Shown: positions 1 through 64,000 of the stretch, piece after piece
Layout: every line of letters starts with the position of its first letter
Position numbering within the stretch: the stretch's first letter is position 1
Source: Ginglymostoma cirratum
Taxonomy: Eukaryota
DNA length: 64,000 nucleotides
Assembly: GCA_024137785.1 (NCBI GenBank)
Contig: JAHRHZ010000250.1
Span: 1,408,515 to 1,472,514, forward strand
Reading direction: 5' to 3'
The notes under the pieces: model-generated
What the model saw: the letters and a program-made list of their open reading frames with translations, nothing else
Told to the model about the DNA's origin: nothing
Databases searched by the model: none
Program-made: the position numbers and the translations under genes

Positions 1-758
1 TGGATGCATTTGGAAATAAATCATCTCAAACCCTGACAAATTATTATGCCAACCATTCTTCAAATTCTTTCCATGAGAAATCCTGGAATGTTGCGTGTTG
101 GACTCGCCAAAAATACATTTCATGCCTTAGAAATTGAACAATGTCCATGTTCTTTGGAGGCCTCTCGTAACTCTATGTTTTCGAACTGCTGATGCAACTA
201 TTGCATGACTCAGCTTCGAAAACAGAAGTTCACGTGTGTGTTCCTTCATTTTCTTGAAAGCGACAGATAACCTTGAAAATACCACAATATCTATCTTGGA
301 CCATAGTGTAAGACGTGAGGGAGGAATAACTCAATCTGCGTATAATTCTCCACAATTGTGCATGGCACCAGATTGGAAAGATTTTTTTCCACGGATTAAT
401 ACATCCATAATACAGTGAATGGAAATTATTACAAGTGACACTGGATAGTAATATGGAATCTGAAAGTGAAATTGAGAATAGTAATGCCTATTTTCACATT
501 TCTCATCAAAAGGTGAACGATGAAATATTTTTGTGTTCCTGTAGTGAGAAATGCCCAATTTGGCAACAGAATGCAATGACCAAGAACCAGAGCTGAATTA
601 TAAATTAAACAATACTTACACAGAAATGAGGCATATAACAAATGTTATTTTATTCTTATTTCTCCTGTCATGTGTAGTATGTTGTCATTGCTTTCCAGAT
701 GTAACTTTGATACACGGGAGAAACAATACAGTTCATTACATCTTAAAATATTTTTTAG

Positions 759-940
759 TGTGCAACAATAAATCTGGACAATTGCACTCACTGCAGAACT
801 CCCAGCTTTAAGAAGCCAACGGTAATTTGATTGGTCAAATTTAAATGTGCTGCTCTTCACCAATCAGAACTTAAGATGTGGTTGGGGATCCGGACAGCCC
901 CTTCACTACCCAGACACCATCACGTCCGATCACGCACAGA
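759..940 (+). promoter_or_regulatory. Promoter module of variable exon V1
   Basis: TGTGCAACAATAAAT (759), CCAGCTTTAAGAA (802), TGATTGGT (828), CACCAATCAGAA (858), GGGGATCCGGACAGCCCCTT (884). The same ordered motifs recur upstream of all seven variable exons. Confidence 0.8.
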
Positions 941-1163
941 GATAAAATTGGATTGCAAGCGGCTCGTTCGGAATTGTTCACGAATCCACTCGACATTGAG
1001 AAAAAATAGAAGACTTAAATGGTAGAATCCTAGCGATTCGTGAAATGTTCAGGTATTTACTACGGCGCAGTATCTTTCGAAATAAAAGCATTGATACAAC
1101 TATAAAGAGAATAATTAATGCTGCGGGTACATGCTGAAATAAAGGTAATGTTTGACTCTGGAA

Positions 1164-3632
1164 ATGAGATATAAAATATTTTGGCTTCTGAAATGCCAAT
1201 TCTTGTACTGCATATTCTTTTCTTGGAACCTAGTGTTTGGACAGATTCGCTACTCAATTCCTGAAGAACTGCAACTCGGCGCCTTTGTTGGGAATATCGC
1301 TGAGGATCTCAGCTTAGATGTAAAGCAGCTCTCGGCTCGCAATTTACGAATAGTAGCCGGGTCCAAAACACAACATGTGGATATAAATTTGGACATTGGC
1401 ATTTTAATGGTGACGAAAACAATTGACAGAGAGGTGATTTGCGGACCGAGCCTTAGTTGTGTGCTGAGCTTCAACGTTTTCCTTGAAAACCCTTTAAAGC
1501 TGTACCAGGTTGCAGTGAAGATTCTCGACGTAAATGACAATGCTCCTAGTTTCCCAAATACACAATTCCGCCTAGAAATCTCAGAGCTTTCTGTTCCTGG
1601 AACGCGCTTTCCACTCGAGCCCGCGCACGATCTGGACGTTGGAACCAACTCCGTGCAAACCTATGAGCTCCTTCCGAACGATTATTTTATTCTCGATGTA
1701 CAGATGCGCAGTGGTAATGTAAAATCCCCGGTATTAGTGCTGCAGAGTCCTTTGGATAGAGAAGCAGAAACCAGCCACAAATTAACGTTGATAGCCAAGG
1801 ACGGCGGAGTGCCCATGAGATCGGGCATGGTTCAGATCTCGATAATTGTAAATGATGCAAACGACAATGCTCCCGTCTTCTCCCAGTCAGTTTACAGAGT
1901 CAGTCTGTTAGAGAATGTAGCCACAGGAACGCAGGTAATCATATTAAATGCCACTGACTTGGACGATGGTCCCAATGGAGAGATAAGCTACTCATTTGGT
2001 AGTCATACTTCAGCTACAGTTCGCGAACTATTTGGCGTGGATTCTCAGACCGGTGAAATCAGAGTGAAACGTAGATTGGATTATGAAGAAAACATTGTCT
2101 TTGAGTTAAACATTCAGGCTACAGACGGAGGTTCTGACGCTATGTCGGGGCACTGTGATGTTTTGGTAAATATTATTGATGTGAATGATAACCCACCTGA
2201 GGTGACTTTGACGTCTTTATCGACCACAATTTCCGAAAATGTAGCAAGTGGGACTGTAGTCGCTCTGTTCGCTGCGGCAGATAAAGATTCGGGCCCAAAC
2301 GGGCAGGTACAATGTCAAGTTTCAAATAAATTGCCATTTAAGCTGAATTCTTCTTTAAAGAATTATTATGGAATACTTGTTCATCATCCACTGGATCGTG
2401 AAAATACCTCCAAGTATGACGTTACAATAACATGTTCGGATGCAGGAAATCCTCCACTTACATCTGAGAAAAGCATTCGGGTGGAGGTATCCGATGTAAA
2501 TGACAACGCGCCGCAGTTCAGTCAGTCTGTGTTTACAGCAAGCATAATGGAGAATAATGATATTGGCGCTTCTATATTTTCTGCTACAGCCTTTGATCCC
2601 GATGTTGGACTGAACGCAAAACTGAAATACGTTATTCTGGAGACTCAAATTCAGAACGCCTCGGTACTCGATTACATCTCTATTAACCCGGACACTGGTG
2701 TCATATTCGCTCAAAGATCTTTTGACTATGAGCAACTGAAAAACTTTCAGATTCAAGCTCAGGTCGTGGACTTTGGGACGCCATCACTCGCAAGTAATGT
2801 TTCAGTGGATGTGATTATCCTGGATCAAAATGACAATATTCCAGTCATCGTGCAGCCATTAGCCGAATTTGGGTCAACAGCAGTTGATACGATATCCAGG
2901 TTTGCAGAACCAGGCTATTTGGTTGCCAAGGTATCCGCCACTGACGCTGACGCCGGTCAGAACGCACGCCTTTCTTATTCCATTTTTAAAGCTACCCAAC
3001 ATAACCTTTTCACTATTTCGCCAGACACTGGGGAAATTTGGACAATCCGTCGTTTCGTTACTAAAGATGCCTCTCAGCAAAGGTTGGTCATTCTGGTAAA
3101 AGATAATGGATCGCCATCTCTTTCTGCTTCAGTGACCATTATCTTAACTGTAATAGGTGATGACGCTGACACATTTTCCACCGTCAGTGGTTCATCTGAA
3201 GACCTCGGGTTTAGTCCTGATCTGAGCCTTCCCTTGGTCATCGCATTAGGAAGCGTTTCTGCCATTTTACTCGTGATTTTAATCATTCTCGCTGTGAAGG
3301 TTCATAAAAGCAGGAATGCACAGAGTGGTCAGCACTGTTCCCTGGGAGTTTGTTGCTGCCTTGAAACCGGCCATTCACTGAATGGAATTCAAAAAGCCAG
3401 TAGAAACCTTCAGATTCCTTCAAATTACGTTGAGGTATTCGGTGGTGACCCACTTTCTCAGAGTTTCCGTTATGAGTCATGTTCAACATTGCAGTCAACA
3501 AGGAGAGACTTCATCATCCCCAACAGATACAAGTCACCCACGGACAAAACGTGCGCCCAGAATGATCATGTTGGGAAACAAGGTTCAGAGTTGCTGCATA
3601 CTGAGATGTTCAGCAACACTTTGAACAATAAG
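1164..3632 (+). CDS. Clustered protocadherin variable exon V1 (signal peptide, EC1-EC6, TM, variable cytoplasmic domain; 823 codons), spliced to constant exons
   Basis: ORF 1152..3704 with first ATG at 1164. QIRYSIPEE N-terminus, EC1 C-X5-C (CGPSLSC), repeated DRE/DYE, AxDxG and DxNDNxP motifs, hydrophobic TM, phase-0 donor AAG|GTGAGA at 3632/3633. Confidence 0.95.
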
Positions 3633-3679
3633 GTGAGACCATTCGAAAATGGGAATAAGCTCCTTGCCGCTTTAATTTT

Positions 3680-4290
3680 TCTTTTATTCTTTGAAGCAAT
3701 GTGAGCATCACTGTTTGGCCAACACTTTTGTATGGTCCCAGTTGCCCTGAAGAAGGTGGTTTCTAGGTTCCTTCTCGAACTGATATCTTCCATGTGACAT
3801 TGGTACTTTCAGACTGCATTTAGGAAGGGAATGGCATGACGACTCTACTACAGTTTTGAAACCTTGTTATACAACTATGTCAGGACAGTCTATGCCTTGT
3901 CCAGTTGTTTTTTTGTGTGTGTCTATTATTCTTGCCCTTGTAGGTGCTGTTAGTCATGTGTTTGCAATGAATATCACAGAAGCCTTGGTGTGTTGCTGCA
4001 GTGTATTTTGCAGATGATGCACACTACTGCCACTGTGCATTGACGGTAGAGGCAGTAGATATTGAAGACATTACGTGGTGTTCCAGTTAAACAGCCTGCT
4101 TGTTTCTGCTTGGCATTGAGTATCTTAATTGTTGTTGGCTATGCATACCTCCAGGTAAATGGTGCTCATTCCATCACACTCCGAATCTGTACTTTAAAAA
4201 TTCCGAACTGGTCTGAGGAGTCAAGTGGTGAAATACTTATCAAGAATCATTGGTTCTGATCTTCACTTGTAGTCACCATACTTGTCTAAT
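3680..4290 (-). mobile_element. Decayed 3' fragment of an L2/CR1-group LINE
   Basis: Colinear similarity with the copies at 4722-5300 and 12418-13092, including the shared 3' tail. Confidence 0.6.
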
Positions 4291-4319
4291 TGTCGTTGTC
4301 ACTTCACTCAGTTGGCATG

Positions 4320-4515
4320 ATAGCAGGTTGTTAATTCAAGGTAACGTCAACAGGCATTCCACACCTGCATTTGTGAGGTTACCATGGATGGAATCTCCTT
4401 ATTAATCTCTCAGTCACCTGAGGTGTGGTGATCTTTAGATTAAACTGTGGCCACTCATCCCTACCATTTGAGAGAGCAGTTCTGAGGATCAGTAGCACTA
4501 TGGCAACTTTATTCT
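4320..4515 (+). mobile_element. Decayed SINE (same family as 59453-59662)
   Basis: Shares cctga-tgt-gtgatc-ttag-ttaa-ctg ... ctatgg-ac blocks with 59453-59662. Confidence 0.45.
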
Positions 4516-4721
4516 TCACCATTTCAATTTCTGGCCGATTGGTAAAAAACAAGAGTTTGATGCTTGGATGCGTAAAACTTTGGGTAAATGTATCATTCCA
4601 ACACTGAGAATAAGACTGTTTATTTAATACAGAAACATACATATTTAGTTTCCTGCGTAATAAACATTTTTTCTCAAAATTCCCAATTTACTTCTATGTG
4701 GTGGTGTCTCCAGGAGTTGTT

Positions 4722-5300
4722 TATTTTTATTCACTCCTGGGACATGAGTGTCACTGGCTGGGCAGCATTTATTGCCCCTCCGTGTTGCCCTTCCGAGGGT
4801 GCTAGCAAGCTGCCCCCTTGAACCACTGCAGCCCATTTGATGTAGGTTGACCCATAATGCCGTTATGGAAATATTCCAGGATCTTGATCCAGCGATTGCA
4901 ATATCTTTTTCCAAACCAGGATGATGAGTGGCTTGGAGAGGAACTTTTCGGTGGTGTTGTTCCCATGTATCTGCTGTCCTTATATTTCTACATGGAATAG
5001 ATCACGGATTTCGAACATCTTGTCTGGGATCTTTAGTGAATTTCTGCAGAGCATATTATCGAGAGTGCACACTACTGCTGCTGAGCATTGATGGTGGAAG
5101 GAGTAGATACTTGTGGATATGGTGCCAATAAAGTGGACTGCTTTGTCCTGTACGGTGTCAAGATTTTTGAATGTTGTTAGGGTAGCAACCATCCAGGTAA
5201 GTGTGGAATAGTCTGTGACACTCCTGAATCGGGCCATGTAGATGGTGGGCAGGCTTTGGGGAGTCACGGAGTGAATTATTTCCTAGTGTCTAACCTACCC
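4722..5300 (-). mobile_element. L2/CR1-group LINE 3' fragment (ORF2 C-terminal remnant)
   Basis: Minus ORF 4980..5267 (TIYMARFRSVTDYSTLTWMVATLTTFKNLDTVQDKAVHFIG...SFHHQCSAAVVCTL) resembles the post-RT region of LINE ORF2 (YKxxVRSxMEYxxxxW...LDxIQxKAxRLI). Its tail is shared with the SINE at 56650. Confidence 0.75.
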
Positions 5301-5329
5301 TTTTTACAATCTACAATTTAAAATTACCT

Positions 5330-5846
5330 TGTTATAAAAAGGATATTATTAAGTTAGAGAGGATTCAACTGATATTTACAAGGATGTTGCCAGGAATGAA
5401 GAGTATGGGCTATTAGGAGAAACTGGATCAGCGGGGCCCTTTTTCCACAGGATATTGACAGGATGTTGACAGTGACATTTCAGAGGCTTATAAAATGATG
5501 AAGGGTCTAGATAAGGTGAATAGAAGTTGTATTTTCACGAGGGTGGGAGTTTTAAAGGATGGGTGCTGATTTTTAAGATGTGTGGGAAAAGATTTTAAAA
5601 ATTTATTAGGGGTCTTTTTTAACACAGAGAGTGGTTCATGTGTGAAATGGAATTCCAGAGGAAGTGCTGAATGCGGGTACAGTTACAATGTTTGAAAGGC
5701 ATTTAAATAAGTGCACGAATAAGGCATGTTTGGGGGTATATGGGTCTTAAGTAGGCAGGTGGACCTATTTTAGTTTGGTATTATGGTCGGCATGGAATGG
5801 TTGGAGTGAAGGGTCTGTTTCAGTGCTGTATGACTCTTTGACTCTA
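5330..5846 (+). mobile_element. CR1-type (HER1-like) LINE 3' end
   Basis: Typical CR1 3' ORF2/UTR (tttacaaggatgttgccagga ... acacagagagtggtt ... gaagggtctgtttcagtgctgtatgactct) ending in a (tgactct)n-like tail. Paralogous to 35550-35938. Confidence 0.75.
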
Positions 5847-5959
5847 CTGTGATTAAATGTAATTCCAGTACGTTGTGAAGTCGTGTTTAGCAATTTCTCT
5901 ATCGTCCATATCATTTTAGGATTCTTTTTAAATTCATAGTCTTTTATCTATAAGCATTG

Positions 5960-6240
5960 AAATTGTGGACACTACAAAGAACAGCAGCAAGCCATTTGAT
6001 CCACCATGACTGTATCAACACATAAGGCCTTGCTAAACTAAAAAGAAAGTTTGCCTCTACGTGGATTGTATCCTACTGTACTCTGCCGACTCTTATATCT
6101 GTCAAGATGCTTCTTAAACTTTGCTGTTGTATCCACCTCTACCACCTTAACTGATAGCGCAGCCCAGGCACTTACCATCCATTGTGTGGAAAGCCTGTTT
6201 CTCACATCTCCTTTGAACTTACTCCGCTTCCTTAAACCTA
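5960..6240 (-). mobile_element. CR1-type LINE 3' fragment
   Basis: Minus ORF 6038..6313 contains FKGDVRNRLSTQWMVSAWAAL..KVVEVDTTAKFKKHLDRY, the characteristic CR1 ORF2 C-terminus. Confidence 0.7.
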
Positions 6241-6376
6241 CGTTCCCTAGTAATTTACATTTGTACTGTGGAGAACAAACTCTGACTATCCATTCTCTCC
6301 CTGCCTCAACCATTACTTACACTCTCTAACCATTTGTATTGTAACTGTGGCAAAGACATCTCGGCTTAGATGTATC

Positions 6377-6593
6377 AGAGATAATAGGTACTGCAGATGC
6401 TGGAGAATCCGAGATAACAAGGTATGCACCTGGATGAACACTGCAGGCCAAGCAGCATCATAGGAGCAGGAAAGTTTGACGTTTCGTGCCTAGACCCTTC
6501 CTCAGAAATTTTTCCTCAGAAACGTCAAGCTTTCCTGCTCCTGTGATACTGCTTGGCCTGCTGTGTTCATCCAGCTCCACACCTTGTTATCTT
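6377..6593. mobile_element. Palindromic (hairpin) Penelope-like-derived element with 14-bp flanking direct repeat
   Basis: Inverted arms gagataacaagg...aggaaagtttgacgtttc / gaaacgtcaagctttcct...ccttgttatct. GGCTTAGATGTATC occurs at 6363-6376 and 6594-6607. Hammerhead-like core on minus at 6478-6508. Confidence 0.75.
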
Positions 6594-7174
6594 GGCTTAG
6601 ATGTATCCACACAAGTACAGAGTGTGGCCTTTGACAGCAGGATTGCAGTCCCAAAAAGAGTCTATAAAGTAGTTATGTAAAGACTGGATTTGGAATAGAT
6701 CCAAACAAATAAGATTTGAACTTGCTGAGGGCTCTGACAGAAATTCCTATCCCTGCCATTGTTTCCAGAAAAAGAAGTCAAGCAAAATCAATGCATCATC
6801 TTGATAGTTTTGGAAATGCCCTATACATACAAATACATTATCTTGCGTCTGTATAAATGCAATCGCAAGCTTACATTGAAGCAATTAATGGTTCATGCAT
6901 TAGTTTAAGTCATTTCTTCAAAACATTGTCGTTTATTATAGCATGCCGTAAACAGTAAATCCCACTATTGCATGCATGGTGAGCATTAGTATGAATTGAG
7001 AGGTTACATCGTGTATTTTCATATTGGTTAGAGTACAAACTCGACCAGGCCTGTTTTCTCACCCCGTACACAACCCCTACACTTTCTCTACTGCCATCTA
7101 TTCCCCAGCCCGTCAAGAATACAAAACCAGTCATAATGCACCTTGCAGTTGACACTGAAATTATATTTAAATAA

Positions 7175-7392
7175 TATCAAAATGCGTGAGAGCAACTTAG
7201 GAGATCTAGTTGCAGCTGAGGAGAGAGAAAAGCAGAGTTCATGCTTTGAGTCCAATGTGACTCTCTGTTGAACGCTCCACAAAAACTTAAAACATTAATT
7301 CTGTTTCTGTCTCTGAAGATTTTCTGAAGTTTTCCAATATATTTTGCTTTTAATTCAGATCTCCAGCAACCACAATATTTTACCTTTTATTC
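7175..7392. repeat. Degenerate palindromic Penelope-like-derived repeat
   Basis: Decayed inverted arms of the same type as 50505-50740 and 62355-62480. Confidence 0.45.
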
Positions 7393-7707
7393 CATGGTAA
7401 AAACACTTCTCAGACTTTTCTTAACTTCAAGTGATCCTGTTCGTGTGTCATAGAATGTTGCTACTGTAGACGAGTAAGTAATAAGTATTAAATGTTCACA
7501 AGTTGATGGTTAATTTCAGTTAGGCATATTTAAATGCTGAAGCACAAGAAAATCACTGGCTACCATAATAAGTAGGGTCTAAAGAAATGTGCTTAGTAGA
7601 AGGAGGAGGTAATACTGATCTGGTTATTCACTACGGAACATCTCACAAGTAACATTTTAGGAAAGGGAACGAAAGTTATGACTGAAATAAAAGGATCTTA
7701 ATTTTAA

Positions 7708-7880
7708 TTGCACAACCATAAATGTTAACTAAAACGATCTGCCAAGTCATTCCAGCTTTAAGAAGTCGTCTGTACGGTGATTGGTTGAACGTGGAGCTCC
7801 CTACTGACCAATCAGAAACTGAAATGTAAGTGGAGATCTTGACTGCCCCCTTGTCTGCTCATACACAATCAGATACAGTG
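7708..7880 (+). promoter_or_regulatory. Promoter module of V2
   Basis: TTGCACAACCATAAAT (7708), CATTCCAGCTTTAAGAA (7748), TGATTGGTTGAA (7778), ACCAATCAGAA (7807), GGAGATCTTGACTGCCCCCTT (7832). Confidence 0.8.
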
Positions 7881-8113
7881 GAGAATGGAATGGCGAGCTA
7901 CGGAGCATTTGTGAGGTTTGTGCGGTTATTGAGATTTTTCAGGAAAAAGGGAATGTTTGCCTGGAAGAATATCAGTGAAGTGGAAAAATTGAACGTATTT
8001 TATGCACTGCAGCGTCGCTTCTCCAAGAAAATGATACATGAAGACCTCGATTTTAAACACCGAATTAACAGCAGCGTACAGCACTGAAGCAATTGGAATG
8101 CTTTGTACTGGCG

Positions 8114-10579
8114 ATGGGATGTTATCAAATATCTTGGTGGTTAACTTGGCAACTGGTGTGTTGTCTATCTCTATTCTGGGCTATGGTTTCTGGACAGATT
8201 CGTTATTCGATTCCCGAGGAGCTACAACCAGGCGCCTTTGTTGGAAATATTGCAGATGATCTCGGAATACGTGCAAAGCAGCTCACGGCTCGCAATTTTC
8301 GTGTTGTGTCTGGTCCCCGGAAGCAGTATTTGGAGGTAAACTTAAACGATGGGAATTTGTTTGTGAAAGAAAAAATTGACAGGGAACAGCTCTGTCGATC
8401 AGGCCTCACTTGCACGTTGTCTTTGGAGGCGGTGATCGAGAATCCCTTGACTGTGTATCACCTTGAAGTGGAGATTCTTGATGTAAACGACAATGCTCCC
8501 AGTTTTCCGAGCAGCCAGTTTCGCCTTAAAATCTCTGAGCTTGCCGCACCGGGAGCGCGCTTTGCCCTGGAGTACGCGCGCGATCCGGACGTTGGAACTA
8601 ATACCCTGCAAACGTACCAGCTAGTTGCTAACGAATATTTCGTATTGAATGTTGATTCGCGAGGAGGGGACGGAAAGTTGCCAGTGTTAGTGCTGGAACG
8701 GGCCTTGGACAGAGAAATACAATCGACCCATCGGTTAGAATTAATTGCCAAGGACGGCGGGGTTCCTCCCAAATCAGGTACTGCTGAAATTATAATTGTC
8801 GTGCAGGATGAGAATGACAACGCACCCACCTTCCCAAACTCAGTTTACAAAATTAATCTGTTAGAAAACTCACCTAAAGGAAAGTTGGTTATTAAACTGA
8901 ATGCTACTGATAAAGATGATGGTTCCAATGGAGAGATATTGTACTCGTTCAGCAGTCATACCTCTGTCAGAGTCCGTGAGCTGTTCGGTGTGGATTCTAA
9001 AACTGGTGAAATCAGAGTTAAAGGGACTTTGGACTATGAAAAAGACAACGCCTTTGAGATTAACATGCAGGCGCTGGACCAGGGAACTAATCCAAATCCC
9101 GGGTACTGCCACATTCTTGTTAACATTATGGATGTGAATGATAACGCACCTGAGGTGACTCTAACTTCGTTGTTCAGTCCTATTAAGGAAGACTCCAAAC
9201 CCGGGACCGTGGTTGCTCTGATCAGTGTATCCGACAAAGATTCAGGAAAGAATGGACGGGTAAGCTGTGAAATAGCAAATAACCTACCATTCAGATTAGA
9301 TTCATCATTAAAGAACTATTACAGGTTGCTGAGTCATCAGCTGCTAGATCGAGAAAATGTCTCGACGTATGACATTAGTATTCGTTGCAGTGATTCAGGA
9401 TCTCCTCCTCTGACATCCAGGAAAACGATTCGCGTGGAAGTCTCGGATACAAACGACAATGCGCCACGCTTTACGCAGACTTTGTACACAGCCCAGGTGA
9501 TGGAGAACAATGCTATTGGGACTTCAATCTTCGCAGTAACAGCTCTTGATCCAGATTTGAACCAAAATGCCCGATTAATCTACTCTATCCTCGACAGCCA
9601 GGTTCAGAACGAGCCGGTGTACACTTATTTGAGTATCAATTCCAAAAATGGGGTGATTTATTCTCAGAGAACTTTTGATTACGAGCAACTGAGAAACTTT
9701 CAGGTTCAAATCCAGGCACGGGACTCTGGAGAGCCACCACTCACCAGCAATACTTCCGTGGATATAATTATTCTGGACCAGAATGACCACGCCCCAGTGA
9801 TCATTCACCCTTCCATGGAGTACGGTTCAACAGCATTGGAGACAGTGTCAAAGTTCGCAGAGCCAGGCTACCTGATCACTAAGGTAACAGCCACGGATGC
9901 TGACTCGGGCCAGAATGCTCGACTGTCTTATCAGATTCTTCAGTGTACTGATCCTGGACTTTTCACTATCTCACTTGATACAGGAGAAATTTGGGCAGTC
10001 CGTGGCTTCACGGGCAGAGATGCAAAGAAACAAACGATAGTCGTGACCGTCAGCGACAATGGAACACCAATGCTCTCTGCCACAATGACTCTTATCTTGT
10101 CAGTGGTGGAGGGCGATGCAGGAATGCTCTCTGATATAAGCAATTTATCTGAAGATTCTGGTTTGTCTAATCACACGAGTTTTTACATAGTTATATTTTT
10201 AGGGAGTATTTCGGCCATTTTCCTACTTGTTTTAATTGCACTTGCAATTGTAGTCCATAAAACCAGAAATGGGTTCGGTGGCCCTCACTGTGCCCTAGAT
10301 TTGTGTTGCTGCTTCCGAGCAAGGAACTCGTTGAATGGGATTCAAAAAGCCAGCAGAAATATTCAGATACCTCCGAACTACATTGAAGTATTTCGGGAAG
10401 ATCCACTGTCTCAGAGTTTCCGCTATGGAACCTGCACGACTTCAGATTTGACCAAAGGAAAGTTCTTGTACTCCAACCAGTGTAGTTCATCCACTGGCAA
10501 GAATAATATCAGCAAGGAATCAATTTGGGGTCAAGAAAAACTACAAGCATCACTTTCTAATTGTAGGAACATTAGTGAG
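8114..10579 (+). CDS. Clustered protocadherin variable exon V2 (822 codons)
   Basis: ORF 8093..10594, ATG 8114. Six cadherin repeats, TM, conserved cytoplasmic motif, phase-0 donor GAG|GTGAGC at 10579/10580. Confidence 0.95.
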
Positions 10580-11589
10580 GTGAGCCAGTTGTAATGCAAC
10601 CTTACTGGTTATGTCTGAACCCACGAATTTCTACTGTAAAACACACTGAAATGTTTTGTTTGGTACGTCTGAGTTGCAGAGATATCTGAACTTTTTTCTT
10701 GTTAGTTCCTGCACATTACATGCAAAGCAAACTCCAACCTCTGAATGGTACTTAGGAGAGTGCTTCCAAATGCAGAAAGGTGAAATTATTTGTAACACTT
10801 AGTGCGGTTTACCCATTGCCTTAGCTCCCATTAATTGTCATGGTGCACTGTACCAAGTCATTGTATGCACACAATACAGGTGTGCTATCATCAAAGATCT
10901 GCCATTAGAAAGATGTATGCTGAGCTCAGTGACAAAGCAACTAATGAACTGTACTGCAGCCTAGTTCAGAAGGATACATATACTTTTGGTAACCGCATCT
11001 ACAGTTATGAAGTCCAGCTCAGTGTCCATAAGTGGAAGATATCTTTTCTTGGTGCAAAAAACAAAATGATAATGTACAAAATAAAACTGCTGAACAACCT
11101 ACTAATCAAATCTATATATCTCTACGGAATCTTATATCCCCACGGTAAAATGTATCACATTTTATATTCAGAATAATATAACAGAAATTTAATTAATTTT
11201 CAAGGGTGTTGGGTGGATTATTTTTCCAAAACATTGTCATTGGAGTGAGAGCATTGCTGGCAAGGTCAGCATTTATTAATCTTCCCTAATTACCTTTGAG
11301 AAGATTGCAGTGATTCTTTCTGATCTATCCAACGCAGTTGTGTACAATTCATTATGGGAAGTATTGGAGCAGAGCAGAGTTTATCAAAAGCGATTTTTTT
11401 TGGACATCAACTGTTTCATATGAAATTGTTAATCAATTTAGAGTGACTTTATTTAAGGATACATATTGTCAGGCAACATAATAGGTTATGGGGGAACCTA
11501 CAATCATAATACACTTAAATTGTTATTCTGGAAATAATTTCAGAAAACAGGACACATCTTCAACGAACATGTTGTAAGAAGGAAGAAAG

Positions 11590-13680
11590 AAAGTCAACCA
11601 CTAGAGGAAGACTGCATGTAATAGATAAGTGACTAGTATATTGGATGGGCAATAAGATGTATAAATCGGCTCAGTCTGATGGAGGAAAAGGACTATTATA
11701 TATGTTGTAAGGGTGGCAGGTAGTCGTGATACATGAAGACGAAAATGCTAATTTTTTGTGTAGTAAATTATTGTTCCTAAAATATTGTAACTTCTTCAAT
11801 TGTAGCACTCAGAACCAGATTCACATTCCTGCTAAACACGTCAATACAATGCCAAATGCTGTCATATTAGGTACATCACAACCATCTGTAAATAAAATCA
11901 GTAAATCAAAATGCGCAGCACGGGACTAAGATAATATAGTAACATGGATTGGGCATTGGTGAACAAGCAGGAAACAGAGACTAGGAACAATTGGGGCATT
12001 CTCAGGTTAGAAAGCTGTGATCAGTGTGGTACCAGATGGATCAGATGGACCGTGGCTGTAACAATCTGTAATAATGTATAAGTGACAATCAGTTGTAATA
12101 TTTCAATATTGCAGATCACACAAAACTTGGTGGCAATTTGTGAGGAGAATTCGAAGATTCTTGAAGGGGTCCTAGACAGGCTAAGTGAGTGTGACAGAGT
12201 TTTGTACACGGAATGTACAATTGTGTTATAAGTGGACAGGAAATAATGAGTGAGTTGGAGGAGCAGAATATTTCTTACATAGTGAGATCTTAGAAGTTAT
12301 TAATGTCCAAAGGTACCTTGGTGTCTGTGTTCACAATTTACTGAAAACTTGTGTGCAAGTGCAACAAGGAATGTGGAATACAAGCAATATGTTTGTCTTT
12401 CTCACATTAGGATGTTTTTGTCAAATTCACTCATGAGATGAGGACTTAGCTGACTGTGTCAGCATTTACTGGCCATCTTTAGTTGCACATGAAACGCTGG
12501 TGGGAATTGTCTTCTTCAACCATTGCAGTTCATTTGTTGCAACAACACCTATACTACCATCTGGGTGGGAGTTATTGGGTTTTGACCTAATGACAGTGAA
12601 GGTGCAGTAATATGCTTTGAAGTCAGGATTGTGACCAGCTTAGAAGGAATATGCAAGTGGTGCTGCTCCCATGTATGTGATAGACTTGTCCCTCTAAATG
12701 GCAGTGGTTGTGAGTTAATAAGGTGTTGCCTAAGAGGCCTTGGTGAATTTCTGCAAGGTATGTTGTCGATGGTACACACAGTTGCTACTAAGTATCAGTG
12801 ATGGGGGAGTGAATTTTTGTAAATATGGCGCTAATCTAGTGGACTGTATTGCTGCGGGCTGGTGTCCGACTTTTCGATTGGTGTTGGAGATGCGCTCATC
12901 TGGGCAAATGGAGAATATTCCACCACACTACTGACCTGTCCCTTGTCGATAATGGGCAGTTTTTCAGGGGTACCAGAAAGTAAATTTGTTATTACAGAAT
13001 TTCTAACATATGACCTGCCCTTGTAGCCACAGTATTTATCTAGTTTCTCCAGTTCAGTTTCTGGTCAATGATAAACCCCAGGATAGTGATAGAGGTTGTT
13101 ACTTAATTTCACTACAATAGAAATTATGTCTTGTTTCAATTGTGTGGAACAGTTGTCAGATTGGACCTGGTGTATTGTGTGCATTTCTGGTTACCTTGCA
13201 TGCGGAAGGTTATACTCACCCAGAGGCAGATTGTCACGGTCATTCAGTAGGCTGCTTCCGAGGATGATGGGGTTAAGCTATAAGGAGAACCAAAGAATTG
13301 TTGGCCTTTATTAGTTGGAGTTTTAAAAACTGACAGAAGAACTCATAACAGTGTCGGAAAGCCTTAAAGGCATAGGAAAGGTTCGATGAGAAATAGTGTT
13401 TCTTTTGGCTAGTGGCCCTAGAGCCACAAGATGCAATTTCAAAGCAAGGGGCAGCCAGTTAGGAATGAGATGCGGAGGAAATCATCAGTCAGTGATGACG
13501 ACATTTGGAACTCTGTATCCCAGATGGTATTGCAATTTAAAAGCAAGGATTGGTAGATTTCTATACACTAGTGAGGTCAATCGCTATTTGAGAGATTGTG
13601 AATGTGACATTGACGTGGATGATCAGCTTGGTCTAGAACGAATACAGTTGAAATGGTCATTTGCCTATTGGAAATGACTG
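11590..13680 (+). mobile_element. Old CR1-type LINE remnant interrupted by a nested LINE
   Basis: Degenerate CR1 RT and 3' sequence (atggattgggcattggtgaacaagcaggaaacagagactagg; ttgcagatcacacaaaacttggtgg; tattgtgtgcatttctgg; 3' UTR) on both sides of 12418-13092. Confidence 0.6.
12418..13092 (-). mobile_element. L2/CR1-group LINE 3' fragment nested in CR1
   Basis: Minus ORF 12549..12779 (CTIDNIPCRNSPRPLRQHLINSQPLPFRGT...WEQHHLHIPSK) is colinear with 4722-5300. Confidence 0.7.
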
Positions 13681-14369
13681 ATTGGAAAAATGAGGCTAAG
13701 AGTCAAGAGTAAGAAGGTTGCTCTTTCAAACAGATGGCACATGCATATGGAGTGTACAGTTTCATGATCTTCTCTGCCCATGCTTGGACACTAGGTCCAC
13801 TTGTCCACCTGTTAGGACCTGTGCTGGCTCTAATTAGATTTTGTGCACATTGTTTCTAAACAGCTAGCAGACTTGTCATCACTGTAGGAAGAATTCTGAT
13901 CTTTGGGTCAACCTTCACAAAATGGCAAACCTTATTGCAATGAACTATTGTTCCTCTACACTATCTGAAATATGATTAGCATTACTGACTTGTTGTTCTA
14001 CTAATGACAGAAAAAAGAGAAAGCCAATTAATTGTATCTAAATGATAATAATATCCTAAAGCCTGTGATTTGGCTGACAACGATCATAATTTAATAAAAT
14101 GAGATATACATAAAAGTCCAACAAAGAAATAGAGATGCTGAAGATCTGAAAAAAACACAGGAATTGCTGGTGAAACTCAGGGTGTCTGACAGCAACTGTG
14201 GAAAGTTAATATTTCAAGTCCAGTAACTCATCAAAATAAAAATGTATTTCTTACCTTGCTCTCCAAGCAATGTCGGTTTTCAAATGTTCAGTGTATCCAT
14301 ACCTGTTTTAAAAAATTGCAGAAAGAAGGATACTTCCATAGCTTTAAAAAAATGTTTTGTGTTTTTTGG

Positions 14370-14545
14370 TTGTACAACAAAAAATTGAAATTACAACTAT
14401 TTAGGGGAACATTCTAGCTTTAAGAAATGAGTTGTCTTCTGATTGGTTGAACATGAGTCAGCCAATCAGAAGCTAGTAACTTGGTGGTGATCCGGCATGT
14501 CGCTTTCCCTTCCCATCTAGCATCGCACTCGGCCCGAGACAATGT
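14370..14545 (+). promoter_or_regulatory. Promoter module of V3
   Basis: TTGTACAACAAAAAAT (14370), CATTCTAGCTTTAAGAA (14410), TGATTGGTTGAA (14440), GCCAATCAGAA (14461), GGTGATCCGGCATGTCGCTTTCCC. Confidence 0.8.
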
Positions 14546-14783
14546 GAAATTGGTCAGCGAGCTATAGAGGGTTTGCAATCGTTTTCGCGGATTTTCATTG
14601 GGATTTTAACCTCAAAATGGAGGCCTTTTTGAAACCATTTCGAACATCTGTTAAAAGGTGAAGGCATTTTCCCTGCATTGCAGCCTTTTTTAGTAATGAA
14701 ACTCGGCACAAATAACTCTAATGTAAGGAAACGCCGAACGCCACGGAGCTGCGCTGAAACAATTGGAATGCTTAATACTGGCA

Positions 14784-17195
14784 ATGAGATGTTACAATAT
14801 ATTTTACTTTTTAAAATCGGAACTGCTATTTTGCATGTTTATCTCCTGGGGTCTAATTTTTGGAGAAATTCGTTACTCGATTCCTGAAGAATTGCAACTT
14901 GGTGCATTCATTGGAAACATTGCAGACGATTTGGGATTAGATGTTCAGCAGCTATCTGCTCGGAATTTTCGACTTGTATCAGGTCCAAATCAGCGATATT
15001 TGGAAGTCAATTTAGACAATGGGATTCTGTTCGTAAATGAAAAGGTTGACAGGGAACAAATCTGCGGCCCTCGTCTCACTTGCGTTTTGTCTTTGGAAGC
15101 TGTGCTTGAAAATCCTTTGAATTTGTATCAGATCGAGGTGGAGATTCTCGATATAAACGACAACGCTCCCAGTTTCCCGAAGGGCCAGGTCCGCCTTGAA
15201 ATCTCCGAAGTTGCGGCGCCGGGTAAGCATTTTCCCCTCGAGTGCGCGCACGATCCCGATGTTGGAACTAACTCCGTACAGACCTACCAGCTGGTTGCAA
15301 ATGAATACTTCTTGTTAAATGTTGAGGCGGGCATTGGAGATGGAAAATTACCCGTACTAGTGCTAGAAAAGCCCCTGGACAGAGAGAAGCAATCGATCCA
15401 CAGGCTACTGCTGTTGGCCAAAGACGGGGGGGTACCCGAGAGGTCTGGTACTACCCAAATCAATATCATAGTTGAAGATGCCAACGACAATGAGCCGTTT
15501 TTTCTGCAATCGGTTTACAGAGTCAGCCTGGCAGAGAATATATCCAAAGGGGCCTTGGCTCTGCAGGTAAACGCCACGGATTTAGATGATGGCTCAAATG
15601 GAGAGATTGTGTACTTTTTCGGTAGCCATACATCTGCAAAAGTCCGTGAGCTGTTTGGTTTGGATTCGAAAACGGGCGAGATCAGAACCAAAGCGAATTT
15701 GGATTATGAGGATATTAACGTTTTCGAGTTTATTGTACAAGCAAAGGACAAGGGACCTAATGCCAACCCAACATACTGTCATGTTGTGTTGAACATTATT
15801 GATGTCAATGATAATGCCCCTGAAGTGACGCTGACATCCTTATCTAGCCCTGTTCCGGAAGACTCTCTGCCGGGGACAGTAGTAGCCTTGATCAGTGCTT
15901 CAGACAGGGATTCCGGAGAATTTGGGCAGCTTCAGTGTAAAATCGGTAATCATCTTCCCTTCGCACTGGATTCGTCCTCAAAGAAATATTTACGGTTGAT
16001 CACGCAGGAACGGCTGGACCGCGAATCCTTCTCTATCTATGATGTGACTATCACTTGTAACGATGGCGGAACCCCGCCTCTCTCCACTAACAAAACCATT
16101 GTGGTTGAAGTTTCAGACATGAATGACAACGCGCCACGATTTGCGCAACCGTCCCTCACAGCGTACGTGATGGAGAATAACAAAATCGATGCGTCCATTT
16201 TCTCGGTGTCGGCTTCGGATCCCGACCTAGGGCAAAACGGCCAGATATCCTATTCTATCCTGGAGAGCCAGGTTCAGGGCGAATCGGTAAGCAGGTACAT
16301 CCACATAAATGCAGAGAGTGGCGTGATATATTCCTTTCGATCTTTTGACTACGAACAATTAAAAAACTTTCAGATCCGAGTTCAAGCGCATGATCATGGA
16401 GTCCCACAACTGGCTAGCAACGTCTCCATAGACATCATTATCCTTGATCAGAATGACAACGCTCCAGTGATTGTGCATCCGATAACCGAGTATGGGTCAA
16501 CAGTAACAGAGACTCTACCCCGATTGGCGGACCCAGGGTATCTCGTGACCAAGGTAACGGCCACTGATGCGGACTCTGGGCAAAATGCTCGCCTATCCTA
16601 TCGGATCCTCCATGATAACAACTTGGGACTTTTTACGATTTCATTGGAAACGGGTGAAATATGGACAACCCGGAGGATTACAAAGACAGATGCAAACAAG
16701 CAAAAGTTAGATATCCTTGTAAATGACAAAGGAATACCAGCACTTACAGCGACAATGACTATCATCCTGACAATTGTAGAAGGCAGTGCAGAAATGCTCA
16801 ATGACCCAGGCAGTTTAGCGGAAAGCCCCGGCTTCACTTCTGATACAGGCCTCTACTTAGTCATTTCTTTGGGAATTACCTCATCGGTTTTTTTGGTGGT
16901 TTTAATCATACTGGCTATTAAGGTTCACGAAAGCAGAACTGTTTTTGATGGACACAAATGTTTTTTGGGCACGTGTTGCTGCTTTGAATCGAGAAACGGA
17001 ATTCAGAAAGCCAGCCGGAACCTACAGATTACCCCCAATTATGTTGAAGTATTTGGGGGCGACCCACTTTCCCAAAGTTTTCGCTATGACACATGTTCGC
17101 TAAAGAGGGACTTCCATTTCCCCAACACGTCCACAGAAAATAATAAAGCTTGGAGGGAAGTCGTTGTAAACGGGGAGAAAGCTATACTTGGTGAG
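14784..17195 (+). CDS. Clustered protocadherin variable exon V3 (804 codons)
   Basis: ORF 14763..17297, ATG 14784. EC1-6, TM, cytoplasmic motif, phase-0 donor GAG|GTGAGG at 17195/17196. Confidence 0.93.
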
Positions 17196-18536
17196 GTGAG
17201 GTGCCTGGGTGGAAAGGATATTAATCGAGCATGTGCAACCAGATTGTCTTTGGGAATTTACAACACATGTTTTACTGTTTCACACAATTTCTTGTAACCA
17301 TTTACAGGCCGATCCAGATGCCATGGTGCAATACTTTTTTAAAAAAATTTGTTTATCTGTAAATACCCACTGTACCTTTCACTATCATTGTAATTTGCTC
17401 TCTCCAAACACCCAACATCCACCCCAATATGACACACAATGGACCAGAAGACGGATTGGGCTCTTCATTATTACAGCTGATCGTAAGATCACGAAAAAGA
17501 AAGGAGCAGGAGTAGGTTATTTGACGCACGGAACCCGTCCTATCATTTAAAATGATTACAACAAATAGCATGCAACCTTAACTCAAGCTTCCTGCCAGCA
17601 CCTCAGAGTACTGACCTCTCCTGTCGTTAAAGGTCTGTTTTACACAATCTTCAACATATTTAATAATCTCCACTGCTCTCTGTTGAAGAGAACTTCGGAG
17701 ACTATTTATTGATCCTCAAGAAGGCATTCCCCTTCATCTTGATCTAAAGCGGGAGGTGCCTTAACTTTAAAGTGCACCCCTAAGCATCCACGCTGTCAAG
17801 CCTCCTCAGAATATTTCATTGCATTTCAATAAGATCACTGCTCATTCGTTTAAAATCAATGAGTATAGGTCCCCCACTAATTCCTTCAGCACGAAGGTTT
17901 AGCAGCATATCATTGATTATTAATTCCACAGTTGAGAAACAAAGGCTGTCAGTGAAGCACCCAATCTTGTTTTAGCCCATGAATGTTGTAATGTGGGTCA
18001 GGAGTGTGCAGTACTATAACTATGACCGTTTCAGATGCTGTAGATGAGGTGAAAATCCGCTGCTTACCATATCTGGGCCATTAAGACATGACTGATGCAA
18101 ACATATTTCAACTCAATATTGAGGCAAATGATGGAATTTTGTTACATTCTTTTCAAGAAAGTTGATTAAACTTCACATGTCCTATCTAAGAGCATAAAAC
18201 AGACGAGCAGAAGCAGGCCATTCAGCCCCATCGAGTCTGCCCTCCCATTCAATGAGAACATGGCTGAAATGATTTCCTGCCAATCATATTTTAACAATGT
18301 TATGTCCAATTCAATTAGACATATTTAATGGAGAAAATAATCTGGCCAGGTGAACTTTGCGGTGGTGGAAACTTTCAGGTTATCAATTAAACATGCAGTT
18401 AAGTGAACGCTTTTGGCCAGGTTCGGATGTCTTATAAAGGCAATTACATTTCCGATCTATTTAGAACATAATTAATAATTCAAATGAGTGAAAACAGCGC
18501 AAAAATAATGAATGAAATGGTTGGTTTGATTTTATA

Positions 18537-18715
18537 TTGCACAACAATAAATATAACTATTGAGCAAAGTCTTGGAAATGCATTCCAACTTTAAGAAACG
18601 TTCATTGTCGTGATTGGGTGAATGTAAGGCAGCCTTTTCCTCCAATGAATAGCTACAATATTACCGGAGATCCTTACTGCCTTACCCTCCCTTCCGCCGT
18701 TGTATCCAACCAGAT
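18537..18715 (+). promoter_or_regulatory. Promoter module of V4
   Basis: TTGCACAACAATAAAT (18537), CATTCCAACTTTAAGAA (18581), TGATTGGGTGAA (18611), CCAATGAA (18642), GGAGATCCTTACTGCC (18666). Confidence 0.8.
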
Positions 18716-18966
18716 AGAGCTTGGGTAGAGCTGCGTCTCGTTACATTAGGTCTTCTACTTTTCAGCCACTGGTGATTTTAGAAGAAATAAGAAGGTTTGT
18801 TGGCAATAATATCATAGATTTATTTTAATTTTAAAACTGTGTTATTCAGGCAAGCTCGCTGTTTCGCCGGAATGGAAACATAATTGATTCTTATGCGAGG
18901 ATTTTTTTGTTTGTTTGTTTTGATTTTACACGGCGCTTGTGTCACTTGAAATGCTTTGTGCTGGAA

Positions 18967-21411
18967 ATGGAGCATTGTAAAACATATCGGCTATTCAAAT
19001 GTCTATTTTTATATTGTATCATCTTTTCTTGGGAACTGGCTTCCGGACAGATGCGTTATTCGATTCCTGAGGAACTGAATTTGGGCGCTTTTGTTGGAAA
19101 TATCGCCGACGATTTGGTTTTGGATAAAAATGAGCTATCAGCTCGCGGCTTTCAGATTGTGGACAGTCCCAGTAAGCAGTATCTGGACGTGAATTTAGAC
19201 AATGGAAATTTGCTTGTAAAAGAAAAAATAGACAGAGAGCAGCTGTGTGGACCAGCCCTCACTTGCACACTGTCCTTGGAAGCCGTGATTGAAAAGCCCC
19301 CGAACGTGTATCACTTTCAAGTGGAAATTCTGGATGTAAACGACAACGTTCCACGTTTCCCAGAGAGTCAGATCCGTCTGGAAATCTCAGAGGTGGCTGC
19401 TCTGGGAACGCGATTTGCTCTGGAGTGCGCGTTCGACCCAGACGTTGGTGCCAACTCTGTACAGAGTTACCAGCTGTCAGCCAACCACTATTTCAGCCTG
19501 GAGGTAGAAACGCGCCGTCGGGACGGAAAGCTACCAGTTTTAGTCTTGGAAAGATCCTTGGACAGAGAACAGGCGAATACGCACAGGTTAGTGTTAACTG
19601 CTAAAGACGGAGGCATCCCTGAGAGATCTGGCACTGCTGAAATAGTAATCGCAGTGGAAGATGCCAATGACAATGCACCTGTTTTCTCGCAGTCGGTCTA
19701 TAGTGTCAGTTTGCTGGAGAATGTACCTGTAGGAACTTTGGTGATCAAACTAGATGCCTCTGATTTGGATGTTGGTCTCAACGGGCAGATCGTGTATTCA
19801 TTTAGCAGTCACACTTCCAATAGAGTCCGGGAGCATTTTGCTTTGGATCCAAAAACTGGTGATATCAAAATTAAGAAGCATTTGAACCACAAAGACAACA
19901 GCGTTTTTGAGATTAATGTACAAGCAAAGGACAGAGGACCTAATGCAACTCCTGTTTACTGTCACGTGGTAGTTGACATCGTTGATGTAAACGACAACGC
20001 TCCTGAAGTGACTCTAACCTCTCTGTTCAGTCCTGTCAGTGAAGACTCCCTTCCGGGAACTGTAGTGGCTTTGATCAGTTCAACAGACAAAGACTCGGGT
20101 GAAAACGGGCACGTGCATTGTCAAATCTCAAATAAGCTTCCTTTTAAGCTGGACTCCTCCTTAAGTGGTTTTTATAGATTGGTTACCGGAGAGACACTGG
20201 ATCGGGAGTATAAATCGAAATACAATGTAACTATTGTGTGCAGTGATGCCGGAACCCCTCCACTCACAGTCAACAAAACCATCCTGCTGGAGGTTTCAGA
20301 TGTAAATGACAACCCACCGCAGTTCAGGCAACCTTTATATACTGCTCACGTGATGGAGAACAGCGCTATTGGTGAGTCCATATTCTCGGTCACTGCTTTT
20401 GATCCAGATGTAAATCAGAACGCCCGCCTAACCTACCATATCTCGGAGACACTAATTCACAGCATGCCAGCATCCACTTATGTCTCTATTAACTCGGACA
20501 GTGGAGTCATATACGCTCAGCGAATTTTTGACTACGAGCATCTGAAAAATTTTCAAATCCAGGTTCTGGCACGTGACTCTGGAGAACTGACTCTTTCTGG
20601 CAACACTTCAGTCGACATAATTATCCTGGACCAGAATGACAACGCCCCGGTGATCGTTCATCCCTTGCCCGAGTTCGGTTCCACGGTCTTCGAGACGGTA
20701 TCCCGGTTCGCAGAGCCAGGCTACCTGGTCGTCAAAGTTTCTGCTACAGACGCTGACACCGGTCAGAACGCACGCCTCACTTATCAGATTCTCCATGCTA
20801 CTGACGCTAGCCTTTTTACCATTTCACCAGATACGGGAGAGATCTGGACAATACGTAACATCGTGAATAAGGACGCTTCGAAGCAGAGGTTGGTAATCGG
20901 GGTTAAAGACAACGGCATACCTCCGTTGACAGCTACAGTAACGTTCATGCTCTCTGTGACGGGAACGGATGTACAAATGCTCTCTGGTGTGACCAGCGAC
21001 AACACTGGGTTCGTTTCCGATTCGAGTTTTTACCTGGTGATAACTTTCGGCCTCACCTCCTCCATTTTCCTAGTAATTTTGATTACCCTCGCGATTAAGG
21101 TGTACAACAGCTCTTCCGTAGACACCTGTGGCTGTTTGACTGCAAGGAACTCCCGAAGTGGGGTCCGGAAAGGCAGTAGAAGTCTTCAGATACCAGCGAA
21201 CTATGTTGAAGTGTTTGGGGGTGATCCACTTTCTCAGAGTTTCCGTTACGATACTTGCTCATCTTCATATTCCACAAAGGGAGGTTTCTTGTCTTCCCAC
21301 AGAGGCACTATGTCTGCCCGGACGAACCACATTCTGAATGGTGACTGGGGGAATGGAGACACCCCAAGAACACCAACCCATGCTCAGTGCAGAAGCGCTG
21401 TGAATTCTGAG
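18967..21411 (+). CDS. Clustered protocadherin variable exon V4 (815 codons)
   Basis: ORF 18907..21507, ATG 18967. EC1-6, TM, phase-0 donor GAG|GTGAGG at 21411/21412. Confidence 0.95.
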
Positions 21412-22284
21412 GTGAGGTTCTTATTCAAAAGCGAAAAGAAAACACCTCATGGTTTTGATTTGGAGTTACAATTGTCCTCGGGAACCATGCCGATCATGAA
21501 GATCTGAGTTAGGAAATGCCCAAGAGAGAATCCCTTCATTCAGCTTTGTTATCTGAAGGCCCAGTGGCTAATTTTGGACCAGCTCTTGTGCTATTCAATA
21601 AGTTGTCCTGAGGTGTGTTCACATGGCTTACCATCACGCTAATTGTGCTGCTTAGAGAAAATTACCATTAAGTATGTGTGCATAAACCAAAATTGACATG
21701 CCTGAAGTGCCGCCTGCAATCTGCACCATCTATACTTTAGAATGGAAGGAAATTGTAGCTTATTCTGGAATTCCACCCTGGTCCGTAAGGACAAAATAAA
21801 TTTAGTTTCAGTGCTCTGATGGTGGTTATGCATATTGTTGCAATGTGTTATTGTCTAGGGTTTACATTTTTAAGCAGAATTAAAGCATCTCATATTTCAT
21901 TGGGGAAATATTCTGATCAGCAAACAGTCAAATGAAATAGTTGAAGAAGTGTTCTGAAGGCTCACTAAACACTAAACTTTTTCTCTACAAATGTTGCCAG
22001 ACCTGCTGAGTTTCTGCAGCAATTTATGCCTTTGTAACTGAAATAACTGGATGGGCTCAGCGGAGATTAAATGTCTCATGTGAATAAAGTGAGAAATATG
22101 TATTGAAAGGCAGGGTACTCTGAATTATCAGTCAAGTGGTGTAACACCTTATTAGGGAAGAGATAAAACAATTTCAGGTTTTAAAATAGTTTTAAAGAAG
22201 ACAATTTTTGGTAATTCACCAATGTTTGGAAAATATGGAGGAAGAGTCACCAAAATAGGGTCGTAAAAAAAGTAGAAATTTAGA

Positions 22285-22465
22285 TTGCACAACGCTAAAT
22301 GTCAAAATCACTGAGCTATTTACAGAGACATTCCAGCTTTAAGAAATGTTCCGCATGGTCATTGGTTGAACTCCCATTCACCAATGAAAAGCTGTAATGT
22401 GTCTGGAGATCTTGACTGCCCCCTTCCCTCCCCATCCACCATTACGTGCGATCAGATACAGCGGA
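22285..22465 (+). promoter_or_regulatory. Promoter module of V5
   Basis: TTGCACAACGCTAAAT (22285), CATTCCAGCTTTAAGAA (22329), CATTGGTTGAA (22360), CACCAATGAA (22379), GGAGATCTTGACTGCCCCCTT (22405). Confidence 0.8.
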
Positions 22466-22700
22466 AAACCGGTATAGAGAGCTGCGTAGCTCTACACCGG
22501 GTGTAATATTCATTTATGTTGGCAATTTTACAAAGAAATAAGAGGAACAGATCGACTTCTCAGTGATATGTGAAAAATACAGGTATTTTCATGTAATGTT
22601 ATCCCTTTTTAGCGTTGAAAATCGTTTACACTGAATCTTATTCCAAGGAATCACTGAATGGCGAGACGCGCAGAAGCTTTTGGAATGCATTGTGCGGGAA

Positions 22701-25145
22701 ATGGGATTTTCTGAAATACATTGGCTGTTGAAATGGTCACTTTTTTTCTTTACGTTACCCTCCTGGGTGCTTGTTTCGGGACAGATTCGCTATTCAATTC
22801 CTGAAGAACTGCAACTGGGCGCCTTTGTTGGGAATATCGCAGATGATTTGGGTTTAGACGCGAACGAGCTCAAAACTCGCAATTTTCGGATTGTGTCTGG
22901 GCCCAGGAAGCAGTATCTGGACGTAAATGTGGACAATGGGATATTATTTGTGAAAGAAAAAATTGACAGAGAACAGCTCTGTGGGCCTAACCTGATATGC
23001 ACCTTGTCCTTAGAAGCCGTGATCGGAAATCCTTTAAACGTGTATCATTTCCAAGTGGATATTCTGGATGTGAATGACCACGCTCCCAGTTTCCCAGAAA
23101 GTCAATTCCGATTGGAAATCTCAGAGGTAGCCGTGCAAGGAGCGCGTTTTGCCCTGAAATCGGCTCAGGACCCAGATGTTGGAACTAACGCTTTACAGAC
23201 CTACCTGTTAATCAGTAACGAATATTTCGCACTAGACATCCAGTCGCGCAGTGGAGATGGCAAATTGCCAGTATTAGTATTGCAAAAGCCGCTGGACAGG
23301 GAAAAACAAAAGACACACAGGCTCGTACTAATTGCCAAGGACGGGGGAATCCCTCAAAAATCTGGAACTGCCCAGGTAATTATTATCGTACAAGATGCGA
23401 ACGACAACGCGCCGGTGTTTTCACAATCAGTACATAGGGTGAGACTGCTGGAAAATGCATCTAAAGGCACACTTGTAATCAAACTAAACGCAACCGACTT
23501 GGACGATGGCCCTAATGGAGAAGTTGTATATTCGTTCAGTAGTCACGCCTCTTCCAAAGTCCGCGAACTGTTCAACGTGGATTCCAGAAATGGGGAGATC
23601 AGAATCAAAGGCAACTTGAACTATGAAGAAAATCGTGTTTTTGAGATTAATGTGCAAGCAATGGACAAGGGGCCTTATGCGACGCCTGTGTACTGCGATG
23701 TCCTGGTTAACCTTACTGATGTCAATGATAACTCACCTGAGATAACTTTGACCTCTATGTTCAGTCCTGTTATTGAGAACTCCTTGTCTGGGACGGTGGT
23801 AGCCTTGTTTAGTGTGGAGGACAAAGACTCGGGAGATAATGGACAGGTTCAATGCCAACTTGCAAATGGTTCTCCTTTCAGACTAGATTCGCCTGTGAAG
23901 AATTACTACAGCTTGGTCACTCAGCAGCCACTCGATCGCGAAACAACGTCAGAGTACGACCTTACAATCCTGTGTAGCGACAGAGGAATCCCTCCTCTCG
24001 CAGCCAAGAAATCCATCCGGGTGGAAGTTTTCGATGTTAATGATAACGTTCCACGTTTTACACAACCTTCATACACAGCCTACGTGATGGAGAACAACAT
24101 TATCGGTTCCTCTGTTTTCACTGTGACAGCCTTCGATGCAGACTTAAATCAGAATTCTCGACTCTCCTACTCCATCCTGGAAACTGGGGACCAGGATTTA
24201 CCAATATCCGCCTATGTGCAGATTCATTCAGAAACTGGTGTGATATATTCTCAGACAACATTTGACTACGAACAACTTAAAAACTTTCAGATTCACGTGC
24301 AGGCACAGGACTCTGGAGCTAAGCCGCTGGCCAGCAACGCCTCAGTTCAATTTATTATCCTTGATCAAAATGACAATGCGCCAGTGTTCACACAGCCATC
24401 GCCAGAGTATGACTCGACGGCAGTAGAGACAGTTTCGAGATTTACCGAACCAGGATACCTGGTTGCAAAAGTGTCCGCAACCGACGCGGACTCTGGCCAG
24501 AATGCTCGCCTTGTTTACCAGATTTTTCAGTCTACCGACCCGGGACTTTTTACTATTTCAGCGGACTCGGGGGAAATATGGACAGTTCGTAGTATCCTGA
24601 ACAAGGATCTCAGTGAGCAAAAGTTGGTCATTGTTGCAAAAGACAGTGGAGTCCCGCCACTTACAGCGACAATGACCATCATTATATCAGTGGAACAAAG
24701 TAAAACAGGAATGTTATCCGAGATGGACACTTTACCAGAAGGAGCTGTTTTTGCTTCGGATACAAACTTTTACTTGGTCATAGGTTTGGGGTTACTCTCT
24801 ATCATTTTTCTAGTGATTTTAGTTATCCTCGCCGTTATGGTTTTTAAAAACAGACCTGGTGTTGACCACCAGAGCTCTTCTCGGGGCACCTGTTGTTGCT
24901 TTGAGACAAGTACTCACAAGGCCAGTCGGAGCCTTCAGATTCCTCCGAACTACGTGGAAGTGTTTGGGGGCGACCCACTTTCTCAGAGCTTCCGCTACGA
25001 GACGTGCTCGTCTTCAGATACACTGAAGAGAGACTTCATGTTTCGCAGTATGCGGAGTTCACACGCCGGAAAGGCCGGCCCTGCTGGCAAAGACCCCCCA
25101 CCAAAGTTGAACTCTGCAAACTCTAGAAATACTGTTAATTGTGAG
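22701..25145 (+). CDS. Clustered protocadherin variable exon V5 (815 codons)
   Basis: ORF 22680..25169, ATG 22701. EC1-6, TM, phase-0 donor GAG|GTGAGA at 25145/25146. Confidence 0.95.
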
Positions 25146-25636
25146 GTGAGACACCCGGCTGCTGGGTGAGTGGGAGGTAATGCGTTATTGGCCGGGGCAC
25201 ACGTTAAACTAAGGCTATATTAATGTGGATATGAGGCGATGGGAGACATTATCCCTGGGCTTTCAATCTTCGTCGCTTTCCAAATTTCTCACCATCCTAA
25301 CATCTGCACCTAAATCGACGCCAGATATTTTCCCTCATAATTATTCCGTTATATTTATCGTTGTAATTGTTATCCTGTATTAAACTGTTAATAATTCTTT
25401 GACGCATGGTATAAATAGCAAAGGAATTCATTGTTCTCTACATAAAAAGAACTGCAGTTTTGAGACGCTGAGATTCTTCTTTCCCTCCCTAAACAGGCAA
25501 GACTACGGGTCATATTCTCGAGGTGATGGATCCTTATTTAGTGCTGACGTGGAGAGAAATATAGAGAAATGGGGGAGATGATGGTATTGTGGTATACCTC
25601 TAGTATTCCAGAGGCCGATTGAATTTGAATTCAGGA

Positions 25637-25794
25637 TCTATAGGTATAAGGTTGGAAAAGCACAGCGGGCCAGACAGCATCAGAGGAGCAGGAAAGTAGA
25701 ACTCCCAACAAAGGTTTTCGGACGGAAATATTGACTTTCCTGCTCCTCTGATGCTGTCTGGCCCGCTGTGCTTTTCCAGCCTCACACCTATAGA
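25637..25794. repeat. Near-perfect hairpin element (~60-bp inverted arms), Penelope-like-derived family
   Basis: tctataggt..ggaaaagcacagcgggccagacagcatcagaggagcaggaaagt (25637-25698) is the reverse complement of actttcctgctcctctgatgctgtctggcccgctgtgcttttcc..acctataga (25734-25794). Confidence 0.8.
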
Positions 25795-25904
25795 CTCGGA
25801 ATTTAAATGCAATCCATAAATCTGGAATAAAAGCAAAGGTGACTGAAAATATCATCAATTAGTGTACATATCTTATCCGGTTCACTAATGTACTTTGGCT
25901 AAGG

Positions 25905-26310
25905 AAACGTGCCAGCCTTTTTCAGTCTGGTCTATATGTGACTTCAGATACAGAGCAATGTGATTGACTCTTAAGTGTCCTCTGAAATAGCCTAAGAGCC
26001 CATTTAGTTCAATGGCAATTCGGGATGGGCAACAAATGTTGGCCTTGTCAGCGACGCCCACATCGATGAAAGAGTAAATAAAAACACTCCGAGGATTCTG
26101 AATTCTCTGCCCGAGAGAGATGTGGATGTTCAATCAAGTATATTTAGAAATGAGATGGATTTAAGCGCATAAAATGAGCTATAGTTTCTGGGGAGATGAT
26201 GGAAAAGTAGAATTAATGAAATGTTGAGTCATGTTCTTACTGAAGGAGGGGAAGACGTTGGATGGCCCATGTAGCCTATTTATACTTCTCGTTCTTATGT
26301 TCTTATGTAT
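25905..26310 (+). mobile_element. 3' half of a tRNA-SINE (25905-26082) followed by a CR1 tail fragment
   Basis: Matches the 3' part of 56650-56993 (tgtgacttcaga...caatgtgattgactctt...ggcaattcgggatgggcaacaaatgttggccttgtcagcgacgcccacatc). Ends in a (ttcttatg)n CR1-type tail. Confidence 0.6.
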
Positions 26311-26586
26311 CAATACCTTATGATGGTGAAAGTCAGAGATCGTATTCTAAGTTTTTTTAACCTGCCTAATTGACAGTCTCCATATCTGTGCTTTGCACGA
26401 AGTCATCTATGCATGACATACAGTTAACAAAAAGAAACTGCTGTACAATTTACCTGCAAATAATAACTAGGATCATTAGCCTTGCTGTTATTTTGTTAGA
26501 AAATGTTATTGCATTGCTGAAAAACTCTTTGATAGCGTAAAGGCTAGAGTTAAAAGTTTGTAGGAAAGAAGTGGGAATATTTTTGG

Positions 26587-26770
26587 TTGTGCAACCATAA
26601 ATATTGCTTTTACGCAAAGGTTTGCAAAGACATTCGAGCTTTAAGCGACGCCAAAGGCAATGATTGGTTGATATGAACATGCCTACGTTCACCAATCAGA
26701 AGCTAGAACTTGCCTGGAGATCCCTTTTCCCTCCCCATCCACCATCAATGTAAGATCGGCGACAGTGTAA
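26587..26770 (+). promoter_or_regulatory. Promoter module of V6
   Basis: TTGTGCAACCATAAAT (26587), CATTCGAGCTTTAAGCG (26631), TGATTGGTTGA (26661), CACCAATCAGAA (26690), GGAGATC (26716) followed directly by the pyrimidine tract. Confidence 0.8.
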
Positions 26771-26998
26771 AAATGGACAGCAAGCTGTCGGTTGCTGTAT
26801 TGCGATTTGCACGTATATCTACGGATGATTTTAGAATTAATAAGAACGGTCGTCACAAATGAGACTAGGATGTATAAATAATACAGGTACTTTGCAAATT
26901 ACAGCTCTCGTAAAATTATATATAGGGAAGTTTATTGAGACCAGTTGGCGAACGGAGCTGCGCTGCACTGAAGCATCTGAAATGTTTTGTCGCTGGAA

Positions 26999-29473
26999 AT
27001 GGGATATTATAGAATATACTGGTTGGTAAAATTGCAACTGTTGTACTGTGTATTCCCCTCCTGGATTCTGGTTTCGGGGCAACTTCATTACTCGATTCCT
27101 GAAGAGTTACAGCTGGGTGCCTTTGTTGGAAACATTGCCGAGGATTTGGGTTTAACTGTGGAAGAGCTGTCGCCTCGAAATTTTCGAATTGTGCCCGGCT
27201 CCAACAAAAGGTTTTTCGACGTAAATTTAGACAGTGGGATTTTATTTGTGAAGGAGATAATTGACAGAGAACAACTCTGTGGGTCGAGTCTCATATGCTT
27301 ATTGTCTGTAGAGGCTGTGATCGAAAATCCTCTGAATGTCTATCGAATTGAGGTGGAGATTTTGGATATTAACGATAACGTTCCCCATTTTCCAAAAAAC
27401 GAAATCCGCCTTGAAATGTCTGAACTGGCTGTACCGGGAGCGCGCTTCCCCCTTGAGTGCGCGCACGACCCTGACGTTGGAACCAATTCCCTACAAAGCT
27501 ACCGATTGCTTGGGAGTCGGTACTTCGGTCTGGACATTGAAACCCGCAGTGGGGACGAGAAGCTGCCAGTGCTGGTGCTTGAAAAGGCACTGGATCGAGA
27601 GAAAGACTCAACCCACAGGTTAGAGCTCATTGCCAAGGATGGAGGGATCCCTCCGCGGTCCAGCACTGCTCAAATAATAATCACGGTGCTGGACGCCAAT
27701 GATAACTCTCCTGTGTTCTCCCAGTCGGTTTACAGGGTCAGCCTGAATGAAAATGTGCCAAAAGGAACAGTGGTGATCAAACTGAATGCAACTGATTTGG
27801 ACGATGGTTCTAATGGTGAGATAGAATATTCTTTTACCAGTCATACCTCAGGGACAGTTCGTGAGCTGTTTGATCTGGACTCCAAAACCGGGGAGATCAA
27901 AGTGAAAGGCAATTTGGACTATGAAGAAAATAATGCTTTTGAGATCAATGTTCAGGCAATGGATCGGGGCTCTGCACCACTGCCAGTGTACTGTCACATA
28001 CATGTCGATGTTACCGATGTGAATGATAACTCACCAGAGGTGTTAGTGACTTCTTTGTTCAGTCCAGTTAGTGAAGGCGATGTGCCCGGGACTGTGGTGG
28101 CTCTGATCAGCAGCACCGACAAAGACTCAGGAGAAAATGGACAGGTCCGCTGCCAAATCCCAGATAACATTCCGTTTAAGTTGAATTCTCCTTTAAAGAA
28201 TTATTACAAATTGTTAACGCGGGAGGAACTGGACAGGGAAACCGCCTCTAAGTACGACATCACTGTCCTCTGCAGTGATGCAAGCTCGACCCCACTGTCT
28301 TCCAAGAAAACTTTGCGGGTGGAGGTCACTGACGTAAATGACAATGCTCCACGTTTTAAACAGTCCGTGTACACAGCCTATGTGATGGAGAACAATGTTA
28401 TCGGAGGGTCAATCCTTTCTGTGGCAGCGTCCGACCCGGATGTTAACGAGAACGGTCAAATATCTTACTCTATTCCGAGGAAACAGATTCAGGACGAACC
28501 AGTGACCAACTACGTGCGTATTAATTCAAATAATGGAGTCATACTTTCTCAGATAGCATTCGATTATGAGAAACTTAAAAACTTTCAGTTCCAGGTTCAG
28601 GCACAGGATTCTGGAGTTCCAGCACTCAGCAGCAACGTTTCGGTAGATGTTGTTATCCTTGACCAGAACGACAATGCTCCAGTGATTCTGCACCCACTAC
28701 CTGAGTATGGGTCAACAGCAACAGAGACAATGTCCCGTTGGGCAGAACCAGGATATCTGGTTACCAAGGTATCTGCCATTGATGCAGACTCTGGTCAGAA
28801 CTCTCGCCTATCTTATCAGATTATTCAGACTACTGACCCAGGACTTTTCACGATTTCACCAGATACTGGCGAAATCTGGACAGTCCGTAGAATTGAGGGC
28901 AGAGATTCAATAAAGCAGAGTTTAACAATTATTGTAAAAGACAACGGAACACCACCACTTTCAGCGTCTATGACGATCGGTATATCGGTGGTGGATGGGG
29001 AATCAGAGCTGCTTTCTGATGCCGGAAGTTTAAATGAAGATCCTGGGTTCCCTTCCGATTTGAGTTTTTACTTGGTGATATCCTTAGCATTAATTTCGTC
29101 CATTTTTCTGGTAATTTTAATTTTCCTTGCTGTGAAAGTGCACAAGAACAGAACTCGGCTCGGAGTTTACAGCTGTGCCCTGGACGCCTGCTGCTGTTGT
29201 GAATCAAGACATTCATTGAATGGCATTCAAAGGGCCAGCAGAAACATTCAGATACCTCCAAATTATGTGGAGGTATTTGGTGGCGACCCACTTTCTCAGA
29301 GTTTCCGCTACGAGACATGTTCAACCTTAGTTTCAACTAAGCATGACTCTGCCTTTTCAAAGGTGTGCACTTCATCTCATTTGAAATGTAATGTCAGGAG
29401 TGAATACATTGAGAAGGGAAAAAATCCACACATCTCACCTCCTGAAAAATGTACAAACACTGTAAATAGTGAG
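26999..29473 (+). CDS. Clustered protocadherin variable exon V6 (825 codons)
   Basis: ORF 26987..29506, ATG 26999. EC1-6, TM, phase-0 donor GAG|GTGAGA at 29473/29474. Confidence 0.95.
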
Positions 29474-30064
29474 GTGAGATATTGCTTCAAAAGGGAAAAA
29501 AGATAAACCACAAGTTTGATTTGGTTGCACATAAGTCGATCGGCTGAATGGTCCGCTTCTGCTCCTTCGTCTTGTGGTCTTACATACAATGGAGATTTCC
29601 AACGCATAGCTAACTATTTCTGTGTGGTTCTATGCAGTTGAAGGTGAAGATAAAAAATACAACCCAGTAGCTTACATTATTTCCTTGCATTTTTGGAACA
29701 AGAACTTATATATTTATGGTATATTAAAAACGTCCCTGGAGGTGGTGGAAGAGGTGGGGATAGCTGAGCTTCAGTTATGTCTAATTGATAAGAACTGTTC
29801 AAGATTGTTCCTTCTAATTGAAAAAAATGCACAATGTAGTTGCAATATGTGTCACAGGAAAATAGTGTACAAGGAACAAAATGAACAAGATATACATCTG
29901 AAAGGGAATAAGTTAAAACAAAAATCTACAAAATACTATTATTTAGCAGAACAATTCCAATTGTTGAATACACATTTAATTTGGGTAAAACTGTGAATAT
30001 AAATGTATTTTGTAATATATTTGTTGGAAAGAATGTATCTTAATTAGGCATGGAAAAGTGAAAA

Positions 30065-31390
30065 ATTGCAGATACTGAAAGTCTGATATTTTTAAATCGA
30101 AAATGTTGGGCAAATTCATCAAGTCTGACAACGTCTGTGATGAAAGAAAGTGAGTTAACATGTTTCAGATTTGTGACTGTTCATCAGGCCGGGAAAAGTT
30201 AGAAAGATATTGGGATTTGAGTAAGAAGTAGGTGGGACAAGGACAAACAAAGATCTGCAATAGAATGAATGCCAGGAGAGATATAATAGCCGAAAAACTA
30301 GTCTTCCAGGGCTAAACGGAATGAGGCAAGAAACAAATTATATGTTTTGAGCAGATATATTGTAATTTGTGACAAAAACATGAAGAGAAAACCCAGCACG
30401 GGTAAAGAGAAGAAACAAAATGGGGGCAGAGGTTATTGTGCGACATTAGTTCTTCTTATTCATTCACAGGATATGGGTTTTGCTGGCTGGACCACCTTTT
30501 AGTGTCCATACCTAAATATCCATAGGGCAGTTAAGGGTCAACCACAATGCTGTGGGTCTGGAGTCATATGCAGTTCAGACCAAGTAAGGATGGTAGTTGC
30601 CTTCCCTATAAGATATTAGTGAACCTGATGGATTTTTCCAACAATCAACAATGGACTCATGGTCATCATTAGAGTCTTAATTCCACAATTTCATTGAATT
30701 GAAATTTCACCATCTGCCGTGGCATGATTCGATCCCAGGTCCTCAGAACATTATCTGGCTGTCTGGATTGACAGCCACACGAAGATGTTGCCTCCCCCTA
30801 CTGAAGTCAGCGTTAAAATTGGAGAGGTGTAAAGTGTCTATCAAAAGATAACATAATGTTCCTCACATGTACTTTGCGCCTCATGGAACAGTGATGCAGA
30901 CTGAGGACAGAGATGTCAGTGTAAAAAGAAAGTGCAGGATTAAAATAATAAGCCATTGGAAGCTGAAGATCATGCCTGCAAACGGAACAAAGGTGATCCA
31001 CATAGCAGTAAGGCAATCCGCATCTGACACACCCACCATCCATTCCCTCAGGAAAGAGGAAACAATATTTTGAGCAGAGTACATCCTAAACTAGATTGAG
31101 AGACGTGCGTATAAATTGCTGCTTCAGCTGAATGAAGTAATTGGGGGCTCGGATGTTGAGGAGAGAAGACGTCTAGGTGCCAAACCTGTGATAGCGTGAA
31201 AGGCGCAGTTGAATGGCAAGTTTTTTTGGGGGGGGTACTGAAATCTACTCTTCCCCCAGAGTGTCACAGAGGGAAGAGAATGCCGGAATAGGGTTCTGAA
31301 ATCAATTACCTCAATGTGAAAGGTGGATATCCGTTTGAGAGCATTTTAAAGGGATCAGATGATATGTTTCCAGCATTTTCTGTTTTCCTA
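30065..31390 (-). mobile_element. Decayed Penelope-like retroelement (GIY-YIG endonuclease remnant), interrupted by a SINE
   Basis: Minus ORF 30813..31043 (LPMAYYFNPALSFYTDISVLSLHHCS) resembles the PLE GIY-YIG C-terminus (PVAxHFNxxxHSxxDxxVLGL). The 31040-31150 minus strand resembles F-TC-S-N-VY-I-C. CTGATGA...GAAA core on minus at about 30160-30187. Confidence 0.6.
30455..30800 (-). mobile_element. tRNA-derived SINE with LINE-like tail
   Basis: Full-length reverse-complement match to 56650-56993. Confidence 0.8.
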
Positions 31391-31662
31391 TCACTTATGT
31401 GTAATTTACAGATAAGATAGTCATTATGCATTCACAATATGATAAGTGAAGCTTGTGTATTAAGCATATGCTTCGATCTGTTCCATTCCGGCTTCTGGTA
31501 AAAATAAATCACTTCAACTATTTAGTTCGCGTGCATGGCGACATGCGTTTTGCAGAGAATGTATATAGATGCATTTCCAAATATTCTCCTTTCTTCAGCT
31601 TCTTTTTAGAGTAACTTGACGGAGAAAGTTAGATCACTAAACTAATAGAGCAAGGATTTTCA

Positions 31663-31840
31663 TTGTACAACAATAAATGTTCAACTTCCTGACCTGATAG
31701 CTTTAAGAAATGCTGCGAGTTGTGATTGGTTGAGGACAAATGGGTCTCCATCCACCAATCAGTAGCTGAACGGTGACTGGAGATCCAGACTGCCCCCTTC
31801 CCGTCCCATCAGCCATCACATAGGATCTGACACAGTGTGA
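31663..31840 (+). promoter_or_regulatory. Promoter module of V7
   Basis: TTGTACAACAATAAAT (31663), AGCTTTAAGAA (31699), TGATTGGTTGA (31723), CACCAATCAG (31753), GGAGATCCAGACTGCCCCCTT (31779). Confidence 0.8.
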
Positions 31841-32063
31841 TTTTGGGTAGCGAGTAGCAGGGTATTTTATATTCCCAATCTTTAGTGATTTTAGAATAAT
31901 TGAGAAGAGTTATCAGAAATTGCCTCGGAGAATGTATCTCAATTGCAGGTATTATGGCTCTTTATTTTGGATTTTGAAAAATGATACGTAGTCATTTTAT
32001 TCCAAGGAGTAAAGTGGACAGCGCTGTGACGTGCTGGAAGGATTGAAATGCTTTGTGCTGGAA

Positions 32064-34490
32064 ATGGGATTTTATAAAATATATTGGTTGTTAAGATGGC
32101 AACTATTGTGTTTACTGTTCTGCTGGAACCTGGTTTCTGGACAGATTCGGTATTCCATTCCTGAAGAATTACAGCTGGGCGCGTTTGTTGGGGACATCGC
32201 GGCTGATTTGGGTTTAAATGTAAAACAGTTCTCGACTAGGAATTTTCGGATTGTATCCGGACCCAGGATAGAGTACTTTGGTGTGAATGTAGACAATGGG
32301 ATTTTAGTGGTGCAGGAGAATATTGACCGAGAGCAGCTCTGTGGATCGAGCCTCGGTTGTACTTTGACGCTGGAGGCTGTGATCGACGAGCCACTGAATG
32401 TGTATCACGTCGAGGTGGAAATTCTAGATATAAACGACAACGCTCCCCATTTCCCGAAGGGACAGTTCCGTTTGGAAATATCCGAGTTAGCAGTGCCTGG
32501 AATTCGCTTCCCACTGGAGCCTGCGTACGATCCCGACGTAGGCTCCAACTCCTTGCAAAGCTATCAGTTGGCTCCTAATCAGTATTTTAAGTTGGATGTA
32601 CAATCTCGCAGTGAGGACGTTAAACTCCCAGTTCTGGTGATGGAGCGACCTCTTGATAGAGAACAGCAGCCCACACTGCAGCTAGTGTTGACCGCCACTG
32701 ATGGGGGCATTCCGCAGAGATCTGGCACTGCACAGATTCTCATCCACGCTCTGGATGTCAACGACAATGTACCTACCTTTAGCCAGTCCCTTTATCGTGT
32801 TAGTTTGATGGAAAATGTGCCCATAGGAACGTTGGTGATCAAAGTGAACGCCACTGACCCAGATGAAGGTTCCAATGGAGAAATTGTCTATTCCTTTGGT
32901 AGCCACATTTCTGTTACAGTGCGGGAACTGTTCAGTGTGGATCCCACAACTGGAGAGATTCGCGTGAAAGGACATCTAGATTTTGAATCAGCAAAGCAGT
33001 TAGAGATTAGTGTGCAAGCTGTGGACAAAGGCGCAGGATCTGTACCCGTGCATTGCGATGTGATAGTGGAAGTGGACGATGTGAATGATAATGCGCCTGA
33101 AGTAACGGTGACTTCTTTGTCCAGTTCAGTGCCTGAAGATGCCCTACTGGGGACTGTGCTAGCTTTAATCAGTGTGACTGATTTGGATGTGGGGAAGAAT
33201 GGAAACACACACTGCCGGATCCCAAAGAACCTTCCTTTCGAATTGGATTCAACATTTAAGAACTATTACCGATTGGTCACCAAAGATTTACTAGACCGAG
33301 AAATGGTTTCTCAATATGATATCACCGTTACCTGCTGGGACGAAGGTTCGCCCGTACTCACCTCCAACAAAACCATTCAGCTGAAGATCTCTGATATAAA
33401 CGACAGCCCGCCACGTTTCTCACAGACTTCATACACCACCTATATCACCGAGAACAACGTCATTGGCAGCTCTATCTACTCAGTACCAGCTTTTGATTCG
33501 GATTTAAATCAGAATTCCAGGTTGTCCTATTCTATTTTACAGACACAGGTCGGCCACGACCCTGTTTATAATTATGTCTCCATTAATTCAGACAGCGGTG
33601 TAATATCTGCTGAGCGCTCTTTTGACTATGAAGAATTGAAGAAATTTCAGATCCAGGTCCAAGCTATAGACGCTGGAATTCCTCCACTGAGCAGTAATGT
33701 GGCTGTGTTCGTGGTCATTCTAGACCAAAATGATAATGCCCCAGTCATTATATCCCCAATACAGGAGTATGGGTCGACAGCAGTGGAGACAGTATCTCGA
33801 TCAGCAGAGCCGGGTTACCTGGTGACCAAGGTGTCAGCCACTGATGCGGATTCAGGTCCCAATGCAAGGCTCTCTTATCAACTGGCTCAGGCTACTGACC
33901 CTGGTCTTTTTACCATTGCTGCGGACACAGGAGAGATCTGGACAGTCCGCCGCATTACGGGCCAAGATGCAACTAAACAGCGCTTGGTTGTCCTAGTAAA
34001 AGACGATGGGCTCCCCCCTCTGACTGCCTCCATGAATATCATCTTATCATTGACGGACAGTGAGAGTGAAATTCTTTCTGAAGTCAGTAGCTTAACTGAG
34101 GATGTCAGACTGCCTTCGGACCTAAGCCTATACTTAGTCATAGCTTTAGGGACGATCTCATCCATTTTTCTAATGATTTTGGTTATCTTGGCTGTCAAAG
34201 TCCACCAAAGTAGGAACGTTCTTCACCGTCACAGCTGCTCCCTTGATACGGACTGCTGCTTCGGGTCAACGCATTCTCTCAATGGAATACAAAAAGCCAG
34301 CGTGAACCTTCAGATTCCCCCGAACTATGTTGAAGTGTTTGGCCGTGACCCATTGTCTCAGAACTTTGGTTACGAGGTATGTTCTACATCGGATAAAGAG
34401 ACAAGTGGCAACGTATTTCCCAAAATTCAAATTCTTACTCGATATAGGCAACCGCCTTATTGTGACATGGTCAGGCTTCAAATGTTGTAA
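32064..34490 (+). CDS. Clustered protocadherin variable exon V7 (last before the constant region); ORF stops 26 nt before the paralogous donor
   Basis: ORF 32031..34490, ATG 32064. EC1-6 and TM intact. TAA at 34488-34490. The positional donor GAG|GTAAGG (34516/34517) is out of frame. An in-frame donor GAG|GTATGT lies at 34376/34377. Confidence 0.88.
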   Translation: MGFYKIYWLLRWQLLCLLFCWNLVSGQIRYSIPEELQLGAFVGDIAADLGLNVKQFSTRNFRIVSGPRIEYFGVNVDNGILVVQENIDREQLCGSSLGCTLTLEAVIDEPLNVYHVEVEILDINDNAPHFPKGQFRLEISELAVPGIRFPLEPAYDPDVGSNSLQSYQLAPNQYFKLDVQSRSEDVKLPVLVMERPLDREQQPTLQLVLTATDGGIPQRSGTAQILIHALDVNDNVPTFSQSLYRVSLMENVPIGTLVIKVNATDPDEGSNGEIVYSFGSHISVTVRELFSVDPTTGEIRVKGHLDFESAKQLEISVQAVDKGAGSVPVHCDVIVEVDDVNDNAPEVTVTSLSSSVPEDALLGTVLALISVTDLDVGKNGNTHCRIPKNLPFELDSTFKNYYRLVTKDLLDREMVSQYDITVTCWDEGSPVLTSNKTIQLKISDINDSPPRFSQTSYTTYITENNVIGSSIYSVPAFDSDLNQNSRLSYSILQTQVGHDPVYNYVSINSDSGVISAERSFDYEELKKFQIQVQAIDAGIPPLSSNVAVFVVILDQNDNAPVIISPIQEYGSTAVETVSRSAEPGYLVTKVSATDADSGPNARLSYQLAQATDPGLFTIAADTGEIWTVRRITGQDATKQRLVVLVKDDGLPPLTASMNIILSLTDSESEILSEVSSLTEDVRLPSDLSLYLVIALGTISSIFLMILVILAVKVHQSRNVLHRHSCSLDTDCCFGSTHSLNGIQKASVNLQIPPNYVEVFGRDPLSQNFGYEVCSTSDKETSGNVFPKIQILTRYRQPPYCDMVRLQML

Positions 34491-35549
34491 ATGATGGGAT
34501 CAGTTTCTTCAGTGAGGTAAGGCGCAGCGTGCACTAAACTGGAGATCTTGAAGACCCGTCACTGGTATTGTGCATATTCTCAGGGTATTAATTGTTCTTC
34601 CGCGTGTAACACAGCTCTGAAACTCACCCAAAGGATAGCTTTCTCCACTTCTGTATTGATTGTTGCCCAAGTGCAAATCATTTTGTAGCTTTTCATTTGT
34701 CAATAACGTAAACAAAATTGCCTGTGCTTTTTGTAGACTGTTTTGCATAGGCGCCCACGCATGGGTTCAATAAGAACCTGGGAGCTTGAAAGGGTAAACA
34801 TGGAGAGAATGTTTCCCCTCATTTAAGAATTTAGAATTAAGGGTCACTTAATTAACAATCGCCCATTAACAACAGAGGATTTCTTTTTAATTTCAGCGAG
34901 GATTTGAGTAGTGGGAACTCTCTTCCTGAAAAGGCAGAATCTTTAAATAACAGGGCAAGTCTAGAAGGTGTGTTCCTTTTCAAAACACTGGATAAGGCAA
35001 CCCACACATCTTTGTACAGTTTGTTTTGTTGGCCATTCTCAGAATGTGGGTATGGCTAGGCCATCACTTATTTCCTATTCACAATTTCCCATGAAAAGGT
35101 CATGGTGAACTGCCTTTTTGAAGCCATTCACAGGACATAGGTGCATGCACAGTGCTAAAGTATAACCAGGTTTCATTGAATCGATGTGAACAGATCAATA
35201 ATAATACATTAAATGCATTTGTAAAAGACTTTCCCGAAATGAAAATGGATAAGTGTGGGACAATGAGCAATAAAAGGCAAAAGGAAAGGATTGGATTGTG
35301 TAACAGTGGTAAGAATGTCTAAAACAGAATACCATGGATACTGGAAATCTGAATTGAAATCAGAAAATACTTTAAAAAATTGGAGGCATTTGTGGAGAGA
35401 AAGGCAGAGTTAAATTATTGCCCTTTTATCAGAATACTGCTGGAACATATTGGGTGAATTCTTTTCCAAATAAATGAAATGTTTGAAATTTAAAGCATGG
35501 ATTATTTTAAACACCTCTTAAGGGTGTGTTAGTCAGCAGTCTCACTTTG

Positions 35550-35938
35550 TTAGCTAAGAGGAGTGACCATATTGTGGTTTATAAAATTATGAGGGGCATA
35601 GATAAGGTGAATAACAAGTGTCTTTTTCCCTAGGGTAGGGGAGTTCAAAACTAGGGGGCATATTTTTAAGGTGAGAGGAGAAAGATTTAAAAGAACATGA
35701 GGGGAAACTTTTTGGCACAGAGAGTGGTTTGTGTATGGAATGAACTGACAGGGAAGGTAGTGGATGCAGGTACAGCTACAATGTTTAAAAGACATTTGGA
35801 TAAGTGCATGAATAGGAAAGGTTTGGAGGGACATGGGCCAAGTGCAGCCAAGTGGGGCTACTTTAGTTTGGGAACATGGTCAGCGTGGACTGGTTCAACC
35901 AAAGGGTCTGGTTCCATGCTATATGACTCTAGGACTAT
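35550..35938 (+). mobile_element. CR1-type (HER1-like) LINE 3' end
   Basis: ORF 35697..36032 begins MRGNFLAQRVVCVWNELTGKVVDAGTATMFKRHLDKCMNRKGLEG, the CR1 ORF2 C-terminus. Tail tatgactctaggactata. Confidence 0.85.
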
Positions 35939-38900
35939 AGTTTGGAGAAATATGTGGGCTATATTTGCCCTGATTTGGGAATTCAATTCTTTGCGAATAT
36001 ATTTATATTCGAGAAGGAGTGACTCAGTATAGCTTAATTTCTGTGGTATAGTTTCACGTGTTTGAAAAGAGGCTGCTCAACATAGACTAGTCACTTCTGC
36101 AGCAAGACATCATGTTTGGTGGTGTTTGGAAAGTCACGTTCTCTTAATGTTTGGAAAACCCTTCAGCAACACAAACTTTATTGATCCTGGACTAACCTTC
36201 TGTGAGAAGTGCACACAACTGAAAAAGAACTTGTGTGTGTAAGTGAAACATTATCCCAGCTTTCAAAGAGATAAAGTCACCCTGTGATAGTGATGCTTGC
36301 TGCATCAGGAGCAGATCTACCTGAAGTGTCCCATGTGAATAATTGAACACCATCTCAACTGTAAATGCAATTGCCTGAGATTCTGACAAATGCAACAAGA
36401 GTAATTCTATTATTACACTCTTTGTCAAATTAAATTTGCATTGTTACATACTGGTCAGCAAATGGGTTCTGGTATGTGAACACGTGTACTGTAGAACATT
36501 GTTTGCTCTATTAATTTAGTCAGGCTGCTGCAGATTTTGGGTGTGAATCACAATAAAGTATATTTTAAGTAGCTTTCCTATGTTGTCTATAATGTTGGAA
36601 AATGGTATCAGCTTTTATATATGTTTGATGATGTTTCTTGTAGAATGTGAGTTCTGTTGCTCTACTCTGTCGATCAATTTATTGAGGGTAGTTTTACATA
36701 TTTATGTCTTGTGACAAACTCATATAATGGGAACATTTACTCATTTCCTCCTTTTGATTGAGGAACATAATATATTGGAATCTCACCCTCTAGAAACAAT
36801 ATATTCACATAGGTTCATTTGTTTTGCTAGGTATTGATACATAGACAGATTGATAATCGTTTTAGATGCCAAAAACTTGTCATCTTTTCAATTCCACAAG
36901 GAGCATGCTTATTCTACCTCATGCGTTCAAGAAAATTTCTTGGGTGTTTTTTTTTTTGCTTATGTTCGTTCCAAATTGCTCAACATTGAACATTTAGATT
37001 AAAAGTGTACTCAAGTTCAATTTAGTTCAACTGAGCCCTTTTTGAATATGAAGTGGTAAAGAAAAATACTATTTCTTTGTTTACCTGCTGATCTCAAACA
37101 TTCAAGTCACAAATTTTATTTCACGGCAAAGTTCGATCTCTATTTGGAGATTTGTTATTTTGTGAAGGCTAGGATTTTTTTAGTTGTGCTGTACCATCAC
37201 CTGTAGGTTTTTTTCATCACTCAGGAGATTGTTTAATATAATGGTGAAATTTATGTTGTAATCCCAACGGCCATATAGTATTCAATTGGTATAGTTGATA
37301 ATCAGCCCTTCTGGTTTGAGAAAACTGATTTTTTTTTCCCTATGCTATTGGCATTGATCTAGGACCTATATCTTATGCTAGATATCCAGAAGATTGAAAT
37401 TATATTTTCAGTTCCACATCTTGGTTCCACAATTTGTTTGGCCCTGAGAAAAGTGAGGTCGACATAAGGTTCTTTCAAACATGAACTAAGTTTACTCATT
37501 GATTAAATCTTTAATGTCCACAGAAAGCTGCTTGGCAAGTGTTAAGATTACATTTGATTACTCTTTGGCCATATTAGCACTTATATGACAATAAAATGAT
37601 GCTAAAATAGGGGAGACTACTCTCTGGAGAGTCTTAGTACATGTCTTAAGTGATGCTGCAATACTGACAGTGTTCCATCAAAGCAAAAAAGCAATATAAT
37701 TTGTCATTTTTGATTCAGAGAAGATGTCTCACACTCTTTTGAGTGTACACAAACAATCTAGCCAAAAGCCAATTTAATAAGTTCAGGCAATTAGTTGAAA
37801 AACTTTAATGTTATGTTTTTCTTATAACATGAGAAAACTGATATTCTCATCAATTCTGTCTCAATATCATTCAGTATCTGTAGAAAACATGCAAGTTCTT
37901 GAGTTCAGAGTGTATGTTGTTCTCCAATATAACTATAATTTTCTTAGCTGGATTATATCTTATAACTGCTACTTGCAGCGGAATAATACTGTATAGATTG
38001 TATCAATACAAAACCCAAACTATACCAAGTGCGTACCAAAATAATTTGTAAGAAAAATGCTCACTAAAAATTTGAGGAGATTTCTAAATATAGGGCGAGG
38101 ATTCAGGTCACCTGAGCATTAGATCCAATTATTCAAGTTCATATCATTGAGTTGATCTTTTCGTGCTTTTTTCTCAAAAAAAAAACTGAGAAAGTTGCAT
38201 CCTTTTTGTTCTTTTGGGATTCTGAAATCTATTGTGACACGAAACACAAGTTCTCTCATAAACTGAAGAGTGTATAAAGGAATACCAAAATCTCAAGCAC
38301 GCAGAAAATAATGATACTGAGTGGTAGTAGGATATACCAGCTAAATCATTGAATTGGGGTTTGTATTAAAGAAAACCCTCTGGTGTTATACTGCACCAAC
38401 TGTTCCTAAGCAACAAACATGGTGGATAGTCCAAAGTATAGCGGTAAATCAAAAATGTAAAAGTTTCAATGGATACCGAGCTTTTCCCTCTTAATGTTAG
38501 ACATTACATCATGTGGAAATAATTTTAACATATTTGGTGCATGCTTTTATTTCATAATGATTGAGTGATGCTGGGTTTTATTTCCTTGGTTTGACATATT
38601 AAGTACAGTTAAATCCCTGGGCAATGGAATCTTCATACTTGTTGATAAATTACATATATTTGTGTCTTTTTTAACATGACTGTAAAATACATAAAATAAC
38701 TCTGTTACAAATTTCCCTAAATTGTGTTGAGGTAGCACTGCTAGCAGCATTTTCCTGAGACAGTGCCAATTTTAGAACTGCAACCTTATTGTGCACTGCT
38801 GCTACAGAGGCAGCTTTACGAATCATGTGTCTGTGGTTCATTTGACACTTTACTGAATCAACGTGAGAGTCCCTGGAAGCATTCTCAGCTAAATCAGACC

Positions 38901-39831
38901 TTCAAACCTGATTTATGACCAGACGTTAACACTGGGGAATAGGTGTTTTTGGCTTCACACTTACATCAAACATGAATGGTGTCAGTGTACCGTTTGTATA
39001 TATAGACATACAGCATGCTTTGTGTGACAGCAAAGCTGGTGGTTTAACTCACAAGCTATAGATCTCAGACTATAGTATGAAAATAACCTTCAGTAGTGTG
39101 ACATTCAAAGCACACAGTTGAAAAAGAGAATGTCTGGTACATTGTGCTGTGATGACGTGAATCAGTTGTTGGTCTTTTTACTACCTAATATTGCAAGCTG
39201 CTAATGTTTAATCAGAGATCTGCAGTTTTCCATTAAGTTTACCATGCTGCAAGCCAATTCCTTATCCTTTTGCTCTAGTGATGAACAAGCATCTTTATGA
39301 AACTAATTTTCTATTTTTAAATTTAAATATTCCTGATAATAGTGTATAGACTATGAAAATGCCTCTTTTAGCCCAATAGTCAATAACCCATTTAAACTGC
39401 ATGTAACATCATAACTCATCATCAACATTGCATTGATCTTATTAAGTTTTGTTTTAAATTTTGTCCATTTTTTCTTTTGAACTACTTAAGAAGGCAGCTT
39501 TAAGTAGTCACAAAAATAAAAGAAAAATACTGTACAAGCTAGCAATCTGAAATGAAAATAGAAGTGTGGAGAAATTCAGCAGGTCTGGAAACACCTGCAA
39601 AAGGAGCAATAGAGTTAACATTTCAAGTCCATATTACTTTTCTTGGTCCCAAAAAAAAGTTATATTGGATGCAAAACGTCAATTCAGTTTTTGAGTAATT
39701 GAGTTTCTCCACCATTTTCTATTTTGATTATAGAATTAATTAGTGGCCTGTTTGAAAGATTGTCTGCTATGAAATAATTCAGATGCATAATTAATTATCC
39801 ACCTCTGCCAATTGAGAACAGAAGAAGGTTT

Positions 39832-40187
39832 GGGGCGACACGGTGGTGCAATGTTTAGCACTGCTGCTGCATGGCATCAGGATCCAGGTTCAATGCCACT
39901 CTGGGGCGACTGTGAAATTTGCACATTTTCCCCATGTTTGCATGGGTTTCCTCATGGTACTTCAGTTTTCTCCCACAGTACAAAGATGTGCAGGTTAGGT
40001 AAATTGGCCATGCTAAAATGCCCATAGTGTCCCAAGATGTGCAGGCTAAGTGGATTAGCCATTGGAAATGCAGAGTTACAGGGATAGGATAGCGGGGTGG
40101 GTCTGGGTGGGATGCTCTTCAGATGGTCAGTGTGGACATGATGGGTCAAATGGCCTGCATCCACACTGAAAGAATACTATGATTCTA
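39832..40187 (+). mobile_element. HE1-like V-SINE (elasmobranch tRNA-derived SINE)
   Basis: tRNA-like head (cacggtggtgcaatgtttagcactgctgc...ccaggttcaatgcc), V-domain (tttgcacattttccccatgtttgcatgggtttcc...ctcccacagtacaaagatgtgcagg), CR1-like tail. Confidence 0.85.
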
Positions 40188-41764
40188 GTTCAATGTAGTT
40201 TGCACAGCCATCTCACAATCACTACCAATGGTGATCCCAATCTAGAAATTCAGATGTGTGAATCTCCTGTTTAAGTTTCACACCTTTATAGATAAAATAT
40301 GGTCCTCCCGGGCAATGGGCTGTATTAAGCAACAGAACACATTATAACTCTGGTATTCAGTCCTTTTGCTTTCTGGAATCCAGCTGATGAGTAAACATTC
40401 CAATGGTGACATGCCCAATAAAGATGTCATAGAATCATAGAGTCATACAGCACAGAAACAAATTCATTCCACCATTTAAAAAAACAATGTTAAACTGAAA
40501 ATGAGCATACAATCAAATGTCCTTAATTACGGAAAAGCTGGAACTTTTAAAGGTATAAAACATAAAAGATGATGAACCTATATGAGACTCCAGTAAGTCT
40601 TCAGAATATTATGTGTAGTGGTGGACTCCCAAAATTTTGAAAAAAATCACACTTTTACTTTGGAAAGATGAGAGTACTTTTTGTTTAATTCTAACCCACC
40701 ATGCTACTTGGTAGAAGACAGTTTATTGGCCAGTGTCATGTTACACGCAAACCTAAGTGTTCAGTGCAGCTGTGAATATGGTCCATTGGATAACTTACAG
40801 ATAAAATTTGTTCTAAGCTAATTAGTTTATTAAACACACTGCAGTATCATATGTAGATATTACAGAAAAACAGCTTGAATATACAGAATTTTTATTGAAA
40901 TAATACTGATTTTATGACAGTATGATATAACTATTTTGAATTCTGAATAAATAAGACAGTATATGTCAATGGTTGAGGGTTAGGAATAAGTTGAAGCCAT
41001 AGTATAAGACTTAAGGTAAAATATTTGGAATAGAGCTCTGGATAACATTTTTTTGAACAAACAGTCATGAGACGGTGGGGTTAATTTAAACAGTTAGTTG
41101 ATGAGACAGAAACTAGGTTAATAATTGATATTTTCCAGTGGGCTTTTTGATGGTCACATCAGTAGCAAGTAGGGGTCTTAAGCCCACACTTGGCAGGAGC
41201 CAGGCCAGTGGAGCTTTTTTATCCAGGAAGCAATCTCTTAAATGACTGTAAGATGGAGCTTGCCATCCTACTAAAGAAAGGAGACAGTATGGTTGACCAA
41301 ATCATAAGACTGGCAGCTGCAGAGCCTTGGCAGCTCAACTGGTAGAGGTTAGCCCCTGCCTTCACTGTCATCAACATGGAGTCAGAAAATTGCAGCACTG
41401 CGATCAGGAGCTAATTGGATAGGTGAATAAGGAAGAAGATAGTTGTAATGATTTGGGAAGAAGGAGGTGTTTAATGTGTTCTGAATTATTTTCTGGCATA
41501 GAAGGCAAGTGCCGCAATGTAATGACTGGGCTAAATTACCTGTTCCTGTGGCGTAACTTCTATTTATTTGTATGTGTACATTTAAGAGCAGTTTTTTTTT
41601 AGCAAGCAACATTCTCAATAGTATTTGGGGAATGCTTGGAACAAAAATAACAGTCCTTTGACTTTCTTTCCTCTTTTAATGAGGTTAAAGTTGTAGATAA
41701 CATTTAAATATGTCCACATGTCATGTAATGTGTCATACATATTAACCAGAGTTTTTTTTTGTAG

Positions 41765-41823
41765 GTAAAGCAACCAAATGCTGACTGGCGTTTCTCACAG
41801 ACTCACAGAGCCGAACTAAACAG
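41765..41823 (+). CDS. Protocadherin constant exon 1 (59 bp; VKQPNADWRFSQTHRAELN+AG)
   Basis: Poly-T tract plus AG at 41763-41764 and donor CAG|GTACTT at 41823/41824. Phase 0 in, matching the variable-exon donors. PNxDWRFSQ motif as in Pcdh-gamma (PPNTDWRFSQ) and alpha (QPNPDWRYS) constant exon 1, which are also 59 bp. Confidence 0.93.
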
Positions 41824-43777
41824 GTACTTATAAATTTTCTTTTGATGCCCTGGAGTTTTCTTAGTTCCAGAATTCATGGTTATGTACAGCCATTGGCAAA
41901 TGGACTACATTGAAGACATTTCACACATTTAACTTCAATGTTTTTATAAACATTGGTGATTCCTTCAGAACATTTAGCTGCTTTCTTAAAATGTCAACAA
42001 TTCACTGTTTTCCACCTAGTCGTGCAATGAGTGAAAGTAATAATGTGAAATGCGGTACCCATCCTTTTAAACATAAATGGGCCAGCATCTGATTCAATGT
42101 TTGTGATGAGAGTGTTATAATAGCAGGGATACAACAACAGTTCTTAATGACGCTAAACTAAAGGGATGAAAAAAGTACCATGTTTGCATGTTATCCAATA
42201 GCTGCTGACAGAAAGAGCATTTGTGAATGTCAGCTGTAGGCAACATTGTACTTACCTTTGAAGTTTTTTGATTACTAAATTGTTTGTCAAACTTGCTTGC
42301 TAGGTTTGCATGCGAAGTAACAGGGAAGGGGAATATTTTGGAAGTGATAAAAATAAACCATTTTAGCAAAAAAGTAGCTGACGAGAGATTTAATTGTTAA
42401 GAGGAGTTTAAATAGAGGAGATAGGAAGGATTAATTTCAATTAGAAGAGAGGTTAATAACCAGGCAGAATTGATTAAACACAATTAGTAAAGGGTTAGGG
42501 GAGGTGAGTGTGAAACTCACTGCCTGAAATGGTACTACAAGGCAGAAATCCTGGAATCACTTAAAAGATTTGGAAGTGCCCTGTAAGTGTTTGACTTCAC
42601 AGGGCTATAGTTCAAGTGCTGCAAAGTGCAATCAGGCTTAGGTCATTTGATAGAAAGCGCTAACCAGATAGAATAGAACCAAATAGAAGATCATTAAATG
42701 TTTTAAGGCTTACGTACATGGATTATTGTTAGACAAGGGCATTGAAGTGTATCAGGAGTAGATGGAAATGTGCAATTCATGACACAAAAAGCTCAGCCAT
42801 TATATTACTGAATAGTAAAGCAGGCCTGAAGGACCAGAAGAAATACCATTGCTACTAATTTGTATATTGTTTTTTCCTTCCCTGCTCTTTCCTCATGATA
42901 TATTTTCTTCCTTTCAAGTATCCAGCCTGTTCCCTTTTCAAAGAATTGAACCTGTGTCAACCAGTTAGTATTTTGCAGATTATAGCAACTATTGTGTGAA
43001 AAAATCTCTTTTCTGCTCTTTAGTTTTTCTACCAAATATCCTAAAACTGTGCTGTCTGTTACTGACTCTTCTGTAAGTGGGAACAGTTTCTCCTCATATA
43101 CTCTATTAAACTGAATTATTTTTGCACATCTCCATTAAATTTTCCCTAACCTTCTCTGCTGGAATTAGAAAAATCACAAATTCTCCAGTTTCTCCATTAA
43201 ACGGAAGTCCCTCATTACTAATATTAATCTCAGCTCCTTATTTGTGACCTCATTCAGGTATGTAAGATAGATCTGTGAATGGAAAACAGTAAATGCCAAA
43301 TATTGCTTTAAATTATATTACAAAAGTTGAACAAAGTAAAAACTAATGTCAGAAAATTCTAGAACTTAAGTGTTTCATGTGAAAAATAATCAATATGCAG
43401 AATGCACACCTGATAGAATGATAGAGGAGTGAACCTTGGAAATATTTAAACAATCAATGCAAAGCTATGCTGGGGTTACAGTAAAAGATCACTCTGAATG
43501 AAGAAGGTATTAAGATGCACTTAATAGTTTTGCACATGGAAATGAATTGCTCTGAAACAATAATCCAGTTGTCTTCTGCATTAAATGAAAAGATATTGAA
43601 CTTTAAAAAAAAGCATCAATCAAAATGTGCCCAAAGTAACAAAGTGATAATTACGTGGCTTCTTATCATGCATAGTCATTGTAACTGGAAATCATTGCAC
43701 TCTATCAGATTTGAACACCAGATGGTTTATAAATACGTAAAATCAAACTCTGCTATGTGATTCTTGTGTTATCTGCA

Positions 43778-44420
43778 TTTTTTTATTCATTCATGGGATG
43801 AGGGCCATACTGGCTAAGCCAGCAATTATTGCCCATCCCAGAGTACAGTTAAGGGTTTGGAGTCAGACTTAGGATGGCAGTTTCCTTCCCTGAAAGGTAT
43901 TAGTGAACCAGATGGGGTTTTCATGACAATTGACAATGGTTGCTTGGTCATCAAGAGACTCTTAATTCCAGGTTCTTTTTGAATTCAAATATCATTATAA
44001 GCTATGGGAGGATTTGAACCCGGGTCCCGAAACATTACCTGGATCTCTGGATTAACAGTCCTGCAATTGTTCCACAAGGCCATGTAGGCCAGTTCTTTTT
44101 TTATTCATTCATGGGATGTAAGCATTGCTGGCTAGGCCAGTATTTGTTGACCATCCCTAGTCACCCATAAACTGAATGGCTTCCTAGGCCAGTTCAGAGG
44201 GCAGGTAAGAGTCCAACACTGGAGTTACATGTAGGCCAGACCACATACAACTGCAGTTTTCTGTCATTAAAAGAACCAGTTAGGTTTTTAAAACAATAGT
44301 TTCACGGTCATCGTTTGATCTTTAATTTTTAAAAAGCATTGATTTCAAATGCCACCATCTGCTGTGGTGGGATCCAAACATTACAGGGACTCTGGATTAC
44401 TTGTCCAGCAACAGTATCAT
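43778..44420 (-). mobile_element. Two tandem copies of the tRNA-derived SINE (about 43778-44080 and 44097-44420)
   Basis: Each starts tttttattcattcatgggatg...ctggctaggccag and matches the reverse complement of 56650-56993. Confidence 0.8.
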
Positions 44421-45410
44421 CAACCTGCACAAAGGAATGTGTGAGAATATTGTTCACAGTTGGAGAAGCTAATACCCACTGTGTTACTGTCTTTTCCAAT
44501 TTCTCCAAGAATGTCTGAGACTTCCCGCCTCTTCCCAATGGTGCACAAATCATTATCTAAATGTAATAGGAAGTCCTTAATCTGATGGAACTTCCAGTTA
44601 TGTTGGGTTCTCTGAAGGATTTTTTTTAACTTGTCTGCCTGGTATTGACATTGGTTATAGTTAAACTTCAATCTCCACTTCAAAAATACCTGTAAGATCC
44701 AATAAGATCACATTGTTCTTCGAGTTGAAAATTATTCTCTTATAAAACCGAATGGTTCCACTGATTATGTCCTTTAATAACAATAGACCAAGATACATAG
44801 AGCAAAAGAAAAATATTTCCTACATAAAGGCACAACAATAAAATGGTAGTTTTTCAATGAGCACTGCTTACAATTTAAAACTGTTTGATCTATAAGCAAA
44901 TTGTTCAGATATAGCAAAGTTCTAAAAATGGAACTAAAACACACATTAATCCTCATTGTATAAATATTTACCTTTTTTATCATTATTTCTCCTGAATACT
45001 CCTGCAGCACTGAATGAATTATGTTGTGAATGAATTATACTGTTCCTTTTTTGGAGAAGGTCTTTTGCTGACATTCACCATTTAGCCTGATACATTGGCT
45101 GTTAACTCAAATCAGGGAAGTCATCTCTGACCTGTTCAATCCATTGAGCCCAATGCTGTAAGGACAGTACATCAGTGAAAAGGAAGGGTGAAAACTCAAC
45201 CTCTCCTCAAATGTGCTCCACATTTTTCTCCAGAAATGTTTACTAATGGTCAGGTTCTAGTTGCACAGATACCTCTCATTTAGCCAAGTTGACCATATTC
45301 ACATAGAAACTTTCAATTGTGCATTGAAAGATTATTTCATTGAATCACGGAGTTATTCAGCTTTTTATCTCTCTTCCAGCTCCTACAAGGAGCAATTTAT
45401 TACTACCAGT

Positions 45411-45834
45411 CTTGTGGTTGTTTGGCTCGCCGAGCTGGTTCGTTGTTTTTCCACAGACATTTCATTACCCTGCTGGGTAACATCATCAGTGCAGCCTTCA
45501 ATGAAGCGCTGTTGTGTTTTCCCATCTGTTATTTGAGCTCTAGAGTCCGTTGAGCTGGATTACCTCACTTCCAGTTTTCCTTAGTAGTGGAGTGTATATG
45601 GGGTCGAGCTCGACGTGTTTGCTGATGGCTTCCTTCGTGGAGTACCAGGCTTCTAGGAATTCCCACGCTTGTTTCTGCTTTGGTCCAATTCAACTGGGAC
45701 AACACCAAGATCCTGGGACAAGCAAAACAGAGATAAGAAGGGTAATGAAACATCTGCGGAAAAACAACGAACCAGCTCGGTGAGCCAACCAACCACAACA
45801 TCCACAACCCGAGCTAGAAATCTACTCCAAAACC
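45411..45834 (-). mobile_element. Penelope-like retroelement 3' fragment in inverted configuration, with hammerhead core
   Basis: Minus strand encodes KQKQAWEFLEAWYSTKEAISKHVELDPIYTPL. Plus strand from ~45689 encodes FNWDNTKILGQAKQR. Both are PLE GIY-YIG C-terminal motifs. Inverted terminal segments 45411-45470 and 45740-45800. Confidence 0.8.
45451..45496 (-). ncRNA. Minimal type I hammerhead ribozyme motif
   Basis: Minus-strand RNA ggCUGCA-CUGAUGA-uGUUACCC-agca-GGGUAAU-GAAA-UGUC-UGUGG has the core boxes, a 7-bp stem II, and stem I CUGCA/UGUGG. Confidence 0.65.
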
Positions 45835-47034
45835 TTACTACCGTTCTCTTGGTCTTTCATCATAGCCCGCAAATTTTATTTTCAAACACATATTAAATTC
45901 CGTTTTGAAAGTTTCTTTGAATCAGCTTCTACCACCCTTTCAAACATATATTGAAAATTATTAAAACCCACTGTTTAAAACAAGTTCTCCTCAGTCTTTA
46001 GTTCTTAATTCCTAAATTTGTAACTTTTGGACGCTACCCCTGCAGAAATTGCAAATATCTTTTCCTTCCTTTTACCATCGAACCTTCATGACTTGGAGCA
46101 TCTTTGTTAAATTTTCTGTTACTGCTCCCTGTTTTAAGAAGAACAGTTCAAGCTTCTCCAATCTCACCGTGTATCTGAAGCTTCTCTATGGTACCTTTAA
46201 AGTAAATACTCTCTTGTACCCTCTCCAAGGCCATACCACATTGTTCCAAATATGTGGTTCTGAGAACTGAACATGGAACTCTAGTTGAGGACTAGCCTGG
46301 TGACTGGTGATTTAAAAAGCTTAAGTTAAAATTCCTTGCTTTGGTACTCTATTCCTTTATTGAGAAAATCTTATATGTTTTTGTTAACTGCTTTGTCAGT
46401 GGTCCAGCTGCCTACAAACTTTAGGGCTTTACAAACAGATTCAAGGAATTGTTACAATGAAGGCTATTCAGCCCATCATGTTTGCACCAACTCTCTGAGC
46501 ATTTTGCGTTAGGGCCATTCTCCTGCCTTTTCCCAGTAACCCTGAACATTCTTTGTATTTAATTAATATCTAATGCCTCAATTGAAGCTGCCTCCACCAC
46601 AATTTAAATACTCATAGGTTTCCCATCACAAATTGGAAACTTGCCCCATCTTAAAAAAGAAGCTTGCATTTATATAGTGGTTTTAATATAATAAAATGTT
46701 CCATAGAAGGGCATTTAAATGGTTGTTGGATAAACATATGGATGATAATGGAATAATGTAGGTTAGATGGGCCTCAGATTGGTTTCACAGGTCGGCGTAA
46801 CATCAAGGGCCGAAGGGCCTGTACTGCGTTGTAATGTTCTATGTTCTATAGTTCCGCTATACTAGCTCTGCCTAACCCTAACCCAAACCTTATTGCATCA
46901 AGAAAATAGAACACATAGACATGAGGAGAGATACAGGTAGGTGACCAGAGCCTTGTGAGAGTTTTAGGGAGCATATTAAAGGAAGAGAGAATGGGCCCAA
47001 GCAGCTGAAGGGATGGACACCAATGGTGATGCAA

Positions 47035-47612
47035 TACAAAAATAGGTAAAATGGGGAAGTCTTGCTAATACTATACAAAGCATTACCAGACCACAGCTGG
47101 AATACTGCGCACAGTTTTACTCTCTTTATCTAAGGAATGATATACTGGCATTAAAGGCAGTCTAGAAAAGCTTCACTATGTTCATCATGGATCTGGAACA
47201 ATTTTCTTATGAGGAGAGGTTGAGTAGTTTGTGCTTCTACTCATTGGAGATTAGGAGAATGAGAGGGGACCTTATTGAAACAAATAAGGTTCTTAGAAGG
47301 CTTGACTGGGTAGATACTGAGACATAATTTCAGAATAAGGGGTCTCCCATTTAAGACAGAGATGGGGAAGATGTCCGTCTCTCAGAGGGTAGCGAATCTG
47401 AGGAACTTGTACCACAGAGTGTTGTTAAGTCTGGGTCATGAAGTATCTTCAAGACTGAGATAGACAGATTTCTAATCAGTCAGAGAATCAAGAGTTATGG
47501 GGAAAAGGCAGGAAAGTGGAGTTGAGACTGATCAGATCAGCTGTGATCTCATTTAATAGTGAAGCAGACTGAATGGGTTGAATGGCCCATTTTTGCTGGT
47601 ATACTGTATGAT
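47035..47612 (+). mobile_element. CR1-type LINE 3' fragment immediately upstream of constant exon 2
   Basis: ctatacaaagcatt...ccacagctggaatactgcgcacagtt (LYKxLVRPxLEYCxQF), tatgaggagaggttgag, agaatgagaggggaccttattgaaac, typical 3' UTR. Confidence 0.8.
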
Positions 47613-47789
47613 TTTAAGACTTAAAGCTGATGAAAGCAATTCCTTGATTTGAACAGACAGTATAAGTAAGAAGTCATATTAGAAAGTGAAACTCCTATTT
47701 CAGGTCAGCTCAGACTCTGGTTCATCATCTACAACTTTCATATCCTTGTTTTCATGGCTAGCGACTATGTTCCCTGTTTTTTTCTGCAG

Positions 47790-48019
47790 TTCTCAGTATC
47801 AGGAGGACGAAGGAGTACAGCGTGATATACAACGTGAAGTTCAGCGTGAGGTGCAGTGTGATGTCCAGTGTGAAGCACCTCATGACGTCCAGTGCAATGT
47901 GCCCCATAACATTCAGCATGAGGTTCAGCGTGATGTTCCCTGTGACGTGCAGCGAGTGGTTGAGAATGAACCTGGCGCAGCAAGGAAACCAGCATGTGCA
48001 AGGCCTGCAGCCATCCCTG
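47790..48019 (+). CDS. Protocadherin constant exon 2 (230 bp; SQYQEDEGVQRDIQRE...AARKPACARPAAIP) containing a tetrapeptide repeat
   Basis: Acceptor ccctgtttttttctgcAG| at 47788-47789. Phase 2 in completes AG+T=Ser from exon 1 (ELN-S-SQ, compare gamma TSG-SQ). Open frame (part of ORF 47686..48081). Donor CTG|GTCAGT at 48019/48020 is phase 1, as in alpha/gamma constant exon 2. Confidence 0.8.
47815..47958 (+). repeat. Coding 12-bp tandem repeat, 12 units (consensus GTN CAG CGT GAN)
   Basis: VQRD IQRE VQRE VQCD VQCE APHD VQCN VPHN IQHE VQRD VPCD VQRV. Confidence 0.9.
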
Positions 48020-50504
48020 GTCAGTGCTGGACAAAAAGCAACATATATGTTGAAGACTATTGTTCAGATAGGTCAAATTAACTTTTCTCAATGCTTTTCC
48101 TTTTTACAGTGTGACAGAATTATGTGCTTTTAACAAGACTTGCCATGATTGTGTAGAACTTAAAGAAATGAGCAGTTAGTTAACCAGTGCTAGACATAAT
48201 CGACATCACACTATATGAATATTAACATATAAAAACACGATCAATTTCCATAAAATGATTTTCTCCATCAACTTAACAGAGATGCTATTAAATTGAAAAT
48301 AAACCAGTAGCATGTTGGTTAATATAGGCAAAGCAATAGTTTACATTCACATTTCAATGACATTATTTCAAGGTTATTATGCTTAAGGAAAATGAATTCA
48401 TGTGGATTGGGAAGAAACTGCAGCAAATAGAGGTTTGGAAAGGGAATGTAAATTGAGAACATTTGGAGCATATTATGGAAAGCATAGTTAAAAAAAAAGT
48501 AATTTTGCAATGAACCATTTTGATGTCAGGCTTCATAAGCTAGAAGTTATCCAGGCACTTGTAACTTCTGTATGTAGTTTGCATGACTGTGCATTCATCT
48601 GTTCAACTAGCCTACGTTGCCATTGTCATTTTAGTATTATAGTCCTCAAAATGGTCAAGGAGGTCAAAATCATTGTCAGCAATATTTGTAATGAAATTAG
48701 TACTGTGTTCACGCAAAATCAACAGAATAATAAATTCATTGGAAATTCCACTGATGTAAATTGCACCACCAAAAACTGAAAATGTGTAGTGTTAGCAAGT
48801 GTCCAAGAAAGGTATGAAGAAAGATATTGCCCAACCAAAACACAAAATACACTTTGAGCCTTGCAGTTAGTGAGCTACAGAAGTACAAATACTTCATGCC
48901 ATTCATCTCAAATTCCTCTATCTGCTTTTAGAAGGAAATCAGTGCAAAATAATCTCTTTTCAACTAGTTATTGTCATTACTCAAATACTATTAAATGTGC
49001 TAAACTTAAATTTGTGCATTGGTATCTCACTGCAAGAGCCTTTATTTCCTTGAGCAAATGGTTTGTTCCGACAAAGAATGAGAAGGATATAAAGAAACTG
49101 TATTTATTCCAAATGTTCTTGCTCTTTCACTAGAAGAGGAGAATAGAAATGTAAAGGCATCTTGTTAGTGACTTAAAAAAAATCACCATCTGTAAAGGTA
49201 TATTCACTCAATGTTTCCCAAATAGGACGAGGATTAATCAATTTTTGTGTGCTATGTTTAGAAACAAATGAGAACACAATGAACTCCAGAGTAAGTAAGG
49301 ATCCTGCAGGCACAAAGTAGAAAAATAAATGTGCTGTATTTCCACATCTGGAGATTGGTTGGAACCTCAGATGGAACAATTTAGGGGCCAAGTAAGGGTG
49401 TTCAGTTTCTGCAGGAAGTCATATCAGTTACATCAGTTTTGTTACTGAAATGACTGTCAGACACACTCTGCTTGCCAGTAGTGAGCAGGGATAAAAGCTG
49501 GCATTATTATCATTAGTAAATAGTATATCATTATACTAAATTTCCCTATCTGAGATATATATGTCCCATTATTGGACTGATGCAGTGCCTACTTCTTTCA
49601 ATTCGAAGATCTCATAAATTTTGCAGATACATATAATTTTCAATATTGTGAAAGTTTATTTGGTCTGTCTAGCAGTGTCCTTTTAAAAGTTATTTACAAT
49701 TATTCCAAACTAGCACAGACGTTTAACTATCTGTAGGAAGAGAGCTACAGAAAAATTCCATAATTGCAAAAAGATTAAGAAGCAAACTGGAAGCGAGGGA
49801 TATGGAAATCAACAAAATCATACTTGTAGTCACTTGTAGCAATATCATAAAGAGTATTAAACAACATTTAGCAACATGTACTCTAGAAATGAGTTTGTTT
49901 GTTTGTGCCATTTTATTTGTTATTTTTATGTAGCAATGCCATCAGTCAGTTTAGCATTGCATTGTACTATCTGGGATATAGATCAGATTGAACTTCCCAC
50001 GGCAATAATCCTTCAATGGAACTTTGTGGTTTTCAATGTTATGTCCTGGTTAATGGGAAGGATGAGATTGTATCATTTGCACAATATAATTGAAACCAGC
50101 CTAGTTACTGACATTTATCCAAACCCTTTACGTTTAATTCCTTGAGTTGATAGACTCACGATGACCGGTCAAACTAACGTTGAGTCAACTGAATTCCATT
50201 AGCTTTTGGAATTCCCAGTGTACTGCAATATAAAGCTTTAATATCCTATGCTGCAGGGATTGCTATATTCTGTGTGACACAGCATGTTGCTTCATTAATT
50301 AGTGCTTATAACCTTTCAATTGATGATAATTTTAATGCAATCATGCCACTGTAAACAGGGAGTGGTAGACGTTAAGGGGAGATGGGCAGACAGGAAGGAA
50401 CCTGGAGGTAGAGTCATCATGGGTTTTCAAGCATTGCTTAGTGGCATGCTGAAAACAGCAGTGCTGGAGACTGGGGTTGGGGTGGTGGGGGGTGGGAGAG
50501 CAAG

Positions 50505-50740
50505 GTAAAAACAAAAGGTTCTGTTGAAAGTCAGCAGATCTGCAGCATCTGTGGACAGAGAAACAGATAACTTTTTGAGGCTGATTTGACAATCATCTGA
50601 ATATGAATTCCAGTTCCGAAGAAGAGTCATACAGACTTGAAACATTTACACTGTCTCTGTCTCCATAGATGCTTACAGACATATTGAGTTTCTCTCTTCT
50701 TATTTCAGATTTTCAAATTGTACTGTATTTTGCTTTAATT
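50505..50740. repeat. Degenerate palindromic Penelope-like-derived repeat
   Basis: cagcagatctgcagcatctgtggacagagaaacag arm versus ctgtctctgtctccatagatgct arm. Decayed core ccGAAGA-agagtc-ataca-gactt-GAAA. Confidence 0.6.
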
Positions 50741-50799
50741 TGAGTTCCTTGAAGTGCTGGTCATGAGTGATATTGTTGTGATTACTGTCATTGTATTCA

Positions 50800-51300
50800 T
50801 CCTTTATGGTCATAGATGATTATGATATCAACTAGAATTCTTTGAGTTGTATTATGGTTGCAACGTGTTTGAACAGGACTAATCAATCCAATTTAAGCAT
50901 GAAAAGGTCTGTTGCATAGTGAACATACAGGCATTGTTGGTGTGAACAAAGTGCTTGAAACTCTGGATTTATGAAACTAATCCATCTGAGGGCCATTGAG
51001 ATACTGTTCTGTTCATGAAAGATTTTCCCTTTACTGTTGAGACTGTACCTTATAGAGAGATGTTATGCAACACTCTCTCATTTTCAGGAACAAATATTGA
51101 AATTCTATAGGGAGACATCCAGGCTGCTCGTAAAGCACACATTTTCCTGCCTTCACATGAATATTTCCCTTCAATTAGCTCCTCTTGGCAGAACTTTCTT
51201 GGCATGCACTCATTTGGCATTCTGCTAACATGTCCTGTCAATCTTTCTGTTCAGCAGATTGTAGATGCCAGGCATATTGGTCAGAGAGAGTATCATAGTA
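50800..51300 (-). mobile_element. RTE-clade LINE 3' fragment
   Basis: Minus ORF 51050..51241 (TGHVSRMPNECMPRKFCQEELIEGKYSCEGRK) resembles the RTE ORF C-terminus (WAGHVxRMxDxRxPKxxxYGELxxGKRxxGxQxK). Confidence 0.65.
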
Positions 51301-53619
51301 GGAAACTTAGAAACGTGGCACACATTGTCAATATATAGGCTTTGGCTGAGCTAAAGTGGCATTGGACGTCTTTTATGTAAATCTGTGAATATAACTCAGA
51401 GGTCAGATAGACCTCACAGAAAACAATATGCAGATTTCACATGGATTAAATTTCATGTATATAATTCATAGATACAGCATATTTAAAACATTTTTAAACC
51501 ATTCATTACACTTCCTAATAATGGCCAAAAGTTGATTTGGAGCCTATTTAATACTAGGATATATGTGTCAGCTGATTCATCTTAGGAAAGATTATTTTGG
51601 AACCTAGTGAGTGGAACTCTTCAGATACAACATACAAGTGCATGGCAAGTGCATATGTCTACTCTCACTTATTTAAAACAATGTGAGAACTAGCAGCCAA
51701 ATTCAAAAGTTGCAGTTCCTGTGATACCGCAAATGCGCTGTGTTCAAGATTGTTATCTATAACAAAACCTTCCAGCATGTATTAACACCACAGCAGTTGT
51801 TCTGCTGCAAGAGACCTTCACTCAGCAACAATACTATGATTATAGTACAAATGCAGTTCAGGGTCAGTGACTGATCTGACAGTAGAGCAGCACAGCAAGA
51901 TTCCCTGGAGCAGGAAATTCGTTCTGCTACATTTTGGTCCCAGCTTTGGCCTTGAAATGCAATTTGCACCCTACAGGAGGAATTTCAAATCAGAAATTGG
52001 TGAGCCCTTTCAAGGACCTCAGCTTCATTTCCTGCTCCTGACCATCTGTTGGTGATTGCTGATTGCAGGAGGGCACACCTCCAAACCTGATCCATCTGAA
52101 AGTTGAAACTGTAACAGCGTGGCTAGTGATTGTTGACATATGAGCAATGCACCAGCACCTCCTAGCTATATCAACAAAATGGCAGACTTTCATCAGACAT
52201 TTTATGAGTGGTCACTGGACTCACATTCAAAAAAAACACTGATTAGTCTGCTCAATGTTGAGGACAAATAAAAGCAATCTTTACTAAGCACAAAGCCTTT
52301 CTACATTGAAATTTCAACTGGTTTTATGTAGGTAATAAGGACATAACCTGCATATTTCAGTAGCTTCCTGCCTAAAACAGGCTACCTCATCAGCTGCCTC
52401 TCCAAGGACTCTATCCAAGATTATGGTGTCTGTCACACCAGTGTAAATGTGTCAATAAGTGACCCAATTTCAGGACACAACTACAGTGTCTGGAAGGGAA
52501 GTACAATCAGGCCTTGCTTCTTTAAGTGCACAATTGAAATCACTTGGCAACAATATTAAACTTGCATGATGAAGTCACTGTCATGATAAAAGAACAGTAG
52601 GGGAAAAGGTTAGGTCTTAGTTACCTCAATATAGAGCAGGTCAGTACCTCTTCACAAGCATATTTATAAACACATCTGTCTCTCTAGAACCAGTTACCTG
52701 ACCTGCACATTCTGTCCCAGATAAGCTTTGACAAGATAACTGCTCCATTTTTGCTGTGATACCTTTTTTGGCTTGAGGTTTCATTTTATTTCATTGCAAA
52801 TGAAACAAAAACTGCATCAAAATTCACAGATGAAATACACACTGCAGAGAAAATTCTGCATAAACGTTACAATATGTCATAAAAACTCACTCATTCAGAA
52901 GAAGACTGCATCGCTTCACATCTAATTACATAAATCTACCTTCTCTTCTAGCTCACATTTTAAATAATCTGTACGTTAATTTGAATATGAGAATCTGGAA
53001 TCAGTATGGATGTCTGTGAAAGCATTTGTAGTGACTTAAGGGAGCTAAACATTGGGTGTTTTCCATCATCTCTGCTGGGGGATGGGTGAGCTGCAGATGT
53101 GGTATATAGTGTTCAGACATGCTGCAAAACATTAAATCAATCTAACAGCAAATTACAATCCTGGTGTATGTAAGGTATTTTTGAAATCACTCAGGCTCTC
53201 TACTTTGAGGCAATATGTGACAGTGGTAGATTTTGAATTATAACTAAATAACCTCTGATAAAATCATTGGTCTCTGAACATGATTTGCTTGAACCCATTG
53301 TGTTGAATACAATTTCATGTTGAATATGGATGATGTCATCATATGAAGTTGAGCTTTTCATTGAGAAAAATGACTTAAGTTCATGCATTGGTATTTTGAT
53401 TCAAGGGGCAACTTATTTGCCCCAGCTGTCTTCTTTCTGCTGGTCTCAAATTTAATCTGCTTTGATTAATAGCATGACCACTTTATAGCCCTGCTGTCTA
53501 TGCCATTGACAAACATTCTTTTAACTGTCACCATTGAAGCATTACTAGTGAGAATAAGACCACAGATGGTTCATGCATGGTTTAATCCTGTTTCGTTTTA
53601 GGATATCAACATTGATTTA

Positions 53620-53914
53620 GCATTCCCACCCCTGAGCCAACAGATTATACTGAAGGTTCAAATCCCAATTCAGAGATTTGAGCTAATAATTTATGGTGAT
53701 ATGTTGTACGGAACGCTGATGGCATTATGCAGTGCTTTGTTTCAAGTGAGACACTAACCTGAAGTGTTATGTTCCCTTTGAAGGAGAGATATAAGATCCA
53801 TAACACCATTCAAAGAAGGGCAGGGAAGTTTCCTTTAGTGTCCTGCTCAACATTTATTGTTCAATAAAAATAACTGGAGATAATCTACATTAAAAAAGAT
53901 GGACAGATTATCTG
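53620..53914 (+). mobile_element. Deu-domain SINE (SacSINE1/AmnSINE1-like), interrupted by a hairpin element
   Basis: ggttcaaatcccaattcagagatttgagc...gagacactaacc...agatccata...aagaagggcagggaagtttcc..gtgtcctgctcaacatttat...acagattatctg. Resumes at 54571. Confidence 0.65.
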
Positions 53915-54570
53915 AGATGACAAGGTGTAGAGCTGGATGAACACAGCGGGCCAAGCAGCATCAGAGGAGCAGGAAAGCTGACGTTTTGGGTCGAGACCCT
54001 TCTTCGGAAATGGGGGAGGAGAAGGGGATTCTGAAATAAATANNNNNNNNNNNNNNNNNNNNNNNNNNNNNNNNNNNNNNNNNNNNNNNNNNNNNNNNNN
54101 NNNNNNNNNNNNNNNNNNNNNNNNNNNNNNNNNNNNNNNNNNNNNNNNNNNNNNNNNNNNNNNNNNNNNNNNNNNNNNNNNNNNNNNNNNNNNNNNNNNN
54201 NNNNNNNNNNNNNNNNNNNNNNNNNNNNNNNNNNNNNNNNNNNNNNNNNNNNNNNNNNNNNNNNNNNNNNNNNNNNNNNNNNNNNNNNNNNNNNNNNNNN
54301 NNNNNNNNNNNNNNNNNNNNNNNNNNNNNNNNNNNNNNNNNNNNNNNNNNNNNNNNNNNNNNNNNNNNNNNNNNNNNNNNNNNNNNNNNNNNNNNNNNNN
54401 NNNNNNNNNNNNNNNNNNNNNNNNNNNNNNNNNNNNNNNNNNGCTGAAGAAGGGTCTCGACCCAAAACGTCAGCTTTCCTGCTCCTCTGATGCTGCTTGG
54501 CCCGCTGTGTTCATCCAGCTCTACACCTTGTTATCTCAGATTCCTCAGCATCGGCAGTTCCTACTATCTC
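53915..54570. mobile_element. Young palindromic Penelope-like-derived insertion with 15-bp target-site duplication; centre unsequenced
   Basis: Nearly identical ~90-bp inverted arms (53915-54006 and 54444-54536). TGGACAGATTATCTG at 53900-53914 and 54571-54585. Same family as 6377-6593. Confidence 0.8.
54043..54442. other. Assembly gap (400 N)
   Basis: Run of N. Confidence 1.
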
Positions 54571-56649
54571 TGGACAGATTATCTGGTCTTTTCTCTTTGT
54601 TGGATTTCAAAGTAAAGAAAGATGGCCATATAGTTGTTTCGATACCTGTGTTATTCTGTGTGGTTCCAAAAAGTAAGGAAAGGAGGAAGTAGACCTGTTC
54701 TGTATTTGCTGTGCTCAGAACAGCCAGTGACAGGGATGCTAAAATTGAACTCAAGGTCTATGCTCCAGAGAAGAAAAGACAGCTTTTTTCAGAGACTTGT
54801 GTTGGAAAGTGAAAATGTTTGTTGGTTTGGGGTGAGGACAATTTCTGACTATATTATGATGTCCTACGCAGTTGAATAGTTTGCCTTTGAAGCTTATTAC
54901 CAGGTACCACTTGACTTTCCAGCCTCTTGAACTGAGCCAGCCTGAGTCAGAGTCTTCTGGAGAGATTAGAACAAATTAGAGAACTGGCATCAAATCATGA
55001 GCATTTATTATCAAAAGCCAAATCATAATTTTACAACAAAAAGACCCCAGCATTTATTTTATATTATTTCAGCACAAAATTATATTCAAATGAAAACAAA
55101 TGTTTTCTTTTACTTTGAGCTAGCAAAAACTGCAGATGCTGGAGTCAGAGTCGGTTTTGAGTCCTGACCCGAAACGTTGAACTTCCTGCTCCTCTGGTGC
55201 TGCCTGACCTGCTGTTTTATTTACTATTCCTTCCTATTTTAAGATCTGACATCAGACTCCTATTCCCCAAAGCAAGCACGACACCCAAACATCACGCGCA
55301 CCCCACCAACAAGGTCCAAATGAGGTATCTTATAGCAACAACTATCCTGAGGTTAGAACAGTCTCTGAAGCACATTCACCCATTTGATATTCAAGCTAAT
55401 CATCCAACTGCAATAGACTCATTCTCCACCAGGGGTCAGCGTATAGAGATCAAGAGCAAAGGGTTCAGCTCTTTAGTTTACATGTTCATTCATGGGAAAT
55501 GGGATCACTGGCAAAGCAGGCATTTATTGCCTCTCTCTAAAAGCCCTTGAAAATGGCTTAAGATCCAGACTTGGACCTGCCTGATCTTTATAGCTCTGCA
55601 GCACAAGTTATACCCTTAGCCAATAAAAGGGCCAAAGACATTAGAAATCACCTTCAAAATTCTAGACATCTGCAGCTCTGTAGCACAAGATTTAAAATGG
55701 CAGCTTTGGCAAAGGCAGTTCGGATAAAGTTTAATTCACATAAGAAATTAAATGGCAGATTCTGCAGCAAATAGAATATCGGTACAGCCACTACAACACG
55801 AGTACCAAAGTACCAAATTGAAGAATGATTGAACTAGTGTGAAATAGTTATCTGAAGCTATACTTGCAATTTCACTTGTTGGAGAATTAGAAAATAAACT
55901 CACTGTTGGAAAATTATGGCATGTTAAACAGCAGCTGCACCCCTCCCCCACCCCTACTTTACCCATCATCATATTATCAATACTTGAATTGCATCTTTGC
56001 TCTTTTAAAATGTTATTGTTAAACAGAGGTGGTATTTGAGTGTGAATACAATGCAAGGTAGCTTATGAACATAGCAGCAGGAGTAGGCCAGTCAGCCTCT
56101 CAAGTCTATGTCAGTTAGATCCTGCTGATGTGTACTTTGATTCCATTTACCTGTCTTTAACACACATCCCTTGATGTCTTTGTGTAACAAACAGCTGTCC
56201 ATCAAAGACCCACAAATTTCAGATTGCCCCTAGCAATTACAGCTTTGTTTTAAGGTGGAAAAGGATGTTCTGATTTCCTTATGAGTAGCAGCTTCCTGAT
56301 TTTGCAACTGAATGATTAACATTAAAATTGTGCTCCTGATTTCCCATTAGTGGACTTTGCAGTCGTGATTTATTTTGTAGTCTGTACGGTGCACCCAGTT
56401 AGTAGAAAACTGAGGCATTCCATACAGGGTCCTGTGCATACATTACACCAGACATGTTTCCTGATCAGTGACAGATCTGTGGTGAAATTTTCAAAGTGAG
56501 TAAAGAGGTGATTATCTTAGATATTGATAATAAAAGAAACATGCTATTGAAATTTTTCATCTTGCACTCATCAGGACAATTCACAAGAAATACCAATATG
56601 AAGGAAAAACAGCTTGATACTGTATGGGTATGGTACTTTCACGCAGATG

Positions 56650-56993
56650 GCTGGTGGTAATATCACTGGACTGTTAATCCAGATACCCAGATAATGTTCT
56701 GGGGACCGGAGTTCAGATTCTGCCACAGCAGATGGTGGAATTTGAATTCAATAAATATCTGGAATTAAGAGTTTAATGATGACTTTGAATCCATTGTTGA
56801 TTGTCGGCAAAATCCATCTGGTTCACTAATGCCCTTTAGGGAAGGAAATTGCCATCCTTACCTGGTCTGGCCTACATGTGACTCCAGACCCACAGCAATG
56901 TGGTTGACTCTGAACTGCCCTCTGGGCAATTAAGGATGGACAATAAATGCTGCCTAGCCAGCAACATCCTCATCCCATGAATGCAAAAAAAAA
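56650..56993 (+). mobile_element. tRNA-derived SINE with LINE-like tail, near full length
   Basis: Head ggtaatatcactggactgttaatccaga...ggagttcagattctgccac, conserved body, tail aataaatgctgcctagccagcaacatcctcatcccatgaatgc+polyA. At least four other copies in the window. Confidence 0.85.
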
Positions 56994-58910
56994 TGCAAAG
57001 AGTGTTAATTGGCTGGCACGTGGACTGTACAGGAATGCACCAGTTAGAATTTAAAACATGACAGTACTTCCAGCCTGGTCATGTGTTAAACATTTTTTAA
57101 TGTTCATAAAGTCCAGCTACTTTCAGTACAAAAATTGAGAGTTGAAAGGAAATTGAACAATTGAAAGCTTAGGCTTTTATTTTCTCCTAAAGCGAGTGGC
57201 AATGCATTCCCACTTGCCTCAAAGCAGCTGCACACCCAAGGAGTGTGACAATATGGAGACCAGACCAATCTAAATTGTTTGGTTTCCTTCCTATATATTT
57301 TCTCAATGGCTCACCTGATCCATTACTACATGGCACGAGAGAGACAGAGGGCTGCAGCCAAGGCCTGGGGTGACTGGTTCCTGCTAGATGAATGCATATT
57401 GAGAAGGGAGGTCTCAGAATCTGAACAGGGTTGGGGAAAGGGAACTGATGTAAATGGATGTACAAACCTTCAAAGGGAAGCGATATTGTCCTCCTAGTTC
57501 ACCTTAAAACCAGCTAAGAATTTTCAGTCTTCAGCATCTTCTGGCCAGGGATCTCTCTCCTGACAATGCTGCCCTGATAGTGAATCTGTCACAGTCTCAT
57601 TTTCATGCTTCTGACTAAAATTGCAGATTGGGTCGCAATTACCCAATGTGTATGTTTAACAACATTGACCAATTTGGATCAGGTTTCGTTAAAAGAGCAG
57701 GCAAATTCTACACAAGGGTATAAGGATTTGAAAGGGCTGATGCTGAGGAATGCATTAAGTACCCTCCAATAGGATGTTCCCACATGAATTTAGAAGGAGG
57801 AACAGTTTTGGATTTCATAGAAGTCCGACCTAACATTGAAGTCTCCCTCATTGTCTCAGTGACAATATCTGTTGTATCTATGTAAAGTATCCCTAGTTGC
57901 TAACATGTAATAAACTCCCTCTTGCTTATGAGATGAGCGTCTTGGTAGATAGACTGCAAGGTGGTTTTCACCCAACACGTTAGATGAAGCAGGTCCAGTA
58001 GACCATTGCTAGGAAAGAGGCTTGTAGCAGCAAATCCATCAGAAGGATCTTACACCGTGATGAGCTATGGTGAGGGTTTATCTTACAATATGGTGTAAAT
58101 GGTGCAGGTTCCTTTTAGCTGTCAACAACAGATAACATGGGGATGCATGGAGGGGGTCAAAAGCTGTCCTCATTTAAATGATCCCTTCCTTCCAGCTTCA
58201 GTGAGCTATGGGTGATTAAAATCAAGGTCCTGAATTCATATTATGTCACAGTATACAAACCAGAAAGCTTTTCATTACAACAAATAATACGATGTAAACT
58301 TCCAGTAAGAGCAATCTAAAGCCATGTCCCTCAGCTTCCTTTCATCTACAAAACAGTTATTAACTATATGTGAAGACAAATCCAATCTCACATTTGTTTT
58401 AGTGGAAATAATTCTCTTGGCTTTGTTAATATTTAGCAGTTAAACACCATACACCACATTTCGACCAAATATTTGGTTGCATACAACAACTTGATCTAAT
58501 CTAAAGGAGAATTGTCTTCATTAAACCATCAGGCACAACTTCTATACTTCCCAAATACTAGAGTCATAACGATACCAGTTTCCTTTGAATACATCATTTT
58601 TGCACATTTAATCATCTTGTTTTTTAGTTAACAATTCTATCACCTACCAGGTTGAGAAAAGATGGCGTTTGCTTTGTCCAGTAATTCTGTGTAAGAAGGT
58701 ACTATCTTCTGTTCCTTTCTTCTGCTCCAAGTGTAAAATTAGCCCTGATATAATCTTTCATGATGCCTATGTCGCCATCATATTTTGAACGCAACTTTCC
58801 TTTTCAAGGTTGTGAGTGAAAGTACCAGAGTTGATTTGGAGGAAGTTTTTTTTTAGTGACAGAGGACAATGAAGAACCAACCTATCACAGTGCCGGAGGA
58901 AGATTAGATT

Positions 58911-59290
58911 GAAAGAAAGAATATGCGTTCATATAGCGCCTTTCACAGCTTCATGATGTCCAAAGCACTTCATTGGTTGTCATTGTTTAACGTAGGAAAT
59001 ACAGTAGCCAATTTGGGTGCAGCAAGCATCCACAATTACCATTGTCATTGCAGTCTAATAATCCACTTCATTACAATTGGTTGAATATTAATTGCCCTGG
59101 ACTCCTTGGAGAACCCCCCTGCTCTTCTTCAAAGCACTGTGGATCTTGGATTAGTGTCTCTTCCAAAAGACAACATATTTGAGTTTGCTGCTTTCCCTCA
59201 GTACTACACTGGAATGTTAGCCTAGATTTTCTGCTCCAGTCGCTGGAGTAGAATCTAAGTCCCATAATTTATGACTCAAATGTAAGTGCA
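58911..59290 (-). mobile_element. Deu-domain SINE (SacSINE1-like)
   Basis: Reverse-complement copy (atatagcgcctttcac...gtaggaaa..cagccaatttg...ccctgctcttcttcaaa...ccctcagtactacactggaatgttagcctagat). Confidence 0.7.
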
Positions 59291-59452
59291 ACATCTCTGA
59301 AGTGTGCACACATTTATTAGAATTAAAAGTCAGGATGAGGACAAGTAATGTAGCTTGGGACCTGATTATCTTTTTATTTAGATATTTTGTAGCTGATGAC
59401 CCATTCCATAGCTAAGCATTGTACCACAAGCTGAGTTGCTTAATCGAATAAA

Positions 59453-59662
59453 TGGGGATTAGTGAGCTCAGTTGGCCAGACAGCTGATCTGTCAGGCGAA
59501 CAGTGTGGTTCAATTCCCACAATGCCTGAGGACACCATTATTGTCCCACCTTCTCAATCTTGCCCCTTGCCTGATATGTAGTGATCCTTAGGTTAAGCTG
59601 CCACCAATTGTCGATCTCTCACAGGATAGTAGCCCGACAGACTTGTGGGGCTATGGTGACAA
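59453..59662 (+). mobile_element. tRNA-derived SINE
   Basis: A-box-like tagtgagctcagttgg and B-box-like ggttcaattccc. Body shared with 4320-4515. Confidence 0.5.
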
Positions 59663-61618
59663 ATTAAGATCATAATATTTCAGTTGCACAAACATGATGA
59701 AACACTGTAAGCTCTTGGAGAATTGCATCTCAGAACAAAGAAAGGGCCCGTCCTGCTGTCTAATCTGTCCACAACACGATTGCAGACTCTCCAGGAATCA
59801 TTAGCAATCAACTGAATTGCAGGACTCTGCTACAGGCAACCAGCAGAAAAATCATAGGAGTAATTAAAAACTTGCTGTTCGGTTTTCTTTGAATATTGCT
59901 ATTTACTGGTCTTATGAATATTATAGATGAGCCAACAGGATCTGGTTGTCAATCTCAAATCATCCAACTGGATAATCCAGAGTCATTCATATTCCAATTG
60001 GTCTGGGCAGGTATGGAACTGACAGGATCAATGAATTAGGTTATAAATGGCAAAGATATGGGGCAGAATGGTTGGAAGCAGGGGGTTATATGTTGAAAAC
60101 TCCAAGCAATATGTTCAAGCAAAGTTAACAAATCTTAAACATGATCTAGTCAAAACTACCAGGGAGGCTGAAGGAGAACAGCAGGGGGCTGTGGTGCAGA
60201 ACCTAATTATAAATATTCCAGCTGAACATGTGCTGGCTGGAAGGAAAAGAAAGGGATTCAATTTCCTTCCTGTTTCCTTAGCCTCCACAGATCACTCAGC
60301 AGTTGGACTGCAGGATGTGAACCAGTCTGGAAATCATCAAGGCTATGTTAAAAACTGACAGCTTGTGCACGAATGTTTTTTTTAATGCCATGAACATGCT
60401 AAATCAGGACAGAATTGACAGACTGCAAGCAGAATTTCTGAATCTGGGACTTGCTTGTACTTTGACATCCTGGCTTTTTTTTGCTTATTATAATCCATGT
60501 GTCAATCTTGATTTGAAAAATTGATTTTCCCATTAGTAACTTTGCCAATTATAATAAAATGCAAACATCTCCTGTGTAAACCTTTGATTGCTACCTCAAA
60601 TGTTAACCCTAAAAGTGGTCATTGCAGCAATTCCTGTGCTATTGCATCAGTGGAGTTCATATTCATTTTGCAGATTAAAATTTGCTTTGAACACCCAGCA
60701 TCCATGTATTTGTATATAGTGGCAAGGCTATTTAAGAGACTGTGCAGGATTGATTCCATCTGTTGACTTTGAAATAAAGATCTGTGCTTTTATTCTGAAT
60801 TATATAAAAATCTAAAATATGAAATGCATCGACAAAACAGTGCAAAGTTATCAGAGCGTCACATTATGCTGATGTAATATGTTGATCTTGTTTCCAGAAC
60901 ATCTTGTTTGTCATTTGACTGACCTCGTAAAGATTCTTTTTTCAACTATTTTTATGAGTTTGTCTATGATAGTTTAGACAAAGCAAACCACTTTGATGTA
61001 AAATGTAATTAATTGTAAGAAAAGATGCCAAAACTTTATCAACTTGGAAAACGATAAAAGGCAGTTTAAAGGGGCAGTTTTTGGGGACGACAAAGCTTTT
61101 TCCATTAGGCAAGTCGGAAACTGCATTACAAAATCAGCTTTTGTTTTCTGTTCTAATTGGAAGGCAATTTTTGTTTTATAGCCATGAATAGTACCATAGT
61201 TCTTTATCTATCGTGCTGAGGCCATTTAGATTTACTGGCACTGGCATGAGCCAGTAAGCTCTCTGATTGATTGTTCTGGAAACCAAGCCAGCCACTCTGT
61301 AAAATGGTATTTAAGTGGCAGTGAAGACATGGCATTCAATTACACTGGAAATTTCTTGCACTTATACCACACATTTAATTCAGTGAAAAGTTCCAGCACG
61401 CATAGAAGAGGAGAAAAAAGCATATGGCAAGCCGAAAAATGGTCATTTAGAAGAGCTGCACTGACAGATTGATCAAAAAATTGATTTTAAAGGATTTTAA
61501 ATGAGGAGAAGGTGGTGTAATTGTGGATTAGGAATTCAGCACCAGGGAATAGGAATGAGGTAGGTGAAGTCACGGCTACGAATAGCCAGCAAAGGTGATA
61601 TGCTTGTCAAGGAACTGG

Positions 61619-61941
61619 AAGCCATTCGGTCCATCAAGTCCACACTGACCTTCCGAACTGCATCCCACCCAGCTACCCTATCCTTGAAACTCTATATTTC
61701 CCATGGCTAATCCACCTAGCCTACGCATCCCTGGACACTACAGACAATTCAGCGTGGCCAATCCACCTAACATGCACCTGTTTGGACTGTGTGAGGAAAT
61801 CAGAGCACCCGGAAGATTCTCACACAGAGACAGGGAGAATGTGCAAACTCTGCACAGACAGTTGGCTGAGGCTGCAATAGAACCCCAGTCCCTGGAACTG
61901 TGAGGCAGCAGTGCTAACTGCCGAGCAACCATTGCCACCCC
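61619..61941 (-). mobile_element. HE1-like V-SINE
   Basis: Reverse-complement paralog of 39832-40187. Confidence 0.85.
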
Positions 61942-62354
61942 TATGCATATATATTTTCAGAATGTCCATCACTGCTTGTGATAAGTGTGCAATATGAAGG
62001 TCTGTCTCCAAGCTTCTTGCCATATCACCTTTCAATTATATAGCTTTCTCAACCTCGTTATCAGTTTCTTTCAGATTTTCTGTAGTCACTGGAGATTGAG
62101 GTGCACATTCTGCATCAAATGGGAACATATGTGATGGAAATCACGAGCAAGTGAGCTGAGATCAAGTTTATGGAACTCTGGGGCTACTTTGGAAATGATA
62201 GCAGGTGTTTAGATCTAAGTTAGAAATTATTACCGATCAACTGTGGAAATTTGCATCTCTGTACATTGGTACCTTTCTTATGCCAGAGAGGACAAAGCCA
62301 GGGCATAATTAAGATAACAGTGAATTTATGATAGCTTTGACCTAATTGGAAAAC

Positions 62355-62480
62355 TGAAAGAACTGTGGATGCTATAATCTAAAACAGGAACATAAATTGC
62401 TGGTAAAACTCAGCAAGTCTGGCAGCATCTGCGAAGAGAAATCAGAATTAATGTTTTGGGTCGAGTGACCCTTCCTCAGT
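62355..62480 (-). repeat. Penelope-like-derived single arm with decayed hammerhead core
   Basis: Minus strand CTGAGGA-aGGGTC-actc-GACCC-AAAA-cattaa, next to the aaactcagcaagtctggcagcatctg arm. Confidence 0.6.
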
Positions 62481-63169
62481 TGCATGACCCTTCTTCAATC
62501 ACCTAATTGGATTCTAGATGGACAAAGAGGAGTTATTTAGAGTTTCTGTATACAGTAGACAATATTGTGGGTCTCTTGTGACATAGTGATAGGATCCTTA
62601 CCTCCAGGCTAGAAGGCCTGGATTTAAGTCTCTGCTCCAGACGTGTGTCATAACATGCCTGAACATGTTGGCTAAAAATATTCACATTATTGTCTGTAGA
62701 CAAGGCAGGAGTATCTCTGGCTAGTCCGTGCAAATCAACTATTTATACATGGCTGGCACCCAAGGGACAGACTGACACAACTAGACAGCATGATGTAGAA
62801 CCAACACAAGCACTTGACCTTGCCATAAGAGGATTCCTTCTCAACATGATGTCACTAATGATCTTTAATGCCACATGCATAATATTGATTTGCATTGTAT
62901 GTTGATGTTACTATGTGGAGCAACTGCATTATTTCTCTCCCTTAACACTATAATAAGGCAGCTTGCACTCATCTCTCTAATTATAAAACCCTCGAAGGTA
63001 CTAAAGCAAGCACTAACATCCATAGAGTTTTGGCAGGAGAGGCAAATGAGGAGTAACCCCTTTGCTACCTCATTCCCCAGAAAACTTCCAAAACAGCAGG
63101 AGACTCCGGAAACTTGCAGCAAACAGTAACTAAAAAAATGCATGCTGAGCGTCTTGCACTGTTAAAAGG

Positions 63170-63570
63170 AATTCGAGTTTATATAATGTATTTTGCAACA
63201 TCGGAGAGTGCGTCACAGCTAAGTATGTACTTTTGAAATATATTCACTGTTGTAGTGTAGGAACATAGCAGTTAAATCATGCACAGCCAACTCTCACAAA
63301 CAGCATTAAGACAATCTATTTTTGAGATGATGATTAAGGAATAAATGCTGGCCAAGCAAAGGCACTCCTCTATTTTTAGGATCTTTTATGTTCACCTGAA
63401 AGGATAGGCAAGACTTCATTTTTAGACCTTTTCTGAAAAACAGCCATTCCAACAAAGCAGAACTCCATTAGAAACACATTTGAGTATCAGCCTATATTAT
63501 GTGCTTTTGTCTCTGGAGTGGAATGTCAGCACACAGCCTTCAAGGCTCAGAGGTGAGAGTGCTACCCAAA
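63170..63570 (-). mobile_element. Deu-domain SINE (SacSINE1-like), decayed
   Basis: cactgttgtagtgtaggaa...gcacagccaactctcacaaacagca...ggatcttttatgttcacctga...tcagcctatattatgtgct...ctcagaggtgagagtgctacc. Confidence 0.65.
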
Positions 63571-64000
63571 TATATTCATAATTACTGACCAACACAGGCA
63601 AGACCTGCTGGTTCGTGAATATATCAGCAATGCTTAAAAGTCAAGCCAACAATTAGGAAGCTTCCTGCCTGTCTACCAGCACATCTGCTGACCTAGATAG
63701 ATGGAAACATCCACTCACATCAAATTCTCAGGGGTGTGAGCACATTGAAGTTGAATGCTCTCCCTTGCTCATATGCCTATTCCTCACATTGTCAAGACTG
63801 CAGCTCTGCAGGTGCAGCTCTAAAAATAAAACCCTCACTTCAAATCAGCACAATCACATGGGAGCAAGTGTTGTTCAGTAATTGCTCTCTGCAAAGATTT
63901 CCCCCTCCCCCACCTGACTTTATCAGAACCTACCCATTTTAGATTTTTGTGCACTGATGTAATTAGCTCCTGATATGTGTAAATTATAAGAAGTGGCATG

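Follow-up and report, generated by a model that had tools for sequence, protein, structure and literature searches.

The window analyzed here is a 64,000-nt stretch of the forward strand of the Ginglymostoma cirratum genome (assembly GCA_024137785.1, contig JAHRHZ010000250.1, positions 1,408,515 to 1,472,514). It contains seven variable exons (V1 to V7) and the first two constant exons of their subcluster (Table 1), and more constant exons lie past the window end (L051 and L052). This is the layout of clustered protocadherin nu, in which tandem variable exons encoding six cadherin domains are followed by common constant exons. The top homologs of V1 to V7 come from sharks, rays, and the elephant shark, and those that bear a name are called "protocadherin nu", a type reportedly described by Yu et al. 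in 2008. In a FastTree protein tree made without the broken copies, L026, and L027, V1 to V7 and the related loci L001 to L010 grouped in one clade with the named nu4 to nu17 proteins of the elephant-shark protocadherin nu subcluster (support 0.997).

The initial annotation had pointed out, just before each of the seven start codons, an out-of-frame ATG (uATG) opening an upstream ORF (uORF) that overlaps the main one. Translation of the window reproduced all seven uATGs and main ATGs, their spacings of 16–17 nt, the out-of-frame register, the peptides, and the stops. All seven uORFs run past the main ATG, ending at +11 to +146, and the purine reported at position −3 of every uATG is a G in 7/7. 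The resemblance described among the uORF peptides was only partly upheld: the sequences are as given, but the G-N that they have in common stems from the context of the main ATG. The uORF peptides, of 8 to 53 aa and in two frames, are not conserved, codons 2 to 4 varying at their first and second positions, and a conserved uORF peptide was excluded on these grounds.

Table 1 Features of the locus and of the upstream ATGs (positions are those of the window).
Feature	Positions	Strand	Remarks
Seven nu-type protocadherin variable exons (V1–V7)	1164..34490	+	ORFs of 808–846 aa; Cadherin_2, Cadherin x5, Cadherin_C_2
First constant exon, V1–V7 subcluster	41765..41821	+	tblastn with full-length homologs
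Second constant exon, V1–V7 subcluster	47782..48033	+	
V1 overlapping uORF, 8 aa	1148..1174	+	Main ATG 1164; spacing 16; window translation
V2 overlapping uORF, 53 aa	8098..8259	+	Main ATG 8114; spacing 16; window translation
V3 overlapping uORF, 39 aa	14768..14887	+	Main ATG 14784; spacing 16; window translation
V4 overlapping uORF, 9 aa	18951..18980	+	Main ATG 18967; spacing 16; window translation
V5 overlapping uORF, 9 aa	22685..22714	+	Main ATG 22701; spacing 16; RNA-like contig 22660–23198 over it
V6 overlapping uORF, 15 aa	26982..27029	+	Main ATG 26999; spacing 17, other frame
V7 overlapping uORF, 9 aa	32048..32077	+	Main ATG 32064; spacing 16; window translation
Conserved 30-nt block before main ATG (V7)	32034..32063	+	Islands −30 to −26, −19 to −13 (holds uATG), −6 to −1
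V7 leader, at least 239 nt	31825..32063	+	Gap-free single RNA-like contig, which cannot fix the start site
V7 putative promoter block common to paralogs	31660..31790	+	Motifs near −401 and −363, inverted CCAAT pair −339/−309, −284

When the same genome was searched, 56 matches came from 72 scored candidates; the loci retrieved were 43 from the contig of the window and 6 from outside it. The clade of V1 to V7 comprises at least 17 copies, 13 intact and four broken (L005, L007, L008, and L009), a lower bound because the reading of gaps between clade exons covered four stretches (7 loci), in which no further clade exon was found. An upstream ATG was present in 16 of the 17 copies, including 12 of the 13 intact ones, and the frame that it opens overlapped the main ATG in 11 of the 13 intact genes, against 36% expected from shuffles. 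The intact L004 has lost the uATG; ATGs at −46, −97, and −151 still open a frame that overlaps its main ATG. L010 carries an in-frame ATG at −15 that meets a stop after two codons; an open in-frame extension from the uATG was never found among the clade copies.

We compared these genes with 27 other intact cluster exons, five broken exons, six non-cluster loci, and one exon lacking a hit having been set aside; the main ATG of the 27 exons was taken to be the in-frame ATG giving a signal of 19–30 residues. An ATG at −15 to −17 occurred in a single one of them, L013, where it opens an in-frame stretch of two codons; four had an overlapping ATG no more than 40 nt upstream, below the 25% expected from shuffles. 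The element is thus specific to the clade, and the cluster-wide distribution initially proposed was ruled out. Three exons of a different clade (L019 to L021) have an out-of-frame ATG of their own at −25, in a weak context with C at −3.

The leaders of the clade paralogs are 44–83% identical, and none of 65 fourfold sites is invariant over the 13 intact genes. Of the 216 trimer windows that precede the start codon within 240 nt, the one holding the uATG is the best kept (16/17 copies, tied with the overlapping AAT). In neutral simulations at a uniform rate, the probability of an ATG being kept in at least 12 of 13 tips was 2.5e-6 on the fourfold tree and 8.5e-5 on the leader tree, and it rose to between 9e-4 and 9e-3 once rates were allowed to vary (gamma); these values are per site and carry no correction for the few ATGs present in each leader. 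The uATG could also be a functionless remnant of a short duplication that copied the start context, passed on by shared ancestry or by gene conversion, as might be suggested by the likeness of the two ATG contexts, by the broken copies that retain the ATG, and by the slow evolution of chondrichthyan genomes. This explanation, to which we leave a very slight chance, was largely refuted by the 2.6 to 3.5 of 13 tips expected to keep an ancestral ATG in the simulations, by the divergence of the signal peptide between the uATG and EC1, and by a register apparently kept in the elephant shark (see below). The trimer ranking and the simulations (P ~1e-5 to 1e-2) thus support a constraint on the uATG beyond shared ancestry, as judged from the aligned copies.

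The statement that the rest of the 5′ UTR has diverged was, however, too strong, because blocks at −30 to −26 and −6 to −1, as well as one near −115, are kept in 13–15 of the 17 copies. The distinction between the ATG triplet and its flanking bases accordingly holds for the top rank of the trimer and fades against neighbor islands that are nearly as conserved. Because these blocks are kept and the base preceding the uATG is an A in 13/13 intact genes, the uATG sits within a wider conserved element. In the intact genes, position −3 is G in 13/13, whereas −2 varies (G in seven, A in four, C in one, T in one) and −4 is split 7/6. Such a pattern would be expected of selection on a start context, which leaves unexplained the invariant A at −1 and a pyrimidine at +4 in 13/13. 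In the broken copies, the uATG is found in 4/4 and the G at −3 in only 1/4. Over the region −70 to +40 of 12 sequences, RNA structure prediction gave no consensus pair, and a conserved RNA hairpin around both ATGs was excluded.

These observations bear on the possibility that a DNA- or RNA-binding factor recognizes the 30-nt block as its site, or that the block acts as a general enhancer of the start region, the ATG being incidental to it and any repression a tolerated side effect. Three islands of similar conservation, the fixed bases at −1 and +4, and the ATG of the broken copies would all suit such a site, which we nevertheless consider rather unlikely given the start-context-like behavior of −3, −2, and −4, the lack of conserved pairing, and the position of the block. 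The latter is tied to the start codon and not to the promoter, because the uATG stays 15–17 nt from the start while the promoter CCAAT box shifts from −273 to −325, by about 50 nt, and because identical promoter motifs also precede L013 to L015 and L017, which lack the block and have no overlapping uATG.

Transcription was examined through sequencing runs. Run X1, whose coverage follows exons, is RNA by guess; one of its contigs (31825–33700) spans V7 from −239 through the uATG without gap or mismatch, and another covers V5 from −41, while its V6 piece begins after the uATG and the V3 and V4 starts fall outside the listed pieces. In the poly(A) run X8, of which about 24% was read, depth at V7 was 4.5 in the bin 31728–32391 and 0 in the preceding bin; run X9 gave five reads only. 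These data support the presence of the V5 and V7 uATGs in transcribed sequence, provided that the guessed nature of run X1 is right. A leader of about 240 nt starting just 3′ of the CCAAT pair fits the V7 coverage. Removal of the uATG by a leader intron from a donor-like motif near −115 was rejected for V7, where the contig crosses this motif with no gap and no joint; a minor leader splice, or a splice to a constant exon beyond the stretch covered, may occur from it.

Leaders of about 240 nt contain 46 further ATGs in the 13 genes (approximately 3.5 each), of which 21 have a purine at −3 and most are unshared. With a leader of that length, the conserved uATG would therefore not be the first met by ribosomes. 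No short uORF conserved ahead of the overlapping one was found, no leader ATG being common to more than 7 of the 13 genes, and the most-shared further ATG (−46, 7/13) is itself mostly overlapping.

For other cartilaginous fishes, the sole type of data was predicted proteins whose models extend into the leader. A Cys precedes the start Met by five codons in all six named, N-terminally extended shark and ray homologs and in both unnamed ones. In fused elephant-shark models, it occupies that place in 6 of the 8 junctions showing the Met, two of the six being from the same gene and the two misses resembling predicted splice joints, and four more junctions are without Met. The Cys codon implies the TG of the ATG; the codon before it (E, K, Q, or G) would allow the A, a base that is not read from the protein. 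These results suggest that the uATG register has been kept in rays and in the elephant shark, whose lineage split about 400 million years ago.

The same proteins raise the question of whether the main frame continues through the block as coding sequence, a living or relic extension of the signal peptide from a non-ATG codon near −30. The reading is protein-like across species, and 8 of the 13 intact genes keep it open from −30, but stops or frameshifts interrupt it in the other five. Moreover, the A of the ATG falls on a silent third base in this frame, yet it is kept in 13/13, whereas conserved E/K/Q columns are invariant at that base in only 2 of 25 cases, and we thus hold such an extension to be very improbable.

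The end of the uORF was also considered. In 11 of the 13 intact genes, the −16 frame has a stop at a homologous place (+11 or +14), variously TAA, TGA, or TAG, so that a short uORF ending just past the main ATG might return ribosomes to it and thereby meter or even help initiation; viral reinitiation works with codons no more than 20 nt apart, according to the available portion of PMC10275272. This stop–start coupling seems improbable to us, although slightly less so than the extended signal peptide: V2 and V3 run long, V6 is in a changed frame, the known cases require an upstream structure, of which none was found here, and the stop arises from pairs of codons for the basic residues at the front of the signal peptide, which may have retained it passively.

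We favor, with a probability of about 0.5, a selected overlapping uORF that would damp translation through leaky scanning. Ribosomes would start at the uATG, terminate past the main ATG, and be lost, while the protocadherin would be made by ribosomes that leak past the uATG or for which the main ATG prevails over its close neighbor in a short-range competition; the uORF peptide itself would be irrelevant. Such a decoy would catch most scanning ribosomes and lower the translation of each isoform. Its purpose might be a low dose per isoform, and this is the weakest step of the proposal. The observations that speak against such a throttle include the absence of an overlap from the uATG in 2 of the 13 intact genes and the retention of the uATG in all four broken copies.

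Overlapping uORFs typically repress, the main ORF being reached via leaky scanning, in the available text of PMC10275272, and overlapping ORFs repress in the zebrafish reporters described in part of PMC11685710. We took start-context efficiencies from the mammalian reporter table of PMC4299517. The 12 upstream contexts scored 79–116 and the main ones 78–108, the upstream value being higher in 8 of 12; the uATG context is thus predicted to be as strong as the main one, and a rough estimate from these tabulated values and the constant of 0.86 given in PMC4299517 puts the leak past the uATG at 0–32%. In fish, the uATG context may be weaker because the rules differ in zebrafish reporters, in which G at −2, −4, and −5 is repressive and A or C is best at −3 (PMC11685710, in the portion available). 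Inhibition also weakens as two ATGs approach each other, at least in the synthetic yeast reporters of the accessible part of PMC9743702.

Taken together, the sequence comparisons indicate that the uATG element is real, constrained, and clade-specific, its function being putative. Work on clustered protocadherin output has dealt almost entirely with promoter choice and chromatin looping. No description of a uATG element for clustered protocadherins was found in literature searches at the level of search results, and the available portions of PMC4978886 and PMC2926608 deal with promoter and silencer elements only. The class of mechanism, an overlapping uORF, is known and ordinary, and it is its occurrence in clustered protocadherins that was not found described. 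If the favored damping by leaky scanning is true, translation would be a second dial on isoform dose besides promoter choice. The clade copies (intact, lost, in-frame, and start–stop) also offer a natural series for gauging competition between close ATGs. In its broadest and more doubtful form, the proposal would describe a dose limiter of translation some 400 million years old in the shark protocadherin clade with the most isoforms, with a promoter-independent decoy start 16 nt upstream and a second clade evolving its own at −25. In that form, a tunable gate at the level of translation, added to the choice of promoter, would set self-recognition codes, and no such layer is known to have been described for clustered protocadherins.

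Among known systems, termination–reinitiation of the TURBS type has stop and start within about 20 nt of each other, a spacing on which the shark uORFs are divided (8 of the 11 overlapping ones have it; V2, V3, and V6 do not), and the shark leaders are without a conserved upstream RNA structure (0 pairs, 12 sequences). Delayed reinitiation of the ATF4 type likewise combines short uORFs further upstream with one overlapping uORF; in the shark, the upstream uORFs are unconserved, and the 16 nt between the two starts look too short for a delay. Closely spaced competing AUGs, for which the data in the available part of PMC9743702 come from synthetic yeast reporters, have in common with the shark genes two ATGs within the range of competition. 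Finally, overlapping ORFs read by leaky scanning share with the shark element an out-of-frame ATG before the start, a stop beyond it, and an unconserved peptide. The shark element, known here from sequence, differs from them in its fixed short spacing and in its recurrence in approximately 17 paralogs of a promoter-choice cluster, apparently across cartilaginous fishes.

Most leaders of the 17-member clade contain, at about -109 to -122 relative to the main ATG, a conserved hexamer that resembles a splice donor; in V7 it lies at window position 31946. Its core was retained in 14 of the 17 copies. No matching acceptor was seen, and the RNA-like assembled contig covering the V7 leader passes unspliced across the hexamer at 31946. 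Further upstream, a putative promoter block common to the clade contains a pair of inverted CCAAT motifs spaced 20-30 nt apart and several further conserved motifs; this block was also observed 5' of L013-L015 and L017, which are variable exons outside the clade.

Coordinates of the constant-tail matches and of the putative promoter block
Feature	Reference	Position
Constant-tail match	G000:C250	46.5 kb
Constant-tail match	G000:C250	1105.6 kb
Constant-tail match	G000:C250	1495.6 kb
Promoter block, V7 (equivalents ahead of each clade exon)	window	31660-31790

The cluster spans approximately 1.5 Mb, and the three constant-tail matches split it into three or more subclusters. The second constant exon (window 47782-48033) encodes a short-period repeat rich in Q/R/E/D/V/C, and two reading frames of the last one (L052) are used among different homologs. 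Four variable exons of the 17-member clade are broken (L005, L007, L008, and L009); L007 carries a stop at codon 703, within the membrane segment, and another directly after its upstream ATG.

A second ATG, mostly in the frame of the -16 uORF, was present at about -46 in seven of the 13 intact clade genes (L001-L004, L006, V1, and V5). In a second clade, all three genes (L019, L020, and L021; G000:C250, about 903-966 kb), which encode a short signal peptide of 19 residues, have an overlapping out-of-frame ATG at -25, with a C at its -3 position; this ATG sits roughly where the start of other exons is located. Finally, L013, from the sister nu clade, has an in-frame, two-codon uORF 15 nt 5' of its main ATG, similar to the L010 uORF; its ATG and the one at -16 in the main clade are possibly homologous.

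Follow-up and report, generated by a model that had tools for sequence, protein, structure and literature searches.

The cytoplasmic tail shared by a set of shark protocadherins contains a coding repeat rich in Cys and His, which raises the question of whether these residues mark a functional site, such as a metal-binding one, or record a mutational process. The repeat lies in a 230-bp exon of Ginglymostoma cirratum within a stretch of 64,000 nucleotides that was analysed as a whole (hereafter the window). A first-pass annotation had described it as a minisatellite built into the tail, had attributed its Cys and His to CpG decay, and had proposed metal-binding, palmitoylation or interaction roles. 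Our analyses indicate that the repeat is real and that its mutational explanation is right, and that the functional speculation is mostly unsupported. Much of the evidence comes from a comparison of 16 rows, each the tail of a single species (the window and 15 named species). The features of the window are as follows.

1149..34490, + strand: seven tandem variable exons of the protocadherin-nu subcluster, with cadherin ectodomains, a transmembrane segment and a short cytoplasmic part
41765..41823, + strand: constant exon 1, 59 bp, VKQPNADWR..., upstream of exon 2
47790..48019, + strand: protocadherin-nu constant exon 2, 230 bp, open, phase 2 start and phase 1 end
47790..47814, + strand: non-repeat 5' part of exon 2, S-Q-Y-x-E-x-E, homologous to the exon 2 start in a gamma-like tail and in candidate mu exon 2
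47815..47958, + strand: repeat array of 12 degenerate 12-bp units, 144 bp, consensus GTT CAG CGT GAT (V-Q-R-D)
47893..47895, + strand: unit-7 Cys codon, invariant in 15/15 elasmobranch rows and aligned with the sole chimaera Cys (column C35)
47941..47943, + strand: unit-11 Cys codon, invariant in 15/15 elasmobranch rows, absent from the chimaera
47959..48019, + strand: 3' part of exon 2, a 20-residue Pro/Ala/basic flank with a Cys at 47995 in 15/15 elasmobranch rows, absent from the chimaera

Exon 2 is bordered by a pyrimidine-rich acceptor (ttctgcag) and a GT donor (gtcagt), and is free of stops with the phases that the first-pass annotation had given. Its translation begins S-Q-Y-Q-E-D-E-G and continues through 12 four-residue units into the Pro/Ala/basic flank. 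The claim that 144 of the 230 bp are built of 12-bp units was borne out, as was the number of units, but the motif by which they had been described, V-Q-(R/C/H)-(D/E), is strictly matched by only five of the 12. The periodicity is nevertheless strong, as the lag-12 identity of the array is 0.58 versus 0.31 ± 0.04 for shuffled codons (none of 20000 shuffles as high), and all other 144-bp segments examined (n = 5235) fall below it, with a maximum of 0.42. The units have a mean pairwise identity of 61%, no two are identical, and TRF sees fragments only (5.2 and 2.2 copies). Position 3 of the units reads R,R,R,C,C,H,C,H,H,R,C,R, encoded by five Arg codons (four CGT, one CGA), four Cys codons (three TGT, one TGC) and three His codons (CAT), so that its restriction to Arg, Cys and His holds in the window. 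The reported four Cys and three His are likewise present, but not as an uninterrupted run of seven: units 4–9 form a run of six and unit 11 stands apart.

The first-pass annotation had likened the exon to constant exon 2 of alpha/gamma clusters. We place it elsewhere: the chondrichthyan-only matches, the Callorhinchus milii nu records and the position on the contig identify it by homology as constant exon 2 of the chondrichthyan protocadherin-nu subcluster. Of 60 candidates for the exon-2 peptide, 54 proteins matched, every one an elasmobranch protocadherin, with identities from 99% (Rhincodon typus) down to 56% (Rhinoraja). A whole-tail search, passed by 89 of 717 candidates, added Pristis, Leucoraja, Amblyraja and C. 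milii ‘protocadherin nu’, the last standing alone among the tail-search matches in carrying a subcluster name. No bony-vertebrate record passed in the tail searches (89/717 and 10/55 candidates, all chondrichthyan). The locus combines tandem variable exons with shared constant exons, orthology to C. milii nu and the last constant set on the contig: three Cadherin_tail terminal exons were found on contig C250, of which that of nu is the most 3', and we assume, from the listing order of the papers, a subcluster order of delta, epsilon, mu, nu with nu as the last constant-exon set. The variable-exon open reading frames begin at 1149, 8069, 14727, 18835, 22635, 26981 and 32013, and tblastn places the variable exons at 62–94% to a whale-shark record. 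PMC2764143 and PMC4978886 describe four subclusters in the elephant shark (delta, epsilon, mu and nu), with alpha, beta and gamma lacking, and the former source reports nu to be without a bony-vertebrate ortholog. A full-length HMMER search returned mostly very long multi-cadherin proteins, with a recognisable constant tail in one of 149 new proteins and an alpha tail in none, and delta constant exons 1 and 2 were not found in the same genome. The NCBI names of P0001-P0093 include ‘beta-like’, ‘gamma-like’, ‘alpha-C2-like’ and ‘protocadherin-10-like’ despite one common nu tail, which is of use for annotation, as records labelled ‘beta-like’ or ‘gamma-like’ can be recognised as having a nu tail.

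The closest known counterpart is C. milii protocadherin-nu (nu8, B0YN92 / ABV59355.1), in which exon 1 is identical to that of the window at 15 of 20 positions and the terminal exon is 88% identical (compared via Hemiscyllium P0023). Its exon 2 has the same V-Q-R-D/E array, with 11 units rather than 12, one Cys and one His in place of four and three, and a 3' flank without Cys. Deposited elephant-shark nu records such as ABV59355.1 already carry the repeat, and by these alignments the window exon adds one more ortholog to a family member that was known before. The C. milii nu subcluster was reportedly described by Yu et al. 2008 (PNAS 105:3819); our literature search found no paper describing the repeat, which may nevertheless already have appeared in Yu et al. 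2008 or in the accompanying supplement. A more distant comparison is offered by record P0095, which we take to be of gamma type from its motifs, and which aligns with nu in exon 1 (PNxDWR), the exon 2 start (SQxLEE) and the terminal exon (DY..NVYIPG and a basic end), scores that were reached by 0, 1 and 0 of 2000 shuffles, respectively. P0095 differs in having neither the repeat nor the FITFGK motif, and the nu 3' flank does not align with it (score 14, shuffle mean 14.4). Elasmobranch nu, moreover, apparently has not three but five constant exons.

The array is old and its length has scarcely changed. Among the 16 rows, 14 have 12 units, the skate Rhinoraja has 14 and the chimaera Callorhinchus has 11, and all length differences are whole units, with no frame-breaking change in any row. 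In 93 named records, obtained with queries that select for records including the exon, the counts are 12 units in 81, 14 in seven and 11 in five. Copy-number variation between species, as had been suggested, thus exists but is rare (2/16 rows). Elasmobranch units also keep positional signatures, including Ile in unit 2, Asn in unit 8 and Cys in units 7 and 11. Because the array with its position-specific units is present in sharks, batoids and a chimaera, its expansion would predate the chimaera-elasmobranch split, roughly 400 million years ago, and it would have been near-frozen since. A mobile or genome-wide minisatellite was rejected, as the three-unit pattern has a single match in the 4.36-Gb genome and the repeat DNA likewise one. 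An active coding minisatellite (VNTR) was also rejected given the divergence of the units, with three samples of organism A, a small set, showing no length difference.

Evidence on the source of the array came from the mu-type constant exons of the same genome, which lie outside the window.

L032:1175-1233: mu-type constant exon 1, 59 bp
L032:9295-9371: candidate protocadherin-mu constant exon 2, 77 bp, 8 kb past mu exon 1
L013:1506 onward: mu-type terminal exon

Candidate mu exon 2, one of 31 candidates and known from genomic DNA only, is unexpanded and uses AGA for Arg. It matches nu exon 2 in its phases and in the GTCAGT donor and resembles it at the acceptor start. It aligns ungapped to the first 19 nu exon-2 residues, or about three units, with V-K-R-E in register (12–47 of 5000 shuffles reach the score; 25 of 45 first bases match). 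Since this alignment is in register with about three units, the array likely grew from native exon sequence and was not inserted, the mu match being suggestive on this point. Of the idea that a minisatellite was built into the tail, lengthening by in-frame 12-bp units therefore stands, but insertion looks unlikely. The first-pass annotation gives 89 bp for constant exon 2 of alpha and gamma, and the 86 bp that remain in nu exon 2 outside the repeat are compatible with a short ancestral exon; as proof of its length the comparison fails, as the mu match includes about three units. We propose that before the chimaera-elasmobranch split a native 12-bp V-x-R-E segment may have been expanded by slippage or unequal crossover, and that the array would then have been frozen as its units diverged.

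The restriction of position 3 extends well beyond the window: all 193 units of the 16 rows have Arg (118), Cys (52) or His (23) there and nothing else, compared with nine, six and five kinds of residue at positions 1, 2 and 4. In CGY codons, the transitions that alter the residue lead only to Cys (TGY) or His (CAY). Parsimony on an assumed species tree of 15 rows, leaving out the chimaera and the two extra skate units, gave 15 changes at position 3, all of which can be read as gains from Arg (11 His and four Cys). Under ordinary transition bias, the probability that all 15 stay within R/C/H is 3e-5 to 2e-3; a tenfold CpG effect raises it to 0.24–0.48. Outside the repeat, four of five variable columns with an Arg majority also change to C, H or W. 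The CpG deamination that the first-pass annotation had invoked is therefore in keeping with 193/193 units and 15/15 changes of the CpG-transition type, and CpG decay is a well-supported explanation of the R/C/H pattern, with codons seen in the window and organism B and CGY ancestry elsewhere deduced from amino acids. Methylated CGY codons for Arg would have decayed to TGY or CAY and the products been tolerated. This mutational account, good as it is, argues for drift rather than design, and selection may also shape the spectrum, Arg to His being a mild change. CpG observed/expected is 0.73 in the repeat versus 0.23 and 0.20 in the flanking introns. The variable exons at 1149-34490 have values of 0.69–0.88 against approximately 0.2 in introns, by which measure the 0.73 of the repeat is not special. 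What we appear to see is a coding repeat that expanded once, was frozen through cartilaginous-fish history and was then rewritten by CpG bias into a mimic of a Cys/His motif.

The exon is present in spliced molecules. Contigs from four of 24 sequencing runs were compared with the window, and those of X1 and X16, from two studies, have the exon-1 letters 41791-41820 directly before exon 2. No run is on record as RNA, yet the junction itself shows that exon 2 is spliced to constant exon 1, and contig depth and loose ends shift at both ends of exon 2. The join of variable to constant exons was observed in annotated homologue records only. Behind the exon-2 donor two contigs branch off in both X1 and X16, and their branch consensus, a mixed one compared by hand, matches the start of a third constant exon (exon 3, below) at 20 of 30 letters; all 30 letters would fit if exon 3 and the E-V-H-T-S-G-A-R exon of the whale-shark record were tied. 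In X1 and X3, contigs continue into the intron behind exon 2, and read-through of the donor (window 48020-48082) would add 21 residues before a stop; this could represent either a shortened tail or simply RNA that had not been spliced. An acceptor farther upstream is used in one Rhincodon record, P0254, which gains nine residues from it; the corresponding AG of the window (47760-47789), 28 bases upstream, would cause a frameshift, and the P0254 form is therefore not conserved.

The suggestion that copy number varies between individuals was not upheld, as three samples of organism A have no differences from the window over the repeat, in a small set of contigs that drop rare variants. Organism B has three exon differences from the window, of which a single one, a silent change, falls in the repeat, leaving the repeat without a replacement; over 550 bases of intron it has 16 substitutions and one gap (crude P = 0.04). 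Because the CpG observed/expected of the repeat is above that of the introns and organism B has no replacement in it, some purifying selection on the repeat seems indicated.

What has been kept in the repeat is its frame, length, periodicity and near-neutral charge: the net charge per residue is between -0.08 and +0.02 in 16/16 rows, with a charged fraction of 0.29–0.44. Its residues are far less constrained, with 1.19 changes per site compared with 0.40 in exon 1, 0.32 in exon 3 and 0.75 in the flanks, and 14 of 48 columns are invariant, units 2 and 3 almost wholly so. AlphaFold with 12 sequences and without metal predicted a helix at 4–26 and coil for the rest (pLDDT 57.5, pTM 0.24), whereas a single-sequence model of P0023 had a pLDDT of 35 and failed on the cadherin domains also. 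Pfam gave nothing over its cutoff for the repeat and one match below it, and the ESM Atlas gave no usable match. A coiled coil was rejected by reasoning, since a period of four with prolines gives no heptad. We consider it probable that the repeat is a length-constrained, charge-balanced and mostly disordered spacer whose Cys and His come from mutation bias and not from selection for a metal site, and we infer the spacer function from this evolutionary pattern. Selection would hold frame, length and near-neutral charge, and the predicted weak helix and coil would put the distal signalling exons, with NVYIPG and the WIRS-type FITFGK, approximately 48 residues farther from the membrane. Several points count against a spacer: the near-fixed, clade-wide length is stricter than many linkers need, the 14 invariant columns could mark a binding surface, and no elasmobranch row has lost the Cys of units 7 and 11 or that of the 3' flank.

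A metal site, with Cys and His spaced at i,i+4 next to acidic residues and binding Zn or Cu, as proposed from the four Cys and three His of the window, is highly improbable. Units 4–9 of the window and Rhincodon do spell C-x3-C-x3-H-x3-C-x3-H-x3-H, which could bind metal in vitro, but this six-unit run is confined to these two of the 16 rows. Five rows have neither a position-3 His nor an adjacent Cys/His pair, only a single Cys and a single His are present in the chimaera, and prolines in units 6, 8 and 11 interrupt a stretch that is predicted to be coil. The placement of His at position 3 differs from lineage to lineage, and neither the ligand set nor the spacing is conserved. The repeat therefore advises caution against reading metal sites from a single sequence. 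A specific protein-binding or self-association role, as an N-terminal salt-bridged E/R helix or a low-complexity condensate segment, would fit the near-invariance of units 2 and 3, the clade-wide length, the predicted helix and the balanced charge; we nonetheless regard it as distinctly unlikely, as the repeat is the fastest-changing part of the common tail, model confidence is low, no Pfam match is convincing, and 48 residues without aromatic stickers would probably be a weak driver of condensation.

The finding would matter more if the fixed Cys were functional. Those of units 7 and 11 and of the K-x-x-C in the 3' flank, born of CpG decay, may have been co-opted in elasmobranchs for S-acylation or redox chemistry or dimerisation, with His as noise. 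All three are invariant in the elasmobranch rows, that of unit 7 aligns with the only Cys of the chimaera, the downstream one has basic neighbors, and batoids have a His directly before the unit-11 Cys. However, invariance is shared by 14 of the 48 columns anyway and TGT is no longer hypermutable, Cys was gained no more often than His (four gains versus 11; P = 0.12), and each variable exon already supplies 2–5 juxtamembrane Cys, the juxtamembrane position being the more usual one for acylation. Such co-option thus appears unlikely, the two or three fixed Cys leaving a small opening for acylation. A broader conjecture, which we think rather improbable, is that CpG decay in a frozen coding repeat acted as a ligand generator, from which three Cys would have been fixed in elasmobranchs, to serve acylation or the metal-bridged clustering of nu tails, and a six-ligand Cys/His stripe would later have been assembled in carpet sharks.

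Of the constant exons that follow the repeat, it is the last that looks more interesting than the repeat itself. Two of them were located beyond the window.

L003:2184-2294: optional constant exon 3, 111 bp, in-frame, AGRDGWTLPR...
L004:3031-3247 (G000:C250 from 1495547): terminal constant exon, read in two frames

Exon 3 is the most conserved part of the tail, and its homologue is present in two Callorhinchus records (UniRef). Records show four tail types, in which exon 3 and a fourth exon are each optional, and the repeat lies upstream of the frame switch in all four. Without the fourth exon the terminal exon is read in frame A, which contains NVYIPG and F-I-T-F-G-K-K-K-K, whereas the frame-shifting fourth exon puts it in frame B, giving 52 residues. 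Frame B has the same length in 13/13 species records that show it and ends none of the C. milii records seen; when codons were resampled synonymously, chance left it open in 2.8% of cases. The fourth exon was not found in G000 with the queries used, in stretches that have gaps, so that this is not evidence of absence. The F-I-T-F-G-K of frame A fits the WIRS consensus Phi-x-T/S-F-x-x given in PMC10318009 and is a predicted motif that frame B lacks. Mammalian alpha tails are of A and B types (PMC3472330), and it is through its WIRS that alpha recruits the WAVE complex (PMC7811963). The two-frame terminal exon may turn recruitment of the WAVE complex on and off; if true, this would add weight to the finding, as it would parallel the mammalian alpha A and B tails by a different route. 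Were the ligand generator also true, the two together would make a redox- or metal-tuned protocadherin tail of shark neurons with no bony-vertebrate counterpart. The terminal exon of the delta-type constant set, the most 5' one (L012:1480-1743), also has NVYIPG and, as read by eye, a WIRS-like FSTFGK.
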